From: Stylophora pistillata
Lineage: Eukaryota
Direction: 5' to 3'
Length of the DNA: 64,000 bases
Assembly (NCBI RefSeq): GCF_002571385.2
Contig: NW_019218064.1
Location: 240,414 to 304,413 of the forward strand
Shown: positions 1 through 64,000 of the stretch, piece by piece
Layout: every line of letters starts with the position of its first letter
How positions within the stretch are numbered: position 1 is the stretch's first letter
Translations under genes and position numbers: made by a program
The notes under the pieces: generated by a model
Told to the model about the DNA's origin: nothing
The model's database searches: none
Seen by the model: the letters and a program-made list of their open reading frames with translations, nothing else

Positions 1-272
1 GTCACAAGGCGTAGAAAGGGTGTGGGTCCCCATGGGCGCATACGGGCGCACTGGATGTCAATGGGTTAACAATAAATTACTGAGTTGTAATTAGCTAATT
101 GCTGGAGGTGGGCAATCCTGCATCCACATTGAAAATTAAACAAGAAGCTGACGGCAGGCAGCCAATATAGACATCATTAATTACATCTCTTTTTTTAATG
201 AGATTTTATAATATTTTTGATGAAGCTTAAACTAAAATCTCCCTGATACTAACAAAGGCATTTCTATAATAC

Positions 273-505
273 CATGACTCCATTTTTGTGATCCAAAGTT
301 CCTCTTCCCCAGAAGTATCCATCCTGGACACGCCCTTCAAAGGGGGGCACATCCCATGATTCATTGGTGGCAGGTACTACATCAAAGTGACCAGCAATCA
401 GATAGGGCTTTAAGGATGTATTACTTCCTTTTATGGAAATTAACAAACTGTAGTTTCCAATTACTCTAGGTTCAACAAGGGGATGGCTAAACACATCAGA
501 AAACT
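273..505 (-). CDS. PM20D1: Coding exon 2 of PM20D1-like M20 metallopeptidase (N-fatty-acyl-amino acid synthase/hydrolase-like); gene continues left of the window
   Basis: Translates EFSDVFSHPLV...NYSLLISIKGSNTSLKPYLIAGHFDVVPA...WDVPPFEG...GYFWGRGTLDHKNGVM, carrying the M20 H-x-D and GRG-xx-D-x-K metal-binding motifs. Acceptor ttcttgcag precedes 505 and a GT donor follows 273. Phase matches exon 1. Confidence 0.88.
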
Positions 506-1159
506 CTGCAAGAAATAGATAAAAATCATTCCTTGTCATCAAATTTGTGTTATACTTGTCTTCACATAATTTTTCTGAGCTTTCATAGATCAGCATAAAT
601 CTACAAAATTCAAGTCCCATACCGACAATTATCTTTTTCCACTTGGGAAATGTTGGACCACTTGAATTCAATCATTACCAAGAAAGACATAAATCATAAA
701 ATAGTTTTCACATAAACATACATTATTTTTTTAAGTATTGTTCCATTTTGCTTGTCTTTCCCAATAAGTATTTATATCTCTGCATCAGAGAGGGCAATTT
801 CCCAGTCTTGCTTTGCCATACCATAAGCCCTTTTTCATATCATGCACAACAGTTCTCAGATAAAATTAGAAGGCATAAGGCAACAGAAACCTTCCTACTG
901 TCAGATCATTTTTGATTTTTCAGCTTCTTAGCAAGTTGTGATCTAAGGGCTGACTCTAACATTAATATGTGGCTATGCCAGATCATCATACATCTATAGG
1001 AATTCATAATGATATCCCTGCAGAGTAGTTAGGAATTCATAATGAAATCTTTACGAACCACGAAATGGCAAACAAGAGAGAAGTACTTATGAGTGACACT
1101 TAAATTCAATTCCGCTATTTCATACTCGCTGTCTTCGAATTCACATTTCAAAACTGACA

Positions 1160-1514
1160 CATCATCATCATCACCATCACCATCTTTTATTTGTTTGGGC
1201 AGGTTGAGTTTATAGCAGCAATTTGCTGATGTGGACCTGCTATCTTCCCCATCCCACCCCAGGGGAGGACATGCACCACACAGTAATCTCGTGCGTAGGA
1301 AGTTAACGTCTCCTACCCCTAACCCTGCAGGAGACGGGGCCTACGGTTTATTCGTCCTTATCTGAGAAGACTATAATTTCTATCCATTCCTTGATATTAT
1401 AGAAAGGCAGCAGATTCTCCTTAGTTATTTTAAGACCATGAGTAATTTGGTCCGGCCGGGGCTTGAACCCTCGACCTCCCGCACAATACAATCCAGCGCT
1501 CTAACCAATTCGCT
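1160..1514 (-). mobile_element. tRNA-derived SINE (Meta-domain-like body) in PM20D1 intron 1, with AATAAA plus (GAT/GGT)n tail
   Basis: Reverse complement matches the copy at 46483-46757. It has a B box GGTTCAAGCCC and a central GTCTTCTCAGATAAGGACGAATAAACCGTAGGCCCCGTCTC block. The Meta-domain assignment is from memory, not a search. Confidence 0.8.
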
Positions 1515-1612
1515 GCAGTAAATCCTTGAAATCAGCCGAAACTTGAAAGGTTTTCCCTGAGGAGAAAACAGAAAAAGTAACTCATTGTAAATCTTGCTCA
1601 TATAACCCTCAC

Positions 1613-1874
1613 CTTTCAGAATAAACTGAAGGAAATTGTACAACTCTTCCCGATTGTAATTTCCAACGTTCCAGGAAACCGTTTGAAATGATAGCGCAGT
1701 TTGAAACCTTCTCTTCACGTCCTCATCTGCATTGATATAATCTAAATCACTTGGTCTGCATGGGTAGGCAGCTGTTGGCTGATGAGAATACATCACAGTT
1801 CTTGCGATAACTATTAGGATGACCGTACCAAGGGCTGTCACAAGTAGGTATGAAAGTTCGCGAACGCCCGCCAT
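1613..1874 (-). CDS. PM20D1: Coding exon 1 of PM20D1-like M20 peptidase (N-terminal signal anchor)
   Basis: ATG at 1874, hydrophobic LLVTALGTVILIVIA, then RFQTALSFQTVSW typical of PM20D1/CPS1 N-termini. Donor AAG|GTGAG at 1612. The 262-nt length (phase 1) joins exon 2 in frame. Confidence 0.85.
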
Positions 1875-2138
1875 GTTCACCTTATGTGTCAGGCGTTCCT
1901 GTTAAGTCACGCAATCCAACTAGAGCCCAATTTTACGCTCGAAAAAAATAGAAGGGGACTGGGGTAGAGGCATAAGCATCCCATTCTGAAATTTCATTCT
2001 AAAGGAAGAATGATTGCAAAGAAAGTTAAAAGAAATAAAATCAAAAGGATTTGTGAGCCATCAATTGATCTTAACAAATTACACGGTATTCTATCGCGAT
2101 TAACTTACATTTAAATTCAAAACAGATCACTTTTTGGT

Positions 2139-2222
2139 ACAATGAATATATGAAGTTCACATATTTTGAACTGCGGTATTAATACCGCAGTTCAAAATAT
2201 ATGAACTTCATATATTCATTGT
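2139..2222. repeat. 84-bp loopless palindrome (42-bp arms, one mismatch)
   Basis: ACAATGAATATATGAAGTTCACATATTTTGAACTGCGGTATT|AATACCGCAGTTCAAAATATATGAACTTCATATATTCATTGT, centre at 2180/2181. Confidence 0.95.
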
Positions 2223-2278
2223 GTCTGATTTATCATCACGGGTTTATTACGAATCAACTTAACGGCCTGCTCCCAGTT

Positions 2279-2351
2279 GGCTTGTTAGCTCAATTGGTAG
2301 AGCGCTGTACTAGTATCGCAGAGGTCAGTGGTTCGAATCCCGTACAGGCCT
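2279..2351 (+). tRNA. tRNA-Thr-like sequence (anticodon AGT), probably a pseudo-tRNA inside a dispersed repeat (about 2235-2415)
   Basis: Acceptor stem GGCTTGT/ACAGGCC, D arm GCTC-AATTGGTA-GAGC, T loop TTCGAAT, followed by a T run. Anticodon and T stems carry mismatches. A related copy with the same flanks is at 30765-30950. Confidence 0.55.
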
Positions 2352-2794
2352 GATTTTTTTCAGGTCTGATTTTCGCTACTGCATAAATAGCGCCCTCTAC
2401 TGCGAAGATCTTGCATCAGACAGATCACCTTTTCTTTGTAATTTCATCTGATTTCCTATTAACATGAGCTTTGGTTCACAAGTGATGCGGTGTTCTTTTG
2501 AATGTTCTTGCCTTTGTGAGCTTAGATTGTCATGGTTGTTGGCTCTTATTACAAATTCCATTCTTCTACTGATCTTCATCATGTTGCTAATAACAGATTG
2601 GATACGGTATTACATCGTTACATTATCTTTTCGTATTATTTTGTTTGTTTACTTGTTTATTTTTGGAGCTTGCTTTTTATGAGCTTAAACTACCGACGAT
2701 TCAAAAGGAACAAAGCTCTATTTCCGTCATTATCTATTGCCTTGTGGGGAGGGGGATGGAGGCCAGGACTTTGGTTGTGTCACAATACAATTTA

Positions 2795-2995
2795 CTGATC
2801 CTCCCCCCCCCCGCCCCTCCCCCCAGCCCAAGGCTCTGTGGTATTCCCATGATCCCCTTCATTAGCAGCTAATTTTCCATATTTCCCCTTTATACCCTCT
2901 AAGAGACGACTGATCCCCCTCTTGGCCCCTGTTCCCCCTGAAAACCATTTGATCCCCTCCGACCCCTCCCTAAGGTGATGAGTAATGTCTGGTTT
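2795..2995 (-). repeat. Dispersed non-autonomous repeat fragment, related to 52968-53100
   Basis: GATCCCCTTCATTAGCAGCTAATTTTC...GTTCCCCCTGAAAACCAT resembles the reverse complement of 52968-53100. Confidence 0.55.
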
Positions 2996-3941
2996 TTTCG
3001 GGCTTGATTGGTATTAAGATTTTAAGTGACCTATGTCTTAAAGCTTCTAGCTTCTTTTCAATCAACAAGCAAGCGAAATGATATTCATCTCACCTACACT
3101 GCAAATACCTCATCTAAGTTTCCTTCTGTTTCAGGGTGTATCCTTCAATGTGATGTGTGTCAACCAGGATCTCTATCTGATTATGGCATCTGATAGGGTA
3201 GAATTACACATCTCGCGGGGAGAACGCTCAGAACACTCGAGTTTAGGACAAAGTGTAGGTCTTACTTGTGGTGTTTCGTTTTTGTAGTTGTACTTTGCTT
3301 TTTCGTGGTATGTTGCAGAGATCGGAACAGCATACACAAAGTTAGTGAAATTCATAACTGCTGCACAACCAAAATTTAAACCGCATCTTTACTGAACCCT
3401 ATACATATAACTTTTATTTTTACATTTAAACCGTCTGTCGAGTTTTCAACAAGTATCAATAATTCTTGAAACTTGAATCTCCAGCAGTCATTTACAAACG
3501 GTTGCACTTAAATTTCAGTTAATATCTTCCTACAGTTTTTTTGCTGAGGAAACTTTTGCTAATATCTGACAATATTCAAATTTATCTACTCACGCCTACA
3601 TCTTTAGTATCTAGTATCTACGTTTGCATTGACCATCGAAGAAAACGAGAGACAAAAGAAGAGAAAGAGCAATTGTTATAAGTAGATGAATTCTGGTGTC
3701 AAGTTTGACTTCAGTTGTAGCCTCAGGGCCTTCGGGATAAATTATTCTGATTGAGCAGGATTGGCGACACGCTGCTGAGAATAGCCATAACAAAAATAAC
3801 CTCCTTGTTCAAGGGTGAAACATTCAAAATAATGTGCCAAATTAAAATGGTGCCGTATTTGCTGCTTTCGTGCTTTTCGGCGCGTAACAATCAGCGGCAA
3901 ATTGAATAAATTCATAAACGCCTAGACAGATGGCAAGCAAA

Positions 3942-5726
3942 TTAACATTGGGTTTCTTTCAATGCAGCTAAGTTTAAAAGCGACGGTGAGAACTGGAAGT
4001 AAACCGATGTCAAATCTCGATGATTTAAAAATGCTTTCTTTTCGCAATCGACGCCTCCGTCATTTTTGATATCGTCAAACGAACGTTTAATTTCTAAGGA
4101 TGATACTTTATCAGCTGTGGGTTGCGAGTTTTTTCTCGGCACCAAATCCATTGATTCGGTCGTGTCGCCAATCATTTCATTTGGTGAAAATGACAAATCA
4201 TCTGTCGCAGGTTGTGTAGTCTTCATAATGAGTTGTTCGTTCAAGGGCTGCGCATTCGGTGTCTCTACTATACCAAAACGCCTGATTCTGACCATTCCAT
4301 GTTCTTGAGCTGGTTTAAATGAAGGTTCCTCGTTAATCTTTTCAAGTCTAGGTTGTGACTGCAGCTTAATAAATCTAAAGGAATCGTCCAATTGAACTGA
4401 GCCGGGGTTATTCCTGTTTGTAGTTCCTGATAGGGTCTTGTCCGGGTCGTTGGCAAATCCCTCTCTAAGGAAAGAAATCTTCCTTGACGCTTTTCGATGG
4501 GAACTTTCTGGACTGTTAGAAATTGAGTGCTTGTAAAGTCTCTGATTTTCCTTGAGCTCCAAAGGGCCGCCATTGTCACTTCTCGATCGGCTCAATTTTC
4601 GCCAAACAAAAGAAAAGGATTCGCTAATAGAGCTGATCTTTCGTAAATAACTCAGTTCACTTCTATCCACAGAGTCGTCAAACGACCCATCTTGTTTACG
4701 TTTACATAAGCTGGTAAGTATTCTCCTGAACCCCCTTTTGAAATCCCTGCTGAATATCCAGTAGATAACGGGGTTGAAAATACTGTTAGTGTACGTGAAC
4801 ATTCTACAGATGATTCCGACTATTTGTGAGTGATCTTGGTTCAGTCCGTCACCAAAATCTGACCAGAGCCAGAAAATCTCGTTTGGTAACCTGCAAGTGG
4901 CGAAGACTATGACGACCGTCACGAACATTTTGGTCGCTCGAATATTCTGATTAGCTTTTCCCAGCAAACTGTTATGTCTCTGACCTATCGTTACTCGGCT
5001 TGCTTTACGCTGAAAATCCATTTGGCGGTTGTTATAGTTTCCAACTACGTTCACTTGACTTGGACGTTGTTGAACTTTCTCAAACATGTTTGCACTTGAG
5101 CGCAAGTTGGACAGAGTCATGGTGTACATCACGCTCATGAACGCTAAGGGAATTCCGTACTGGCCAATAAAAAGAGCCAGTGTGTACACCTGCCTGTAGT
5201 GAAACGCTGGCCATGTTTCTTCGCAAGACTTGGTGGACCCTTCGCCCACCAAATTCAGGTAATAAATGTAAGGTACCACAAACAACAGAGCCACAAAATG
5301 CATGATCACTATAGAACATTTTACTTGCTTGGAACTGAGTCTTTGCTTAAAAGGATGCATAATAACTCGGTAACGATCCAATGAAATGATGGCCAGTGTC
5401 AGTGATGCAGAAATGGCAGACAAAGTTGCAAGTGGCCAAAGAGTTTTGCAAAGGATTCTTCCAAAGGGCCAAATGTAGCCTTTTTCCTCCAGTGCCAGGT
5501 CAAATGGAATGCTGGCCAGAGGGGTTATTAAATCGCAAACTGCAAGGTTGAGAATGAGCAGATTTGAGGGGTTCCTCATTCGTTTCATCTTGCAGATGAC
5601 GATAATAACCAGAGTATTCCCAAGAAGACACAAAAGAAGAATGAGAGAGTACATCGTGATTTTGAAAACCTTGAACGAAAGAGTTTCCTTGTTGCTATCT
5701 TCTGTCGAATTTAGGTTGACCGCCAT
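3942..5726 (-). CDS. GPCR-1: class A neuropeptide-receptor-like GPCR, 594 aa, long C-tail ending KETQC
   Basis: Seven hydrophobic segments with GN (TM1), NLAVCD (TM2), WPFG..C, SLDRY, ECL2 C-EETWP and NPVIY; single-exon CDS. Confidence 0.96.
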   Translation of the reverse strand: MAVNLNSTEDSNKETLSFKVFKITMYSLILLLCLLGNTLVIIVICKMKRMRNPSNLLILNLAVCDLITPLASIPFDLALEEKGYIWPFGRILCKTLWPLATLSAISASLTLAIISLDRYRVIMHPFKQRLSSKQVKCSIVIMHFVALLFVVPYIYYLNLVGEGSTKSCEETWPAFHYRQVYTLALFIGQYGIPLAFMSVMYTMTLSNLRSSANMFEKVQQRPSQVNVVGNYNNRQMDFQRKASRVTIGQRHNSLLGKANQNIRATKMFVTVVIVFATCRLPNEIFWLWSDFGDGLNQDHSQIVGIICRMFTYTNSIFNPVIYWIFSRDFKRGFRRILTSLCKRKQDGSFDDSVDRSELSYLRKISSISESFSFVWRKLSRSRSDNGGPLELKENQRLYKHSISNSPESSHRKASRKISFLREGFANDPDKTLSGTTNRNNPGSVQLDDSFRFIKLQSQPRLEKINEEPSFKPAQEHGMVRIRRFGIVETPNAQPLNEQLIMKTTQPATDDLSFSPNEMIGDTTESMDLVPRKNSQPTADKVSSLEIKRSFDDIKNDGGVDCEKKAFLNHRDLTSVYFQFSPSLLNLAALKETQC

Positions 5727-8700
5727 TTTTTAAATGGCAATGTATAGTAGGGTCTTTGTGGATTCAACGTCACATACCCGTTGTAAGTTTTGCCGAATTC
5801 CAGTATTTGCTTACAGGTGAAGAAAGCTAGGAATTCTATTGTGCACGATTGGATATGCGTGACAGGAAAGCTTAGCGTCCACAAGTGCCTCGTTGATCAC
5901 ACGAGATGAACACTTTAAACAGGAAGTGGAGTGGGTAACACATCCAGAAGAAATGGCGCTTCTGTGATCAGCCTAAAGCGTGGAAGAAGAAAACACATTG
6001 TTAAAAGATTGAATGCATCTTGTTTTGACAGAGATTTATTATCATTGTCGAGGCCAAGTGCCACGATGATAAGGTATGTATATGACGTTTAGAGTACTGG
6101 TAATTAGCGATACGATACAAGGCATTTGATTTGCTCTTGCGAAGACTTTAGTCTTTGCTCCCAGCGGGACAAACTCAATTCAAAGACAGCAAAACGTTTT
6201 ACATGTGGTTCGGATGAAAAGGTTACAACTGAGGGCTTTTCTTATGTTTCGTCTGAAATCTGAATACTTCAGTTGAACACCGAGTCATTTACAAGTGGGT
6301 GTTTCTTGCCCTCTCGAGAGGGGCATACCTTCTTCAAATAAAGATTTGTATCTCGAATAACCTATCAAATAAAATATGTACCTCGGGTCATCTTAGTTTT
6401 AGTTTTTAATAGCTGTATCATTTAACGGGCGCCTTTGGTGCGTGAATTTGGCCATGCTTAGAGAATGAATTGCATCTGTTTTCTAAATGATGGATATAAA
6501 AAATAGCTAAATTATTGATTTTTGTTTTGGCTTTAACGTTGGTAAAACAGATTTATATGCACGACTTATCTGGCATTGATCCTTATTATATTTATTTTAT
6601 GAGCTGCGGATTGTCATGTGGCCTTCAGAAGTTAAATTTACATTTTACAAGCTATTTAGAAAACTCTCTTCTCAGTGATCTTCGAAATACGACTCTGCGG
6701 CCATCGTTAAGTCGGTGCAACTCCAAATTTTCTTTTCAGGATTCATTCAACCGCAAAAAATAAAAGGTATACTTACTTGCAAATAAAATATCTTCCGGAA
6801 CATTCCATCGACGTCACTGTCAGTGCTCATCCGATAGGTTTCTCTCATCTGTTGGTGTATTTTTGTTTCGCCAATAGAATCAAATCATAATTTATTTTAT
6901 AGCAATAAAACAAATAGAAGTAGGCGACTTCTGGACATTGATGGCGGCCAACGAGGCTTTATTTTAATTTTCGGAATGAAGAATATTCTACGATAACGTT
7001 GTCGGTGTGAATTGACAGAATCAAGCCCCAAACCTTAAAAAAAAAAAAAAAAAGAAAAGAAAGAAAGAAAACAGAAAACATTTTAAAAGCTTAGGAAGCA
7101 GGGGGAGGGTAAAATTCCCACGCGCCCAAGAAAACAACCAAATAGGTATCTCGTTTATGCGAAAATGTAAACAAACTATTTTCTGTGAAAAAGAAGATAC
7201 TCTGATTTTGAGTGAAATGTTTTTATTTCAGAAGGAACGATCGAAAACCACAGAACAGCTGAGTCAAAAGGGTAGAAAAACAAAAAACCAGAACAGAGTG
7301 GCCTATGAACGTTTCAGCAAAGGTCGCATCAAATCGTTTCTACTTCCTCTGCGATGATGTGTCCAGTAGAAAACAATGAAAAAACGACATAACCCTGTCC
7401 ACTTTGATATTATATATTATATATATTGCCATTCTGTTCCCTACACATATGGCAAATTTCTTCCTCCAATGGTACAAAAATAAATTCCGCTTGGTATTTT
7501 TTCCAAATAACTGTTTCGATTTGTCAATTTTTACCCCTAATGCCTATCGCTGTTTTATGGGTAACGGCTAACTGCATTGACACCCTCTGCAAACAAAAGA
7601 TACATTTCTAAAGAGCCTGAGAATTCCAAAGGGACCATTTTCTACCCAGCTGGCGAGGGAAAAATGACCAAAATAAGTAGATAAGAAATGAATAGATAGA
7701 TAATCCCTAGGATTGGATTGACATATTTTCTTTAACATTAACATACTGGCGTTCGTCAGTTCTATCATTCGGTCAGATTGCCCGCTTCATGAATCAGGCT
7801 TTTGATAAAAAAAAAAACAACAACAACAAAAGTACCTTTGCTGCTATTTCATGATTTATGTTTCAAATTTTGTAATTAGGTAAAAGTTTTCTTCGTTGTT
7901 GTAGTTGTAAAAAGCAGTGTTGTTTATGTCCCCTTCTGCGAGTCCGTCCGCTTTACCGACTTTTTGCGTGATACGATCGCGCAGCGAAAGTTGCCTGCGG
8001 CTAAAATTGGACGCCTTTTTGATAACTTCGATGAGCCCTGTGTAAAACAAAAAAAAAAACTGCTATCTAAGTTTTTCTTCCAAAAGGGTGATAAAAGTTC
8101 CTAATTCAGTTATTTTTATCTTGCTCGTATCCGGAAGGCAAAGATCTTTAATGGGCATCAGATGGGAGTTGTTTTATTTTTAGCTACACTTGTTCAACGA
8201 AGGAAATGTTACCATGAACACTGCCTTTCAAACGACCTTTAAGAGTTTTATTATGCAGGAAATAACAGCATTGTCCCCTCAAGAAGGAATCGCTAACGCA
8301 ATATAAAAGAAAGAACTCAGGAACTAGAGAAAAGCGTAGAGCGTATNNNNATGAGTCACTTTACTAGGTAAGTTGTACCCCCCACTACCCTCACGCTTTT
8401 ATCCCGGTGGTCATGTCTGGGTGGTCGGCCATGAAACAGTTGACCACAAGTCATTGCGATAAATCTTCGTCATGCGTAACACTCGTTAGAGTAGCTAGGG
8501 AAAATTGGCTGATGTTCTCTTCTAATTCATAGAACATTTCCCTGGCCGGCATCAGTGAACGATTTCAAATATTTGTTACCAGAAACTTTAAAACCTTAAA
8601 AATGATGTTAAAGCTTCAGAATAGCTGTACGTGTTAAATTAATTATTTTTTTCAAGAATCGAATCTAACAGTAAAACCACGGCAAACCTGGTTTGTTTCT

Positions 8701-9559
8701 TTGTTTCTTTGTTTTTTTTTTTTTAATCAGTTAACACATATTTTGTTCTATTATGCCAACCGGTGTTTACTTAAAATAATTGACATGCAAATTAGTACGC
8801 ATTCAATATACGAAAAGAAGGTTTGGGTTCGTTGGCGAAAAAAAATTTGTCAGCTATACGAATAAAAACTGTATGAAAAACATTTTGCACTCATAAACAG
8901 TAAAACATTTAAGAAATTTGTAGAAATCGGCTTTCATTTCGGCTTTCATCTGCTTTCACATGATTTTTTTTTATCTAGATTTGCAAACACATTGGAACCT
9001 AGTGTTTCAAATTGGACCTGGATAATGAATAACATTGGGTTCTTAACAAAACTCATGCATTTCTACTTCATACGTCTCGGTTATACATCTAGAAAAAAAA
9101 AAACTGTTCTGACCCTATAAGAAATAAAAGGAAAAGTAAAGGAAAATAAATAGATACTGAGCAAAGAAAATTTAACCAAAAACATTTTTAAAAAAAATAG
9201 AGACGGATATATCCAGAATACTTTCTTTGCGTGGTACGCATACCAAGAATTCTCGATCATAGCTGTAAATTAATCAGTCACTTAATACCTTGGACAGATT
9301 TTAAGAATGAGATTTGAATAAAATCGCTGTTGCGAGTATATTCATTGGTTTATCGTCAAGTATTGAAGCGATTCAAATTTCATTTCTATTTTTTAAAGAT
9401 AAGTCGCTGTTGAAAAAAAAAAAAAGATCATCGTTTTCATTAGTCTCAGGTAGATGATATGATTTCTGCTGCTTTGTACTACGAGAATATATTTGCGGCC
9501 AAGCGCGACTCATTTTGCGCAACAAACTTGTTCCTAAATTTTTTTTTTTTTTAATGACA

Positions 9560-9745
9560 AATTTACCCAGCTCTCAAAGTGAGGCTTCGTAGCTCAATTG
9601 GTAGTAGATCCTAACAAGATTTGATAAACAGTTTACAATCTCTTGTACCAAAGCAGTATCTGGGAGCCCGCTGGGCCTAAGCTTTTAAAAGCTTTGTCAT
9701 TGCAATTGCTTAAAATGCAGCCACTTGCGAAGATCATTGCTTTTC
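9560..9745 (+). repeat. Degenerate copy of the tRNA-like repeat
   Basis: CCAGCTCTC...GGCTTCGTAGCTCAATTGGTAG ... TTGCGAAGATCATTGC parallels 2265-2415. Confidence 0.45.
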
Positions 9746-10815
9746 CAAGAAAATAAGACAATTACCTGCGTTCTTTCTTTCCTTCTTGTTCATCACTGTT
9801 TGTTTTGGCTTTTTTTTTTTTACTTCTACGAGAAGCTCACTTGTATCTCGGGTAGGAAATGGCTGCTAATCGTTTTAAACTTTGGCTTTGTACGTCAAAT
9901 CCATTCATCACCTACAATTATTCTCAAGCGTAAATGCGCTTAAGGATAACACCCTGTTTCCAAGGGTGCGCTACCTTAAAAATCGACCTCATATTGCACG
10001 CGAGGGCTCACAGATCAGATCATGGATACATTTAAAATCCAAACCTCGAAGTGTTTTTTAAAGAGTTTCAGGTTTGTAGATCTACCAGCTAAATTAATTA
10101 GTTTAAGTCACAGGCCAATAAGTTGTCTTCTGTCAAAGATTATAAACGTACTTATCAACAAAGCATTTCAATTAAATTTTTCTGTAGATCGTTGCGTTGA
10201 TTTCGCGTAAATCCGTCTCATCTGTAGCCCTCATGTTTCTCCATTCTGTCCGAACAGCTCTGGAGAAAAAATTTCTGAAATACAACCTGTTAAATTCACC
10301 CGTAAGTTCCTCTGTAGCCACGCGGAAAACTGTTAATTATTGAGCAGTTTTTAGCTTTCTTGGCGAAGATCTCTGATATTTTCACGGGATACGCCGCATT
10401 AATTTTCTACATGTCATTCTCGCCCTCCTTGGAGTTGTACATTCTCACAATTTCCGTCGCGATAACGGCCGCGGGTTATTACGTCCGAAGCCCCGAGGTC
10501 CTGTTAGGAATTTCAAGATCTTATGCGCAGATGCACCGCTGTTGATGACGGCCACTTCACATCGAAGGAAAACATGGCTTTCAAGAACGTGTAACAACGT
10601 ACACTGAAATCACCAGCCCTGTGTCATGAAGATTTCAGTGGTATGATGGGAACAGACGTTAAAGACGGATAAAGCTCATTTATCATGCTAATACATTTTG
10701 AAGAAGCCGGGTGAAAGATTTCATTACTGTAGCTCGCACTCGTCAAGCAGGATCAAATACGTTGAAATCTGCAGATGTTGTACTTCCTAACACAGACAAC
10801 ATTTTTGTCGTAAAG

Positions 10816-12108
10816 ATGGATTCTAACATAACATCCAATGCAAGTGTAACAACACTTTTTCCTTTCTATTCCAGCCAAGTGAGTTATGTTACTGATGCAA
10901 TAAATGCGAGCCATGTAAACGTTTCTACAGACTACCCTAATACGGCGCAATCGCTCGACTTTTGGATCGTAAAGCTTGTCCTTTATGGCGTCATTCTGCT
11001 CGGAAGCTCCGTGGGGAACAGCCTTGTAATTTACATCATCGTCAGCAACGTCCGAATGAGAACAGCCTCCAACTATTTAATAATGAACCTGGCGCTGTGT
11101 GATTTTGTCACGCCAGTTTTCAGCATTCCTTTTGATTTCTTTCTTGAGGAATACAACTACATCTGGATGTATGGCGCAGCTATGTGCAAAATCCTGTGGC
11201 CTTTGACAACAATGTCTTCTACTTCGGCTGCGTTAACCCTAGCCGCAATCTCGCTCGATCGCTATCGCGTTATAATGCACCCATTTCGACCACGTTTGAC
11301 GATGTTCAAGATCAAATGCATAATTGCCGCAGTTTACGTGTTTTCACTGTTGATGGTCGCTCCGTATTCGTATGTCCTTATTCTGAAAGGAAATGAATGC
11401 CGCGAAATATGGCCTGATATCTCCTTCAAGAAGTATTATACCTTGGGTCTTTTCCTTGTGCAATATTGCATGCCTTTGATTTTTATGGTGTTCATGTATT
11501 CGCTTGCGCTGAAAAATTTGTACACTAGCGCAGACAAGACCAGCGGCCAGAAAGCCGAGCAAGAACAGGCTGCCGTCAGCCGAAAAGTCAGTCGGACATC
11601 AACGAACTCGCGATCGTCAGCAGCCGAAGCTGAACCGAAATTGAAAAAGGTGTCGTCCACGGTGCGTTTGGTGCGTAAATTCTCATCCACTGTCAGGAGA
11701 GGGAAGACAGAAGCAAATAAAAGAGCAACTAAGATGTTTATGGCCATAGTAGGAGTTTTTACCATCTGCATGTTCCCCAATCAAGCACTTTGGTTATGGG
11801 CGGACTTCTATAATGAGGGGCAGAATCCAAGATTCTTGAACGCAGTGATAATCTGTTGGCTTTTCACGTATGCCAACAGTGTCTGTAACCCGGTCATTTA
11901 CGCTGTTTTTAGCCGGGACTTTCGCCGAGGTTTTAAAAGAGCTTTTAGAAAAGCGTTCTGTTTACATCGATACAAAAACCGACAAGTATATAAAACAGAC
12001 ATGGTCGAAACGCTGACAACAGAGCTGAAATGCGTAGCTTCTGGAGAGACTGAGAAACGAAAGAGAAAAAATGCTACTGTGCAACGACCTAAGCTTTATC
12101 TTTTGTGA
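10816..12108 (+). CDS. GPCR-2: class A neuropeptide-receptor-like GPCR, 430 aa from first ATG
   Basis: N-glycosylation-rich N-terminus (NITS, NAS, NVS), GN, NLALCD, SLDRY, C-REIWP, MFPNQ and NPVIY. The ORF-track start at 10711 is GTG; first ATG is 10816. Confidence 0.96.
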   Translation: MDSNITSNASVTTLFPFYSSQVSYVTDAINASHVNVSTDYPNTAQSLDFWIVKLVLYGVILLGSSVGNSLVIYIIVSNVRMRTASNYLIMNLALCDFVTPVFSIPFDFFLEEYNYIWMYGAAMCKILWPLTTMSSTSAALTLAAISLDRYRVIMHPFRPRLTMFKIKCIIAAVYVFSLLMVAPYSYVLILKGNECREIWPDISFKKYYTLGLFLVQYCMPLIFMVFMYSLALKNLYTSADKTSGQKAEQEQAAVSRKVSRTSTNSRSSAAEAEPKLKKVSSTVRLVRKFSSTVRRGKTEANKRATKMFMAIVGVFTICMFPNQALWLWADFYNEGQNPRFLNAVIICWLFTYANSVCNPVIYAVFSRDFRRGFKRAFRKAFCLHRYKNRQVYKTDMVETLTTELKCVASGETEKRKRKNATVQRPKLYLL

Positions 12109-13079
12109 TCGCTGTGATCTTTTGTAAATGAATAAGTTTCAGAAATAACAGTAGCATATAAAAAAATGCGGAATATCTTAAATGCGAGGGAAGCAAAGAT
12201 CGCTGTATTGTAGCGAACAAAACCATGCTATGCATTAAAAAAGGAAAGCTTTTTGCTCTACTAAATTCAAGAAAAATTAACAAAAAAGTTTTAGGAAGAA
12301 AGACTGCAATGGGACATTTGAAGATAAAAGCTTTGAGCGTAGTAAGGATTTATCTTTGAAATGGACAGCTAATTTGTGGTCATGGCACAAACAGATGTTT
12401 AGCTCTTAGTTGGTAACTAACGACGAAATTTACATACTTAAAAAAAAATAGACAGCTTATTATACCCATGGATCATGTTCAATTGCGAGATTTGTATAGT
12501 TATCAACTCCCATAGCATAAAACAGTTTCGAATCGAGACAACCCCATGAATGTTTCTTTATCAGGCCCTCCTTGTGGAAGATTTTGAGGATTAATAGAAA
12601 TTTCAAATCTAGCAAAAGCTTTGCGCTGGGAAGATCTTAGAATTCTTAAAAACGTTTAGATGCTTGTGCCGGTATGGTACCAAAATTAGGAATTTGGAAG
12701 TAATATCAACGGTATGTTGCAAATGCAATGTCTAATTTTACTTCCCATCAACTTGAACAGCTTTGCGCTTTCAAGTGTCACTTGAGGTTTCTCCTTAGCT
12801 GGTGAAGACAATTAGCTACAATTAATTTCCTGAGAAGAGATCAAGAATGAATAATTGCATTTACCTCCAACGATGTCCGTTTTTTGTGGTATACGTCTTT
12901 ATGTATTCCGAAGAGAAAGCTCTAATAATTCTGTTTGCTGTCATGTACACTAGTTGAAATAGACAGAACGTCTGCCCTATGAAATATTTCACATTTAAAT
13001 TATGATCTGCTCTTTCAGACGATTGTCTACTGTAATTGTGGGGCATGTAGCAGCCTAACGGTTACTGCGTTGGGTAGAT

Positions 13080-13290
13080 GCGATATGTTCTTGGGCAAAA
13101 TACTTTACATGCAGTGCCTCTCTCCGTCCAGAAATGTAAAATGTAAATGGTACCTGCGAATTGTCAGGGAAGCCTGATGAAATGGTGGGGGAGGGGGTTA
13201 AGGTTAGCTTGTGATAGAATAGCTTCCCATCCAGGGGGGGGGGTGTAGTTATATTCCTAGTCGCTTAGGAAACTGGGATAATATTCGGCG
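13080..13290 (+). mobile_element. CORE-type SINE fragment
   Basis: TGTTCTTGGGCAAAATACTTTAC..AGTGCCTCTCTCCGTCCAG..TAAATGGTACC (CORE-like), then CCCATCCAGGGGG...TCCTAGTCGCTT..GAAACTGGGATAA. Recognised from memory of the family. Confidence 0.65.
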
Positions 13291-16200
13291 AGCACAGACA
13301 ATGATCGCAAGAATAACAATCGTGACGGGAATGGATTCCAAAAAAACCTGGTTCAAGTCTTATTTCCTTGAACCTTTTGCACCATTCACCTTAATTTTAT
13401 CACACTCTTTGGCCACTCAAGAATCACAACTTTTTGCCATACTCCCTTCTATAGTTCGGTTAATGTAACGAAACACCGTCGTTAACGGCGCGAAAGAAGC
13501 GGACAAGTGAAAAGACGAGGGAGGCTTGGGTCGAGGGGTCGGCTACGCAACCCGGCCTGGAACAGGCTGGGACGCTAAGATTCTGGCACTTCGTGCGAGA
13601 GTTGTAATGAAAAATCACGTACGTTTGACAAGTCAATCAAACATCGTCACTTTTCTAATCCTTCCTTTGACGTGCGATATTATCGAAGGAGTTAATGGAC
13701 TTCCATCTTAGAACGATGTTTACCCTGGTACCTGTTCTTCAGATGTTTGCGTTTAAACTGCTTCGCGTGTGCCATGTAAATCATTGAGTAAGGAGAGGCT
13801 TTTCACTCCTCGTTTTTACCGAGCGCCGATAAAAATAAAAAACTTTATTTCGTGCAAATTTCTCGCATACGGAAACAATTACTGTTTTCTTAAACTGTGG
13901 GAACCAAAAAAAAAACGAATGTTACAGAGCAAACAAAACATCAAATTAGATAGTAAGAAAAGAGTATCTTTAATTTCATATAGATGGCAAGACGTGAAAT
14001 TTAATGAGTCTTTTAAAGCGGTCTTTTAATATTCGACATTGTCCTTCAACTGTATACTCATAAATGCAATTTAATTATATACAATCCCAGAGTTGCATCG
14101 GTCGAAGAAACTTTTTAAGTCATTTTAGCTTTAACGTGGTGACTTTTGAAGGTATATTTTACCTGGTGAATGCGTTAGTTATTTAAAACGACGAACACGC
14201 ATCGTAGCCTTGAGATGTACGTGTTCATTTTTCGTCGATATTTAAAAAAAAAAAAAAAAAACCGGCTTATCCTTACTAGTATGTTGATTTGACTTTAATT
14301 TGTTTAAGGATTGTGATAACAAATTGTTTTTTTTGCATAAGATACATATTTGTGGAGTGAAAACCCTACTCGAGTTTAACCCTTGTGAGAATACCTGCAC
14401 ATACGAAACCACGAGTAAAGAGGTTTAAGGCAAAAGAAAAAAAAGCTTGAGCTTGAGTTGTGTAAAACCGCTTCAAGCCATGGCAATTATGCTTCGTGAC
14501 ATCTGCGGCGCATTTAGGAAAAAAAAAACCTTAAAATTCACATGCCGTTTTCTGTTGTGCTTCAAAGCAAGACTCACCGGTCCTCGAATCTAGCAGTTAT
14601 TGCTGCTTGAAACATTTTATTGCCTTTCAGAGCAATCGCTTATCTCTGCACGGTAAGACACCCTTCCATTTCACTTTGCGGGGGGTTTTTTTTCTTTTAG
14701 AAAATAAGCCTAACTTAAAAATTCACATCTTCATTTAGAAGACCATTCACATGATTAAACGACTCATTGCAAAGACATTATTCTAAGCCTAATTGATATC
14801 TTCTGCTAGTTCAATAAGGCAAAATTTCTAAAATTTCTTTCTACTTCTAAGGCAAAATTTTCCATTCTCAGTATAGGTACAATTTCAGACCTCAGTAGAT
14901 TAGAGATTGAGTTCGCTCCCGGAATACCTTGTTAACCTTCATATTAAAAGCTTGGTTAATTTTAATAAAGTTTAATTTGCTAAGACATTTAAACTATACC
15001 ACGGCTTTGAAATTGATCTGGGATTAGGGTTTTTAATGAAATTTAAACAAAGAGTCGGTAGTAAGTAATTAAAAGGTTATAAGTTCAATACTAGCTTCTC
15101 AAGTAATTATCTATCGCCAGAAAGATTTCTCCCGAGAAACAAAGGTTTTATGTATTCTGCCGCTTTAATTCAAAGGAATAAAATACAAGAACAGTTATTC
15201 TTTTTCTGATGTTTTTATACATATTCAAGAGCATAAAATACTAACACACGAGCAGATTTATATTAGGCATAGGTTTTAAATAAACTTCTAAGGAAAGAAA
15301 ACAGGTTTCCGTCATAGGAGTTGACAGTGCACTTTAAATGAAAGATTTTATCGATAGCTTCTTTAAATTAACCTCTCAGGATTAATGCGCTTTAAAATGT
15401 TGCGTGTCGGAAAACAGAATAAGTCAAGCACGTTAAAACATTGAGTGAAACCATGGACAAAAATAGAATTTTGCAATAACTAAAGACTGTCAGTGATATT
15501 TGAATCACGTCTTTGCATCACGCAAGGCCGTTTCCAATCGCAGCTTATTTTTTTCAATTTACCGCATAAGAGCCGCAAGGCGGCAACTGCAATTGAACAA
15601 TTAAATAAGTTAATCTAAGTTTTGGAGTTAATTAAAGAAGCAAAGTTTGAGCTTTCGTTCCTGAATATGCCCGTGAACCAAAGGTCACAAAACGACCTTT
15701 TTTAAAGCCTCTAGAAGATTACGAATCAAAAGTGGAATTACCTCTTAGAAATGAAATCGAAGCCCCGAAAACGTAGGCGCGTATTTTGCGTGTGTTGTCT
15801 GTCAAATGACCACATTAATTCCAGATTTTTCCTTTAATCTTTTCTTTCTGTAAAAAAAAAATTTCAATTTCAAGGAGGAGATTAAAACCTCCCGTCGTCC
15901 GTTTACCCCAAACAGTCTTTTATCGGTTTAAACTAAACTTTAACGATTTGAAAGAAAAACTAAACAGAACTTTTTCCAAACAGAGCTAAACGTCATTTAT
16001 ACACATCACGAGGTGCGGATAAATGACGCCAAGTATTTCCTGTACGGTAAATTGAGTCCCCCGTGTGTTATTGTTGAAAGTATAATCTCTCTTGGCACAA
16101 AGTTATTTGTTTTATCGCGCGCGCGCATCTAAGAGCGAAACATTAGACACGCATCGACTCGTGATCCCTCAGTAGTGAGGCTTAGTTGATTCCAGCCAAG

Positions 16201-16332
16201 TCAACTCGCTAACAGCTGCTTCGATCGTCAACTGGGCTAAAACGAAATCCTTCTCGGCCAATAACAATAAGTTCAAACTTCGAAGAAGTTGAAAGTTCCC
16301 CGCGCCTTGGTCAAAGCGCCTTACAGTGAGAA

Positions 16333-17838
16333 ATGAATGGCAGCGAGACAGTCTCAGCTGGACCGAATAGAAGCTTTCCCACTGTATTTCCACATAATGT
16401 GCAAGGTGAATCTCAGGCCTTTAGTGTCATAAAGATATTCTTCTATTTCATCATCCTATCCGCCAGCACTTTTGGTAACAGCATGCTTGCTCACATCATC
16501 ATTCACACGAGAAAGATGCGGACCGCTAGTAACTTCCTGATATTAAACTTAGCCATTTGTGATTTAGTGACGCCGTTGATAAGCATTGTGTTTGATTTTA
16601 TCCTTGAAGAAAATAATTATGACTGGATTTACGGCGAAGCCATGTGTTCCATACTTTGGCCTACACAGACTTATTTTACTTGCGCGTCTTCGTTAACGCT
16701 TGCTGGAATCTCGCTGGATCGCTACAGAATAATCCTTCATCCATTCAAAATTCGCCTCACCAGCAAACAGATTAGTTTGTTAATTTTCCTGGTACATGTA
16801 TGCTCGCTAGTCGCTGTTGCTCCTTATGGTTATTTCCTCGTGCTGAGAAATGGTTCTTGTGAGGAAAACTGGCCCAAATTTTCCTACAGACAGGCTTACA
16901 CTTTTTTTTTGTTTCTGGTTCAATACGCAATGCCGCTCGTAATAATGATATTCATGTACACAATGGCTGTTCGAGCACTATGTCAAACTTCAAGGAAAAC
17001 ACGCGACAACTCAATATGTGCAAAAACTCCGCAATTTATCGTCAAGAAGCTTAAACTTGAAGCTAAACAGCAAGAAAAACATCGTGGACTATCTAAATCC
17101 CACTACACATTTATCAGACGGCTTGGCAAGCTCAATACAAGAGACATTTGGAAAACTCCTAATGCAAGGGCGACAAAAATGTTCATAGTGATTGTGACTG
17201 TCTTCGCAATATTTATGTTCCCCAATCAAATTGTGTGGTTGTGGGCAGATTTCGGTGGAGGGATAAATCATCCAGACTTTACCAAACTTTCCATTATTTG
17301 CTGGTTGTTTACATACACCAACAGTGTCGTGAACCCAGTAATTTTTGGTTTATTCAGCAAAGATTTTCGCAAAGGTTTTAGGAGGATTTTTCACAGCCTG
17401 CTGCGTTGCGAGAGATTAGTCGGGAAAGAGGATCTTGTAAGATTACGACGTCAAAGTACTAGCAAAACTCGTTCAGAAACGACGGAATCACATGGCACAG
17501 ATTACGGGTCGTGTACAAAAGACAGCAACATGTCCTGTCTTTTTCAAGATGAACAAAAGACACCGATGTTGGGAGGAAAAACTGATCATCAGTTTCACGA
17601 AATGTCCCCACCCTTAGCTCAACCAAATTTCGCTTCGAACAGAACCGCGATAAAATATTTCAGCAAACAGATGGTACCAAACCCGTTAAAAGCTTTTGAG
17701 CTCGAAGATGCAACTCGTCACTCCAGTGGCCTTCTTAGAGAAAATTATGTTGAACAATGGGGTACTTTGTCTAATTCAGAGTCTTACATTGAAACTTTGA
17801 CTGATGCGCTGAACAGCTCGCCGGAAACTAACTGTTAG
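16333..17838 (+). CDS. GPCR-3: class A neuropeptide-receptor-like GPCR, 501 aa, ends PETNC
   Basis: GN, NLAICD, SLDRY, C-EENWP, MFPNQIVWLWADFG and NPVIF. Confidence 0.96.
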   Translation: MNGSETVSAGPNRSFPTVFPHNVQGESQAFSVIKIFFYFIILSASTFGNSMLAHIIIHTRKMRTASNFLILNLAICDLVTPLISIVFDFILEENNYDWIYGEAMCSILWPTQTYFTCASSLTLAGISLDRYRIILHPFKIRLTSKQISLLIFLVHVCSLVAVAPYGYFLVLRNGSCEENWPKFSYRQAYTFFLFLVQYAMPLVIMIFMYTMAVRALCQTSRKTRDNSICAKTPQFIVKKLKLEAKQQEKHRGLSKSHYTFIRRLGKLNTRDIWKTPNARATKMFIVIVTVFAIFMFPNQIVWLWADFGGGINHPDFTKLSIICWLFTYTNSVVNPVIFGLFSKDFRKGFRRIFHSLLRCERLVGKEDLVRLRRQSTSKTRSETTESHGTDYGSCTKDSNMSCLFQDEQKTPMLGGKTDHQFHEMSPPLAQPNFASNRTAIKYFSKQMVPNPLKAFELEDATRHSSGLLRENYVEQWGTLSNSESYIETLTDALNSSPETNC

Positions 17839-18579
17839 AGGGTCACCGCAAGACTGATGAACACACAAAGGGTCAGACTTTTCCATCACAAGGTCATTTT
17901 TGAGTCCCGACGAGGTTTCCTACGTATTGTAGAATCGCCATTGGGCGTATAGTTCACGCTGGGCTCCTTTCAACAGAGTTCTAGAAAGAACAATTAATGC
18001 AGTTTATACTCAAAGTTTTCTACGTGAAGCAGCTTTGCATATTGAATCATAAGCTAGCATTTTATTTGTCTGTTGCCTTATTGCTGTTCTGAATCCTTGA
18101 GTGTTGCCGGAGAGAGATAGCTCTAAGCTTTACTCTTTATAACTTATCAGCAGCTTATAAAGTAATCACGCAAAACAAAAGTTCAAATTCTAAAACAACT
18201 TCTGCGAATTTAAAAAGAGGCCGTGATCTTTGAAGTTCCAAGACAAGCGTTCTTTGTTACGAACGTTTCTCGAGTAATGCTAAATAGCGTCATTTCTGCA
18301 AGTTTTGAGAATAATCTTTGCGTCTTTAGTTTGATTCCAAAATCTTTGAGTTCTTTTCCTGTTTATAACTTCCAGCCTCCTACGCATTTCTCAAACAAAG
18401 CTTTCCATTACAACTCGTTTGACAAGATTTAACTTACAAACTCCGGAAAAGTGGTTAGGAAGTTGGCGTGTCTTTGTATCCATAAATACATTTTCTAGAA
18501 TTTCTATCCGGTTTTGTGAAGTATTCTTTCCTCAAAAATTAAAAAACCAAACAATTCGAGTCTAAAAATAATGTATGGA

Positions 18580-20178
18580 GTTTAAAGAGCAAGTTATTGT
18601 ATGCCTTAGCCAATGCAACGCGACCCTCTATTACAACAATATATATTTGTCAACTGCTTCTTTGTTAAACAAGTGCGTAGCATTCCCGTAATATGTCTTT
18701 GTCAACTCCTTTATGGCTCAAGTGTCTCGCTCAAAAAGCGGTCGTCAGTAGCAGTTTTATCTTTAGAAAGCACCGTCAGTGTGGAATGATTTGTAATATC
18801 CAATAAAAAAGGGTGTGGGAAGATTAAATATGTTAAGCCTCAATAAGATCGTGAAAGATGCGTTCGAAAAAAATTCTTTCTTTCTGGGTTAGAATTGATT
18901 TTCCGTTTACTCTTAGTTGTTCAACAACAAAATCAAAATAACATAAAGCAAATGAGAAGAAATAAGAGAACACTTGGACACAAAAAGAGAGAGAGTGGAT
19001 AGTGCTAGGAATTTTCGGCAGGGGTGCTATACTTCGTAAAGTTCTTTCAAAATTAATGCACCCCCTTTTAACGATTAATTTCAAGGCGAGCCTGGTATAT
19101 GATGTGCTCTTCTGGTGTAAAAGACTTCTGATATTGTAGAAGTATAGTGTTCGTAGATAATTTTGACGTTCTATCCAGCGATTTTCGTTTCCTACAATTA
19201 TAACACTGTTAAGCATGTTGGAAGTATTTAGAAAGACGTCTGCCCTCTCTGAAATCGATGAGACGGTATTACAGTACAGACACAAGGGATTATTTTGTTG
19301 TTTTTTAAGATAACTTTTTATGTACAGGTCGAGTGCGTTTCCTGTTTTAGAAAGTCACGTTCTACTTTTTCGTTCCGTTCTTGCACGAACAAGTTTGTTT
19401 TCTATGTGTTTCAATTGCGGTGACTAAGTTTTCCATACCAACCAGTCATGTTGAATGTCAGGGCATTTTGTCTAAAGGAAATCTTTAATTCTACTGTCAT
19501 CCACTGCTTTTCCATTATATTGAGTATGGGTGCATGTTATGGAGTTTCCGGATCTTTTCTAGGCTACACATCTGCCACAGTTCATGAACAGTATACGTGC
19601 ATTCCTTCATAGGATGTACTTTGACTGATACGATAATCTTGTTAAATTGGCTTAGCAGCTTTTACCGTTAGAACTGAGAGCAGATCTCAAGGTCGAGAGA
19701 TAGCATTGCTTTAAGCAAAGAATAGGACTCCGATCCTAAAAAATGCTTTTAGTAGGATTTATCGTTTGTCAAAAGGCCAAGCTCAGTGGGAACTTGTGTG
19801 GCGAGTTAGAGATGGTAAATGCCTTTCTCCGCGCAATAAAACACTGGAAGGCGAGACAGTTTAAAGAGAAAATAACTGTATGCCTTAGGCAATGCAACAC
19901 GACCCGCCATTACAGCATCTATCTTTGTCAACTGCTTCTTTGTTAAACAAGTGCATGGCATTTTCGAACCTTTGTCAACCTTTTGTTACTCAAGTGTCTC
20001 GATCAAAAAGCGATCGTCAAGTAGCAGCATTTTCTTCAGAAAGAAGAGACTTCAATCCTAAAAACTGCTTTATCATGATTTATCGTTTGTGAAAAAGGTC
20101 GATTGCAACGGGAACTTGTGCGGCGAATCACAGCTGGTAAGTGCCTTTCTTCACGCAAAAACCTGGAAGGCAAGATAA
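18580..20178 (+). repeat. Local duplications: segment B (18580-18770, 19860-20045) and segment A (19730-19858, 20053-20178)
   Basis: ATGCCTTAG.CAATGCAAC.CGACCC...TTTGTCAACTGCTTCTTTGTTAAACAAGTGC occurs twice. ATCCTAAAAA.TGCTTT..GATTTATCGTTTGT...GGGAACTTGTG..GCGA...CTGGAAGGC.AGA occurs twice. Confidence 0.85.
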
Positions 20179-21307
20179 TAGTTTTTTTTTTTTTTTTCAT
20201 CTGTCTGCATGGCCACTGAATTACATGTAGAGCCTATAAAGTTTTTTGTAGTTTAAAACTTTTTAGACGGGCCGACATGACTACTGCAGTTCGTGAAATA
20301 ATTTCTTAGGTCTCCATCATTCACCACATTTTGGCTGTGTAAACATTACGACTGATTCTAAAATCTGTTCCGGGATTTTCCGTAGAAAATTGGATAAATA
20401 AAGAAAGGATTTTATTCTCGAGCTATCTACATGTTATCCTGGAGGTCGGGGCTAAAAATAACGAAAACAAGACGAGTTTAAAAGAAAAATTGCACGTCTA
20501 GAGTCTTTCGCGAAGGAAAGATATGGTCAAAATAATAGATTCCGAGATCTGCAAAATTTAACCAAAACCTGTGACACTTTTTCTTTAGGACATTTTACTG
20601 AAACTGACAATATGACCTCCATAGTCCTCAGACGGTTCATTGAATCGTTGCCTCGAGGCAGAAAGAAATCTAAAAATAAGGGCTGTGAAGGAACAAAAGC
20701 TCTTTCATAGATTCATTCATCGTCAACGCCTTTGACAAGGATACACCAAGGACGAGACAACGGAGATATAACTAAAGCTTGAGTCGATTATAGCGTTAAC
20801 ATTTGATTGGAAGTTATCTATTTGGCTGGATGAACACACTTCTGATAGTACAGGAATATTGCAAGACGAATTTTAACTTGTGAGGTAATTTCACCCTTGA
20901 CCCACTAACTGGATTTAAAGTGGACGCTTCACAGGTTGAGGCTTTTGTTAACGAGATTACTTTTCGCCATTGCATCCAAAGATTTCCTGCGTTTTTATTT
21001 GGACTCGATAAAATTTCGTCTAGTCGAGAAAATATTTTGATTAATGTCCTATTTTAGGTTATTCTGAATTGAGCCAATTATCAATATTTAGCTTAATTAA
21101 GCTAGATTACAGCAGCTATGCAACTGTTGACAACTGCATTTAGAGATAACCTGTGACCTCAACTGCAGCCGATGATGTCGAATAGTTTTTTTTTTTTTCA
21201 TAGCGGTTGCAAGCTTGTTTGCAGCTGAAGAGAGCCGTCAGTATCATGTCTCCAATCAGATCTATTCAAGTGCAGAAATGATCTAGATTCCTGTAGGTAA
21301 ACAGCCA

Positions 21308-21500
21308 TTCAACCCTAGCGTCAATATGTATATTCTCCATAATGTATTCTATATATCTCCTAAGATGCTGACAAAGAGAATTTGTTTAACAATCAATAGC
21401 TTCTCTAGTTGGTGATCACTTCCTTTATTCTCCTGACCTTAATGTGTGACTCAGGAGTGAAGCTGTCAGGTGAAATAAGATGTCAATCACAGAGGCTTAA
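21308..21500 (+). mobile_element. Short non-autonomous element (TTAA-CCC/GGG-TTAA, piggyBac-like MITE family), degenerate
   Basis: GCTGACAAAGAGAATTTGTTTAACAATCAATAGCTTCT...TTCCTTTATTCTC; an inverted copy at 46861-47040 ends in GGGTTAA. Confidence 0.6.
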
Positions 21501-22390
21501 GTAATTGCCAGAAAGAAGCCCCTTTAAGCCTAAATTTTACCAGACTACTTCATGGAAGTTACCTAAAAATTGCAGTTCAGCGCGTGCGAGGATCATTAAT
21601 TTCAACGCTAAAATTTTTCTCACAGATCATAATGAAATTTAGTCACCAATAATAATTGTTATCAGATCTATGAAACTACTCTTCTGTTTTGCATCAAATT
21701 GTCCAAATTTACGATAAACGAACGAATGGACGGATAAATGAGTCATTAGATAGCTAATTGAATAGATAAATAGTACATGAATCTATAAAGAGTAAAAAGT
21801 AGAATAGAAGTACGTTCCTCTTCTCCTAAAAAGAATATGAACAAACAAAAAAACAATTGCACCGCTGTGCCAAAAAGAAACCAACAACAAAAGTTACATA
21901 CAAAGGCCATGTAAACTGTCGTTTCAAGACGATTTTGTGATAAAAAGTATTGTAATATTCGACGAATTAATAAAGATAGCAATGTTTTCGGCGTGGGTGC
22001 GGTGCAAATTATTTTGTTAGGACGATGTAATCATGAAGAATGTCATTAACGCAGTATGAATATTTTTGCTTGTTTCTTCGGGTGGATTTTAGCTATAGCG
22101 AGAATCCACTTAAGTTATCACCATAGTTCGGCTTTTTGATGGAAGAGATGGAATGTGGCTCAAATGGTTGATCAAGATTTGCGCAGTGGTATCAGTTTCC
22201 TGAAAGTTACGGTCATAAATCTCGTTGTTTTTTTTTAATCTAGAATAACAAAGAAGTAAGGTAAAAAAACGCTATCGTCTGAGAAAATGGTTCTGCTCGT
22301 TTTCCAGTGGCCTGTTACAGATCTTTCAGTTAATAAAGCGAAGCAGAGTAGAAAGCCGGAACGACTTTAGTAGCGGAGGAGCAGAGCAGT

Positions 22391-22444
22391 GGCCCGAGTC
22401 GGGTAGTGCAATAACTGACGTATCTACGCGACCCGACCCGGGCC
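22391..22444. repeat. GC-rich hairpin
   Basis: GGCCCGAGTCGGGT ... ACCCGACCCGGGCC (14-bp arms, one mismatch). Confidence 0.7.
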
Positions 22445-23675
22445 TCTCTCGTTTTCGCTCTTCAGCTACGATTGCTCGTCTACCATTCCGTTCCCTTTTA
22501 CTAACTAAACGCGCTAGTTTTCCAGTGGTGCGCAAATTTTCCAAACGCTTATGAATGAACACAATAGATGATGGATATATCTTGCCTCGCATTTAAGTGC
22601 GTAAAGTAGAGTGAAGACAATTAATCATAATCACGAGTCTGCAAAGAAAGTTAATCGTGATTTCTAAGGCGTGAAATTTCATGAACGTTTTCTCGGCACG
22701 GATGTTATTGGCTTTACATCATAAGTTATATGGGAAAAACCATAAAGAGACCGCGTCTACGGAAAAACCAGGACGGATTTTTCCATGTAATACGGATTCA
22801 TTTTATGGGATTTATGTATTCAAAATAAAATACAGACAGTCTGTAGACAGCTCGCGTCAGTGAACAAGGTGGATGTGGCCTGAGACACGGACGCGAACTC
22901 TTCGAACATTCTATCATATGTACGCAAGGCTGAGAAAGTTATGCCCGCTATCTGCATAGGAATTACGCTCTGGAGGGAACTCTCGTTAAACAACCTATGT
23001 TATATGTTCAAGACAACGCAAAGAAAATAAATTTAAAGCTTATTAACGTTCTTGAAATTATACGACAGCGAAAATCACGACCAGCTCTGAGCCACATAAC
23101 ATCTTCTCCGCAGACACATGTTGTCTAGACATAGTTGACGCGCGTGAAATTGCGCGACAGTGAAAATTCCGACTTGAGAGTAAATGTTTCCCATATTTGA
23201 GCTGAGTTGATATAAATAGTGCCCTCCCAAGTATAGAAATTACTTGTGTCTCGCCATGCATTTTGATTCAAAGATCACTCACTGATTCAAGTACACTTCA
23301 AATAGAATTGCTATCTCTTAATTTTGTAGCAAATGTCCTTATTCTTAAAATCATGCTAAACGCATGGTAATGTTAATATTTCCGGTCTAGTCCCGCCCTG
23401 AATAAATGAGGCGCATTCTTCGAGCTAATAAAATTGTATTTTAGAATGCGCTTATGACAAATATTCTGGGAAAGTTTCAAACCTAATCGTCAGTTTCAGT
23501 ACTGACGAGTGACAACAGATGCTTGAAGTAGACAAGAAAAGAAATATTTATGCGTTTATCAAAATTGGTGCGCACGACTTGAAACTTTTAAATGCATTCT
23601 TGCATAACAACTCTCAGCAGATTATGGAATATTTCTAGGTATTGAAAACGTTTATGGTCTTACCTAACAACTTAT

Positions 23676-23726
23676 AGCCTGTGTATAGCCGCCCCATCAG
23701 GGGATGGGGCGGCTTTACGCAGGTTA
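23676..23726. repeat. Mini inverted-repeat element
   Basis: TAGCCTGTGTATAGCCGCCCCATC / GATGGGGCGGCTTTACGCAGGTTA are imperfect inverted arms. Confidence 0.7.
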
Positions 23727-23747
23727 AACATTCATGAACGTTTTCTT

Positions 23748-23890
23748 CGCTCCGACGAAGGGCTAACGCTCGAAACGTCAGCTTTTGTAATCATTACGGT
23801 GGCCAATTTACCATTTCAACTTTGTTGGTATATCCAAATTATTTCATTACTCCCACCGACGCAGCCCCAAACAGTTTCTTTCGAAACTAT
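23748..23890 (+). mobile_element. Penelope-like terminal repeat fragment carrying a minimal hammerhead ribozyme-like motif (23749-23782)
   Basis: GCT-CCGACGA-A-GGGC-TAAC-GCTC-GAAA-CGTC-AGC: CUGANGA-like core (U4>C), stem II, GAAA, GUC site and short stem I GCT/AGC. Confidence 0.7.
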
Positions 23891-24044
23891 CAGCCTTTAA
23901 ACAACTTAAACCTTCTTGCCAGTCGAGGGCAGTTAAAAGATTTTGTCTTTTTTTCTCTTTTTTGTTTATCTATAAAAGTGGCTTTAAATACTGACACGGC
24001 AACAGTGTTGTCGTAATAACATTATTACGTTTCTACCAGCGTTT

Positions 24045-24405
24045 ATGTTTAAGCCCGAGGGGGATGGGGACCCCGAGAAAAAGTTTAGTTAAAATTCCAA
24101 CCCTCAGGCCCTTAGAAATGAGTAAAAACAGATCAAAAGTTGAAAATGATATCCGTTAAATAAACAGATTTGTTGTGTTTGATACGTGACTGGTTAATAT
24201 GATTTTCCAAGTTTTGAGAATTTTATTGCGTGTTTTCCAGGATGGCCCCATAGAGCACTTGTGATTTGACAGCATTCCTCCTTGAAAAAAAAAAACAATC
24301 TTCCCTATCCTGGGGCCCAGACTTTTAATCAAATTTCTGAGGGAAATAGAGATCAAGGGTTCCACGTATGCGAGAGGTCCCTTCTCCTCCCTTGGGCTAA
24401 AAATT
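24045..24405. mobile_element. MITE-like element with imperfect terminal inverted repeats
   Basis: TTTAAGCCCGAGGGGGATGGGGACC at left versus GGTCCCTTCTCCTCCCTTGGGCTAAAA at right. Confidence 0.55.
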
Positions 24406-24894
24406 GATGGATGCATCACATGAAAATTGACAGTGGCAGCCCATAAATTTTACAACGACTTATAGATTCTATAAAACGTGTGCCGATCATTTCTTCCAGA
24501 AAACGTGCCCAATCCTTTCTATCAAAACAGTTTAAAATTTTTTTACATCGCACCTTTTAATGCCAAAAAAAAAATGAATATATGAAAAAACTTTCAGTTA
24601 TTAGATATGCTAGCTATTTTAGTTATGAATTGAGTTCTCTGCGCTTAAGAATTGAACTGTCCCATGCGACGCCATGAAGAAGACTGCAGAGCTGTTTATT
24701 ATTAAATCTTGGATTGAGAAGACCATTCACTTTATATTCCTTGATGACCACATTACGAAGTTAAGATGCAAATTTCATGTCTTGTTTTTCTTTTGATAGG
24801 GTCTAAACGTGAGTCTTTAAAAAGAATCCGAAAGCTGCCTAGGTAATCTTGCTTGTTTTTCACACTTTCAAGGAAAATAAAAAACATCATGATT

Positions 24895-24957
24895 TTTATT
24901 ATCAACGTTATTATCATTGTTATAATCATTATTATTATTGTTATCATTATTATTGAT
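24895..24957. repeat. Imperfect (ATT/ATC/GTT)n microsatellite
   Basis: Seen directly; it explains the low-complexity ORFs 24753-24968 and 24868-25119. Confidence 0.85.
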
Positions 24958-25473
24958 ATCTCTTTCATATATGATATGTTGTATGAGGCCCAGAGTTGAT
25001 CTTACATCGAGATCGACCAAAGTGAGACGCATGCTTGCTCCGTAGCCGAGTGGCAATAATTTAAATGTTTTTTTTTTTTCTCTGTTTTTGTTTTCATTGG
25101 TCCCAAGCCAATGTCGCACTAATGATCACATAACACTTTAAAACATACTTGGAAAGGATGCATCAATAAAACGAGGGCGAGAAAAAAAAAAAAACATTTA
25201 CACTCCTATTATATTACCCTTGTCGCGACCAATTTGTCTTGCCGACAATTCTGGGATCGTTGTAAGCTTGAATGTTGAACTTAGCTAACTACACGATGTT
25301 GTCAAACAAAGGACGTTTGCAAAATATCAGTTTGTAATCACTGTGCTGATTTACGTAGATAAAATGAATTGCATGTAAATCAACAACTGTTTAGGAAGCG
25401 ATTTATTACTTTTTATAAAATGCACACCAGATGAACATAAATAAACCGAAGGACAAGCCCAAGGGCATTCACG

Positions 25474-25692
25474 TCAACAATTCGTTTCGGAAAAATTCCG
25501 AAGTACATCGTGTAGCGCTGAAGGCTTTAATGTCTCCGAGATCATTCTTGTATCATTGATAGAGCATGCATTTTCAAATTTAATTAGAGGATTAAAACAG
25601 TGTTTGTGAGCATTTTCGAGTGGAAGTTCCTTTGCCATCCCAAGCATATCGAACAGGATAGTTGTGTAAAAGCATTGGTCGACTCGGTCCTG
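25474..25692 (-). pseudogene. Out-of-frame remnant of the GPCR-4 C-terminal tail, ending SETNC-stop
   Basis: Hand translation gives QDRVDQCFYTTILFDMLGMAKELPLENAHKHCFNPLIKFENACSINDTRMISETLKPSALHDVLRNFSETNC*, which aligns with the GPCR-5 end ETLSKPGAHHFFEELRESSC*. Confidence 0.8.
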
Positions 25693-25781
25693 CTACATTT
25701 AGAGAAAATCATACAATTTACACTTCATAACATGGATGCTTTCTGATACGTTTTTTAGTAGATTGGAAAATATTTGTTGAT

Positions 25782-26921
25782 TCATAATGCAGGCCCTATT
25801 GCTCTGTCACTTGTGTAATCCCGAAGTGCAAAAGATTTCGCAGGATCTGGGTTTGAACTATGTAAATTGGCGTTCCTACTGACTTTGCGTACACATTTCC
25901 TAGTTTCGTTGCTAATCTTTCTCAAGGGCTTTATGGTAGTGCGGCCAATCCTTGCAAACCCAGACCTGAATTCCTTGTTTTTCAAGGCATAAATGAACGG
26001 ATTTAACACACTATTAGCGTAAGTAAAAAGACGACACACTACAGAAATGTAATGAAAAAATCTTTCGTCTGCGCCATTTCCAAAGTCCACCCAAAGCCAG
26101 AGAACTTGGTTCGGGAACATGCTGATGGCGAAGACAACCACAACAAGAACGAACATCTTTGCCAAGCGAATGTTTTGCTCTTTCCTTTTAAACTCAATAC
26201 TTTTATTACTAAAGGTGGATGACTGTCTTTTGAAGGAGTTTTTACTTTGTGTATCTGTGGAGAACAGTCTCTCAGTACTTTCCCGCAAACTGCGATGTAT
26301 GAGAGAGTATGTTACAGACATTGTCATCAAAGGTAAGGCGTACTGGAACAGAAACAGCACAACTGTGTACGCTTGTCTGTGGCAAAAACTTGGCCAGCTC
26401 TCGTCCCAAGAGTTTTCTTTATCAGTGAGATCCAAAGCGATGAAATAAGGAACACACAAGCCAATTGAAAAAGCCTGAATAGAGGATACGATGAGCAACA
26501 TCCTCTTCATCGAGAGACGTTTTGCAAACGGGTTCAAGAGAGTTCTGAGCCTATCTAAGCTGACAACTGCGAGGGTCAGTGAGGAGGAAGTTGAAAACGC
26601 CGTCTGGAATGGCCACAGAACTTTGCAAAAAGCTCTTCCAAATGGCCAAATGTAGTTCGTTTCTTCTAGCGCCAAATCAAACGGAATGCTCAGAGCTGGT
26701 GTGATGAGGTCGCATAATGCTAAGTTCAGAATCAACAGATTTGCTGGTGTCCTTTTCTCTTTTGCCCTCAAGATGACAGCTACGACCAAACTGTTGCCGA
26801 TACCACTTAAAACGAAGATTAAAACGTACAGTAAAACCTTTACCACTCGAAACTCTAGATATTCCAAGTTGGATACTTCATCAGACATATTACTCTCTCT
26901 TGCGCTTTCATTTACAGCCAT
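25782..26921 (-). CDS. GPCR-4: class A GPCR, 379 aa as read; likely decaying (ECL2 Cys>Trp, C-tail truncated by frameshift)
   Basis: GN, NLALCD, SLDRL, MFPNQVLWLWVDFG and NPFIY; first ATG 26921 (MAVNES). An ancestral-looking C-terminus lies out of frame at 25474-25692. Confidence 0.88.
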   Translation of the reverse strand: MAVNESARESNMSDEVSNLEYLEFRVVKVLLYVLIFVLSGIGNSLVVAVILRAKEKRTPANLLILNLALCDLITPALSIPFDLALEETNYIWPFGRAFCKVLWPFQTAFSTSSSLTLAVVSLDRLRTLLNPFAKRLSMKRMLLIVSSIQAFSIGLCVPYFIALDLTDKENSWDESWPSFCHRQAYTVVLFLFQYALPLMTMSVTYSLIHRSLRESTERLFSTDTQSKNSFKRQSSTFSNKSIEFKRKEQNIRLAKMFVLVVVVFAISMFPNQVLWLWVDFGNGADERFFHYISVVCRLFTYANSVLNPFIYALKNKEFRSGFARIGRTTIKPLRKISNETRKCVRKVSRNANLHSSNPDPAKSFALRDYTSDRAIGPAL

Positions 26922-29900
26922 TTTCAAATGATCCACTGGAAAAAAAATGTTGCAGTTGTGGTTGCTACGTGTCCTTTTTTGAGTTAATGAGACAATTAAG
27001 AAAGACTGCCAATCGACGCGACGCGTGATCGCTGTTCGCTACTAAAGGTTCTGATGGAACAACAAGAGACTTGCAATTTAAATTCATAGTCTATTCATGG
27101 TCTCGGTGATTGCCCACCGACGCATGTAGCAGTCATGTCCGTACCTTGAGATCGCTAAACGTAACATGCTTAATTAAATCAATTAACTTTATACGGTCGT
27201 TGTTCCTGTAGTACACAAAAACCACACAGTTGCTATTTTTAGAACAGACAGGTGCCAATACAAAAATACAAAGAGATGTAAACAATGCTTAAACAACAAA
27301 GAGATCTCAACAAACAGAAAAACAGATTAGCAGAAAGTGGCCCTCCAAACAATTTGGTGGCGAAGGAAGGAAAGTTCTGCTCAGTTGCTTTTACAATTAA
27401 AGATGAATCAACAAATAATTAAAGAGCACTAAAAACGTCACTTGTCTGAAAAGTACGTGGGGGACATCTTTAAGGCGGCTTTTGTAGACTCATCACAGAT
27501 CATCACTTACACTTTAATTAAAACATCAACAAGTTTCCGCACCATTGGGACAAAAGGAAGGCGAGCCTCTTAAAGTCACGTAAATGATTGATTTGTTTAT
27601 CGCTGACTAATGAAAAGATAAATGAATTAAGCGTAATACCTGACGAAGTAATTTCCAATCATTTGGTAGACGTTATTGTCATTAGTGTCAAGGATTTTAT
27701 TCATTTCGGCCTAATGCGGTTAGTATATGTCGGTGGAATTGACTTTCAAGGTCATGTAAGCATAAGTTTTGTTTTGTTTTTCTCAATATTTGCGATGAGT
27801 AATTTACAAAATAAATGTAAAATTCTTGGCTTTGATAGAAATGTTTTTGAAAATGATGGTAATTGTTGGTTTGTTGTTAAATAAAGCTATTTTGAGCGAC
27901 TATCTTCTATCAAACACTGATAGTAAATGAAAAGGGCCCACTTCGCATTTTTGCCGGCAAGGATCCTAGTCATTTCCTCATTTGCGTAACATCCAGATAC
28001 GTTTTAAATAACAATGATTCACCTCGAAAATTAATTAAGCCTATTTCAAGAAAATTAGTAACACGTACGGACAATTCCACGCCATATTTGGCAAAGGGGC
28101 ACAATGACTGGCCTAACCTCAAGACAGCACTGCAACCAAACAGGAATACGACTCATAGTTATTTTTATTACGAGATTAACAAAAAGCTTCACTCAAAGGC
28201 CTTTTCAGCGCTGTGGTAAGCTAACCATAAGAAGCTTATGCTCCAGCATTACAGAATAGGTAATATTCATTTGAATTGTTAATAATACCCTAACTCATGG
28301 CATCTGTCGGATGCTTTTAAGCTTTTAATATTACAATAATTCTTTAAATAGCTTGGACTACTTTGAAGGGTTTGGCAACCGATCGAACTCAGGTTGTCAA
28401 ATTTTCAGCCCCGTATTTCACATACATCGGCTGACAGAAAGTCAGTGGACTGAGGTCACGTCTGAGGCAAGTCGGTTTCTCTTGTGTCAAGTCATGAATC
28501 TACCACAACAAAAATTGAAGGAAAGTTATCTTTGGAATCCACATAACACCGCCCAGTTATTTTCCTTCTAGATTATTATGTCGAAGCTATTCTATTGTCA
28601 TGCTATATACTTGATGATGAAAGTTTCCTAAAACTTCAGTAGATTTCCCACACCGGCGGACACAGAGGCTCTCGAGCGTGGGTTTTACTTACAGCCCTCT
28701 TTCGGACACAGCTTTTTATTACACAATTCCGGTCACTTATGGAAAACATTATCGAAACTCCCCCGTGGTTTTCGCAAGCGAACATTGAATATTGTGTGCA
28801 TAGCACACCGAAATGTTTCTTAGTGAAGCTCAGTTGACAAAATATCCGATCACCGTGACGAATTCGTCTGGCTGAGGTTCGAAAACCTACAAGGGACTCA
28901 CAATTTTCTGGTATTACAACAAACATTTGATACCGTCATTCCGTCAAAAGGTATTAGATATTTCACAATTGCTAATCATAAGCAAACAATCTTTTTCCAC
29001 TGCTCACGTGTAAGTATAGGCGGTAGTCTGGCTTTTACTGAAACCCTTGGGAAACTGTCCCACACGCGCCAAAGTTCAGCTATGTCGAAACTGTCCAGTA
29101 TAAGGAAAGAGTTTCAAAAGGAAAATAGTAAATTTTGACCACGGCCATTTAATATGAATGTATTAAGAATTTGTAACAACTGGTAGACAGAAAATGTAGA
29201 TGAAATTGAAATACGTAATTCAAGAACCCGTAAGTAGGGAAGTTTAATAATTTCAATCGATCAACTGCAAAGTCGTGTTCAGAGGCGTTATGGTAATGTC
29301 TTATTTAATTTGTGTGGTCAATTACGATTGAGCATTAGAAAACTTCATTTTGGTTCAGCTACAAGAAGAGAAGCGAAATCAGTGTTGGCTTTCAAGGAAA
29401 GTAGCGACTTTCAAAATTCCATGTTAATTCTAGCGCTCTTCTCTCAGGAGGAGTTACATTAGCACAAGCCAATCAGAGCATAAGAAACGTCACTAAGAGC
29501 CAATGAAAATTCATCGTAAAAACAAGCAAACTGTTTAGAGCATCGTGCGAGTTTTTTTTGGACAAATCACAGTACGAAGTAAAGCAAAAATAATGCAATC
29601 TTTGATTACTCTCGATCCTAAATAGATGTAGACTTTGTGAATTTATAGTGACTTCAGAAATGGCTGGGCTACCACCTCGCACGCCCCGAGCATAAAAGTG
29701 GTTCTAAAAAATGTTCAAATCGAATTTAAAGGTTTGGTATCAGCCAGCTAAAGCTCTCCACATTTCCTCCTCGGAAATCCACCTTTAATCTTCCGTATAT
29801 CTTCTTTGTGCCTTCATCTTGACACATGTCTGTTCAGTTAGCGATGAAAAGGAAATAATCATTATAGTGTCCTAATGAAACTGAAGCCGTTCACGTAAAT

Positions 29901-30339
29901 CCATGGTGAGGCGCGGCGGAGGAAAGACGAGGGAGTTTAGATACAGGCATGATCTAAAAAATGGGCATGTTTCACCTCTCCCCTGTCGCTTATTCTGTAA
30001 ATTCCAGGCTTGCCTGTTTCTCCTCACGCTTTCTTACACTCCTTAGGAAGGAGAAGCACCCCCAGACCTCAAAAAACGAATTTCACTTAGTAAATTACAC
30101 CTTGAAACCACTTTAAATTTTTTTAACCAATCTAGCCAATTTAATTAGTTGATGGTGCGACAGGACGTAACATCATAATGTATTGATAAAACGCAGCTGA
30201 AAGCAAAGTAAGCTAATGATCATTTTTGCAGATGAGCTCTAATTCCAGCAAATATGTTTTATAGCTGTAGCGTGAAAGACTTTCTGGTTCAATTTGATCC
30301 GAAGCTCTGACCTCCAGAGACAACGACAGATCATAGATA

Positions 30340-30428
30340 GCACCACAGCTCAGTTGAGAGATCACTACATGTGACCTACATGTGACCCACATGTGACCTA
30401 AGGTCACAGGCTCGAGTCCTGGTGAAAT
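30340..30428 (+). repeat. Degenerate tRNA-like head with internal triplicated ACATGTGACC
   Basis: AGCTCAGTTGAGAG (A box-like), then (ACATGTGACC.)x3, then GGCTCGAGTCC (B box-like). Confidence 0.5.
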
Positions 30429-30764
30429 CACTTATGGATGTAATTCAAATTTTTTACCCCCTAATAATAAATGAAACCGACATCGCATCAAGGCTGTCAC
30501 GACATTTTCAACATTAACTTAATTAGAAAAGAAGCTGTTAGAAAATAGTTCTACACGTCAGACAACACAAGAAAGAAAAAATAAACTGAAAGGTGGATCG
30601 ACATGGTTTTCAAACGACAGATTTAAATCGGCTCTTTTAGTTTTTCGAGCTGTGCCTACCATTATAATTTAATTCCTTTGTCTAAGATAAGGCGTGGGAT
30701 TGGAAAGACAATTCTTTCACTATCGAGGGGAATGTTGTAACAGATAAGGCAATAAATATCAAAG

Positions 30765-30950
30765 CGATCTCCGTAGTAACGAACACTACTCGAGCAGTGG
30801 TAAAAAAAAAAAAAAAATCCACGAAAAAAAATTCAGGGGATACACTGTACTGAATACTGAACCCATGACCTCTGCGTTACCGGTGCAGCGCTCTGCAAGT
30901 TTAGCTAACAAGCCAACTGGGAGTTGGTCAATGTGATGGTTCGTAATATT
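30765..30950 (-). repeat. Second copy of the tRNA-Thr-like repeat, just 3' of GPCR-5
   Basis: Reverse complement reads TATTACGAAC...ACTCCCAGTTGGCTTGTTAGCT...AGAGCGCTGCACCGGTAACGCAGAGGTCATGGGTTCA, matching 2245-2340. Confidence 0.75.
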
Positions 30951-31007
30951 TTCACTACAGCTCAAGTTGTATTAGCACTGCCGTATGGGTTTTCACTCGC
31001 ACTGCCG

Positions 31008-32270
31008 TCAACATGAGCTTTCGCGAAGTTCTTCGAAGAAATGGTGCGCTCCAGGTTTTGAGAGGGTCTCGAGCAGCAATACCTCGTCTGAAGCTTCCAC
31101 GGAATTATAATTCTTGGCTCCTCTCGAATAGGTAGTAACATCTTTGCTGACGACGACATTTTGAATGGATGTTAGTGTATGGACATCGGCTGTGTCTGGG
31201 ATGAGCCCACTGGCACTCCTGCTGACCTTTTTAAGAACAAACTTCCTTGTCTCAGTGCTTATCTTTCTTAAGGGCTTCATACCAGCGCGACCAATCCTTG
31301 CAAATCCAGACCTAAATTCTTTGCTTTTCAGAGCATAGATGAACGGATTTAAAACACTGTTGGCGTAGGTGAACAGACGACACATCACAGAAATGTAATG
31401 AAACAGTCTGTTCTCCGCACCACGTCCAAAGTCTACCCAAAGCCAGAAGAATTGATTAGGTGACATGCCTATTGCAAATACCACTACAACGATGACGAAA
31501 ATTTTTGCCAAGTGAATGTTCTGTTCCCTGCGTTTCAATTCGCTTTCTTCTTTGCTTGAAGTCGAGTTGTTGCTGATGGTGTGATGTTGATGTCTATAAC
31601 TTCTTGTGCTCTCGGAAAAAAGCATTGTCACATTCGAACGTAAGCTTCGATAAATAAGCAGGTATGATACAGACATGGTTGTTAAAGGAAGAGCAAATTG
31701 AAACAGAAATAGCACAATGGTATAAACTTGGCTGTAGCCCGGTGGCCAAGTTTCTGTGCACGACTTTGGAGAGCTTTTGTATTGCAAAGTAATGAAATAA
31801 GGGATGCATAAAATAGTAGAGAAAACGTGAATTGCCACAACGGTCTTCACAATTCGCATAGATGATGGACGTTCACTCAAAGGCCTCGCAAGAGCTCTAA
31901 ATCTGTCCAAACTAATAACTGCCAAAGTTAAGGACGATGATGTCGAAAGCGCCGTCTGAAATGGCCACAGAATTTTGCACATCACTCTGCCGAACGGCCA
32001 CGCTTGGTTAAGCTCTTCCAAAGCCAAATCAAATGGAATGCTTAGAGCGGGTGTGAAGAGGTCGCAAAAAGCCAAATTCAGGACCAGAAGGTTTGGGGTC
32101 GTTCTCATTCCTGTGGCTCCAAGGATTACAATGGCCACTAAACTGTTTCCGATGCAACTTAAAATAAAAATTGCAACGTAAAGTGCTATCTTGACAGCAT
32201 GGAACTCCACGGATTCGGAAGCAATGGCATCGTTATTTCTCCCATCCAGACTGGTATTGTTGATTAACAT
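31008..32270 (-). CDS. GPCR-5: class A GPCR, 420 aa from first ATG, ends RESSC; closest paralog of GPCR-4
   Basis: GN, NLAFCD, SLDRF, C-TETWP, MSPNQFFWLWVDFG and NPFIY. Shares FHYISV.CRLFTYANSVLNPFIYALK.KEFRSGFARIGR with GPCR-4. Confidence 0.96.
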   Translation of the reverse strand: MLINNTSLDGRNNDAIASESVEFHAVKIALYVAIFILSCIGNSLVAIVILGATGMRTTPNLLVLNLAFCDLFTPALSIPFDLALEELNQAWPFGRVMCKILWPFQTALSTSSSLTLAVISLDRFRALARPLSERPSSMRIVKTVVAIHVFSTILCIPYFITLQYKSSPKSCTETWPPGYSQVYTIVLFLFQFALPLTTMSVSYLLIYRSLRSNVTMLFSESTRSYRHQHHTISNNSTSSKEESELKRREQNIHLAKIFVIVVVVFAIGMSPNQFFWLWVDFGRGAENRLFHYISVMCRLFTYANSVLNPFIYALKSKEFRSGFARIGRAGMKPLRKISTETRKFVLKKVSRSASGLIPDTADVHTLTSIQNVVVSKDVTTYSRGAKNYNSVEASDEVLLLETLSKPGAHHFFEELRESSC

Positions 32271-32584
32271 TTTCAAGCGACGTCTCCTCTAGTCACCAAT
32301 CTGCCCTCGCCTTTTCCGTGGGAAGCACTTGCCCAGAGTTTGCGTGATTTCAGTGAAATCTGTGATTCAAATCAACACCATACACAATTGGTTTTCATGA
32401 TGCAAACGTGACCATGGATATGAAAATATACATTTATATTACTCTCTATGTCGAACTCATCAATTGATGATCGAAAGCGTTAATCAGCCATGAACTTAAA
32501 CTACAAGAAACGCCGCTCGTCGAAGTCATTTGGGAAATTAAAACCACCTTGTATCCATCGTGATAATTCGTGGGAATCCGGCTG

Positions 32585-33310
32585 GAATTTAAAGATACTA
32601 CATACAATCTTCTGGCTTAAAATAGCTGGAACAAGAGTAATTGCTAACTGAAAGAGGTTCTAGAACCTTATCCATGTAAAATTGACTTTTTCTGGTGTAG
32701 CAGTGGATTGAATTCATCGAGGCCGCGAAATCCAGTAATGCTCTGACCTTTTTAAAGAATTTTTGCGAGAATCGGCGCCCTTCAACGGATCATTTTGGGA
32801 AATAAAAACCACGTTATTTCCATAGCGACAATTCATAGGGGTCCTTAAAAAAGCATTATGAAATTTAAAGCGGTTACTTCATACAATCTTCAGCTTTAAT
32901 GTAGCCACAACACACCCAATTGTAAATTGAAAGAGGCTCTAGAACTATTCATTTAACATGCAATTATAATTTTCTGCAGTGACAGTCAATTGATTTCATT
33001 AACGCTGCAAAATCCAGTAATACTCTTACTCTTTTGAGAATTTTGACAAGAATTGCGTCCCATCAAGGTCATTTTGGGAAATCAAAACCACGTTATTTGC
33101 ATTGCGACAATTCACGGGGGTCCTTAAAAGAGCATTATGAAATCTAAAGATCTTTAATGAAATTTTCCGATTTAAAATAGCTACGGCAATCTTAGTTGCA
33201 AGTTGAATGAGGTGAGAACCTAATTCATTTAACATGGACTTGCTCTGCGGTGACAGTACAAGTTGAATTTTTGAAGGCTGCGAAAGCCATTGATGTTCCT
33301 ACCTTTTTAT
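32585..33310. repeat. About 280-bp tandem unit, roughly 2.5 diverged copies, upstream of GPCR-5
   Basis: CATACAATCTTC...TGAAAGAGG.TCTAGAAC...AAATCCAGTAAT...TCATTTTGGGAAAT.AAAACCACGTTATTT.CAT.GCGACAATTCA..GGGGTCCTTAAAA.AGCATTATGAAAT repeats at about 32600 and 32880, with a partial third copy at about 33170. Confidence 0.9.
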
Positions 33311-35187
33311 TTGTAATGAGCATCTGGTAGAAAGAAAAGTGCGAATTTACGGGACATTTGATTCGTGCATATATTCCATTCACTTAAAATTAAAGTAAAG
33401 AAGGTAATAAGTAGTGAAAAAACTCTTAAACGAACATTTTGGTTTTAAGTTTAACACTTCTGCTCTCGGATGCAAAAATGAATGAGCAGTATTGAAGTAA
33501 CACGGACCGTGTGCTCTTTTTTTGTCATGCTCAGCGGAGGTTCAAGTAGATTGGGAGCGTTATAACTGCAAGAATTTAACTAGAATACAAACCTATTAAT
33601 GAAGCCTTCGCTGAGTTAACTAAATGAAACAATGAATCATTACTTTTTCCCTGCAGTTATTTCATAAAGGAGGGACCGCAGGAAAGAGTTTAGAATGCTC
33701 TTAGTGCCCTCTATTAACTATGTACTAACAGAGAGCTAAGGTTGACGGGACATATTTTTTTTTTAGGACTGAAAAGTTTTTGATGGATCGACTCTGTGCT
33801 CAAATGGGAGAAACCAGCTATAGTAAATGGTTAAAAAATTAAATTAACGGCAAAGATCAAAGAATCAACATTGAGTCTGTGGCTGTTTCATAGACAAGTT
33901 CTGTCCGACAAGTAGTATTTTTCAATTGTCCTTAATTGCAGCCGAACTATCGGCCTTGAAAATTCGTCGGCCCAGGGGCCCGAGGCCTTCAGCGGATATG
34001 AGTTTCTGTTCCGGCGTCAAATTTAAAGAGCAAAGGTATTCAACACCCCAGTGGAAGCAGTGTGGAAATTGCTTTTTTTTTTTTTTTTGGAGACTTGTGC
34101 AAAAAAAACAACAACAACAACAACAACAAAAAACGGCTCATGCAACCCGGAATGATTTTCCTCGTTTTAGCTGTGTAAAGACTTGTTTTTCCTTTCTTGC
34201 CACCAAAATTTTCGGTAGAATTCTTTTCTTGTTACAATATCAGATTGACTAGAAGTTTCGGAGAGTGTAAATAAGCTACAAACACTACAAACCTTAAATA
34301 TTTCCCTTTAGCGGGATCAAAGCGAGTGGTTCCGATTGGGAAAGATAAAGCCATCTTCCCATTTCTGATGGCCAATCAGAGAGAGGCTTCCTATATTCTG
34401 ACTTCCTTGCTTCAAAACTTCTTTGTTAAAAACCTTAAGACAGTTTATGTTTACATGTTCATGGCTCAATTGACAAATATTACCACATGTTTTCCTTTCA
34501 GCAATATCATGTTCACACCTCAAGCACCAATTTGGTGTTGTTGCCATGCGGTACTTTTCTATTTTACCTCAACGAGATCCACTAGTCATTTTATTTCTGC
34601 CACAGAGGACGAGAAAGTCTTCCACGTTTCACATTTTGTTCCACTAAGCGTCGTGAATTCACTATTAGTTTTCAATAACACGATAACTTTTTCCACCCGC
34701 TGGGAGAGGTATCTTTATTTAATTGAGCTATCGGACATCTTGGTTGAAGGAATATCATCTAATCATTAGAGTCATTTTTCATTCAGCTAATCAGTTGCAG
34801 AGTGATACCCTAGATGTCACTGAAGACCTGTTACCTTTCTAGAAGCCCATGATGCAGATATTTGAAACAGTTTTTCTTGGTCTGATACGACTAAAATGAT
34901 TTGGACTAGTCAAACCTGCGATATCTTCTAGGACCAAGACAGAGAGTGCAAGCCTTATTTCAAGTATTTGTTTCTTTTTAAAAAAAAAACTGATTTGTGA
35001 TCATAATAGAATTTTTAAACAGGGAAACTTTGAGAATCATCAATTTTGAATCAATTACTTTGCTAGAATTACAAAAAACTGTGCATTTGTCTGCACCATT
35101 GTCTCCCTCCTATTATTTTCTCGCTATTTTCTCCTGGAGCTGCCTGCTTTATCTTCCTTACAAATTTCATTTTGCTAATTTCAGCTT

Positions 35188-35550
35188 ATTAGTTTTTTCA
35201 TATCTTGACGAGGATCAAGGAAGGAAACCAATCTTTAGACAGCGAACATTACAAAGGAATGCGCATCTGATCCAATATACATTTCGGAATTTCTGAGCGT
35301 AAGCTTTGAGTATCGCGCCCAGATACCCGTTCTTTAAAAACTCGCGATATCTGCAGTTTCATCCTCTATCGGAAAGGGTTTCCTTGTCTCTATCGATTCT
35401 GCCTTGGGTGATCGAAATCTAGATGGGTCTGTCGTCCATCAAAGATGACACAACTGTCCCAGATGTTAGTTTTTTCATATCATGACGAGGATCAAATAAA
35501 GAGGCCAGTCCTTAGACGGCGAACATTGCAAAGAAATTCGCTTCTGGCCT
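35188..35550 (+). repeat. About 85-bp direct repeat (35188-35270, 35466-35548) flanking a segment also present at 41593-41695
   Basis: TTAGTTTTTTCATATC.TGACGAGGATCAA...TTAGAC.GCGAACATT.CAAAG.AAT occurs twice. ATCCTCTATCG.AAAGGGTTTCC...TCTCTATCGATTCTGC occurs at 35361 and 41593. Confidence 0.8.
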
Positions 35551-36287
35551 TAGATTTGCTTGGAACGTATAAAACATGTAACCTTGAATCGCCAGTTAAC
35601 TCGATATGTGGCTCGTTCGACAGCTCGGCTTCTGTCAACTTTGTAAGGGCTGGAGCAGCAGTTTCAATTCAAATCTGACTGAGTTAGTAACTGGAGGAAA
35701 CTGTAGTTCAAAGCATAAGTTCAAAGCCGGATATTTGATAAAGACAGATCAAAATAGCCTGAGTGTGTTAAAGAATGAAATTCCTTTCTAAAGTTTGGGG
35801 AAGAAATTTGGGTGTCTTTTATCGATAACGATAAAGCTTTTCGCATTTTGAATATCCATTATTACCGATCATGATTATCATTATCATTCTTGATGATCTA
35901 GTCGTAAATAACCGAGCCGCAAAAGCATAACAATCGACGGCATTAATAGAGCATGTGTCAGATTCTACGGGATTCTAAGAAAACCAGCAGCAGCAGACAA
36001 GAAGAGTGTTCCATATTACCGCTAAATAAGAGTCAAGCCATTGGCCTGACGATCGTGTAAGGCTTAAAAAGAGAAGAAATCATTCGTAAGCGATCGCAAT
36101 TTATGAGCACATTTAGGAAAACGGTAATGATATATCTTCTTCTGATAGTTAGGCTTGTGATATGGCCATAGGCCTAACCCTCCTGGAAAGAACAGGAAAT
36201 AGTCGCTAGCGGGCGTTCTCAGGTTTTGACATCTGCTGAGTTGATAGTTGATGAAAGGGAAAAAAAATCTGCGGAGCCTATGAAGGC

Positions 36288-36903
36288 GAATGGATGAGTT
36301 GCCAGTAATCGGGTCCCTGCGTTTGCGCAAAGATTTCTGGGATCGTCATGGGGAAAACATTGCATCCCGCTAGAAAGAAATGTAAGGCGAAAGGCAGTTA
36401 CGATGATAAAAACAACGATTTTTGAGAGAGATCAACGCTTTTTCGCCGCAGTTTTATCATAGATAGATTAAGATGATTTTAATACAAGGTAGGTGTAAGT
36501 TTTGGTAGGAATTACCCTGAAATACGTTATAAAATATACCGATAAACTTCTCTCTTTGCGTAAAGGTCTATTGTGAAATCGTCACTGCGTAATGGTCTCG
36601 ACGTATTACAAAATTAGGCATAAATCGCTGGGAAACAACTCATTTAAGTGACATGTGGCACAATAGAGCCATTAAAACCAACGATCGCCTGTGTTGGAAT
36701 GCATACAAACTTTTAAGACAGGAAGCTAAGTTAAAAGAGAACTTCGACTTGCTGAAAAAGTTCATGTTCAATCTCAAAATATCGATAGGAAAGGGAACAC
36801 TAATGGGATTTGGAAAATCATCAATCGTTGTCTGCCCAAGAAACCTAAGACCTTACCAAAAATCAACGGCAATCTGATCAATCTGGCAGATAAATATAAC
36901 GAA
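36288..36903 (+). repeat. About 615-bp duplicate of 37919-38533, flanking the assembly gap
   Basis: Near-identical sequence; the copy stops exactly at the gap edge (…GATAAATATAACGAA|N). Confidence 0.92.
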
Positions 36904-37669
36904 NNNNNNNNNNNNNNNNNNNNNNNNNNNNNNNNNNNNNNNNNNNNNNNNNNNNNNNNNNNNNNNNNNNNNNNNNNNNNNNNNNNNNNNNNNNNNNNNN
37001 NNNNNNNNNNNNNNNNNNNNNNNNNNNNNNNNNNNNNNNNNNNNNNNNNNNNNNNNNNNNNNNNNNNNNNNNNNNNNNNNNNNNNNNNNNNNNNNNNNNN
37101 NNNNNNNNNNNNNNNNNNNNNNNNNNNNNNNNNNNNNNNNNNNNNNNNNNNNNNNNNNNNNNNNNNNNNNNNNNNNNNNNNNNNNNNNNNNNNNNNNNNN
37201 NNNNNNNNNNNNNNNNNNNNNNNNNNNNNNNNNNNNNNNNNNNNNNNNNNNNNNNNNNNNNNNNNNNNNNNNNNNNNNNNNNNNNNNNNNNNNNNNNNNN
37301 NNNNNNNNNNNNNNNNNNNNNNNNNNNNNNNNNNNNNNNNNNNNNNNNNNNNNNNNNNNNNNNNNNNNNNNNNNNNNNNNNNNNNNNNNNNNNNNNNNNN
37401 NNNNNNNNNNNNNNNNNNNNNNNNNNNNNNNNNNNNNNNNNNNNNNNNNNNNNNNNNNNNNNNNNNNNNNNNNNNNNNNNNNNNNNNNNNNNNNNNNNNN
37501 NNNNNNNNNNNNNNNNNNNNNNNNNNNNNNNNNNNNNNNNNNNNNNNNNNNNNNNNNNNNNNNNNNNNNNNNNNNNNNNNNNNNNNNNNNNNNNNNNNNN
37601 NNNNNNNNNNNNNNNNNNNNNNNNNNNNNNNNNNNNNNNNNNNNNNNNNNNNNNNNNNNNNNNNNNNNN
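36904..37669. other. Assembly gap (N run)
   Basis: Seen directly. Confidence 0.99.
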
Positions 37670-38239
37670 ATCTTAGAGTGTACAGTATTATAGCTTAGAA
37701 ATGAAAGAAAAGATAGTCCTCTGAAAGTATTTTCAGTTTTATTCGTGAAATTTCAGGACCACAGAGTACATGGTAAAGATCGTTCTTTGACAAAACTAAT
37801 ACTTCGTTGTTATCAATTGAGTTGTCTAATAGATGAGTTAACCTAATGTTTGGTGAGTATCTCAATATACAAATAAGCAAGTCAATCAATGTCGTGGATG
37901 AAAAACGAGGGAAGGCATAATGAATGAGTTGCCAGTAACCAGATACCTGCGTTTGCGTTAAGATTTCTGGGATCGCCACGGGGCAAACATTGCAGCCCGC
38001 TAGAAAGAAATGTATGGCGAAAGGCAGTTTCGATGTTCCAAAAAACGATTTTTGAGAGAGATCAACGCTTTTTCGCCGCAGTTTTATCATAGATAGATTA
38101 AGATGATTTTAATACAAGGTAGGTGTAAGTTTTGGTAGGAATTACCCTGAAATACGTTATAAAATATACCGATAAACTTCTCTCTTTGCGTAAAGGTCTA
38201 TTGTGAAATCGTCACTGCGTAATGGTCTCGACGTATTAC

Positions 38240-38825
38240 AAAATTAGGCATAAATCGCTGGGAAACAACTCATTTAAGTGACACGTGACACAATAGAGCT
38301 ATTAAAACCAACGATCACCTGTGTTGGAATGCATACCAATTTTTTCGATAGGAAGCTAAGTTAAAAGACAACTTCGACTTGCTGAAAAAGTTCATGTTCA
38401 ATCTCAAAATATTGATAGGAAAGGGAACACTAATGCGATTTGGAAAATCATCAATCGTTGTCTGCCCAAGAAACCTAAGACCTTACCAAAAATCAACGGC
38501 AATCTGATCAATCTGGCAGATAAATATAACGAACATTTTACCAGTGTAGGAAGCCTAACGACGCAGAAACCCTTTGATCTTGCTGTGGAATAGATTTTCA
38601 CTCTGCCGCAACAACACCACCACTAGCAACATGGAAACATGATGAATTCCCTTATGATTTTAGTTTCATGCTGTCTCAGAACAAGAGGTTGGGAAGGTTA
38701 TCAAGGGCTTATCATCGAATAAAGCACCCGACCATGATAAAATCACTGCCCGTGTCCTTGAGGACAGTTTGCGGCCATATTATCAGTTATTACAAGCATT
38801 ATGAATAATTCATTTAGTACCTCGT
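38240..38825 (+). mobile_element. Decayed non-LTR retrotransposon ORF2 fragment (CR1/L2-group), region preceding the RT core
   Basis: Frameshifted pieces NAIWKIINRCLPKK, LADKYNEHFTSVGS, AVSEQEVGKVIKGLSSNKAPDHDKITARVLEDSL and ILSVITSIMNNSFST match the 'EV..I..L...KAPG.D.I...L' motif. Confidence 0.85.
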
Positions 38826-39029
38826 TCTCATATTCACTTTAGGGCTACGCGTTCACGCAATCTTTTACACAACCCTCGTCGTCTGTGATATGGACAAGGT
38901 TCATTCACATATCGTGGAAGCAAAATTTGGAACTGTATTTCTAACGACTTACAAGCGCGGACAGTGTAAATAGCTTCAGGCGTCGTTGAGCGCGGAAGCT
39001 ATTAAGCGGAGAACATTTAGAAATACTTT

Positions 39030-39240
39030 TAGGTATTTTGTAAATGATTCTAGCGATAAAATGTACTATTTCCCAGTTATTTCTTCTTCTCCTTTTCAAC
39101 TTATATGTACCTTAAATATTATAGCTGGACACTGTAACCGAAAAGCCCAAGTTGGGAGTTACAATAAACGTATGTATGCATGTATGTATGTATGTATGTA
39201 TGTATGTATGTATGTATGTATGTATGTATGTATGTGTGTA
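39030..39240 (+). mobile_element. LINE 3' end with AATAAA and (TATG)n tail
   Basis: GAAAAGCCCAAGTTGGGAGTTACAATAAAC followed by (GTAT)n at 39170-39240, the typical microsatellite-tailed end of CR1/L2-group elements. Confidence 0.7.
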
Positions 39241-39243
39241 TAT

Positions 39244-40145
39244 AACTTACGACGTCTGGAAATATACCTCCTCAAGGGAGAGAAGTCGTTGTTAGCGTGA
39301 TGGAAGTGTTTTTTTAATCGAGCCTGTTGCTCTTTGAAACGATGGAATAAGCGATGAAAAACATGAGGATACCCTTGGGTCAAGCGATAGTTTGTTTGAG
39401 AAAAATCCAAACGTTTTTGAGCTGCCACTTTTCTCCTCGAGCTCCTTAGAGGATCTGTCGATAAAGGCAAGATCACGGGAACTCCTGTAGAAACTGCAGA
39501 CATATCCAATTGTGCATCGCTCCTTAAGCGACTCATTTGCACCTACTCTACTTAGAAATATTTAATATGAATCGCCAAGAAAAAAACTCATTAAAGCCTT
39601 CTCAGTTTTATGTAAATGTTCTAGGTGTACCTCTACCTATTTTGTTGGCTTTGTAATACAAAAGAACGCTGATGCGCAGCTGCCTCAGAACAGCACGAGA
39701 TTGAAATGAAATAGTTTGAGCATTAAATATTATCGTGATACTGATTAAAGTGATTTAACACCTACATTGCTTACTTCTTGTGATCTATGAAAACGACCCA
39801 GCGTTGATACTCAAAACTGAACCTTTTCTTCTGCGATGATGAGTAGGTACAGGCTGGTCGCTTAAGGAGTGATGCACAACTGAGGATGTCTACAGTTTCT
39901 GCCGGAGTTCCCGTGATCTTGCCTTTCCCGAGAGATCTTCCAAGGAGCTCGAGGAGAAAAGTGGCAGCTTAAAAACGTTTGGATTTTGCTCAAACCAACT
40001 ATCGCTTTACCCGAGGGCTTCCTCATGTTTTTCATCGCTTATTCCATCGTTTCAAAGAGCAACAGCTCGGTTAAAAAAAACACTTCCATCACAATGACAA
40101 CGACTTCTCTCCCTTGAGAAGGAATATTTTCAGACGTCATAAGTT
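39244..40145. repeat. About 305-bp inverted repeat (39244-39549 / 39841-40145) with about 290-bp spacer
   Basis: For example TGTTGCTCTTTGAAACGATGGAATAAGCGATGAAAAACATGAGGA versus TCCTCATGTTTTTCATCGCTTATTCCATCGTTTCAAAGAGCAACA. Confidence 0.95.
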
Positions 40146-40203
40146 GTTTATTCAATACGTCGACCAGTATGAAGACAGGCTCTACTTACATAAATATAAC
40201 TGT

Positions 40204-40380
40204 TAAAACTGCGGCGAAAAAGCGTTGATCTCTCTCAAAAATGTTTTTTTTTTTTTTTTTGAACATCGTAACTGCCTTTCGCCATACATTTCTTTCTAGC
40301 GGGCTGTAATGTTTGCCCCGTGGCGATCCCAGAAATCTTTGCGCGAACGCAGGGATCCGCCTGCTGGCAACTCATTCATT
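40204..40380 (-). repeat. Inverted copy of 37919-38088 (outer arm)
   Basis: AAAACTGCGGCGAAAAAGCGTTGATCTCTCTCAAAAAT...CTGGCAACTCATTCATT is the reverse complement of 37919-38088 and of 36288-36457. Confidence 0.92.
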
Positions 40381-43300
40381 GTCTCTTACGAGTCCAGGGT
40401 ACCAGTGCTGACGAAAAGCTCATTTACATTCTACTAACGAAAGACAAACATCTAACAATTAAATAATAGATGTTTCAGGGTTATGTAGCTGTTGGTAAAC
40501 GGCATATTCAGTCGTACGGCTGCTGTTTTACCGCAGTTTCATGAGTATTGTATGTCTTCTAGAAACATCTTTTGCATCATTAATTGCGTGTTATCCCTTC
40601 AAAACTAAATTGATCATTCGCGAAGCCAAAAATTCTCTGAAAACAAATTGTTTAGTAATTTGTAGTTAAGAGTGTAAGTCGTTCAGTTATGCGCGCAGCG
40701 TAAACAAGGACATACACAGCCACCAAATGACAACTCGAAGAGAGAAGCAATTTAGAGACCTACCTATCGTTCACTTTGAACGAGTTTTGCGTAGGATTTT
40801 CAGGTCACCTTTTTAAACCCTACAGATGTCTTCTCAGTTAGTAATACTTCTTCCCTCCAATTTGCGAAAGCAAAAATCCATTAATCTATCGGTCGAATTT
40901 GACACAACTCATCGGCAATGTCAGCTCTGTACAAAATATTCGTTCAAATTCCCATCAGCATGTTTGATCCACGTTTTGAAGCCTAATATCGAGATCTGAT
41001 CTGACAATTAACATCTGAGGTCATTCCATACGCTTTTAAGGTAAGCGAATTGATTTCAGACAAACGCATATTCTTGTTTCGTGCAGACACACCATAAAAA
41101 AAAAAGGAAAAAAAAAAGGTTAAAAACGTAGTGTTATTCCTTTAGCGTTTGGCAATAACGGTAAACCTCTTAACTACTCATGCAGCTGCATATTGCAGTC
41201 AAATCTAATTGAGTCGTAGTGACATATAACGTCATTATTCGATACTTATTGTGGTAAAATTGCAAATGCGGGCTATTTGCTTGGATCAAAGAGTTCCTTC
41301 CGGTTAGCCGCAGTATACCCCCTGATCCAGGCAAGCTCAGCTAACGCTGATGAGCATAATTTAAAGCGAAGTTTTCCATTCTAACGAATAAATCCTAAAT
41401 TTACGCCTGATGAACAGTTCTGTTACTCTCAATCTTGATTGGAATCAAGACTATCTAAAAGGAACTTATTCCATTTTAAGTGTTATCAATCAGTTTGGAT
41501 GCAAAGCCCATTAGTATGAAAGCGTTGAACAGACACAGCGGTAGAAGATTACTTAGTAGCGGGTTGATTCCACTTGAATCAAGTACAGCTTGATCCTCTA
41601 TCGCAAAGGGTTTCCCTATCTCTATCGATTCTGCTCAGAGTGATTCAAATCCAGCTCCATCGTCCATCAACTTGAATGGCACATCTGTGCCGGTTGATCT
41701 TCTCCACCAAGTGAGTAAGCTAGCTAAGTGTATGTGTGCATCACTGATTTAGCTGAAATTACCGAACCCAACCCCCAACAACCAACTTTCACGATTAAAT
41801 AAAATACCATCTATCCCATCAATCATTTGACTCAATTTGTACCGGCTTACTATACATTAGAAATTGTTGGACCAGTCACCCATTTAGTGGAATATTTGGT
41901 TGCGATATGTGCTTAGACCATTTTCTTTCTGTCGACTGGATAACTTTTTTTTAGATTTTGTGTAAGATAAGTTAGAACAGTTGCTAGTACTATCGCTGAT
42001 TTGATAAAGATGGCACAACAGTGCTGACAGCAGGAGCACAGGAACTTTTCTGGATCTTTGAAACAGTAAGCCATGACTTTGGACAATAAGGGCACACGGT
42101 TATTTTGAATGATCGAGTCAGTCTCCTTCAGTAAAAACGGTCTAAATAAGTTAACGGGAAAGAAGGCAGAACCGTTGGTCATTTGTTCAAAATACCCCTT
42201 CGATCAATCTGTTTAGTTGCAGCGAATGCGTCGGGTAGCTTAGTTAATTTACCTACGAGGAGAGGAAGTTTTGAGTCAGCTGTGGAATTTGGCCTTATCT
42301 GCTTTGAGTATGGCTTGGTTCAAATGGAATGTTTCCATCTGTTGCAGTTTCCATTTGCTCCAAAGATGATTTTCACGGTATTTTTGTATTTTTGTATTTA
42401 GATATGAATGTAAGGAGCGTTTCGATGCTGGATGCGTAAGGCCATCCATGGAATTTTTCCATCACTTGCCCAAGTGTGGCTAGGTTTTGTGTGGCTAAGT
42501 TTGAAGACGATTTTGAGCTTTTTTTTTTGTACTCAGTGGTGAACAAAGTGGGAGCCTTAGAGTCCAAATAGGGACTCGAGGAAGAGGATACCGCGCCATG
42601 GAATAAACTCTGTACAAAAAAAATAATTTCTGGTGCGAAAGCACAGTCTGCATTTACCCCTGTTGTACCTCCCATGTTCGTCGCTAACTTAGGAAAGGAA
42701 ATTAGGGAGGACATTTCAAGGGAATTATGTTAATTAAAACTGATAAATTGCGGTATACAACTCTGATAAAGGGCTGTAGAAAGCCTTACGATCCATCGGC
42801 AAGGTAGTCAAAAGAAGAAAGATAAATGTGCAGCAAATAATGCGACCACTTGCCAAAGCTGTTAATCAATGATGCCATGTCCCCGTTGATGATACCTATC
42901 AATGCCAGTATGCAAAAGAAATGGAGTGGAATGCTTTAATTCGTGCCAAAGTTTTTCTTTAAAAAAAGCTCATGCCGTCGATGCAGTTAACTTAACATCA
43001 AAATTCTTGATTTCTTTGCCTTTAGAAGTCTGGTTTAACAAGAGGTTAAGTAAATGTACAACCTTTGGCGGTAAGCTGCAATTAAAACAGCTATAGAAGT
43101 GAAGCCAGATTCGAACAGGTGCCTCCAAGAAACTAGTTGAGCGCCTGCATCAACTGAGCCCGGATGCTACATTTTGGGAGCGAGAGTAATGAAAATTACG
43201 TTTAAGACTGGCAAGATAGCCACACTTGGATTTATAGTAAAAGGCCTAGGACTGATGTCCGTATAACTTGAACGATCAGGGGATCTTGATTAAAATTTTG

Positions 43301-44468
43301 TTTTAATGTTTGCTTTAGGATTTGATTTATTATTTGGTTTTGTTTTTATCGTTGGCTCTATGTTTTGTTTGTTCGGTAGTCGTCTTGGTTTTAGCTTTGT
43401 TTAGTCAACACCCATCAGTCGTTAATCAAAAGTGGTTACAAAAGCTGTTTCTCATTAAAGTATTTTAGCCAGTTCTGGACTGTTTTTTTCTGAAACCCCA
43501 CCCAAGCACTAGCTACTTTGAGCTGAAATTAAAAGCTCCGAAAGGAAATGTTATCTCCGTCAAAATTTATTCGCATAGCTGAAAAGGCAGAGTTAATAGA
43601 GATACAGAATTGCTTGACAAACCTCTAATATCTTAATTGACTTTTGTGAGGTAACCGCCGGAAAAGGAACCTACTTCTTACTGCCCTCGGGGCTTTCTTT
43701 GATTACAGGAAAATAAGAACTTGAACTGCAAATAGTTGATAAGGTTTTAAAAAACCNAGATGATTACCCACTAATGTGGCTTTCTTGGTAGTCTGCCCAA
43801 TTCTCGAGTGTTTCAATGCATTGGGTTGAGTATGCAACAACACAGGAACTTTCTGGCATGGATTCAGTTTTTAGCAGTTTGTGCTTCAAAGAAAATATTT
43901 TTATTGGCGCTGAACAAGAGATTTTTTTTCTTTCATTTTCAACAGGTTTGTTTGGATACATCATTTTTGCCGTTTGGTGTTGTAGTGGAAGTCAAGTTCA
44001 AACTTACTCCAATCACTAACCTTCAATTCTTTTCTGCTTTTTTGCTATTGTTTTTGTTTTTGTTTTATCTAATTTTCAAATTTATCGTCAACTGAAACTT
44101 TAACCAAAAGATAGGTGACCTTCCTCTAAAAAAGATAAACTGCTGAGGTTGTGACCCACTATCAGAAAAAGATATTGATTTGTGTATAATGAGTAGTTTG
44201 CAAGCATGTCCATTAACTATTGAGGAGCCTTTGTTACCTAATTACTCACGTCTAATGAATGAACATGTACGCGACGAGATTATCAATTTGTATTTACCAG
44301 TACTTTGACGTGATCTAGATGTTCTTGGCGGAACTGTAACGGCTATCCCAAACCGTTAAGCCGTCAATTACCGAGATTCGCGTGAAACTTAAGATCAGCA
44401 AGTCGCTCTCCATGAGCCGATTATTATCTCTCGAGCAAGGTAAACTCCAGTGAGTATTTTTCAAATAA

Positions 44469-45380
44469 ATGGAAAATCAAGCACTTTCACGGATCTTTCG
44501 AGGAAGCGAAACAATTCCTGGGCTCAACAACAACTCGCCAAGCACATTATCGACGGCTATGTCGTTGGGGGCACAGATAATCGCTCGGTTCCAAATCCCT
44601 AAGTATGTCTTCTAAGTCATCATCTTGACTTTAAGTATTGCTGGCAATACAGCTGTCGTACACATTATCAGGACTCAGAGGCAAGTTAAGAAAACGTCCT
44701 ATATCCTATTAATACTAAACTTGGCCACTTGCGACACCATTGATCCCACCATCAGCATTCCGATCGACTGGGTCTTTGAAGAGTCCGGCTACATGTGGGC
44801 CCTTGGGCCAATCTGTTGCAGGATACTTTGGCCCTTTCAGACAATGTTCTCCACTTCATCTGCCTTAACACTCACCATGATTTGCTACGACAGATATCGA
44901 GCGATTGTGCAACCGTTCAAGGCCCGAAGGATCACGAAAACTCACACCAAGCACTGCATCTTCGCATTTCATTTAACATCATGTATGTTGGTGATACCTT
45001 ATGTCAGTGTGCTGAGGTGGAAGGAGATGACTGCCAAGAAAACTGCCCTGTTTCAAGCCACAGAAGAACATACACTATAGTTCTCTTTCTTGTACAATAT
45101 GGAATACCGCTGGTTCTTATGATAACCCTGCATTCTCTTGCGCTCAGGACTCTCCGCGGAAAATCCAACTACACGAAACCGCAAAGGAATGGAAGTCAAC
45201 GGATAGAGAGAGTCACAGTCAGACCTATCTGCCATGAATCTTCACAGGAAAAAAAAGGAGCAAAACATTCGAGTCACCAAGATGTTTGTTGTGGTTGTTA
45301 TGGTGTTTTGCGTTGAGTATGTTCCCCAACCAAGTTCTGTGGTTATGGGTGGATTTCGGAAATGGAGAAGAGAGTGAGTA
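44469..45380 (+). pseudogene. GPCR-6 pseudogene (TM1-TM6), truncated by a Penelope-like insertion
   Basis: ATG 44469; in-frame TAA at 44613 in TM1 (FQIPKYVF*VIIL); frameshifts near 45015, 45250 (A run) and 45306. Motifs NLATCD, CYDRY, QYGIPL, EQNIRVTKMF and SMFPNQVLWLWVDFG remain. Confidence 0.93.
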
Positions 45381-45382
45381 CA

Positions 45383-45614
45383 ATCTATCGACCCACTACC
45401 GCTACCGACAGACGACATTTATGGACTTGCTAAACATTTGCCTAACGTCTACTTACTTTCAGTACAACGGTAAACACTACAAACAGTTACACGGCACTGC
45501 CGTGGAGTCTCCAGTTTCTGTTGTCATAGCAGAAATTGTGATGCAGAACATCGAGGAACGCGCCCTTTCGACTTGCCGACAAACGATACCGCTTTGGTTA
45601 CGTTACGTTGACGA
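45383..45614 (+). mobile_element. Penelope-like retroelement reverse transcriptase fragment, 5'-truncated, running into the gap
   Basis: MDLLNICLTSTYFQYNGKHYKQLHGTAVESPVSVVIAEIVMQNIEERAL...LWLRYVD matches the PLE RT motifs Q..G.AMGSP.S and RYVDD, with MG mutated to VE. Confidence 0.9.
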
Positions 45615-46482
45615 NNNNNNNNNNNNNNNNNNNNNNNNNNNNNNNNNNNNNNNNNNNNNNNNNNNNNNNNNNNNNNNNNNNNNNNNNNNNNNNNNNNNNN
45701 NNNNNNNNNNNNNNNNNNNNNNNNNNNNNNNNNNNNNNNNNNNNNNNNNNNNNNNNNNNNNNNNNNNNNNNNNNNNNNNNNNNNNNNNNNNNNNNNNNNN
45801 NNNNNNNNNNNNNNNNNNNNNNNNNNNNNNNNNNNNNNNNNNNNNNNNNNNNNNNNNNNNNNNNNNNNNNNNNNNNNNNNNNNNNNNNNNNNNNNNNNNN
45901 NNNNNNNNNNNNNNNNNNNNNNNNNNNNNNNNNNNNNNNNNNNNNNNNNNNNNNNNNNNNNNNNNNNNNNNNNNNNNNNNNNNNNNNNNNNNNNNNNNNN
46001 NNNNNNNNNNNNNNNNNNNNNNNNNNNNNNNNNNNNNNNNNNNNNNNNNNNNNNNNNNNNNNNNNNNNNNNNNNNNNNNNNNNNNNNNNNNNNNNNNNNN
46101 NNNNNNNNNNNNNNNNNNNNNNNNNNNNNNNNNNNNNNNNNNNNNNNNNNNNNNNNNNNNNNNNNNNNNNNNNNNNNNNNNNNNNNNNNNNNNNNNNNNN
46201 NNNNNNNNNNNNNNNNNNNNNNNNNNNNNNNNNNNNNNNNNNNNNNNNNNNNNNNNNNNNNNNNNNNNNNNNNNNNNNNNNNNNNNNNNNNNNNNNNNNN
46301 NNNNNNNNNNNNNNNNNNNNNNNNNNNNNNNNNNNNNNNNNNNNNNNNNNNNNNNNNNNNNNNNNNNNNNNNNNNNNNNNNNNNNNNNNNNNNNNNNNNN
46401 NNNNNNNNNNNNNNNNNNNNNNNNNNNNNNNNNNNNNNNNNNNNNNNNNNNNNNNNNNNNNNNNNNNNNNNNNNNNNNNNNN
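45615..46482. other. Assembly gap (N run)
   Basis: Seen directly. Confidence 0.99.
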
Positions 46483-46860
46483 AACCGCCTCCCGGTTAGC
46501 TCAATGGATAGAGCGCTGGACTGTTGTGCGGGAGGTCGAGGGTTCGAGCCCCGGCCGGACCAACACTCAGGGTCTTAAAATAATTGAGAAGAATTTGCTA
46601 CCTTTCTATAACATCAAGAAATGGTTAGATATTCTAGTCTTCTCGGATAGGGACGAATAAATGGAGGTCCCGTCTCCTGCAGGGTTGGGGTAGGAGACGT
46701 TAATTTCCCACACACGAGATTACTGTGTGATGGATGTCCTCCCCTGGGGTGGGATGGGTGGGAGGGTGGACTAGCACGAATGGTTCCTATGTTCCTTTCT
46801 AGTCCTTCCCCACTGCAAAACTTAATGCAGTGAAAATGGACTAAACTAAATTAAATTAAA
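46483..46860 (+). mobile_element. tRNA-derived SINE (same family as 1160-1514) with a different 3' tail ending in (C/TTAAA)n
   Basis: A box TAGCTCAATGG, B box GGTTCGAGCCC; body shared with the intronic copy up to GGGGTGGGATGGG. Confidence 0.85.
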
Positions 46861-47040
46861 TTCTTGAGAATAAAGGAAATGATGAAGCGAATTCTAGAAG
46901 CTCTTCGTTGTTTGACAAATTCTCCTTGTAAGAACCATGGCAAATTAATTGACAACAGTATGGATAAGTTGTATCATCTGATGTTATGTTATGAGGCCGG
47001 TGAGGCTGTTTTTTATTTTTCAGTTTTGGCCTTGGGTTAA
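46861..47040 (-). mobile_element. Degenerate MITE, family of 21308-21500
   Basis: GAGAATAAAGGAAATGAT...AGAAGCTCTT.GTTGTTTGACAAATTCTCCTTGT.AG; terminal GGGTTAA. Confidence 0.6.
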
Positions 47041-48763
47041 ACACGAGAAATCCTCTTGCATTTTGCCAGCTATAGAGTTATGCAAATATCCATTTCTTCT
47101 GCTATTAACCATCATATGTACTTAACTACTGTCGCCTTTCCATGATGCGAAATGTAGACTTTGACAGTGATATTACTTTTAAGTTTTAAATGATCTGTTA
47201 TATCAAACAATTTATAAACTTCGCCTGTCATGAACTTTTCTCTAATTAAGCTAGCCAGTTTTCATGTCTATTACATCTTGGTTTTAACAATACCGGCTTA
47301 ATTACATCGGCGAAACAGAAATACAACTAGACGAACGTTTCTGACAACATAGAAAGGAATTAAAAAGACACGTACAAACCAATGGCTAGACACTTTAAAT
47401 TCCATAAAAATTCTAAGCGAAATATGGCGGTCTGTAGCCTCTCCCTACATCTGAGCAATTCGAAAAGCTGCAAAACTTTAGAACAAAATTTTATCTTTCA
47501 AATCAGATGTCTTAATTCCCACGGTATCAACGAATGCTTTTCATTCAAATAACTTCTTCTTTTCTTATCTTCATCTTTCCACCGCTAGTGAAGCTCCGTC
47601 TCTTTGTATAAAAACCACACATAACCCGCAATTGCTGAAATGTCGGCTTTAAAAACTCTTTATGGTAACAAATATACATTATCAACTCAGTTGATAAAAC
47701 AAGATCACCTTGTAATACCTCCCACGGACGCAGCACCACAGCCTCTTTAGAAACTTCCTTCCCTAATATATAGTTATGTCTACCTATTACTACTGGGGGC
47801 TATTACGTGTGTTTGCTTCGATTCATTACCGGATATAGTTTTGCACAGCGGGTGTTCCATTCGTTGCGTAGGCATGTTTTCATACAACCGAGAGTAATTT
47901 ACATGACTTACGCAAATGACACGAAAACCGTCAAACCAGTCTTATTTCAGAAGTACAGTTTTCAGAAACAGCATACCAAAAAACGCCCTTAAGATTTCCT
48001 TCCCCATAATACTTGTCTATCAATAGCAGCTTCTTGATATTTTAGCGGCAAAACGACTTAGTTTCATAATAAACGGAGTGAAAGTGCCGAGTCAAATGTA
48101 ACAAGAAGGGTCACAATGATACAAAATGCCGCCCCTCTTATGCAATAAAATTGTGTTGATGGTTTTTTCCAAGTTCACTTTTCCGCTGACGGTAAAATCA
48201 AAGGGAATTCGCCATCAATATTGTTTTCGTCGAGTTATGCTATCTTTTAAGCGATATCGCTAGATTAAAACGTCACTGAAGGAAGGCTAAAACGTAGGCA
48301 CTATAGGCTGGGGCGGAAGAAACAGGCAGCTGATTTTTCGAGAGAAATTACATGAATTGCTCTCGTCAACTGTTTAGGTTACGAAGTCGCATGAAATTCA
48401 TAATGGCCGGGCAGATTGAGTTGTTTTTTGATCAGCTAAAACACAAAAATGCATAAACGTCTGCAATATCAAACTATTTAATTATTTGATGTCATCGTTC
48501 CTATTTACTAATGAGGAGGTTGTAATATTTGTCTGTCCATGTATAAACTCTGAAATTATTGCATGCCGCGTTCCTTTGTGGACTTCCCAAACGCTCTTAC
48601 TTGATTAATCTTTCAAAACATTATCTGCCTGCAGATTGGTCCACAAAGCTTTTAGTAAATTACACTGTAAGCCGCGTGTTGAAAATTTAAACAACCTTAA
48701 ACGGCTTAATACGTTTTAATAGTCGAATTTCTGGAAGTGAATCTGACCAGGGAAGAAACAAAT

Positions 48764-50089
48764 ATGGCTAATTCAACTCTTTCCTCTGACGCTTCAAGAA
48801 AGACAGATTTGCATGTGGATACATTTTATCCGCCACCTGAAACACTGGCCTTTAAAATCCCAAAGATAGTCGTGTATTGTTCGATTCTTCTCGTCTGTAC
48901 TACTGGAAATGCAATGCTGATTGCGGTCATTCTTAGCTCAAGACGCATGAGATCTCTACCGAGTAAGATTCTCATTTTAAACTTGGCGTTTGCCGACCTT
49001 TTAACTTTGATCATGAGCATTCCATTTGATGTTGTACTGGAAGAAAATCACTACGTCTGGCCTTATGGAGCTGTTTTGTGCAAGTTGTTGTTCCCTGCAG
49101 CCACTATGCTTTCGACTTCTTCATCCCTCACTTTAGCCGCCATTTCGCTGGATAGGTACAAAACATTGCTTCATCCTTTCAAGTCAAAACTCTCGGTGAC
49201 CCAAGTGAAATGCATCCTTGTAGTGGTGGATTGGGTTTCTGTTTTATTTGTCGTTCCATACGCCGTGTTTCTTGGATTACAGAACAACATTTGCACAGAA
49301 GAATGGCCAGGGTTTTTGTATCGACAAATATACACTGTGTTTTTGGTCTCTGTTCAATACGCCCTTCCCTTGCTATTCATGATGACTATGTACATTCTCG
49401 CTTCTACAAAACTTTACGATGCGACCAAGAATGTAAGAAAAATGTCAATATCTTGTGAAAACGACAGACGCACATCTATGTCCTTTAGAGAACGTCTCGT
49501 GCGTCGAGAAAGCTTTGCCGTGAGCCAGGAACAAAACGTAAAAGTCACAAAAATGTTTGTTATCATTGTTGTTGCATTTGCCATTTGCACTCTTCCTAAC
49601 CAAGTGCTGTGGCTATGGATCGATTTTGGCAAAAATGGTGATGTCACCTCCTTTGCGAGAGAGATTATAATCTGCCGGTTTTTCACTTACACTAACGGCT
49701 GTGTAAATCCTATTATATTTTTCACATTTAGACGCGATTATCGTCGCGGTCTGCATAAGATCCTACGTAAAATGACCGGGAGAAAACCAGAGACAAACTT
49801 CGAGAGGATACGAAGGTTGTGGAGCAAATTTGACATTAGCCCGCAGGTTGGCAACGACACGAAGCTTAAGCGTCAGAGGAAAACGGGAATTCAGGAAAGA
49901 AGTCCATTCGTTGACGTAGAAAACTTAAAATCCCCAATCAAAAAATGTGGCAAATCGACACTACACTCACAACTACACAAACGTGAATCTTTACAGGCAG
50001 AGCAAACACTAAAAGCCCGCCATATCATTTCAACTACAAATGGAAGAAAACTGTCTCAATATGAAAGCATGGCAACTTCGTGGGTTTAG
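48764..50089 (+). CDS. GPCR-7: class A GPCR, 441 aa from first ATG, ends ATSWV
   Basis: GN, NLAFAD, WPYG..C, SLDRY, C-TEEWP, TLPNQVLWLWIDFG and NPIIF. Confidence 0.96.
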   Translation: MANSTLSSDASRKTDLHVDTFYPPPETLAFKIPKIVVYCSILLVCTTGNAMLIAVILSSRRMRSLPSKILILNLAFADLLTLIMSIPFDVVLEENHYVWPYGAVLCKLLFPAATMLSTSSSLTLAAISLDRYKTLLHPFKSKLSVTQVKCILVVVDWVSVLFVVPYAVFLGLQNNICTEEWPGFLYRQIYTVFLVSVQYALPLLFMMTMYILASTKLYDATKNVRKMSISCENDRRTSMSFRERLVRRESFAVSQEQNVKVTKMFVIIVVAFAICTLPNQVLWLWIDFGKNGDVTSFAREIIICRFFTYTNGCVNPIIFFTFRRDYRRGLHKILRKMTGRKPETNFERIRRLWSKFDISPQVGNDTKLKRQRKTGIQERSPFVDVENLKSPIKKCGKSTLHSQLHKRESLQAEQTLKARHIISTTNGRKLSQYESMATSWV

Positions 50090-52967
50090 CCCTTTATTTC
50101 CCATAAGGGATTGTTAAGTAACTTTTTCTCAGGAAATCATTTGGTGATGTAAGATAATAATAATGATAATGAGGCATTCACATAAAACACTGCCTGTATT
50201 ATTAATCACGTTCTAATGTGTTTTACAGCAATTTGCGGGGGACTTTGGTTAGACTGCATTGGGAAAGTTTAAATTTTTTTCAAAGAAAATTTTGCAGGTG
50301 TTCAAATTAAGGAATTTTTTGAAACAAGGCCAGCCAGATCACAGCACCAAGAGCTACGTTCCTATTCTTCGCGGGAAGAGCACGGGTTCTTTGCCAAGAA
50401 AGGAAACGAGAAAAAAGAGGTTAATTTGCTAGATGCCGAAAGTTAGACTTTTACAACACCTAACTCTATTAAATGTTAATGACAGGAAGAATTACTCACT
50501 TGCTGGTTGGTGTAGAAGAGATTCGGAAATGATATCGATGTCGTGAAGCCCATGCCCCTGGTAGAGAACGCCATTACTCTGGTAGAATGTTGTATAGAGC
50601 TGATTAAATGATATCTGGTCTACTTATATTCAGGGCGTTGATATCTGTTTCTGGAAAGGAAATTATTCAAGTCTTGCTAAAAGAGGAGTCCGCGTACTTA
50701 CGCGTTTGTATGTCACTCCATCGACGTGCCGGGTAAAAATCAAATCTTTTGAAAACCAGAATAGGTCTAAAATGCATCACGTGCATAAGTTCGGGTAATG
50801 ACTTGATTTCGAGTACAATTTGAATTACCAAGCTCGAGTCAATTTTTCAAAGACCCACAAAATTCCAAGAGCTAATCTGTAAACTTGCTAAAATGCACGC
50901 GGAGTGATGTATTCCAAATTGCACGAGGATGACCATACGATTATTATTCAGCTATGATAGACACGAAAACATTGCGAGAGAGCTTTAATTTCATAAATAT
51001 GCAGAAATGAGAGTGCGACTAACTCATTCAAACGTTGTTTATGTCATCGTACGCGTTCTGAATCAAAATAACACTTTTCCAAATAATTTCGTACGTTTTT
51101 AAGCCGCAAATAAGTTCAAAGCGCGGGTAAACTGCTTCTTACCTTCAATTTGCACTGAATTGATGCTTTTTGCTGCGCGGAGCTACCTCTCTGGAACATT
51201 GTGTTACCTGAAAACTTCATCCTACTCAGCAGATACGACTGACGGAAGTTTTTTCATGTATATCATTAAGGCAGTGACAGTCTCGTTTTGATAACGAGAT
51301 CAGGCAGCGTAAACATTCGTTAATACCTGTCTATGATCAAAATTTTCTGACTTTTCCCTGAACAAATAGAATTGCTCTGATCAAATAAAAACGAAATCTC
51401 TGATAATCTAAGAACATCCCGCCTATATTTTAACCGTTTCTATCTTTTGAGTAAAACATCTTACTATATTCCATGACTATTCCAAATTGTCTTTTTCATA
51501 AAATGAAAAAAATAGTTTTAGATCTCGGTGAGCTAAAATATCTCTTTCAGTCATTAATGGCGACGGATATGAGCGTTATTTTCGTTTCGATATTCTCCGT
51601 CTTATTTCTCAAAAATTATCTTAGGATACCATCTAAATAACGTTCTTAAAATTTGAGACGTAAGTGTGTCGATAAGCCTAAGTTAAAAGGTATAGAAGTA
51701 TTCCTTTACTAATAATTTATAAAACGAACAATATATATAAAAACAACATAGTCATGCTCAAGTTTCAATTGGTTACAAGATAATATCATAACATGCAAAG
51801 CAAACAAAAAAAATGTTATGAAAACGCCAGATTATGAAAAGGAAAGACCTTCATAAGTTGTCTGAAAATGCGTCCGATTCGGGCTAAAAAAAATTGTAAA
51901 CAACCGAGTAAGGAAGTTGACTGAAAAATAAGATCAGCGATGATGAGGTAGAATAAATTAGTGAAAAGACTGAAGTTCAAAAGGGGGTTCAAGGAAAAGG
52001 GGGCTGCCTGGGGGAGTTATAAGCGTTGGGGTGGGGGGAGGGTATCAATTCAGGCTGTTACTTTTCATGCACTGCGTATATTTTGTATCGGAATGAAAAG
52101 AGCATAGCGTGAAGTTGTAATGTAGTAAGCTGACAGTTGGTAGATCGTTCCATACTCTGCCCGTCCTTCTTGAACTCTCATATCTTTTTGTTCCAAGGGG
52201 TTTAACATTTATAATTGTTCGTGTCAGATCCTTCTGGAAAACCTATCTCATCTCGTCTTAATCTTCTAATGCGCGGAGAAACATACGCACTGCAACAGTA
52301 ATGACGAAGGTTTGGGGAAAAGCAGGCAAAAGAGACTGTGAAACTTAGCGAAGGCATGTTTTCCTTCAATCTTCACATAGCGTGACGAAGTTTTTTTTTT
52401 TTCTTATGACGATTGATTGGTTTTGAATATGTTTATTCCGTGTTTTAAGTGATGTTACCATCGTTCTGTTTGTGCCGAGAAACATACGATTTGTGGTGTC
52501 TTATGTTATAGGACAAGACAAGAAAAATCATAAGTAATATTTTGTGACGTTTTTCCCTGAAAGTAGCCTTAAAATCTGACAATTCTTCATTCGTGCAATT
52601 TTAACGGAATTCATTAAGTTGTCGACGATCAGAAACCCAGCGGTAAGCTATTTGACCTGAGGCAATATTTAAGAGTTATTCGAGCGCTTTTTTTTAAAGA
52701 TTGTTTACCAAAATATTCTATAACCACATCAAAACAAAACAATTTGATTCATTAGGACACAGCGCAGTTGGAGTTCCCGCAAAACTTTTAACAATTACAC
52801 AGGCCAAAGCAAGTATCGTCACGCAGTTTTTGATTGTTCTAATAATGAAAGAATTTCAATAGCAGAACAGATATTTCAATCAACGGCCCTGGCCGATATC
52901 CGCTACGCAAGAGAGAACGATATCATGAAGTTAAATCTCAATCAAATCTGCCATTATTTATCGCTTA

Positions 52968-53100
52968 AGAGGGATAGGGAGTAACGGAAAATTTTGGGGG
53001 ACCATATAGTTTTAGGGGGAACGGAATGGGGATGAACCGTCGCCAACAAAGTATCAAGGAATGACTACAGAAAATTGACTGCCAATGAGGGGTGATCACA
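52968..53100 (+). repeat. Dispersed repeat fragment related to 2795-2995
   Basis: TTTTAGGGGGAACGG...GAAAATTGACTGCCAATGAGGGGTGATC. Confidence 0.55.
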
Positions 53101-53108
53101 ACATTTAG

Positions 53109-53292
53109 TAAATAAACCCCTTCGGGCGGCTGGTACGTCGGCTGATAATGTCCGCGGCTGAGAGATTGTCCGAAAAATAAATATTTGGCCGATAAGCGAA
53201 GCTTCGAGGGCAAATGTGAAATTTTGAGGACAGTCTCTCAACCAAGGACATTATCAGCCGACATACCAGCAAGCCAGAACGGGGTTTATTTA
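53109..53292. mobile_element. MITE/foldback element with about 62-bp imperfect arms
   Basis: TAAATAAACCCC...GCTGGTACGTCGGCTGATAATGTCC.CGGCTGAGAGATTGTCC versus GGACAGTCTCTCAACC.AGGACATTATCAGCCGACATACCAGC...GGGGTTTATTTA. Confidence 0.85.
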
Positions 53293-53568
53293 TTTTATAA
53301 CCATCCCATGAAGTTTCACATCGCAATTAAACAGCGCGTAAACACAGGTCAGGATATACATTATAACTTTTAATAAATTACGTTAACTTAAGATAAAATC
53401 TGTAAAATTTCTCGGCTGGTCGAAGTTTAATTGTAGAGCATTTGACAATTATATATCATATATCGATGACCGTTTATAAAATTGAATAAAAAATAATGAG
53501 GAAATTGTTTTGAAAACTCGTGTCTCTCGTTATTTTTCAGTTAGTTTTATTTGAGGTCACAATGACGC

Positions 53569-53630
53569 AAGTTCTACATGGACATAAAAAATAAGTTCTG
53601 CATGGATATAAAATGAAGTTCTGCATGGAC
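53569..53630. repeat. About 23-bp tandem repeat x3 in the presumed 3' UTR of GPCR-8
   Basis: AAGTTCT[AG]CATGGA occurs three times. Confidence 0.85.
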
Positions 53631-53767
53631 AATTCTTTGACTGTACCGCTCTACAAGAGATTTACAGTACATTTCGGGAAGGCGGCTGTTAGCCTACCCT
53701 TGTCACTCCATAAAGTTTGATTTTTCAGATAAATCAGTGTCATGATAAAATATGAAGAATTTCCCAA

Positions 53768-55228
53768 CTAACAGTCTGTCTGGGGAAGACCTATGAGAGA
53801 ATCTAACTTGTCCAACGCAATGGTGAGATCGCTTTCGTAAAAGGAAACGTTTATAGATATATTGCAGTTAGCATTCGAACTGCAAGGATCCGAGGCACTT
53901 TTCAAAGCTGGGAAACCCAGTTTATCTGCACTGAGTTGGTTCTCTTTCGAATTACCACTCGGTTGGTCCATCGAAGGGATGTCCAAGCTGTTTTTCGTTT
54001 TGTTACAGTCATGATTTGTCTTTGACTGGTGATCCAAAAAGCTCCCTGAATGTGTCGGAGCACTTTGAAATGATCCTCTGGGTGTCAAGAACCTTGGCGT
54101 GCTCAGTGATCCACGCGGTGTTAGCCACATAGGAGTGTACTTTCCATTTCCAACGGGAGAACTGCTGTCGTGTTTCATTGAGTTATCATCTCCGCAAGAC
54201 GACGGATGTCTGAAGAAGGCCACAAACCCCTGATGAAAATGGCGGTTAAACTTGTAGAAGATAAATGGATTTAAACAGCTATTGGCGTAGGTGAAGAGAC
54301 GACAGATGATGGCAATAATTGGGAAGAGTCTGTGGGTTTTCCCTCCAGCAAAGTCTCCCCAAATCCAAAGGACCTCAATCGGCAACGTAAACAAAGCGAA
54401 CACCACAACTATAAAAACAAAAACTTTAGTAACTTGAGCATTATGTTCCCTGTGCTGACTAAAATGTTTTTCTAAGGTGCTGCTTAATGAGCTTCCATCT
54501 TCTGAGTCTTTTAGCCCAGTGTCGGCCGGTTTTGATGACCCATTTCTTCTACCCTTCGACGATGCGGATGAAACTGATAAGGATCGTGCTCTGCTCGTGG
54601 TCGCGAAGAGATTCCATGCTGCGTGGATGTACATGAAGGCCATGAATATCAGTGGGAGAGCGTATTGAGCAAGAAACAGAACAAATGTGTAAATCTTGGA
54701 GAGTACTTCGTTCGGCCAAACTTCTTGACAGGTGGAGTTTGGTGACAATCGCGAGGTTATCAAATGGGGAACGACCAAGATCCCTGAACAGCAATGCACA
54801 AACGCAATAAGTATCTTGACAGTTCTTGTGTCCAAACGCTGTTTGAATGGATGCATCAGTGTTCTATATCGATCCAGTGATATTGCAGCCAGTGTAAGAG
54901 ATGAAGAAGTCGCGAATAACGTTGCAGTTGCTGGAAACAACTTGCACAAGGTGGACCCAAATGGCCACGTGTTGTTGTTTTCTACCAACACCATTTCAAG
55001 TGGAATGCTAATCAGCGGGGTCAACAAATCGCACAAAGCGAGATTTACAATGAAAAGATTGCCGGGAACGCGTTTTAAATGTTTAAACCTGCAAATGATT
55101 GTTATGACCATAGCATTGCCAAGGATACTCACGATCAAGATAATGACATAAAGAAGAGTCATTGTTACTTTGACTGCCATCTGGTCGTGGTACAAGTTTT
55201 GTACGGTTGCCTCTGATGTCGAGTTCAT
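53768..55228 (-). CDS. GPCR-8: class A GPCR, 486 aa from first ATG, ends PQTDC; most divergent intact member
   Basis: GN, NLALCD, WPFG..C, SLDRY, C-QEVWP, TLPIEVLWIWGDF and NPFIF. First ATG is 55228 (MNSTSE). Confidence 0.96.
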   Translation of the reverse strand: MNSTSEATVQNLYHDQMAVKVTMTLLYVIILIVSILGNAMVITIICRFKHLKRVPGNLFIVNLALCDLLTPLISIPLEMVLVENNNTWPFGSTLCKLFPATATLFATSSSLTLAAISLDRYRTLMHPFKQRLDTRTVKILIAFVHCCSGILVVPHLITSRLSPNSTCQEVWPNEVLSKIYTFVLFLAQYALPLIFMAFMYIHAAWNLFATTSRARSLSVSSASSKGRRNGSSKPADTGLKDSEDGSSLSSTLEKHFSQHREHNAQVTKVFVFIVVVFALFTLPIEVLWIWGDFAGGKTHRLFPIIAIICRLFTYANSCLNPFIFYKFNRHFHQGFVAFFRHPSSCGDDNSMKHDSSSPVGNGKYTPMWLTPRGSLSTPRFLTPRGSFQSAPTHSGSFLDHQSKTNHDCNKTKNSLDIPSMDQPSGNSKENQLSADKLGFPALKSASDPCSSNANCNISINVSFYESDLTIALDKLDSLIGLPQTDC

Positions 55229-57069
55229 CTTACTGCCTTGTTTGAAATGGCGAGATGCAACACCGTGCGCAAGTTCTTCAACATTGGTGAGAGTGACAAG
55301 ACTGGAAAGATCTCGCAAGAAGACTTGGAATTTCCTTCAGCGCAATTCAAAAAATTAATCCAGCTCACGTAGTGAAATTCCTTGAAGTAGATAAACAGGA
55401 TGCTAAAGAGTCCGTGGTATGAGTTACTAACATATGTGTTTACGTACAGCTGAACTTATAACTTAAGGTAATTCAAACTAAATGGCTGAAAGCGATGCAA
55501 TAAAAGGATCTGATAGCCACGATTACCCCCTCGTAGCTAGTGTCAAGTTTGTTGGTTCATTAGCGTCGAAGCTTGAGCCAAGAATGTTTTTCCTTGTTTG
55601 CGCCAGCAACAGTTTTGATCTGACTTAAGTCAAAATCAGTTTGATCTTTTCCACCGCTTAAATTTCAATTCTAGAAAACTGGTGCTTTTTTTAGTATACT
55701 TTAAGACACTATCAAAGAGATCTCTGAATTTATATTAAGGCGCTTAACCTCAGTCGCAGGTTAGACGATCACGATCGTTCCGCAAATGACTGATGATGAC
55801 GCAGAAAACGTACTTTGCTCTGAATCTATTTGAGTCGCACGTACCATCAAAAAGAATTTAATAACTAATAACCCTCAAAATTAAATCTATAATTGCTTCA
55901 TCTAAGTTAATTACTTAATTGCTTTACATGTGTAAATATCACTTTCAATAAGATCACTTTGCATTTTAGAAACATATTTTGATCTGTTGACAAAGGGCAA
56001 ACCCTAGGTTATAATTAAAAGATTTGCTATGCTTGTTATTCGTATTTGTATTGTTAGTTTGAGCTTTTATTGTACTAATACTTCCGCGAAAAAAAAAACA
56101 CACCCATTTCGCTTCAACCTTCTTTAAATCTATTTGTTATCACCGCAAAGAAAAGATACGGTAGATTCGTTTAAAATCCCTTTAGCGCGCATCTTTCTGT
56201 TTTGTCTGTGTTGTTAATTTTTTCTTTTAACAAAAGAATAACGTTCCATATGTCCAATTGTGGTAAGGCTCAGTAAGAAAATAATGTCATACGTTCTCGG
56301 TGAGCGTGCAAACAGATCGAAGAAGTAATTTAAGTTCTGTTTGTTAGAGTGTTTTAAAGAAGCAACTTTGACACGTTATGAGGTTGTTAGTAGCACTCCA
56401 ATTAAGTACTGAAAGAGCTTTTTGATTTCTGAATGCCAAATGATTGCTGCGTTTATCGTTTAAGTCAAACAGATTTTCATGACGAGAGAAAAAAAATCTT
56501 GGGATTAGTAGTTAATGTCTATTTTGTTGATAAGGAAGCATCCTTAAAGAGCCAGCTTTTAATTTCAATGAAGCGTCAAAATTTGTTATCGTCTGTCCGT
56601 CACATAGGGTTGGCTTGAGTAATTTTTGGCCTTAAGTTAAACCGCTAATGCCACTTGAATTCAAGATCATTTCTTTGTGTCAACATCTTCCTTTCAAGAG
56701 CGGTCTAGAAAGATCGAACCACAAGAACATTAGAACTTGTTGATATACACTGATTGCATTTGAATAGATACATAATTGCTTAGATCAAAATTAATAAGAT
56801 CACATCGAGTGGAACTCAACGTTGTTTATTCTTGCTGCATTAGGCGATTAATTCATAACAAAAGTCACGCCAATGAGTTTCAAGAAAGGACCGATGATAC
56901 TATTACTTAGCGCCATTTACTGTTGTTGTCTATTAAACAGATCTGTTTGCAGTTTGCTCACTGACCTTGCTACTTTGTTAACCCCTTTGTTTGTATCTGG
57001 TATCATTTTATCGCCTGGTCGTAATTTTCATCGTAGCTGGGTTTTACGTTGGTGAATCTCTCTCTTTTT

Positions 57070-57262
57070 TTAACCCCTTAATTCCCAGAAGTGATTACCT
57101 TGTTACTTCTCCCTATAATATCCATACATGATCCAGCAAACAGCTAATGAGAATACTCAAACTTATCAGCTAGAAGCTGTTATCTTGATCTAACACCAAA
57201 TTCTTCAAACTTATCTCACAAGGAAATGTGTAGCAGCTAGAGGGGAGTATTAACAATCAGCG
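57070..57262 (+). mobile_element. TTAACCC-terminated MITE-like fragment
   Basis: Begins TTAACCCCTTAATTCCCAGAAGTGATT; layout resembles the 21308 family. Confidence 0.5.
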
Positions 57263-58841
57263 ATTGTTGAGTCTCGAAGATGAACAATGTTGTCCAAGTT
57301 AGTTACCACATTGATTAATCAAAGAATAAGTCTTGCAAATTGAAATTACCACAGCTTCAGTCCTTCTGATGTTAAAAGATAACGTTAAATGCAAATTACT
57401 CCTAAAAGGGGGGGAACTACAACTGAATCACTATAGGTGGTACGATAAGGCAGAAACAGGCCTCTAACGAGGATAACAAAGCCAGTATAGAAAACTAACA
57501 CAGATTGTCTGATCATAATGATCAACTTAGAAAATTCATTTTAAAATATTTCGATAAAAAAAAAAAAACGATTTGGATGCTTGTGGGTAGAGAGACTGCA
57601 TGTGTGCTTAATCGTTCTCATGCATTAGAATGGCTGAAGTTGTTGTAATTTCCGTTTGCAATACTCAACACGCTTTGATGAATCAATGTAATAACTACCT
57701 TATGCACGTTAAAAGGAAATACGGGTCAAGGAAAATATTACACGTACCCTTTAAGAGCTTTTTATCATTTCAAATAGTTCTCTTGTTGGACCTAATCAAT
57801 CATGATGACAAATCGGCACAAAATGCCAAGGTGACAGGCCTAGGCAAGCATGAAAAGAAACAACAACAGTAGGGTCCTTGCAGTTTAGCCTCCGGTCAAA
57901 AAAACAACATCAGCGTCGAAATTCAAGACAGCCTTGTGTTCACTAGCTTTTCAGAATAGAACACAATGCTGTTTGGACAGGAATAGGGTTTTAACTTAGA
58001 TGTTAAGAGTTTAAAATGACTCACCAGAGGCTTGTCCGACTAATCATGGTTCAGTTATCTATCGTCTAAAATGGATCCTAAACGTTTTCCACTTCCAATC
58101 CGGGCGATCCTATGCAAGTCCTTGCGGTCCTCATTCCTTTATTTGCTTGATCTCACTTCTTTGGAGTTCGGGAAGCGACAATATTTTATGAGCCACGTCT
58201 AATGTGTCGAAGGCGAATACATGTTCTTTAGAAACTGTGGATGCTTTGTTGACCACTAAGATCCACACTCTTGTGAGAACTTTTTGTCTAGAAGGAACAC
58301 GATTGCCTTCCTAAGTGATGCTGAACATAGAAGAGCTATTTTCAGCGAATAAAATATTCATTAGTCCAATAGAAGCTATTGCCAAAGTGCGTGAATTTGG
58401 ACGTGTGGAAAATAAAGGAAAACCTTTTTGCTTTTGATTGTCTCAAAATCCAAGCGTGAAGGACCACAAAGACTGACCAATAATTTTCCTGTGTAGTTCC
58501 TCGTACAGGAAATGACTTGAACTACGCCATAGGGCTTTACCCAGTTTTTCTGGAGAAAGATCCTTTGTTAGAAAAAAAAAAAGCTTTGAGGTTGGAGGTT
58601 ATGCGAATGATGCCAGTTTATCTGCTAACTACACACCCAGCTGCTTTCCGACCACACCAGCAGCAATCAATGTCTTTTTGTTGTTGACTGTTGCTCTGTT
58701 TGGGGTGTACCGTTGTTTTGAACAAGTGGTAGCCTTCCTTACATATCCGGGCTGTAGATACATATACAAAGAAGACTGATTTGTTGAAATTGTGACTGTA
58801 GCCAGTCCAGTCTCCGCGCGGCTACTTTTCGCGCCTTTTTA

Positions 58842-58851
58842 GTCACGTGAC
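58842..58851. promoter_or_regulatory. Perfect GTCACGTGAC E-box (CLEAR/USF-type) in a CpG-rich promoter-like patch
   Basis: Palindromic 10-mer within the CG-rich stretch 58810-58945; function is inferred. Confidence 0.4.
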
Positions 58852-61800
58852 CAGTGTGTTTTTAACTACCGTGATCGTAAGTTTGACGCAAGTTTCGGTA
58901 GATTCACGCTCGTTTAGCGTACTTTCTTTGTCTTGCTACCGCGATCCTTAAGGCTGGACAAGGTGACAGTGTTTTATGTCTTAAGTTCGATAAGTGTTTG
59001 TTTTGAGGTTTATTTCCGATTTATTTCATGTGTTTTTGTGTAGCGTCGCTCGACAGATGTTCGCATCGAGTCTTAAGTGTAATTTTTGGAATTGTTTTAG
59101 TTTTACGACTTCAGTTGAGGTCAGTAAAGAACTACCAGCCTTAACTACATTGGTTCGTTTAATCTATGTATTTACAGAAATGTACATCTGATGAGCAGTG
59201 TAAACGTTACTTGTAACTCATCGTGTTCAAACTGTCCGTTACAAGTCTAAAAAAGTAGTACTAAGCTGCCTCGCCACTTTGAGATTTCCATGACTGATGA
59301 CAAGCCCCTAATTTAGCAGAGGAGATGGCTTTACCGCTAGCGAGGAGAGTATCACCTCTGGCTGTATTTGAGCTCTTTTTTAACTGACCCTGGAAAGGTT
59401 GTTAAGCATGCTCTTTGGTATCGTTGCAGGATCGAAAACCGCGTTTTGTTCGAAGTTACATGATGAAGTCGCAAAGGAATTTTCTACTCTTGAAGATTGT
59501 GGCAGATATTTATTATGCATAGCCTTTCATGATTAGATGATTATGCCTTCTGAGAGGACAGATAGTGGATTATTAATAAACTTCTAAATTAGTCAGCAGT
59601 GACAGACAACGGGTATGTACAGTTTGGTGGGTGTCGGGTGTGAGGTTGAATTAGTGCCTGTTCCTTCCAAGCCGTCTTTGAACCGACGGGGTCCTACACC
59701 AAAATAGTCAGGGCTTTATGGTAAAATATGGAAATTTCAAAGTTATTTCTGCGAATAGCTGTTGTGTGTAAATCAAGCTCCATAGAGTTAGTTCAAGAGT
59801 AGAACATTTCCCTCATTCAAGGAAAGAACTATAAAACACAGAAGATTTGTCTTTATTCTATTCACAGTCCATGAGCACGGAAACGACAATATGCTTGAAA
59901 GCTTTCTGAGACTTTTCCTGAAAACACACCAATTTATATAATTTGACATTTATTTTTAAACTATAGACATCCTATACAGCGACAGGAGACACTTTTTCGG
60001 CTTTTTTTCGCTCAAATAAGACTTCTTAGGCCGGTGTGAAAAATGAAACCGAAGTAAGTTAAGGCGATTGCAACAAAAAGTAGAAAGGGTGTCTTCCCCA
60101 AAAAGCTATACACAACACCACGAGCTCCCGTAGAACGATAACCCCAAACTCCTTAGTTCCGATTCCAAACAGTGTCGTGTCGAATTCTCTTTAAGTTTAA
60201 CCTAAAATCAAAATATCTTAATTGACTTTACCACTAAAAGTTGACTGACATTTAAATTGTAAGCGACAACTTCTTACACTTTACTAAATTTCACACCACA
60301 TCATTAATTTTTCACAAAACTGGCTAAAGCATGAAAGCAAAAATGTTTTTTGCTGAAGAATATATCGTACAAATAATGTTAAATCATCTGAAGTTTTGAC
60401 CTGACATAACACTATATTTATAGTTATTTCGAATTTCAAAAGCTGGGTTTTTCTGGTGTCCAAAAAGAGGTATTTCAGTGAACGTCCAGACTTCTTTCCG
60501 CAAATGCCGGTAGCAGTGATGACGAGAAAAGGAAAGATCCCAGACGATAAAACTGCCATTTTTGTCAACGTTTCATATCCTGGGCGCAGACCCTTGCGAA
60601 TCTCTTAAGAGTATTAACTTTGTCAGTCCTTCCTTCCTTCGAAGCAGTGACGGAATATGTATTTTCTTATGATAGTTGTGATATCAGGTGTTCAGTTTGG
60701 GGGAGTGATGTAGTGTGGCAGCACAAGAATCTTCAGTGGGCATAACGAAGAGGAAAGAAATGAAGCCTTTTTTCTGAGAGGTAATTTAATTTCGTGATTG
60801 ATCCTGATATCATCCGTACTTGTATTGGGAAACAATAATAAAAATCCCTTACATCATAAGCCTGATAAGCTTGCAACAAAATGCGCAAAGCTTAGTTAGA
60901 CAAAAATTCCAACAAAACGTCGTCCTCTGAGCATATTGTGCTTTAAGAACAACTCACCGTAAGTACTTTACTCTGTCGATTAAATAACACTGTAAGATCA
61001 AAGAATACGGTGAAATTAACGCAATAGAAGCTTAACAAATTTCCAGCTGATCTTCATTGTCGTTTCCGTTAGCAATCCAGGTAGGGATTCCGGAAAGTAT
61101 GGCGGTTCTAATAATTCTTGTTTATCAAGATAAACATACTGAAATTAAAATCGAAGAAAGATGACAATTTCTATTTTAAACAACTCCAGCTGCGTTTTAA
61201 TTTAATTTCTTAATAACCAAATAGGTTTGCCGGTCTTCTAGAGTTACAGAAAATACCTTCAGGATTTCTCTACTCTTAAGTTTCTGTCTGTAGCAGTAGT
61301 TTGGCCGTAGTCTGTTGTGAGAGTAAAAACAAAACCACCTTGGCCAAAAGAACATGAGTTGATATTCTCTTGCCCTGGCGTATTTATTTGGATTTGCCAT
61401 TCACTTTGTTCATTTTGAACCCAATAACTATGAGATGTTCCTGATACTAATTGGATAATGTTACACCTCTGTCTCAAAACTAATTCAAGGTGAGGAGATT
61501 TGTTTTCGTCGGAATGGTTTTACTACACCCAATTCATTCCCCCAGGCTGAAGCGGTGTCCAAAGAACGTACATTTATTTTCAGTTCTTTCAGCCAGAAGT
61601 GAACTACCAAGATATGTTTCCTGTATCACGAAAACATCCACGAACTAAACTGTGCGTGCTTGCGCATAGTACTTGAAGTTACCACTTATGTCAATTTCCT
61701 TAGGAAATAAAAAACTGGCTCTAAGAAGTTCCAAAATCCCAAACCTTTCCTGATAATAAAAGTAAGATTTCTTTAAACAGATCAAAGTATTTCATTCTTT

Positions 61801-63552
61801 CAGGCCTAAACCTTACCCCCCTCCCCCCCCATGAATAAACTGTTTCTAAATTGCGTGATATTTCTAAAATTCAGAAAATCTTGAATTGCGGTACTAGAAA
61901 GTTTTCTTTAGGGATAATACTAAGTCAACAGAAGCTAACTAAATGTTATCACTACTCACTTTATTTGCTTTGTTCTTAATTCGCTTATGTTTAATACAAG
62001 CGCACTTTTTCTGTGTGGTTTTACTGCCTTCGAGGTGGAAACAAAGTTCTTTGCCCTCATATGGAAGTCAACTGTTGTCGCAAAGGCGAAAGTTCTGGTT
62101 CAGGTGCAGAGTTAATTAAAAACATTATACGTATAACCATCTTTGTTTCATTATAAGACTCTTTCAAAGCAGCAGGCATGTTTATCTTTCAGCATGTCAT
62201 TGACCTTTAGTATCTCGTTTCGAAATGAAATGAAATTCTTCGGCGGCGAACGAGTTCAGCAAGTGTCTTTAATTCAAGCTGAACGCACCGGCCTCAGAGC
62301 GAGAAAGTACTGAAGCAATTAAATTTTAACTTTTCTTAATTGCTTTTTCTTAGTGCGCTATTAACATGAAATCAAGAACGCGCATTTTAATCTTCAGTTA
62401 ATCTTGAGTTTACTCTTACTTTCCCGCCTCTGAGTAGAAAAAATTAATTAACTTCGAAAGCATACTGTGCAACCACAATGGAAAATCAGTGCATGTGAAA
62501 TTTTTTCATTTTAAAAGCTTATATCACGTGCCTTACATAAGAAAAGCACATCCGATAAACATTGACCTCAATTGTTAAGATGTTTGTTTAACTTCAGGCG
62601 TTCATTGTTATCACTTTTTGAAATCGCGTTCAGCTTTTAATATACTGTGCACTCGACCACAGCGTTCAAAAGGCGAAACTGGCTAAATTGCATGTTTCAA
62701 AAGGTAAATCTTTCAATAGTTATAACAAATCTGCATTACGTTCCCTTCTTATTCTGTAAGTAGGGGCGTCAGCTCGAAATTCTCTCTTACTTTAAAATAA
62801 ACGAGTTCCTAGTCGTAATGGTCCTAAAAGTCCTAAAACTAAGTCCTGCGTAAATAATTACTGTTTTGTAAAAGGCTCTATTCAAATACTGTTTGTTAAG
62901 TAGATCGCTGAAACCTTCAGCAAAGCTCATTTGAAATTTATAAGTTCCTTTGCTAAATCTCGAAACAGATAAAAAGGAAGAGCTTCTAAAGATCCCCCCT
63001 GCTTGTAACCAAGCATGTATAGAGTGTGTGTTTCAAAACAAAAATTTATTAAAGTTTAGGACGAACTACGAGAGAATCGAAACACTTGAAAAATACCAGG
63101 CCCAAATCAACCGAATGAATGACGCAATTTAAAAAGATTTACAAAGAACTTGTCGCCAGCTATTCAAAAGCGGCGACTTTTCTGCTAATGATATATGATT
63201 TGAAAGAAGCAAACCCAAATAAAACATTCCATTCTTGAAATTGTGTCGAGAATTAGCACTTTAAGCTGAGTTTTATGATGTTTTGTCAAACGGACAAATG
63301 TCTGGAACGATAAATATCGACCAAAAACATTTCATTTCAACATTGAATCATTTTGAAATCATTTGTAAATCGTTTTGAACAGGAAATGTACCAAACACAT
63401 TTTGGGCCGGCTCTTGTCACTCAACCGAATTTGTTCGATAATTTATCCTCTTAATAAAAATTCCCTTCGTAATGCTCTCTACGCTGCGGAGACGTTGTCT
63501 TGTAAATGGCTTTTAAAAGATCTTAACATCTCCCGCAATGCTCTTGGTTTCT

Positions 63553-63999
63553 CTAAAGAATAGTCTCTTTTTCCGCGCACAACTGGGCGCCTAAAATGTT
63601 CTTCTCCTTCGTAGGGAATGGAATCTCCCGTTGCGCCCCGTAACGAGTGTTTTTGTCTCCTCTCGAGACTTCAAATTCTTGGCAAAGTTTTTTCAAAAGA
63701 GCTTCCGTTTCTCTTAGCCATTTCATGGTATCATTTTCTGAGTTTTGTTGTGAAAGATGGCCGTTTAATGAGTTATCATACAGCGAGTTACGGATTTCCG
63801 CCTTAGCAGCGACGCTTCCATTGGGAATTTTATCACCTCTCGGTTTCGTCTTGTGCGAATTATTGTTCTCTTCAGTTTCACTTTCCGTCATGAATTTCTT
63901 TGTTGGTATTTTAGAGACAGACCGTTGACCTTGGTTTGTCTTCAAGGCTCCTTGATTTGCCACACAATTTCCGTTACGAATTAAAGCTTCCCTCTGCAG
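63553..63999 (-). CDS. 3' end of a coding sequence entering from the right edge; hydrophilic tail ending KETIL, possibly a ninth GPCR
   Basis: The frame is open to the window edge (LQREALIRNGNCVANQ...). Composition is S/N/K/E-rich like the other receptor tails, and it ends in E-T-x-L. No TM region lies in the window. Confidence 0.55.
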   Translation of the reverse strand: MQREALIRNGNCVANQGALKTNQGQRSVSKIPTKKFMTESETEENNNSHKTKPRGDKIPNGSVAAKAEIRNSLYDNSLNGHLSQQNSENDTMKWLRETEALLKKLCQEFEVSRGDKNTRYGAQREIPFPTKEKNILGAQLCAEKETIL

Positions 64000-64000
64000 A

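What the first reader, a model, noticed from the sequence alone, without database searches (positions are those of the whole stretch)
3942..53800. Conserved C-terminal [EQ]-[ST]-x-C-stop motif at the end of otherwise unalignable tails
Seen: GPCR-1 LLNLAALKETQC*, GPCR-3 LTDALNSSPETNC*, GPCR-5 FFEELRESSC*, GPCR-8 LDSLIGLPQTDC*, and the hidden GPCR-4 tail VLRNFSETNC*. Tail lengths vary widely and the rest does not align. Established: E-[ST]-x-hydrophobic-COOH is the class I PDZ-ligand pattern, and this is not a CaaX box because Cys is the last residue. GPCR-7 (TSWV) and the edge ORF (ETIL) end in canonical class I ligands. Inference: the cluster docks on a shared PDZ scaffold, and the terminal Cys could allow acylation or redox control. 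The preceding Leu/Phe-rich stretch may be part of the signal.
Basis: partly seen in the sequence, partly recalled or inferred. Interest (0 to 1): 0.8.

Follow-up and report, generated by a model that had tools for sequence, protein, structure and literature searches.

The report
Cysteine-ended docking tag on coral neuropeptide receptors
A cluster of coral neuropeptide-receptor genes ends in a tiny conserved tag (Glu-Ser/Thr-x-Cys, then stop) that corals, sea anemones and at least one jellyfish have kept, and that most likely docks the receptor tail onto a PDZ adaptor protein, a known kind of tag not described in the paper that characterised these receptors.

Summary
Four intact intronless class A GPCR genes in the window end in [EQ]-[ST]-x-C-stop. 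A fifth copy survives as a disconnected relic behind GPCR-4. About 80 of 107 database homologues from stony corals and anemones end the same way. The consensus is hydrophobic-hydrophobic-x-E-L-[RP]-E-T-D-C, with Cys and Ser/Thr at 100%, while the rest of each tail does not align.

The family matches the Nematostella PRGamide receptors: GPR222 ends ETYC and GPR223 ends ESRC. A Clytia jellyfish receptor ends ESDC.

Sister clades and more distant paralogues in the same genome end in canonical class I PDZ ligands such as ETIL, ETDV, ETSV and ETNV. The best reading is therefore a class I-type PDZ-binding motif with Cys at position 0. That kind is already known from hepatitis B core protein (ESQC), the human LH receptor (YTEC) and, as cited in PMC7806630, TACE. 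A fold of the coral GIPC PDZ domain with the GPCR-5 tail gave only weak support.

No binding, acylation or redox role is shown. The GPCR-4 tail is cut off by two frameshifts and two stops, and RNA contigs show no splicing. Neither assembly gap touches a motif. This is a new member of a known kind, of moderate interest.

The parts
3942..5726 (-). GPCR-1, intact intronless class A GPCR. Last codons E-T-Q-C plus TAA at 3942-3956.
   Evidence: orthologues P0076-P0078 end ETRC, ETEC, ETSC
10711..12108 (+). GPCR-2, same clade but ends KLYLL with no Cys motif. This end is conserved in orthologues P0091 and P0094.
16333..17838 (+). GPCR-3. Last codons E-T-N-C plus TAG at 17824-17838.
   Evidence: orthologues P0079, P0084-86 and P0090 end ETNC or ETDC
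25782..26936 (-). GPCR-4. The 7TM core is intact, but the ORF stops 68 aa after NPxxY and lacks the motif.
25617..25787 (-). Disrupted middle of the GPCR-4 tail. It holds two frameshifts and two in-frame stops relative to orthologue P0017.
   Evidence: RNA contigs are collinear with no joints
25474..25620 (-). Relic of the distal GPCR-4 tail in another frame, still ending S-E-T-N-C plus TGA (25474-25488).
31008..32276 (-). GPCR-5. Ends F-F-E-E-L-R-E-S-S-C plus TGA, with the last four codons and stop at 31008-31022. The real start is probably the ATG two codons in (P0001, 420 aa).
   Evidence: RNA contigs cross the stop collinearly
44511..45381 (+). GPCR-6 pseudogene. Fragments lie in three frames with stops, followed by a reverse-transcriptase-like insertion and the assembly gap. 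No tail is recoverable.
   Evidence: (L030, 5 stops)
48737..50089 (+). GPCR-7. Ends A-T-S-W-V, a canonical class I ligand. Orthologue P0088 ends ASWV and sister P0099 ends ETEC.
53768..55318 (-). GPCR-8. Last codons Q-T-D-C plus TAG at 53768-53782.
   Evidence: orthologues P0089, P0096, P0098 and P0100 end QTDC or QTEC
63553..64000 (-). 3' part of a ninth GPCR (560-aa ORF in L007) ending K-E-T-I-L. This is the same type of end as Nematostella PRGamide receptor GPR221 (RETIL).

Best explanation
**What it is.** The window holds a tandem array of intronless class A neuropeptide receptors. They belong to the cnidarian PRGamide-receptor family. The last residues of most members form a short linear motif, hydrophobic-hydrophobic-x-E-L-[R/P]-E-[T/S]-x-C-COOH, at the free end of a long, fast-evolving, disordered cytoplasmic tail.

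**How it most likely works (inferred).** The motif acts as a class I-type PDZ-binding motif in which Cys takes the place of the usual Val/Leu/Ile at position 0. It would insert into the peptide groove of a PDZ adaptor. That adaptor would control surface delivery, post-endocytic sorting or recycling, or local clustering of the receptor.

**Which adaptor.** GIPC is my first guess. PTPN3/4-like, Dlg/MAGI/Scribble and SNX27-type domains are alternatives.

**What the invariant Cys suggests.** Within the clade Cys is never exchanged, whereas Val, Leu, Ile and Phe interchange freely in the sister clades and more distant paralogues. This suggests a partner pocket tuned to Cys, or a second use of the thiol such as reversible palmitoylation that gates binding. 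That step is speculation.

**Shown:** the motif, its position, its age, its substitution pattern and the disorder of the tail. **Inferred:** binding, the partner and the cellular effect.
For: 1. **Conservation.** 80 of 107 homologues of GPCR-5 end in [EQD][ST]xC. In 80 distinct tails Cys at 0 and Thr/Ser at -2 are 100%. Glu at -3 is 94% with Gln as the rest, Leu at -5 is 86%, and a hydrophobic residue at -8 is 96%.
2. **Divergent tails.** The rest of the tails does not align. Motif codons vary synonymously and the stop codons differ.
3. **Tree.** In a tree of 127 receptors all Cys-ended tails fall in one 104-row clade (SH-aLRT 97). The nearest outgroups end ETIL, ETTL and ETSL. A further paralogue clade includes ETDV and ETAI ends, and more distant paralogues end ETNV, ETSV and ETDL.
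4. **Wider background.** Of 20 more distant GPCRs in the same genome, none ends in the Cys motif and 7 end in class I ligands.
5. **Nematostella.** Deorphanized PRGamide receptors end ETYC (GPR222), ESRC (GPR223), RETIL (GPR221) and ENLRETRL (GPR211). The same extended motif thus occurs with Leu or Cys last.
6. **Jellyfish.** Clytia TCONS_00067886 ends LLLLETMSESDC.
7. **Precedent.** The ESQC end of hepatitis B core is a class I motif ending in Cys, with a PTPN3-PDZ crystal structure. GIPC1 and PTPN3 were its best binders in a human PDZ panel. The same paper cites TACE and the LH receptor (YTEC, bound by GIPC) as further PDZ ligands ending in Cys. LH receptor sorting depends on GIPC and on the C-terminal Cys plus an upstream Leu.
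8. **Tail structure.** AlphaFold2 predicts the GPCR-5 tail as disordered (pLDDT under 50 for residues 350-396 and 413-420), with only two short low-confidence helices upstream.
9. **Candidate partner.** The genome has one GIPC gene whose single-exon PDZ domain matches mouse GIPC1 at E 1e-35.
10. **Complex prediction.** Weak support: score 0.46 against a best control of 0.01.
Against: - No binding experiment exists.
- Cys is not a canonical position-0 residue.
- The complex prediction is only 'weak support'. It was never calibrated on peptides or disordered chains, and it may reflect memory of solved PDZ-peptide complexes.
- If any hydrophobe would do, Cys should sometimes be replaced by Phe, which is one nucleotide away, yet it is not in 80 tails. 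Something beyond generic PDZ binding may therefore be selected.
- GPCR-2 (KLYLL) and Nematostella GPR220 (PSFD) lack a class I motif, and GPCR-4 has lost its tail, so the tag is dispensable for some paralogues.
- The RNA libraries also cover intergenic DNA at low depth, so they are weak proof of expression.
Confidence: 0.7

Rival explanations
1. The selected feature is a lipid anchor. The terminal Cys would be S-palmitoylated and pin the distal tail to the membrane. Its resemblance to a PDZ ligand would then be secondary or absent.
For: The terminal Cys443 of the dopamine D2 receptor is reported as its main palmitoylation site and is needed for surface expression. Cys is never replaced by another hydrophobe in 80 tails.
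Against: Palmitoylation does not explain the invariant Ser/Thr at -2 or Glu at -3. It also does not explain why sister clades and more distant paralogues keep the same E-T-x context with Val, Leu or Ile, which cannot be acylated. The D2 receptor Cys lies at the end of helix 8 near the membrane, whereas here it lies 108-272 residues beyond NPxxY.
Confidence: 0.1
2. The motif is read by a non-PDZ reader of free C-termini. Candidates are a C-degron ubiquitin-ligase adaptor, a TPR carboxylate clamp, or an intramolecular dock on the receptor's own cytoplasmic face.
For: The motif is acidic and strictly C-terminal, and the upstream residues at -5, -8, -9 and -12 show helix-like spacing.
Against: No C-degron or TPR ligand of this pattern is known to me (own knowledge). 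AlphaFold2 did not dock the tail on the receptor. The [ST]-x-hydrophobe pattern in the relatives is the PDZ signature.
Confidence: 0.08
3. The motif is a PDZ ligand for Mint/X11 or RIM, as with the D-D-W-C end of CaV2 calcium channels. It would place the receptors at release sites.
For: CaV2 channels of cnidarians and bilaterians end in DDWC, a non-canonical PDZ ligand ending in Cys that Mint binds, including in Nematostella.
Against: In that motif the Trp at -1 is the key residue, and changing DDWC to DDKC abolishes binding. Here position -1 is Asp, Asn, Glu, Ser, Gln or Thr and never Trp, while Ser/Thr at -2 is invariant.
Confidence: 0.07
4. There is no function. The shared ending is inherited by descent or spread by gene conversion among tandem copies.
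For: The genes are tandem paralogues, so their ends are not independent.
Against: The remaining 100-270 residues of the tails have diverged beyond alignment, yet the last residues are kept. The motif is also kept across corals, anemones and a hydrozoan. Codons and stop codons differ between copies.
Confidence: 0.02

Closest known systems
[quoted passage not shown]
   Same: Same [E]-[ST]-x-C-COOH pattern at a free C-terminus. The hepatitis B peptide binds the PTPN3 PDZ domain like a canonical class I ligand, and GIPC1 and PTPN3 are its top binders (PMC7806630). The LH receptor is a GPCR whose sorting needs GIPC and the terminal Cys plus an upstream Leu (PMC3924264 and its reference 41).
   Different: Those are single proteins of vertebrates or a virus. 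Here a whole old receptor clade keeps Cys without exception, with an extended upstream consensus (L at -5, hydrophobic at -8 and -9). No binding has been measured.
Nematostella vectensis PRGamide receptors (Thiel et al. 2024, eLife, PMC11087051)
   Same: Database hits P0074 and P0083 match parts of GPR223 and GPR222. The same TM2 and TM7 signatures are present. GPR222 and GPR223 end ETYC and ESRC, and GPR221 ends RETIL like the edge ORF.
   Different: The ligand of the coral receptors is untested. The paper never mentions PDZ or the C-terminal motif.
Canonical E-[ST]-x-V ligands of Dlg/PSD-95-type PDZ domains (Kv1.4 ETDV, NMDA receptor NR2 ESDV; own knowledge)
   Same: E-T-D or E-S-D at positions -3 to -1 is identical. 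Paralogues in the same genome end RETDV, YETSV and KETNV.
   Different: The last residue is Cys instead of Val.
CaV2 channel DDWC end bound by Mint and RIM PDZ domains (PMC11405698)
   Same: An old PDZ ligand ending in Cys, sitting on a disordered and divergent tail, and present in cnidarians.
   Different: It depends on Trp at -1 and has no Ser/Thr at -2.
Dopamine D2/D3 receptor terminal Cys
   Same: A GPCR that ends in Cys. The residue is both a GIPC site and the reported palmitoylation site (PMC4633242).
   Different: The D2 tail is very short and the Cys ends helix 8. Its motif (L-H-C) has no Ser/Thr at -2.

Membership tests
Class I PDZ-binding motif (x-[ST]-x-hydrophobic-COOH) | Lies at the extreme free C-terminus of the protein | tested here: met
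   A stop codon directly follows Cys in four intact ORFs. RNA contigs cross the GPCR-5 stop collinearly without joints. About 80 orthologue models end at the same residue.
Class I PDZ-binding motif (x-[ST]-x-hydrophobic-COOH) | Ser or Thr at position -2 | tested here: met
   Thr in 64 and Ser in 16 of 80 distinct tails.
Class I PDZ-binding motif (x-[ST]-x-hydrophobic-COOH) | Hydrophobic residue (Val, Leu, Ile, Phe, Ala, Met) at position 0 | tested here: not met
   Position 0 is Cys in 80 of 80 tails. Cys is documented as accepted by class I PDZ domains, so this is the non-canonical subtype. Sister clades carry Leu, and more distant paralogues carry Val, Leu, Ile or Phe.
Class I PDZ-binding motif (x-[ST]-x-hydrophobic-COOH) | Accessible, unstructured context | tested here: met
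   In the AlphaFold2 model pLDDT is under 50 for residues 350-396 and 413-420 of GPCR-5.
Class I PDZ-binding motif (x-[ST]-x-hydrophobic-COOH) | Physical binding to a PDZ domain | tested here: inconclusive
   Only an in-silico test was possible. Coral GIPC PDZ with the last 32 aa of GPCR-5 gave weak support: 0.46 against a best control of 0.01. Runs agree in at least 93% of contacts and the partner pLDDT is about 50.
Cnidarian PRGamide / PRXamide receptor family (class A GPCR) | Rhodopsin-type 7TM domain | tested here: met
   PF00001 matches at E 1e-41 to 5e-52 for all seven intact ORFs.
Cnidarian PRGamide / PRXamide receptor family (class A GPCR) | Orthology or close kinship to deorphanized Nematostella PRGamide receptors | tested here: met
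   P0074 (E 1e-72, 48% identity to GPCR-5) and P0083 (E 4e-66) are partial records of GPR223 and GPR222, as shown by word matches in the paper's sequence files. No joint tree with all 13 receptors was built.
Cnidarian PRGamide / PRXamide receptor family (class A GPCR) | Activation by PRGamide peptide | not testable with these tools
   Needs a cell-based assay as in PMC11087051.
CaaX prenylation box | Cys at the fourth residue from the end, followed by two aliphatic residues and one more | tested here: not met
   Cys is the last residue, and positions -3 to -1 are Glu, Ser/Thr and a polar residue.
CaV2-type D/E-x-W-C Mint ligand | Trp at position -1 | tested here: not met
   The residues listed at -1 (the six commonest, 76 of 80 tails) are Asp 51, Asn 8, Glu 6, Ser 4, Gln 4 and Thr 3. 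No terminus in the full list has Trp before the Cys.

The most novel reading that the evidence does not exclude
The terminal Cys is required in its own right and is not just a tolerated hydrophobe. This receptor clade would then use a switchable docking tag. The free thiol at position 0 would be reversibly palmitoylated or oxidised, which would turn PDZ binding off and on. Alternatively, it would be read by a cnidarian PDZ domain specialised for Cys. Either way, one neuropeptide (PRGamide) would have receptor subtypes with differently regulated trafficking.
Probability: 0.2. Interest if true: 0.7.

Novelty: new member of a known kind. Interest (0 to 1): 0.45.

Why it matters
PRGamide has at least 13 receptors in Nematostella, with distinct cell-type expression (PMC11087051). 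What distinguishes them beyond expression is open. A conserved C-terminal docking code could sort these paralogues to different adaptors, membrane domains or recycling routes in a nerve net. The code comes in several forms: a Cys-ended version, Leu/Val/Ala-ended versions, and none.

The motif is short, old and easy to mutate, and Nematostella is genetically tractable, so the idea can be tested directly. It also adds a large natural set of Cys-ended class I ligands to a class that structural work calls sparse (PMC7806630).

Tried and rejected
- **Chance.** Rejected. Non-GPCR stops show the motif at about the expected background rate, 3 of about 6950.
- **Splicing of the GPCR-4 tail.** Rejected. 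RNA contigs X1 (25528-27174) and X3 (25425-26277) are collinear with no joints, and they agree with the genome at both frameshift sites.
- **CaaX box or Rab-type prenylation.** Rejected on position.
- **Mint-type DDWC ligand.** Unlikely, because there is no Trp at -1.
- **Complex prediction (coral GIPC PDZ with GPCR-5 tail).** It passed the mark only weakly, 0.46 against a best control of 0.01. The tool states that passes at 0.60 or under are more often wrong than right unless the guess was already likely. I use it only as a hint.
- **AlphaFold2 of GPCR-5 with 47 aligned homologues.** It gave no confident structure or docking for the tail.
- **Proteome-wide count of [EQ][ST]xC ends.** This could not be done. 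Only 47 paralogues of this genome were read.
- **Earlier scan notes.** Searches gave nothing on this motif.
- **Homologue records P0002 and P0064.** They continue past the Cys with Trp. In the window's GPCR-5, the closest relative of P0002, the stop after the Cys is TGA. I take these for gene calls made with a TGA=Trp code, not for real losses. This was not checked on their DNA.
- **Spliced GIPC protein.** Not built. Only the single exon holding the whole PDZ domain (L035:330-629) was used, by reference.
- **Assembly gaps.** Not filled or looked up.
Full report
**What is in the window.**
- The window is G000:C280:240414-304413 of a roughly 398 Mb stony-coral assembly. Named homologues come from Oculina, Orbicella, Montipora, Actinia and Nematostella.
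- It carries nine related, intronless class A GPCR genes. Seven are intact ORFs, each with a PF00001 match at E 1e-41 to 5e-52.
- GPCR-6 (44511-45381) is a pseudogene. It lies in three frames with stops and is followed by a reverse-transcriptase-like insertion and an assembly gap.
- The ninth gene runs off the right edge. It is a 560-aa ORF in L007.
- The ORF tool uses bacterial start codons, so several listed N-termini are over-extended. This does not affect the C-termini.

**Gaps first.**
- The unread stretches at 36904-37669 and 45615-46482 lie in intergenic or repeat DNA and behind the GPCR-6 fragment.
- The two long ORFs listed across the second gap are runs of X.
- No motif-bearing end is near a gap, and no claim here depends on continuity across one.

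**The observation.**
- GPCR-1, -3, -5 and -8 end in KETQC, PETNC, RESSC and PQTDC, each directly followed by a stop.
- In all six frames only 8 of 6956 stops are preceded by [EQ][ST]xC. Five of them are these four ends plus a frame downstream of GPCR-4.
- Tails are 108-272 residues long after NPxxY and give no blastp match better than E 0.017 between paralogues.
- Thr codons (ACC, ACT, ACG, ACA, and AGC for Ser) and stop codons (TAA, TAG, TGA) differ between copies. What is conserved is therefore the protein sequence and not a DNA block.

**GPCR-4.**
- Its orthologue P0017 is a continuous 489-aa protein ending PETNC.
- The window copy follows it at 82% identity to residue 381. It then shifts frame, passes two in-frame stops and shifts frame again. 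It ends in a recognisable 49-residue relic with SETNC and a stop.
- RNA-library contigs from two studies cover 25528-27174 and 25425-26277 collinearly, with no joints and no single-base differences at the shift sites. The breaks are therefore real and not spliced out.
- One of these contigs also lacks 17 bases inside the relic, as expected for a stretch no longer under constraint.
- GPCR-4 therefore most likely makes a receptor with a short tail and no tag.
- The same libraries cover intergenic DNA at lower depth, so they are weak evidence of expression.

**Relatives.**
- Of 107 homologues of GPCR-5 at E 1e-20 or better, 80 end in [EQD][ST]xC.
- Right-justified, the 80 distinct tails give the following profile:

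| Position | Residues |
|---|---|
| 0 | Cys 100% |
| -1 | Asp 64% |
| -2 | Thr/Ser 100% |
| -3 | Glu 94%, Gln the rest |
| -4 | Arg or Pro |
| -5 | Leu 86% |
| -6 | Glu 64% |
| -8 | Leu/Phe/Ile 96% |
| -9 | mostly hydrophobic |

- Some exceptions look like artefacts. P0002 and P0064 continue past the Cys with Trp. In the window's GPCR-5, the closest relative of P0002, the stop after the Cys is TGA, which suggests gene calling with a TGA=Trp code.
- In a maximum-likelihood tree of 127 receptors all Cys-ended tails lie in one 104-row clade (SH-aLRT 97). The label needs 14 changes against a mean of 38 in shuffles.
- The nearest outgroup is the edge-ORF clade (ETIL, ETTL, ETSL). A paralogue clade on contig C276 includes RETDV and KETAI ends. 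More distant paralogues end YETSV (twice), KETNV, QETDL, FESSV and similar.
- Twenty still more distant GPCRs of the genome include no Cys motif and seven class I ends.
- Inside the Cys clade there are a few secondary replacements. The GPCR-7 lineage has SWV while its sister has ETEC, and the GPCR-2 lineage has KLYLL.

**Naming the family.**
- Words from the two Nematostella partial hits (P0074, P0083) match the full-length receptors GPR223 and GPR222 in the sequence files of Thiel et al. 2024 (PMC11087051). Both are deorphanized PRGamide receptors.
- Their full sequences end KLQESRC and DLPETYC. Of the other PRGamide receptors in that part of the file, seven end in class I-type ligands: RETIL (GPR221), ENLRETRL (GPR211), SAV, TKV, SFV, STA and SIA. 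GPR219 ends TVFI and GPR220 ends PSFD.
- GPR211 shares the extended L-R-E-T context with the coral tails but ends in Leu. This ties the Cys-ended and Leu-ended versions together.
- The paper does not contain the word PDZ.
- The motif is older than Hexacorallia. Clytia hemisphaerica TCONS_00067886, a hydrozoan receptor of the same TM2 type and not the MIH receptor, ends LLLLETMSESDC. A sequence listed next to Alatina entries ends LLKSMRETDC. Its header was cut off, so the species is only probable.

**What it most likely does.**
- The pattern is Glu at -3, Ser/Thr at -2, a free choice at -1 and a small apolar residue with a free carboxylate at 0. It sits on a disordered tail (AlphaFold2 pLDDT under 50 for residues 350-396 and 413-420). 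This is the signature of a class I PDZ ligand.
- Cys at position 0 is unusual but documented:
  - The ESQC end of hepatitis B core binds the PTPN3 PDZ domain like a canonical ligand. GIPC1 and PTPN3 are its best binders in a human PDZ panel, followed by MAGI, DLG, SCRIB, MPDZ and SNX27.
  - The same paper cites TACE and the LH receptor (YTEC, bound by GIPC) as further examples.
  - LH receptor sorting to pre-early endosomes needs GIPC, and a transferable motif of the terminal Cys plus an upstream Leu is cited.
- The coral genome has a single GIPC gene on contig C96. Its PDZ domain lies in one exon (L035:330-629) and matches mouse GIPC1 at E 1e-35. I used that exon by reference and built no joined, spliced model.
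- Folding the exon with the last 32 residues of GPCR-5 gave weak support: 0.46 against a best control of 0.01. The runs agree in at least 93% of contacts and the partner pLDDT is about 50.
- By the tool's own counts, such low passes are more often wrong than right unless the guess was already likely. Peptides were not part of its calibration. I treat it as a hint only.

**What stays open.**
- Within the clade Cys is never exchanged, not even for Phe, which is one nucleotide away. In the sister clades and more distant paralogues Val, Leu, Ile and Phe interchange.
- That points either to a partner pocket tuned to Cys or to a second use of the thiol.
- The D2 dopamine receptor is a precedent. Its terminal Cys is both the GIPC site and the reported palmitoylation site.
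- The CaV2 DDWC end bound by Mint shows that cnidarians have other old Cys-ended PDZ ligands. That motif depends on Trp at -1, which is absent here.

**Verdict.**
- The PDZ reading is the best supported. It puts these receptors in a known kind, the non-canonical class I ligand ending in Cys.
- The shared scaffold, acylation and redox ideas remain untested.
- The finding is a new member of a known kind. It has some added value because of its age, its strictness and its link to a deorphanized receptor family.

Noticed in passing
window 25474-25800 (-): The GPCR-4 tail is cut off from the receptor by two frameshifts and two stops. One RNA-library contig also lacks 17 bases (near 25509-25527) inside the relic, which suggests relaxed constraint.
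   Followed up: yes
window 44511-45614 (+): The GPCR-6 pseudogene lies in three frames with stops. It runs into a reverse-transcriptase-like ORF (from about 45381) that ends at the assembly gap.
   Followed up: partly
window 10711-12108 (+): GPCR-2 and its orthologues (P0091, P0094) keep a different end, PKLYLL. It could be a class II PDZ ligand or a di-leucine signal.
   Followed up: no
P0002 and P0064 (homologue records): Both continue past the conserved Cys with Trp. The window's GPCR-5, the closest relative of P0002, has a TGA stop after the Cys. These are probably database gene calls made with a TGA=Trp code.
   Followed up: no
window 1425-1880 (-) and 46483-46660 (+); L035:2800-4400: A repeat-encoded peptide (…ALDC…GRGFEP…/…VEGSSPGRT…) recurs in the window. 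The GIPC intron holds a tandem array of units about 251 bases long that encodes related peptides. This is probably a SINE-like element.
   Followed up: no
Nematostella GPR19 (LRWamide1 receptor), PMC11087051 source data: A receptor for a different peptide ends NETPC. The E-T-x-C end is therefore not exclusive to PRGamide receptors.
   Followed up: no
window 28158-29983: Intergenic DNA between GPCR-4 and GPCR-5 is covered by contigs from RNA libraries at depth 2-9. This could be unannotated transcription, a repeat, or DNA carry-over.
   Followed up: no

What the first reader, a model, noticed from the sequence alone, without database searches (positions are those of the whole stretch)
3942..55228. 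Tandem array of eight paralogous orphan neuropeptide-type GPCRs showing birth-and-death evolution
Seen: eight related 7TM genes with intronless CDS in about 51 kb, oriented -,+,+,-,-,+(pseudo),+,-. Most share private signatures (SIPFD..LEE..Y.W..G, S.SS.LTL..ISLDR, QY..PL..M, N....KMF, PNQ..WLW.DFG, C.LFTY.NS), so they arose by local duplication. The array holds deep paralogs, a close pair (GPCR-4/5), a decaying copy and a dead copy. Inference: a lineage-specific receptor battery for a family of related ligands, which may be an undescribed peptide-sensing locus.
Basis: partly seen in the sequence, partly recalled or inferred. Interest (0 to 1): 0.75.

Follow-up and report, generated by a model that had tools for sequence, protein, structure and literature searches.

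The report
Old coral neuropeptide-type receptor gene cluster
A stony-coral contig carries nine neighbouring genes for peptide-hormone-type receptors (seven intact in the window, one dead, one at the edge); the cluster is real but old and shared with other corals and sea anemones, so it is a conserved orphan receptor family and not a new lineage-specific invention.

Summary
Observation confirmed. The window holds 7 intact single-ORF class A GPCR genes and 1 pseudogene, in the stated orientations. A ninth member starts just outside the window, and its 3' end lies at 63553-64000. Paralogs are 32-43% identical, and G4/G5 are 62% identical.

Interpretation partly supported. The genes are one family of neuropeptide-receptor type; the nearest solved structures are NPFF, orexin, CCK, galanin and NPY receptors. 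The array is not lineage-specific. Each gene has its own ortholog clade in other stony corals. A 16-kb contig from another coral keeps G9-G8 in the same order and orientation. Sea-anemone genes branch inside the family, and an AU test rejects a coral-only origin (p 6e-5).

Turnover is slow. There was one duplication (G4/G5) within corals. There is one unitary pseudogene, G6, whose orthologs are intact in other corals. G4 has lost its C-tail, and this loss is also seen in another sample and in polyA RNA contigs.

New details:
- The three residues that hold the Arg of RF-amide peptides in human NPFFR1 are kept in 152 of 154 family proteins, which suggests Arg-X-amide ligands.
- 115 of 160 family proteins end in E-[S/T]-x-C.

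The ligands remain unknown. Identity with deorphanised Nematostella receptors could not be tested because the supplements are closed. The scan noted another peptide-receptor-like GPCR array elsewhere in this genome (s1-787414).

The parts
3942..5726 (-). G1, intact class A GPCR, 594 aa, ends ETQC
   Evidence: ORF. 7tm_1 E 1.9e-48. Pairs with Oculina P0093, SH-aLRT 94 and 100/100.
10816..12108 (+). G2, intact GPCR, 430 aa from the first ATG, ends LYLL
   Evidence: ORF from 10711. 7tm_1 E 8.8e-46. Pairs with Desmophyllum KAJ7379439.1, SH-aLRT 97.
16333..17838 (+). G3, intact GPCR, 501 aa, ends ETNC
   Evidence: Orthologs at 84% and 72% identity. AF2 model shows 7 TM helices plus helix 8, a disordered tail at 380-481 and a short helix at 482-495.
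25782..26921 (-). G4, GPCR with an intact 7TM core but a shortened tail, 379 aa. The window allele has W172 in place of the ECL2 Cys.
   Evidence: polyA RNA contigs are collinear with the DNA. The W172 codon is at 26406-26408, and three other runs read Cys there.
25474..25781 (-). Dead former C-tail of G4: out of frame, with 2 stops and a second frame change. The old end ...ETNC is still readable. It is now 3' UTR.
   Evidence: tblastn of orthologs P0001-P0003. A contig of another sample, X3, shows no indel here. Run X19 has 17 further bases deleted at 25509-25522.
31008..32270 (-). G5, intact GPCR, 420 aa, 62% identical to G4, ends ESSC
   Evidence: Pairs with P0051, SH-aLRT 100.
44469..45385 (+). 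G6, unitary pseudogene: TAA at 44613, frame changes near 45014 and 45184, TGA at 45235, and cut off after TM6
   Evidence: Best matches are the Oculina P0102 clade, at 62-63% over about 175 aa against about 40% to the window paralogs. It nests in that clade with SH-aLRT 97 and 100.
45386..45614 (+). Fragment of an interspersed repeat that ends G6. The junction lies at about 45385-45418. An assembly gap follows at 45615-46482.
   Evidence: 150 matches scored in the coral's own genome, up to 95% identical, and most begin at query residue 11-12.
48764..50089 (+). G7, intact GPCR, 441 aa, ends TSWV
   Evidence: Pairs with P0270, SH-aLRT 100.
53768..55228 (-). G8, intact GPCR, 486 aa, ends QTDC
   Evidence: Pairs with Orbicella XP_020622912.1, SH-aLRT 97. 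An ortholog lies next to a G9 ortholog on L066.
63553..64000 (-). 3' end (last 149 codons) of G9, a ninth family member that runs on to about window 65208. 551 aa, ends ETIL.
   Evidence: L010 ORF 892-2547(-). Pairs with Acropora orthologs, SH-aLRT 100.

Best explanation
This is an old, conserved tandem cluster of nine class A, neuropeptide-receptor-type GPCR genes of a stony coral. Local duplications made it, and most of them predate the split between stony corals and sea anemones.

Each intact gene most likely encodes a working receptor for a short amidated peptide. Binding in the helical bundle would activate a G protein through the usual D2.50 / DRY / NPxxY machinery. The ligands probably carry an Arg next to the amidated C-terminal residue. 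I infer this because the three residues that hold that Arg in human NPFFR1 (E45.52 in ECL2, T5.39, D6.59) are kept throughout the family.

Most members end in E-[S/T]-x-C at the tip of a disordered tail. This is probably a docking motif for a PDZ scaffold, or a site for lipid attachment.

In this species one old paralog (G6) has died, and G4 has lost its tail and motif but is still transcribed.

Shown: the genes, the family, the orthology, the age, the lesions and G4 transcription. Inferred: the ligand class, the coupling and the role of the tail.
For: - Family and fold: full-length 7tm_1 matches. The G3 model has seven helices plus helix 8, pLDDT 76.4. The nearest solved folds are OX1R/OX2R, NPFFR1/2, NPY2R/4R, NK1R, CCK1R and GALR1, TMt 0.78-0.87. 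By sequence the profile's best PDB matches are NPFFR2/1, OX2R, CCK1R, GALR1 and NPY2R, at E 4e-59 to about 1e-49. The first amine receptor comes at 7e-43.
- Working motifs: N1.50, D2.50, R3.50, P5.50, P6.50 and N7.49 are present in all 8 intact proteins.
- Age and orthology: every window gene pairs with another species' protein. G9 orthologs occur in five Acropora species, G8 in Orbicella and G2 in Desmophyllum. Anemone proteins (Nematostella XP_032239920, XP_032218877, XP_032235762/3; Actinia XP_031566322/4) branch as sisters of the G3, G2 and G4-6 groups. The AU test rejects 'all coral sequences form one clade', with dlnL 105.9 and p 6.2e-5.
- Synteny: L066 carries G9 and G8 orthologs 7 kb apart on one strand, as in the window. 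Orthologs of G3, G4, G5 and G7 share a contig length of 527,168. Orthologs of G1, G3, G4, G5 and G6 share a contig length of 2,734,675.
- Ligand class: the HMMER alignment puts the family's C-x-E, Y-T and D-F-G on NPFFR1's C203/E205, T217 and D294. PMC13107563 (passages read) gives these as the contacts of the peptide's Arg. The triad is complete in 152 of 154 family proteins.
- Tail: 115 of 160 family proteins end in [EQD][ST]xC, against 8 of 111 relatives outside the family. Nematostella, Actinia and Actinostola members share this ending.
- Expression: polyA RNA contigs of two studies cover G4 from 25209 to about 27243 without a joint. They give zero depth over 27321-28128, which the DNA-like run X3 does cover.
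Against: - No ligand is known, and no receptor of this clade could be tied to a tested one.
- W6.48 of the CWxP motif is absent from all members; M is seen in 126 of 154. The activation details may therefore differ from textbook class A.
- The Arg triad is not specific to this family. 70 of 111 more distant cnidarian relatives also have it, so it points to a broad ligand class and not to a particular peptide.
- Other RF-amide contacts differ. Q3.32 is present only in G3-G6, position 6.52 is Q/E instead of W, and 7.39 is R/W/G instead of H.
- S/T-x-hydrophobic ends are common outside the family too, in 64 of 111.
- Apart from L066, the synteny rests on equal contig lengths, not on positions.
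- The RNA runs are labelled 'coral metagenome' and most of their contigs are 95-99% alike, so they may come from a close relative. Transcription was checked for G4 only.
- Raw-read run X24 gave no reads (about 6% of it was read), which is no test.
- Support for family monophyly is moderate (74 and 87).
Confidence: 0.8

Rival explanations
1. One reading: a lineage-specific receptor battery made by recent local duplication, turning over quickly by birth and death as chemoreceptor arrays do.
For: The genes lie in tandem. They include a 62% pair, a pseudogene and a copy with a lost tail. Rhodopsin-like GPCRs are the commonest domain among coral-amplified orthogroups, 34 of 192, and many of these are tandem duplicates (PMC10236652, passages read). 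There are weak Pfam hits to the nematode Srsx chemoreceptor family.
Against: Each of the nine lineages has orthologs in other corals. Anemone genes nest inside the family, and a coral-only clade is rejected at p 6e-5. Only one duplication falls inside the corals. The dead copy is an old paralog that is intact elsewhere, not a failed new duplicate.
Confidence: 0.04
2. The family is already characterised: its Nematostella co-orthologs are among the 31 receptors deorphanised by Thiel et al. 2024 (for PRGamide, LRWamide, FLRNamide, HIRamide, RFamides and others). The coral genes would then be plain orthologs of known peptide receptors.
For: Thiel et al. tested 161 Nematostella GPCRs chosen from clusters connected to neuropeptide receptors. 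They describe hexacoral or anthozoan expansions holding receptors for Arg-containing amidated peptides (PMC11087051, sections 7 and 8 read). The conserved Arg triad fits such ligands.
Against: Nothing links the sequences. The paper's main text carries no accession numbers for receptors. A full-text search for six accession numbers of the anemone and Orbicella homologs found 0 papers. The homologs carry only automatic names. Only 31 of the 161 tested receptors found a ligand.
Confidence: 0.2
3. The receptors sense something other than endogenous neuropeptides, such as small molecules, environmental or microbial cues, or symbiont signals.
For: All members are orphans. W6.48 is missing. Noel et al. 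2023 speculate that amplified coral GPCRs serve immunity or host-symbiont interaction (PMC10236652, passage read).
Against: Among the 60 best matches shown, the first non-peptide receptor ranks 44th, and nearly all the nearest folds listed are peptide receptors. The Arg-binding triad and the ECL2 hairpin are kept. Strict 1:1 orthology over long times fits conserved internal ligands better than shifting external cues.
Confidence: 0.12

Closest known systems
Human RF-amide receptors NPFFR1/NPFFR2 (PDB 9vi9, 9jg0, 9jfy, 9m1o)
   Same: These are the best sequence matches among solved structures (E 4e-59 to 3e-55), and the fold matches at TMt 0.64-0.81. Shared features are the ECL2 C-x-E-x-W-P, the Y-T at 5.38-5.39 and the D-[FY]-G at 6.59-6.61. 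These include the three contacts of the ligand's Arg.
   Different: Identity is only about 22%. OX2R, CCK1R, GALR1 and NPY2R score almost as well, so there is no specific affinity. W6.48 and W6.52 are absent. Q3.32 is present in only some paralogs. Position 2.61 is Asp, not Thr, and 7.39 is R/W/G, not His. Thiel et al. report no direct orthology between cnidarian and bilaterian peptide receptors (abstract).
Cnidarian neuropeptide GPCR expansions described in Nematostella (Thiel et al. 2024, PMC11087051)
   Same: Class A receptors, expanded in Hexacorallia or Anthozoa, with ligands that are short amidated peptides, most of them containing Arg. Four Nematostella co-orthologs of the coral genes lie on one 22.17-Mb chromosome, and two of them have consecutive accession numbers.
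   Different: Which of that paper's families this clade belongs to is unknown, and so is whether any member has a ligand. That paper's main text does not treat genomic clustering ('tandem' 1 and 'chromosom' 1 occurrence, neither about receptor gene order).
Tandemly duplicated GPCR families of coral genomes (Noel et al. 2023, PMC10236652)
   Same: Rhodopsin-like GPCR genes in tandem in a coral genome. The coral's own genome has many more such groups, for example 5 related genes on contig C276 and several on C171, C12 and C54.
   Different: Those families are described as genus-specific amplifications. This cluster is the opposite: a stable set of old paralogs with 1:1 orthologs.
Cys-ended PDZ ligands of CaV2 channels (DDWC; ETWC in placozoans) bound by Mint and RIM PDZ domains (bioRxiv 10.1101/2024.02.26.582151)
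   Same: A short conserved motif ending in Cys at the tip of a long divergent, disordered C-terminus. E-T-x-C resembles the placozoan ETWC (passages read).
   Different: The invariant Trp at the second-last position of the channel motif is missing here (x is D, T, N, Q or S). No binding has been tested. The D2 dopamine receptor's terminal Cys is reported as palmitoylated, which is an alternative role (PMC4633242, search listing and abstract start only).

Membership tests
Class A (rhodopsin-like) GPCR, Pfam PF00001 | Full-length match to the 7tm_1 profile above the gathering score | tested here: met
   7 of 7 window proteins, 143-178 bits against a cut-off of 30.5, profile 1-260/260.
Class A (rhodopsin-like) GPCR, Pfam PF00001 | Seven transmembrane helices plus helix 8 | tested here: met
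   AF2 model of G3: helices 28-58, 65-93, 101-135, 144-167, 183-226, 276-307 and 316-341, then 343-374. Folds match solved class A receptors.
Class A (rhodopsin-like) GPCR, Pfam PF00001 | N1.50, D2.50, D/E-R-Y (R3.50), P5.50, P6.50, NPxxY | tested here: met
   Present in all 8 intact proteins. G4 and G5 have DRL and DRF, as their orthologs do.
Class A (rhodopsin-like) GPCR, Pfam PF00001 | CWxP toggle-switch Trp6.48 | tested here: not met
   Position 6.48 is M, R or T in all 8. Across the family it is M in 126, R in 16 and T in 9 of 154. Not every class A receptor has this Trp (recalled).
Class A (rhodopsin-like) GPCR, Pfam PF00001 | Disulfide pair C3.25 - C45.50 (ECL2) | tested here: met
   Both Cys are present in 7 of 8 intact proteins. 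The window's G4 allele has W at 45.50, while three other runs read Cys there.
Bilaterian RF-amide receptor family (NPFFR1/2, QRFPR, PrRPR) | Acidic residue at 6.59, plus E45.52 and T5.39, contacting the ligand's Arg | tested here: met
   All three are present in 7 of 8 window proteins (G9 has Q6.59) and in 152 of 154 family proteins. Their roles come from PMC13107563 and PMC4058657 (passages read).
Bilaterian RF-amide receptor family (NPFFR1/2, QRFPR, PrRPR) | Contacts of the C-terminal Phe-amide: T2.61, Q3.32, W6.52, H7.39 | tested here: not met
   2.61 is D (E in G8). 3.32 is Q only in G3, G4 and G5 (A or T in the others). 6.52 is Q or E. 7.39 is R, W or G.
Bilaterian RF-amide receptor family (NPFFR1/2, QRFPR, PrRPR) | Orthology: a specific grouping with that family | tested here: inconclusive
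   PDB E-values for NPFFR, OX2R, CCK1R, GALR1 and NPY2R all lie within about ten orders of magnitude. No tree with bilaterian sequences was built here. Thiel et al. report no direct orthology (abstract).
Deorphanised Nematostella neuropeptide GPCRs (Thiel et al. 2024) | Sequence identity or 1:1 orthology with a receptor that has a proven ligand | not testable with these tools
   The receptor sequences are only in supplements and Zenodo, and supplements are closed. A search for the accession numbers found 0 papers.
Fast-evolving birth-and-death receptor arrays (chemoreceptor type) | Species- or genus-specific clades, many recent duplicates and many pseudogenes | tested here: not met
   Nine old lineages have 1:1 orthologs. 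The AU test rejects a coral-only clade. One of the nine loci is a pseudogene, and one duplication falls inside the corals.
Class I PDZ-binding C-terminus (X-S/T-X-hydrophobic-COOH) | S/T at position -2 and a hydrophobic or Cys last residue, conserved at the end of a divergent tail | tested here: met
   6 of 8 window proteins: ETQC, ETNC, ESSC, QTDC, TSWV and ETIL. G2 ends LYLL and G4 has lost its tail. In the family, 131 of 160 proteins fit and 115 of 160 end [EQD][ST]xC. Actual PDZ binding cannot be tested here.

The most novel reading that the evidence does not exclude
The nine-gene cluster is an ancient hexacoral 'receptor battery' that has stayed physically linked since before corals and anemones split. 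Each paralog would be tuned to a different member of the Arg-X-amide neuropeptide repertoire. Most members would be anchored through a family-wide E-T-x-C tail to a Mint/RIM-type PDZ scaffold, that is, placed at release sites. If so, the cluster gives a ready-made, orthology-anchored set of candidates for deorphanising coral neuropeptide signalling. It would also be a first case of a Cys-ended PDZ ligand shared by a whole GPCR family.
Probability: 0.2. Interest if true: 0.55.

Novelty: new member of a known kind. Interest (0 to 1): 0.35.

Why it matters
Coral neuropeptide signalling is almost uncharted at the receptor level. A set of seven intact receptors anchored by orthology gives concrete targets and a concrete first peptide library for deorphanisation. 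This set has a conserved Arg-binding triad, clear counterparts in Nematostella and Actinia, and natural loss-of-function cases (G6 dead, G4 tail-less). The family-wide E-[S/T]-x-C terminus is a testable lead for how these receptors are positioned in cells. Beyond that the locus is ordinary. Tandem class A GPCR groups are common in this genome and in corals generally, and cnidarian expansions of peptide receptors are already described.

Tried and rejected
- Ligand gene nearby: a crude six-frame scan of the window for ORFs with three or more G-[KR]-[KR]-type processing sites found only G7 itself. There is no sign of a neuropeptide precursor in the window.
- Other ORFs: Pfam scans of 8 other ORFs gave only a Peptidase_M20 exon at 264-671.
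- Gene conversion from G5 as the source of the odd G4 allele: rejected by eye, because G5 has different residues at the six sites.
- Dating the G6 loss: a search with the Oculina G6 ortholog listed 28 G6-clade proteins. None was on the 527,168 contig that carries the G3, G4, G5 and G7 orthologs. Of the 28 G6-clade proteins checked, only 5 gave a separate hit over the pseudogene's first half, and the best of these reaches 63% identity. The remnant is itself decayed (end branch 0.80 against 0.27-0.32 for its neighbours), so this does not date the loss.
- dN/dS: not computed. The only orthologous DNA in hand (metagenome loci, 52-67% protein identity) is too diverged.
- ESM Atlas: it gave only generic class A neighbours. 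The first was a cnidarian cluster automatically named 'QRFP-like peptide receptor'.
- A single-sequence phmmer search of G3 against the PDB at E<=1e-30 found nothing. The profile search was used instead.
- G4/G5 timing relative to the second pair of clades seen in other corals (one holding Montipora) stays unresolved, with SH-aLRT 54.
- Rows left out: proteins under 300 aa were left out of the first tree. 54 sequences at least 80% identical to a kept one were dropped before the 128-row tree, and they are listed. The named-taxon tree used 34 rows chosen because they carry a species name.
- Supplements of PMC11087051 could bear directly on the 'orphan' claim and were not seen.

Full report
WHAT IS THERE

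The window is part of a 416,426-bp contig of a 398-Mb coral assembly (C280:240414-304413). Listing ORFs of 200 aa or more gives nine. Two are artefacts of N runs. The other seven all match Pfam 7tm_1 over the whole profile, at E 1.3e-41 to 4.7e-52. With the first ATG they are G1 3942-5726(-), G2 10816-12108(+), G3 16333-17838(+), G4 25782-26921(-), G5 31008-32270(-), G7 48764-50089(+) and G8 53768-55228(-).

tblastn with these proteins finds one more, broken copy, G6, at 44469-45385(+), spread over three frames. It finds nothing else in the intergenic DNA at E<=1 apart from two chance-level hits. Pairwise identity is 32-43%, and 62% for G4/G5.

A ninth member, G9 (551 aa, minus strand), begins just beyond the window, and its last 149 codons lie at 63553-64000. 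No further member lies within 40 kb on either side.

THE GAPS

The gap at 36904-37669 sits in intergenic DNA with no receptor homology near it. The gap at 45615-46482 follows a 230-bp piece of an interspersed repeat. That repeat has 150 scored matches in the same genome, up to 95% identical, and most matches begin at residue 11-12 of my query. This places the junction with G6 at about 45385-45418. Continuity across this gap cannot be known.

G6 is dead regardless of the gap. It has a TAA at 44613, frame changes near 45014 and 45184, and a TGA at 45235, all upstream of the gap. Its TM7 is found nowhere else in the window.

WHAT KIND OF RECEPTOR

A profile of the eight intact proteins finds human NPFFR2 and NPFFR1, OX2R, CCK1R, GALR1 and NPY2R as the best solved relatives, at E 4e-59 to about 1e-49. 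The first amine receptor appears at 7e-43.

An AlphaFold2 model of G3 (52-row alignment, mean pLDDT 76.4) shows the following:
- seven helices, an ECL2 hairpin and helix 8;
- a disordered tail at residues 380-481;
- a short helix at 482-495, just before the end.

Its nearest solved folds are orexin, NPFF, NPY, NK1, CCK and galanin receptors, TMt 0.78-0.87. N1.50, D2.50, R3.50, P5.50, P6.50 and N7.49 are present in all eight. Trp6.48 is absent from all of them; across the family M occupies that position in 126 of 154. 'Neuropeptide-type class A GPCR' is thus supported by similarity. No ligand is known.

HOW OLD IS THE ARRAY

Database searches with G4, G3 and an Oculina G6 ortholog, and a profile search of 1.84 billion representatives, gave about 400 proteins.

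In a FastTree of 271 sequences and in IQ-TREE trees of 128 and 152 sequences, each window gene sits in its own clade with proteins of other species. The SH-aLRT supports are:
- G1 + Oculina, 94
- G2 + Desmophyllum, 97
- G4 + P0002, 99, and G4 + Orbicella, 95
- G5 + P0051, 100
- G7 + P0270, 100
- G8 + Orbicella, 97
- G9 + Acropora, 100
- G3 is weaker: 59 for its nearest pairing and 82 for the wider clade.

All are automatic ('galanin receptor type 1-like', 'orexin receptor type 1-like', 'neuropeptide FF receptor 2-like').

Sea-anemone proteins (Nematostella, Actinia, Exaiptasia, Actinostola) branch as sisters of the G3 group, the G2 group and the G4-G6 group. On a 34-row tree of window genes plus named corals and anemones, forcing all coral sequences of the G1-G8 clade into one clade costs 105.9 log-likelihood units and is rejected (p-AU 6.2e-5).

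Only the G4/G5 split falls inside the corals. That clade has 37 tips, all from coral-type sequences, with support 96. Its relation to a second pair of clades in other corals is unresolved, with support 54.

SYNTENY

Direct evidence: a 16-kb metagenome contig (L066) carries a G9 ortholog (58% identity) and a G8 ortholog (63%) 7 kb apart on one strand. This matches their order and orientation in the window.

Indirect evidence: proteins that are orthologs of different window genes share the length of their longest contig.
- 527,168: G3, G4, G5 and G7.
- 2,734,675: G1, G3, G4, G5 and an intact G6.
- 580,004 in Orbicella: G4 and G8.
- 434,383 in Actinia: XP_031566322 and XP_031566324.
- One 22.17-Mb Nematostella chromosome: four co-orthologs, two of them with consecutive accession numbers.

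Equal contig lengths and neighbouring accession numbers are hints, not positions.

THE DEAD COPY AND THE DECAYING COPY

G6's best matches are not its neighbours in the window (about 40% identity). They are the clade of Oculina XP_078342322 and relatives, at 62-63% over the first ~175 residues. G6 nests inside that clade with supports of 97 and 100. It is therefore a unitary pseudogene: an old paralog that is intact in other corals and lost here. It is not a failed recent duplicate. Its end branch is 0.80, against 0.27-0.32 for its intact neighbours.

G4 keeps an intact 7TM core that is 82% identical to its closest ortholog. The last ~105 codons of the ancestral gene are out of frame, hold two stops and change frame again.

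A contig from another sample (X3) behaves as DNA, because it covers genic and intergenic parts evenly. It spans 25200-26980 without any indel, so the broken tail is not an assembly slip.

PolyA RNA contigs from two studies (X8, X19) cover 25209 to about 27243 collinearly, with no joint. They give zero depth over 27321-28128, where X3 has full depth. G4 is therefore transcribed as an intronless message whose 3' UTR is the dead tail. X19 also lacks 17 bases at 25509-25522. These RNA runs are labelled 'coral metagenome' and are mostly 95-99% alike, so they may come from a close relative. Raw-read run X24 gave no reads and is no test.

AN UNEXPLAINED DETAIL

The window's G4 allele differs from X3, X8 and X19 by six non-synonymous changes, all in codons 143-204 (TM4-ECL2-TM5). 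The synonymous differences lie in codons 25, 49 and 84. At five of the six non-synonymous sites, three different bases are seen among the four sequences.

One of the six changes is W172 in place of the ECL2 cysteine. All three other runs read Cys there, and 153 of 154 family proteins have Cys. This could be a decaying allele, selection on the ligand-facing loop, or base errors.

HOW IT MOST LIKELY WORKS

The HMMER alignment to NPFFR1 and NPFFR2 puts three family motifs onto known contacts:
- C-x-E in ECL2 onto C45.50/E45.52;
- Y-T onto T5.39;
- the D of W-x-D-F-G onto D6.59, nine residues after P6.50.

In the NPFFR1 cryo-EM paper (PMC13107563, passages read), E205(45.52) forms the salt bridge with the Arg of the RF-amide, T217(5.39) gives an essential hydrogen bond to it, and D294(6.59) joins the network. 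A 2011 review records that D6.59 mutants lose affinity and activation (PMC4058657, passages read).

The triad is complete in 7 of 8 window proteins (G9 has Q6.59). It is also complete in 152 of 154 family proteins, 5 of 6 in the G9 clade and 70 of 111 more distant cnidarian relatives. I therefore infer ligands with an Arg close to an amidated C-terminus. This is the pattern of most Nematostella peptides that found receptors: QGRFa, QITRFa, LRWa, FLRNa, HIRa, VRHa, PRGa and RPa (PMC11087051, section 7 read).

The other RF-amide contacts (2.61, 3.32, 6.52, 7.39) differ and vary between paralogs. That is what one would expect if the paralogs discriminate the last residue. This is inference; no binding was tested.

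THE TAIL

The tails cannot be aligned and range in length from about 50 to 260 residues. Even so, 6 of 8 window proteins end in S/T-x-hydrophobic or Cys: ETQC, ETNC, ESSC, QTDC, TSWV and ETIL.

Across the family, 115 of 160 proteins end in [EQD][ST]xC, against 8 of 111 relatives outside it. The motif is present in Nematostella (ETYC, ESRC), Actinia (ETQC, ETDC) and Actinostola. [quoted passage not shown]

Cys-ended PDZ ligands exist. CaV2 channels end in DDWC, or ETWC in placozoans, and these ends bind Mint and RIM PDZ domains, including those of non-bilaterians (bioRxiv 10.1101/2024.02.26.582151, passages read). A terminal Cys can also be palmitoylated, as reported for the D2 receptor (PMC4633242, listing and abstract start only).

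G4 of this coral has lost the motif. Which partner binds it, if any, is unknown.

COMPARISON WITH WHAT IS KNOWN, AND NOVELTY

Tandem duplication of rhodopsin-like GPCRs is a described feature of coral genomes, at 34 of 192 amplified orthogroups (PMC10236652, passages). The own genome has many other groups. The scan has noted another array of seven peptide-receptor-like GPCRs on another piece of this genome (s1-787414; not tested by me).

Expansion of neuropeptide GPCRs in Hexacorallia is described for Nematostella (PMC11087051, sections 7 and 8). Whether this clade's Nematostella members were among the 161 receptors tested or the 31 deorphanised could not be checked. The sequences are in supplements, which are closed. 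The main text gives no accession numbers for them. A full-text search for six accession numbers found no paper.

I file the locus as a new member of a known kind. It is a conserved, still orphan clade of cnidarian peptide-type receptors kept as a cluster. The incremental points are its age and synteny, the unitary pseudogene, the conserved Arg triad and the E-[S/T]-x-C terminus.

VERDICT

Interest 0.35.

Noticed in passing
window 26312-26495 (G4 codons 143-204): The window allele of G4 carries six non-synonymous differences from three other runs, all within 184 bp. Five of the sites show three different bases among the four sequences. One change replaces the ECL2 Cys with Trp. The synonymous differences lie elsewhere in the gene.
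   Followed up: partly
window 25509-25522: RNA-run contig X19 lacks 17 bases (5+6+6) inside the dead former tail of G4. This is a further sign that this stretch is no longer constrained.
   Followed up: no
window 45386-45614: A fragment of a highly repeated element follows G6. It has at least 150 copies in the genome, up to 95% identical, and some copies lie in open frames of over 2000 aa. Pfam found no domain in the 77-aa piece. It was only counted, not analysed.
   Followed up: partly
window 264-671 (-): An ORF whose end matches the start of Peptidase_M20 (E 1.3e-10). It is probably an exon of a neighbouring multi-exon gene to the left of the array.
   Followed up: no
G000 contig C276, about 230.9-340.4 kb (L006, L007, L008, L011, L015): A second group of five related class A GPCR genes, 35-38% identical to G4, forms the sister group of the family in the trees. 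Further groups lie on contigs C171, C12, C54 and C1.
   Followed up: partly
L076 4705-5115 and 8715-9347; L077-L083: Several metagenome contigs match the family only from residue ~118 onward, after the DRY motif. On L076 a separate N-terminal piece lies 3.6 kb upstream. This suggests a related subfamily with an intron after TM3.
   Followed up: no
all family proteins, position 6.48: The family lacks the Trp of the CWxP motif altogether. M, R or T stands in its place, in the window genes and in 151 of 154 relatives.
   Followed up: partly
G3 residues 482-495 (window about 17776-17817) and the matching ends of G1, G5, G8 and G4's dead tail: A short predicted helix (pLDDT about 70) with spaced Leu residues directly precedes the E-T-x-C end. 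The conserved terminal element may therefore be longer than four residues.
   Followed up: no
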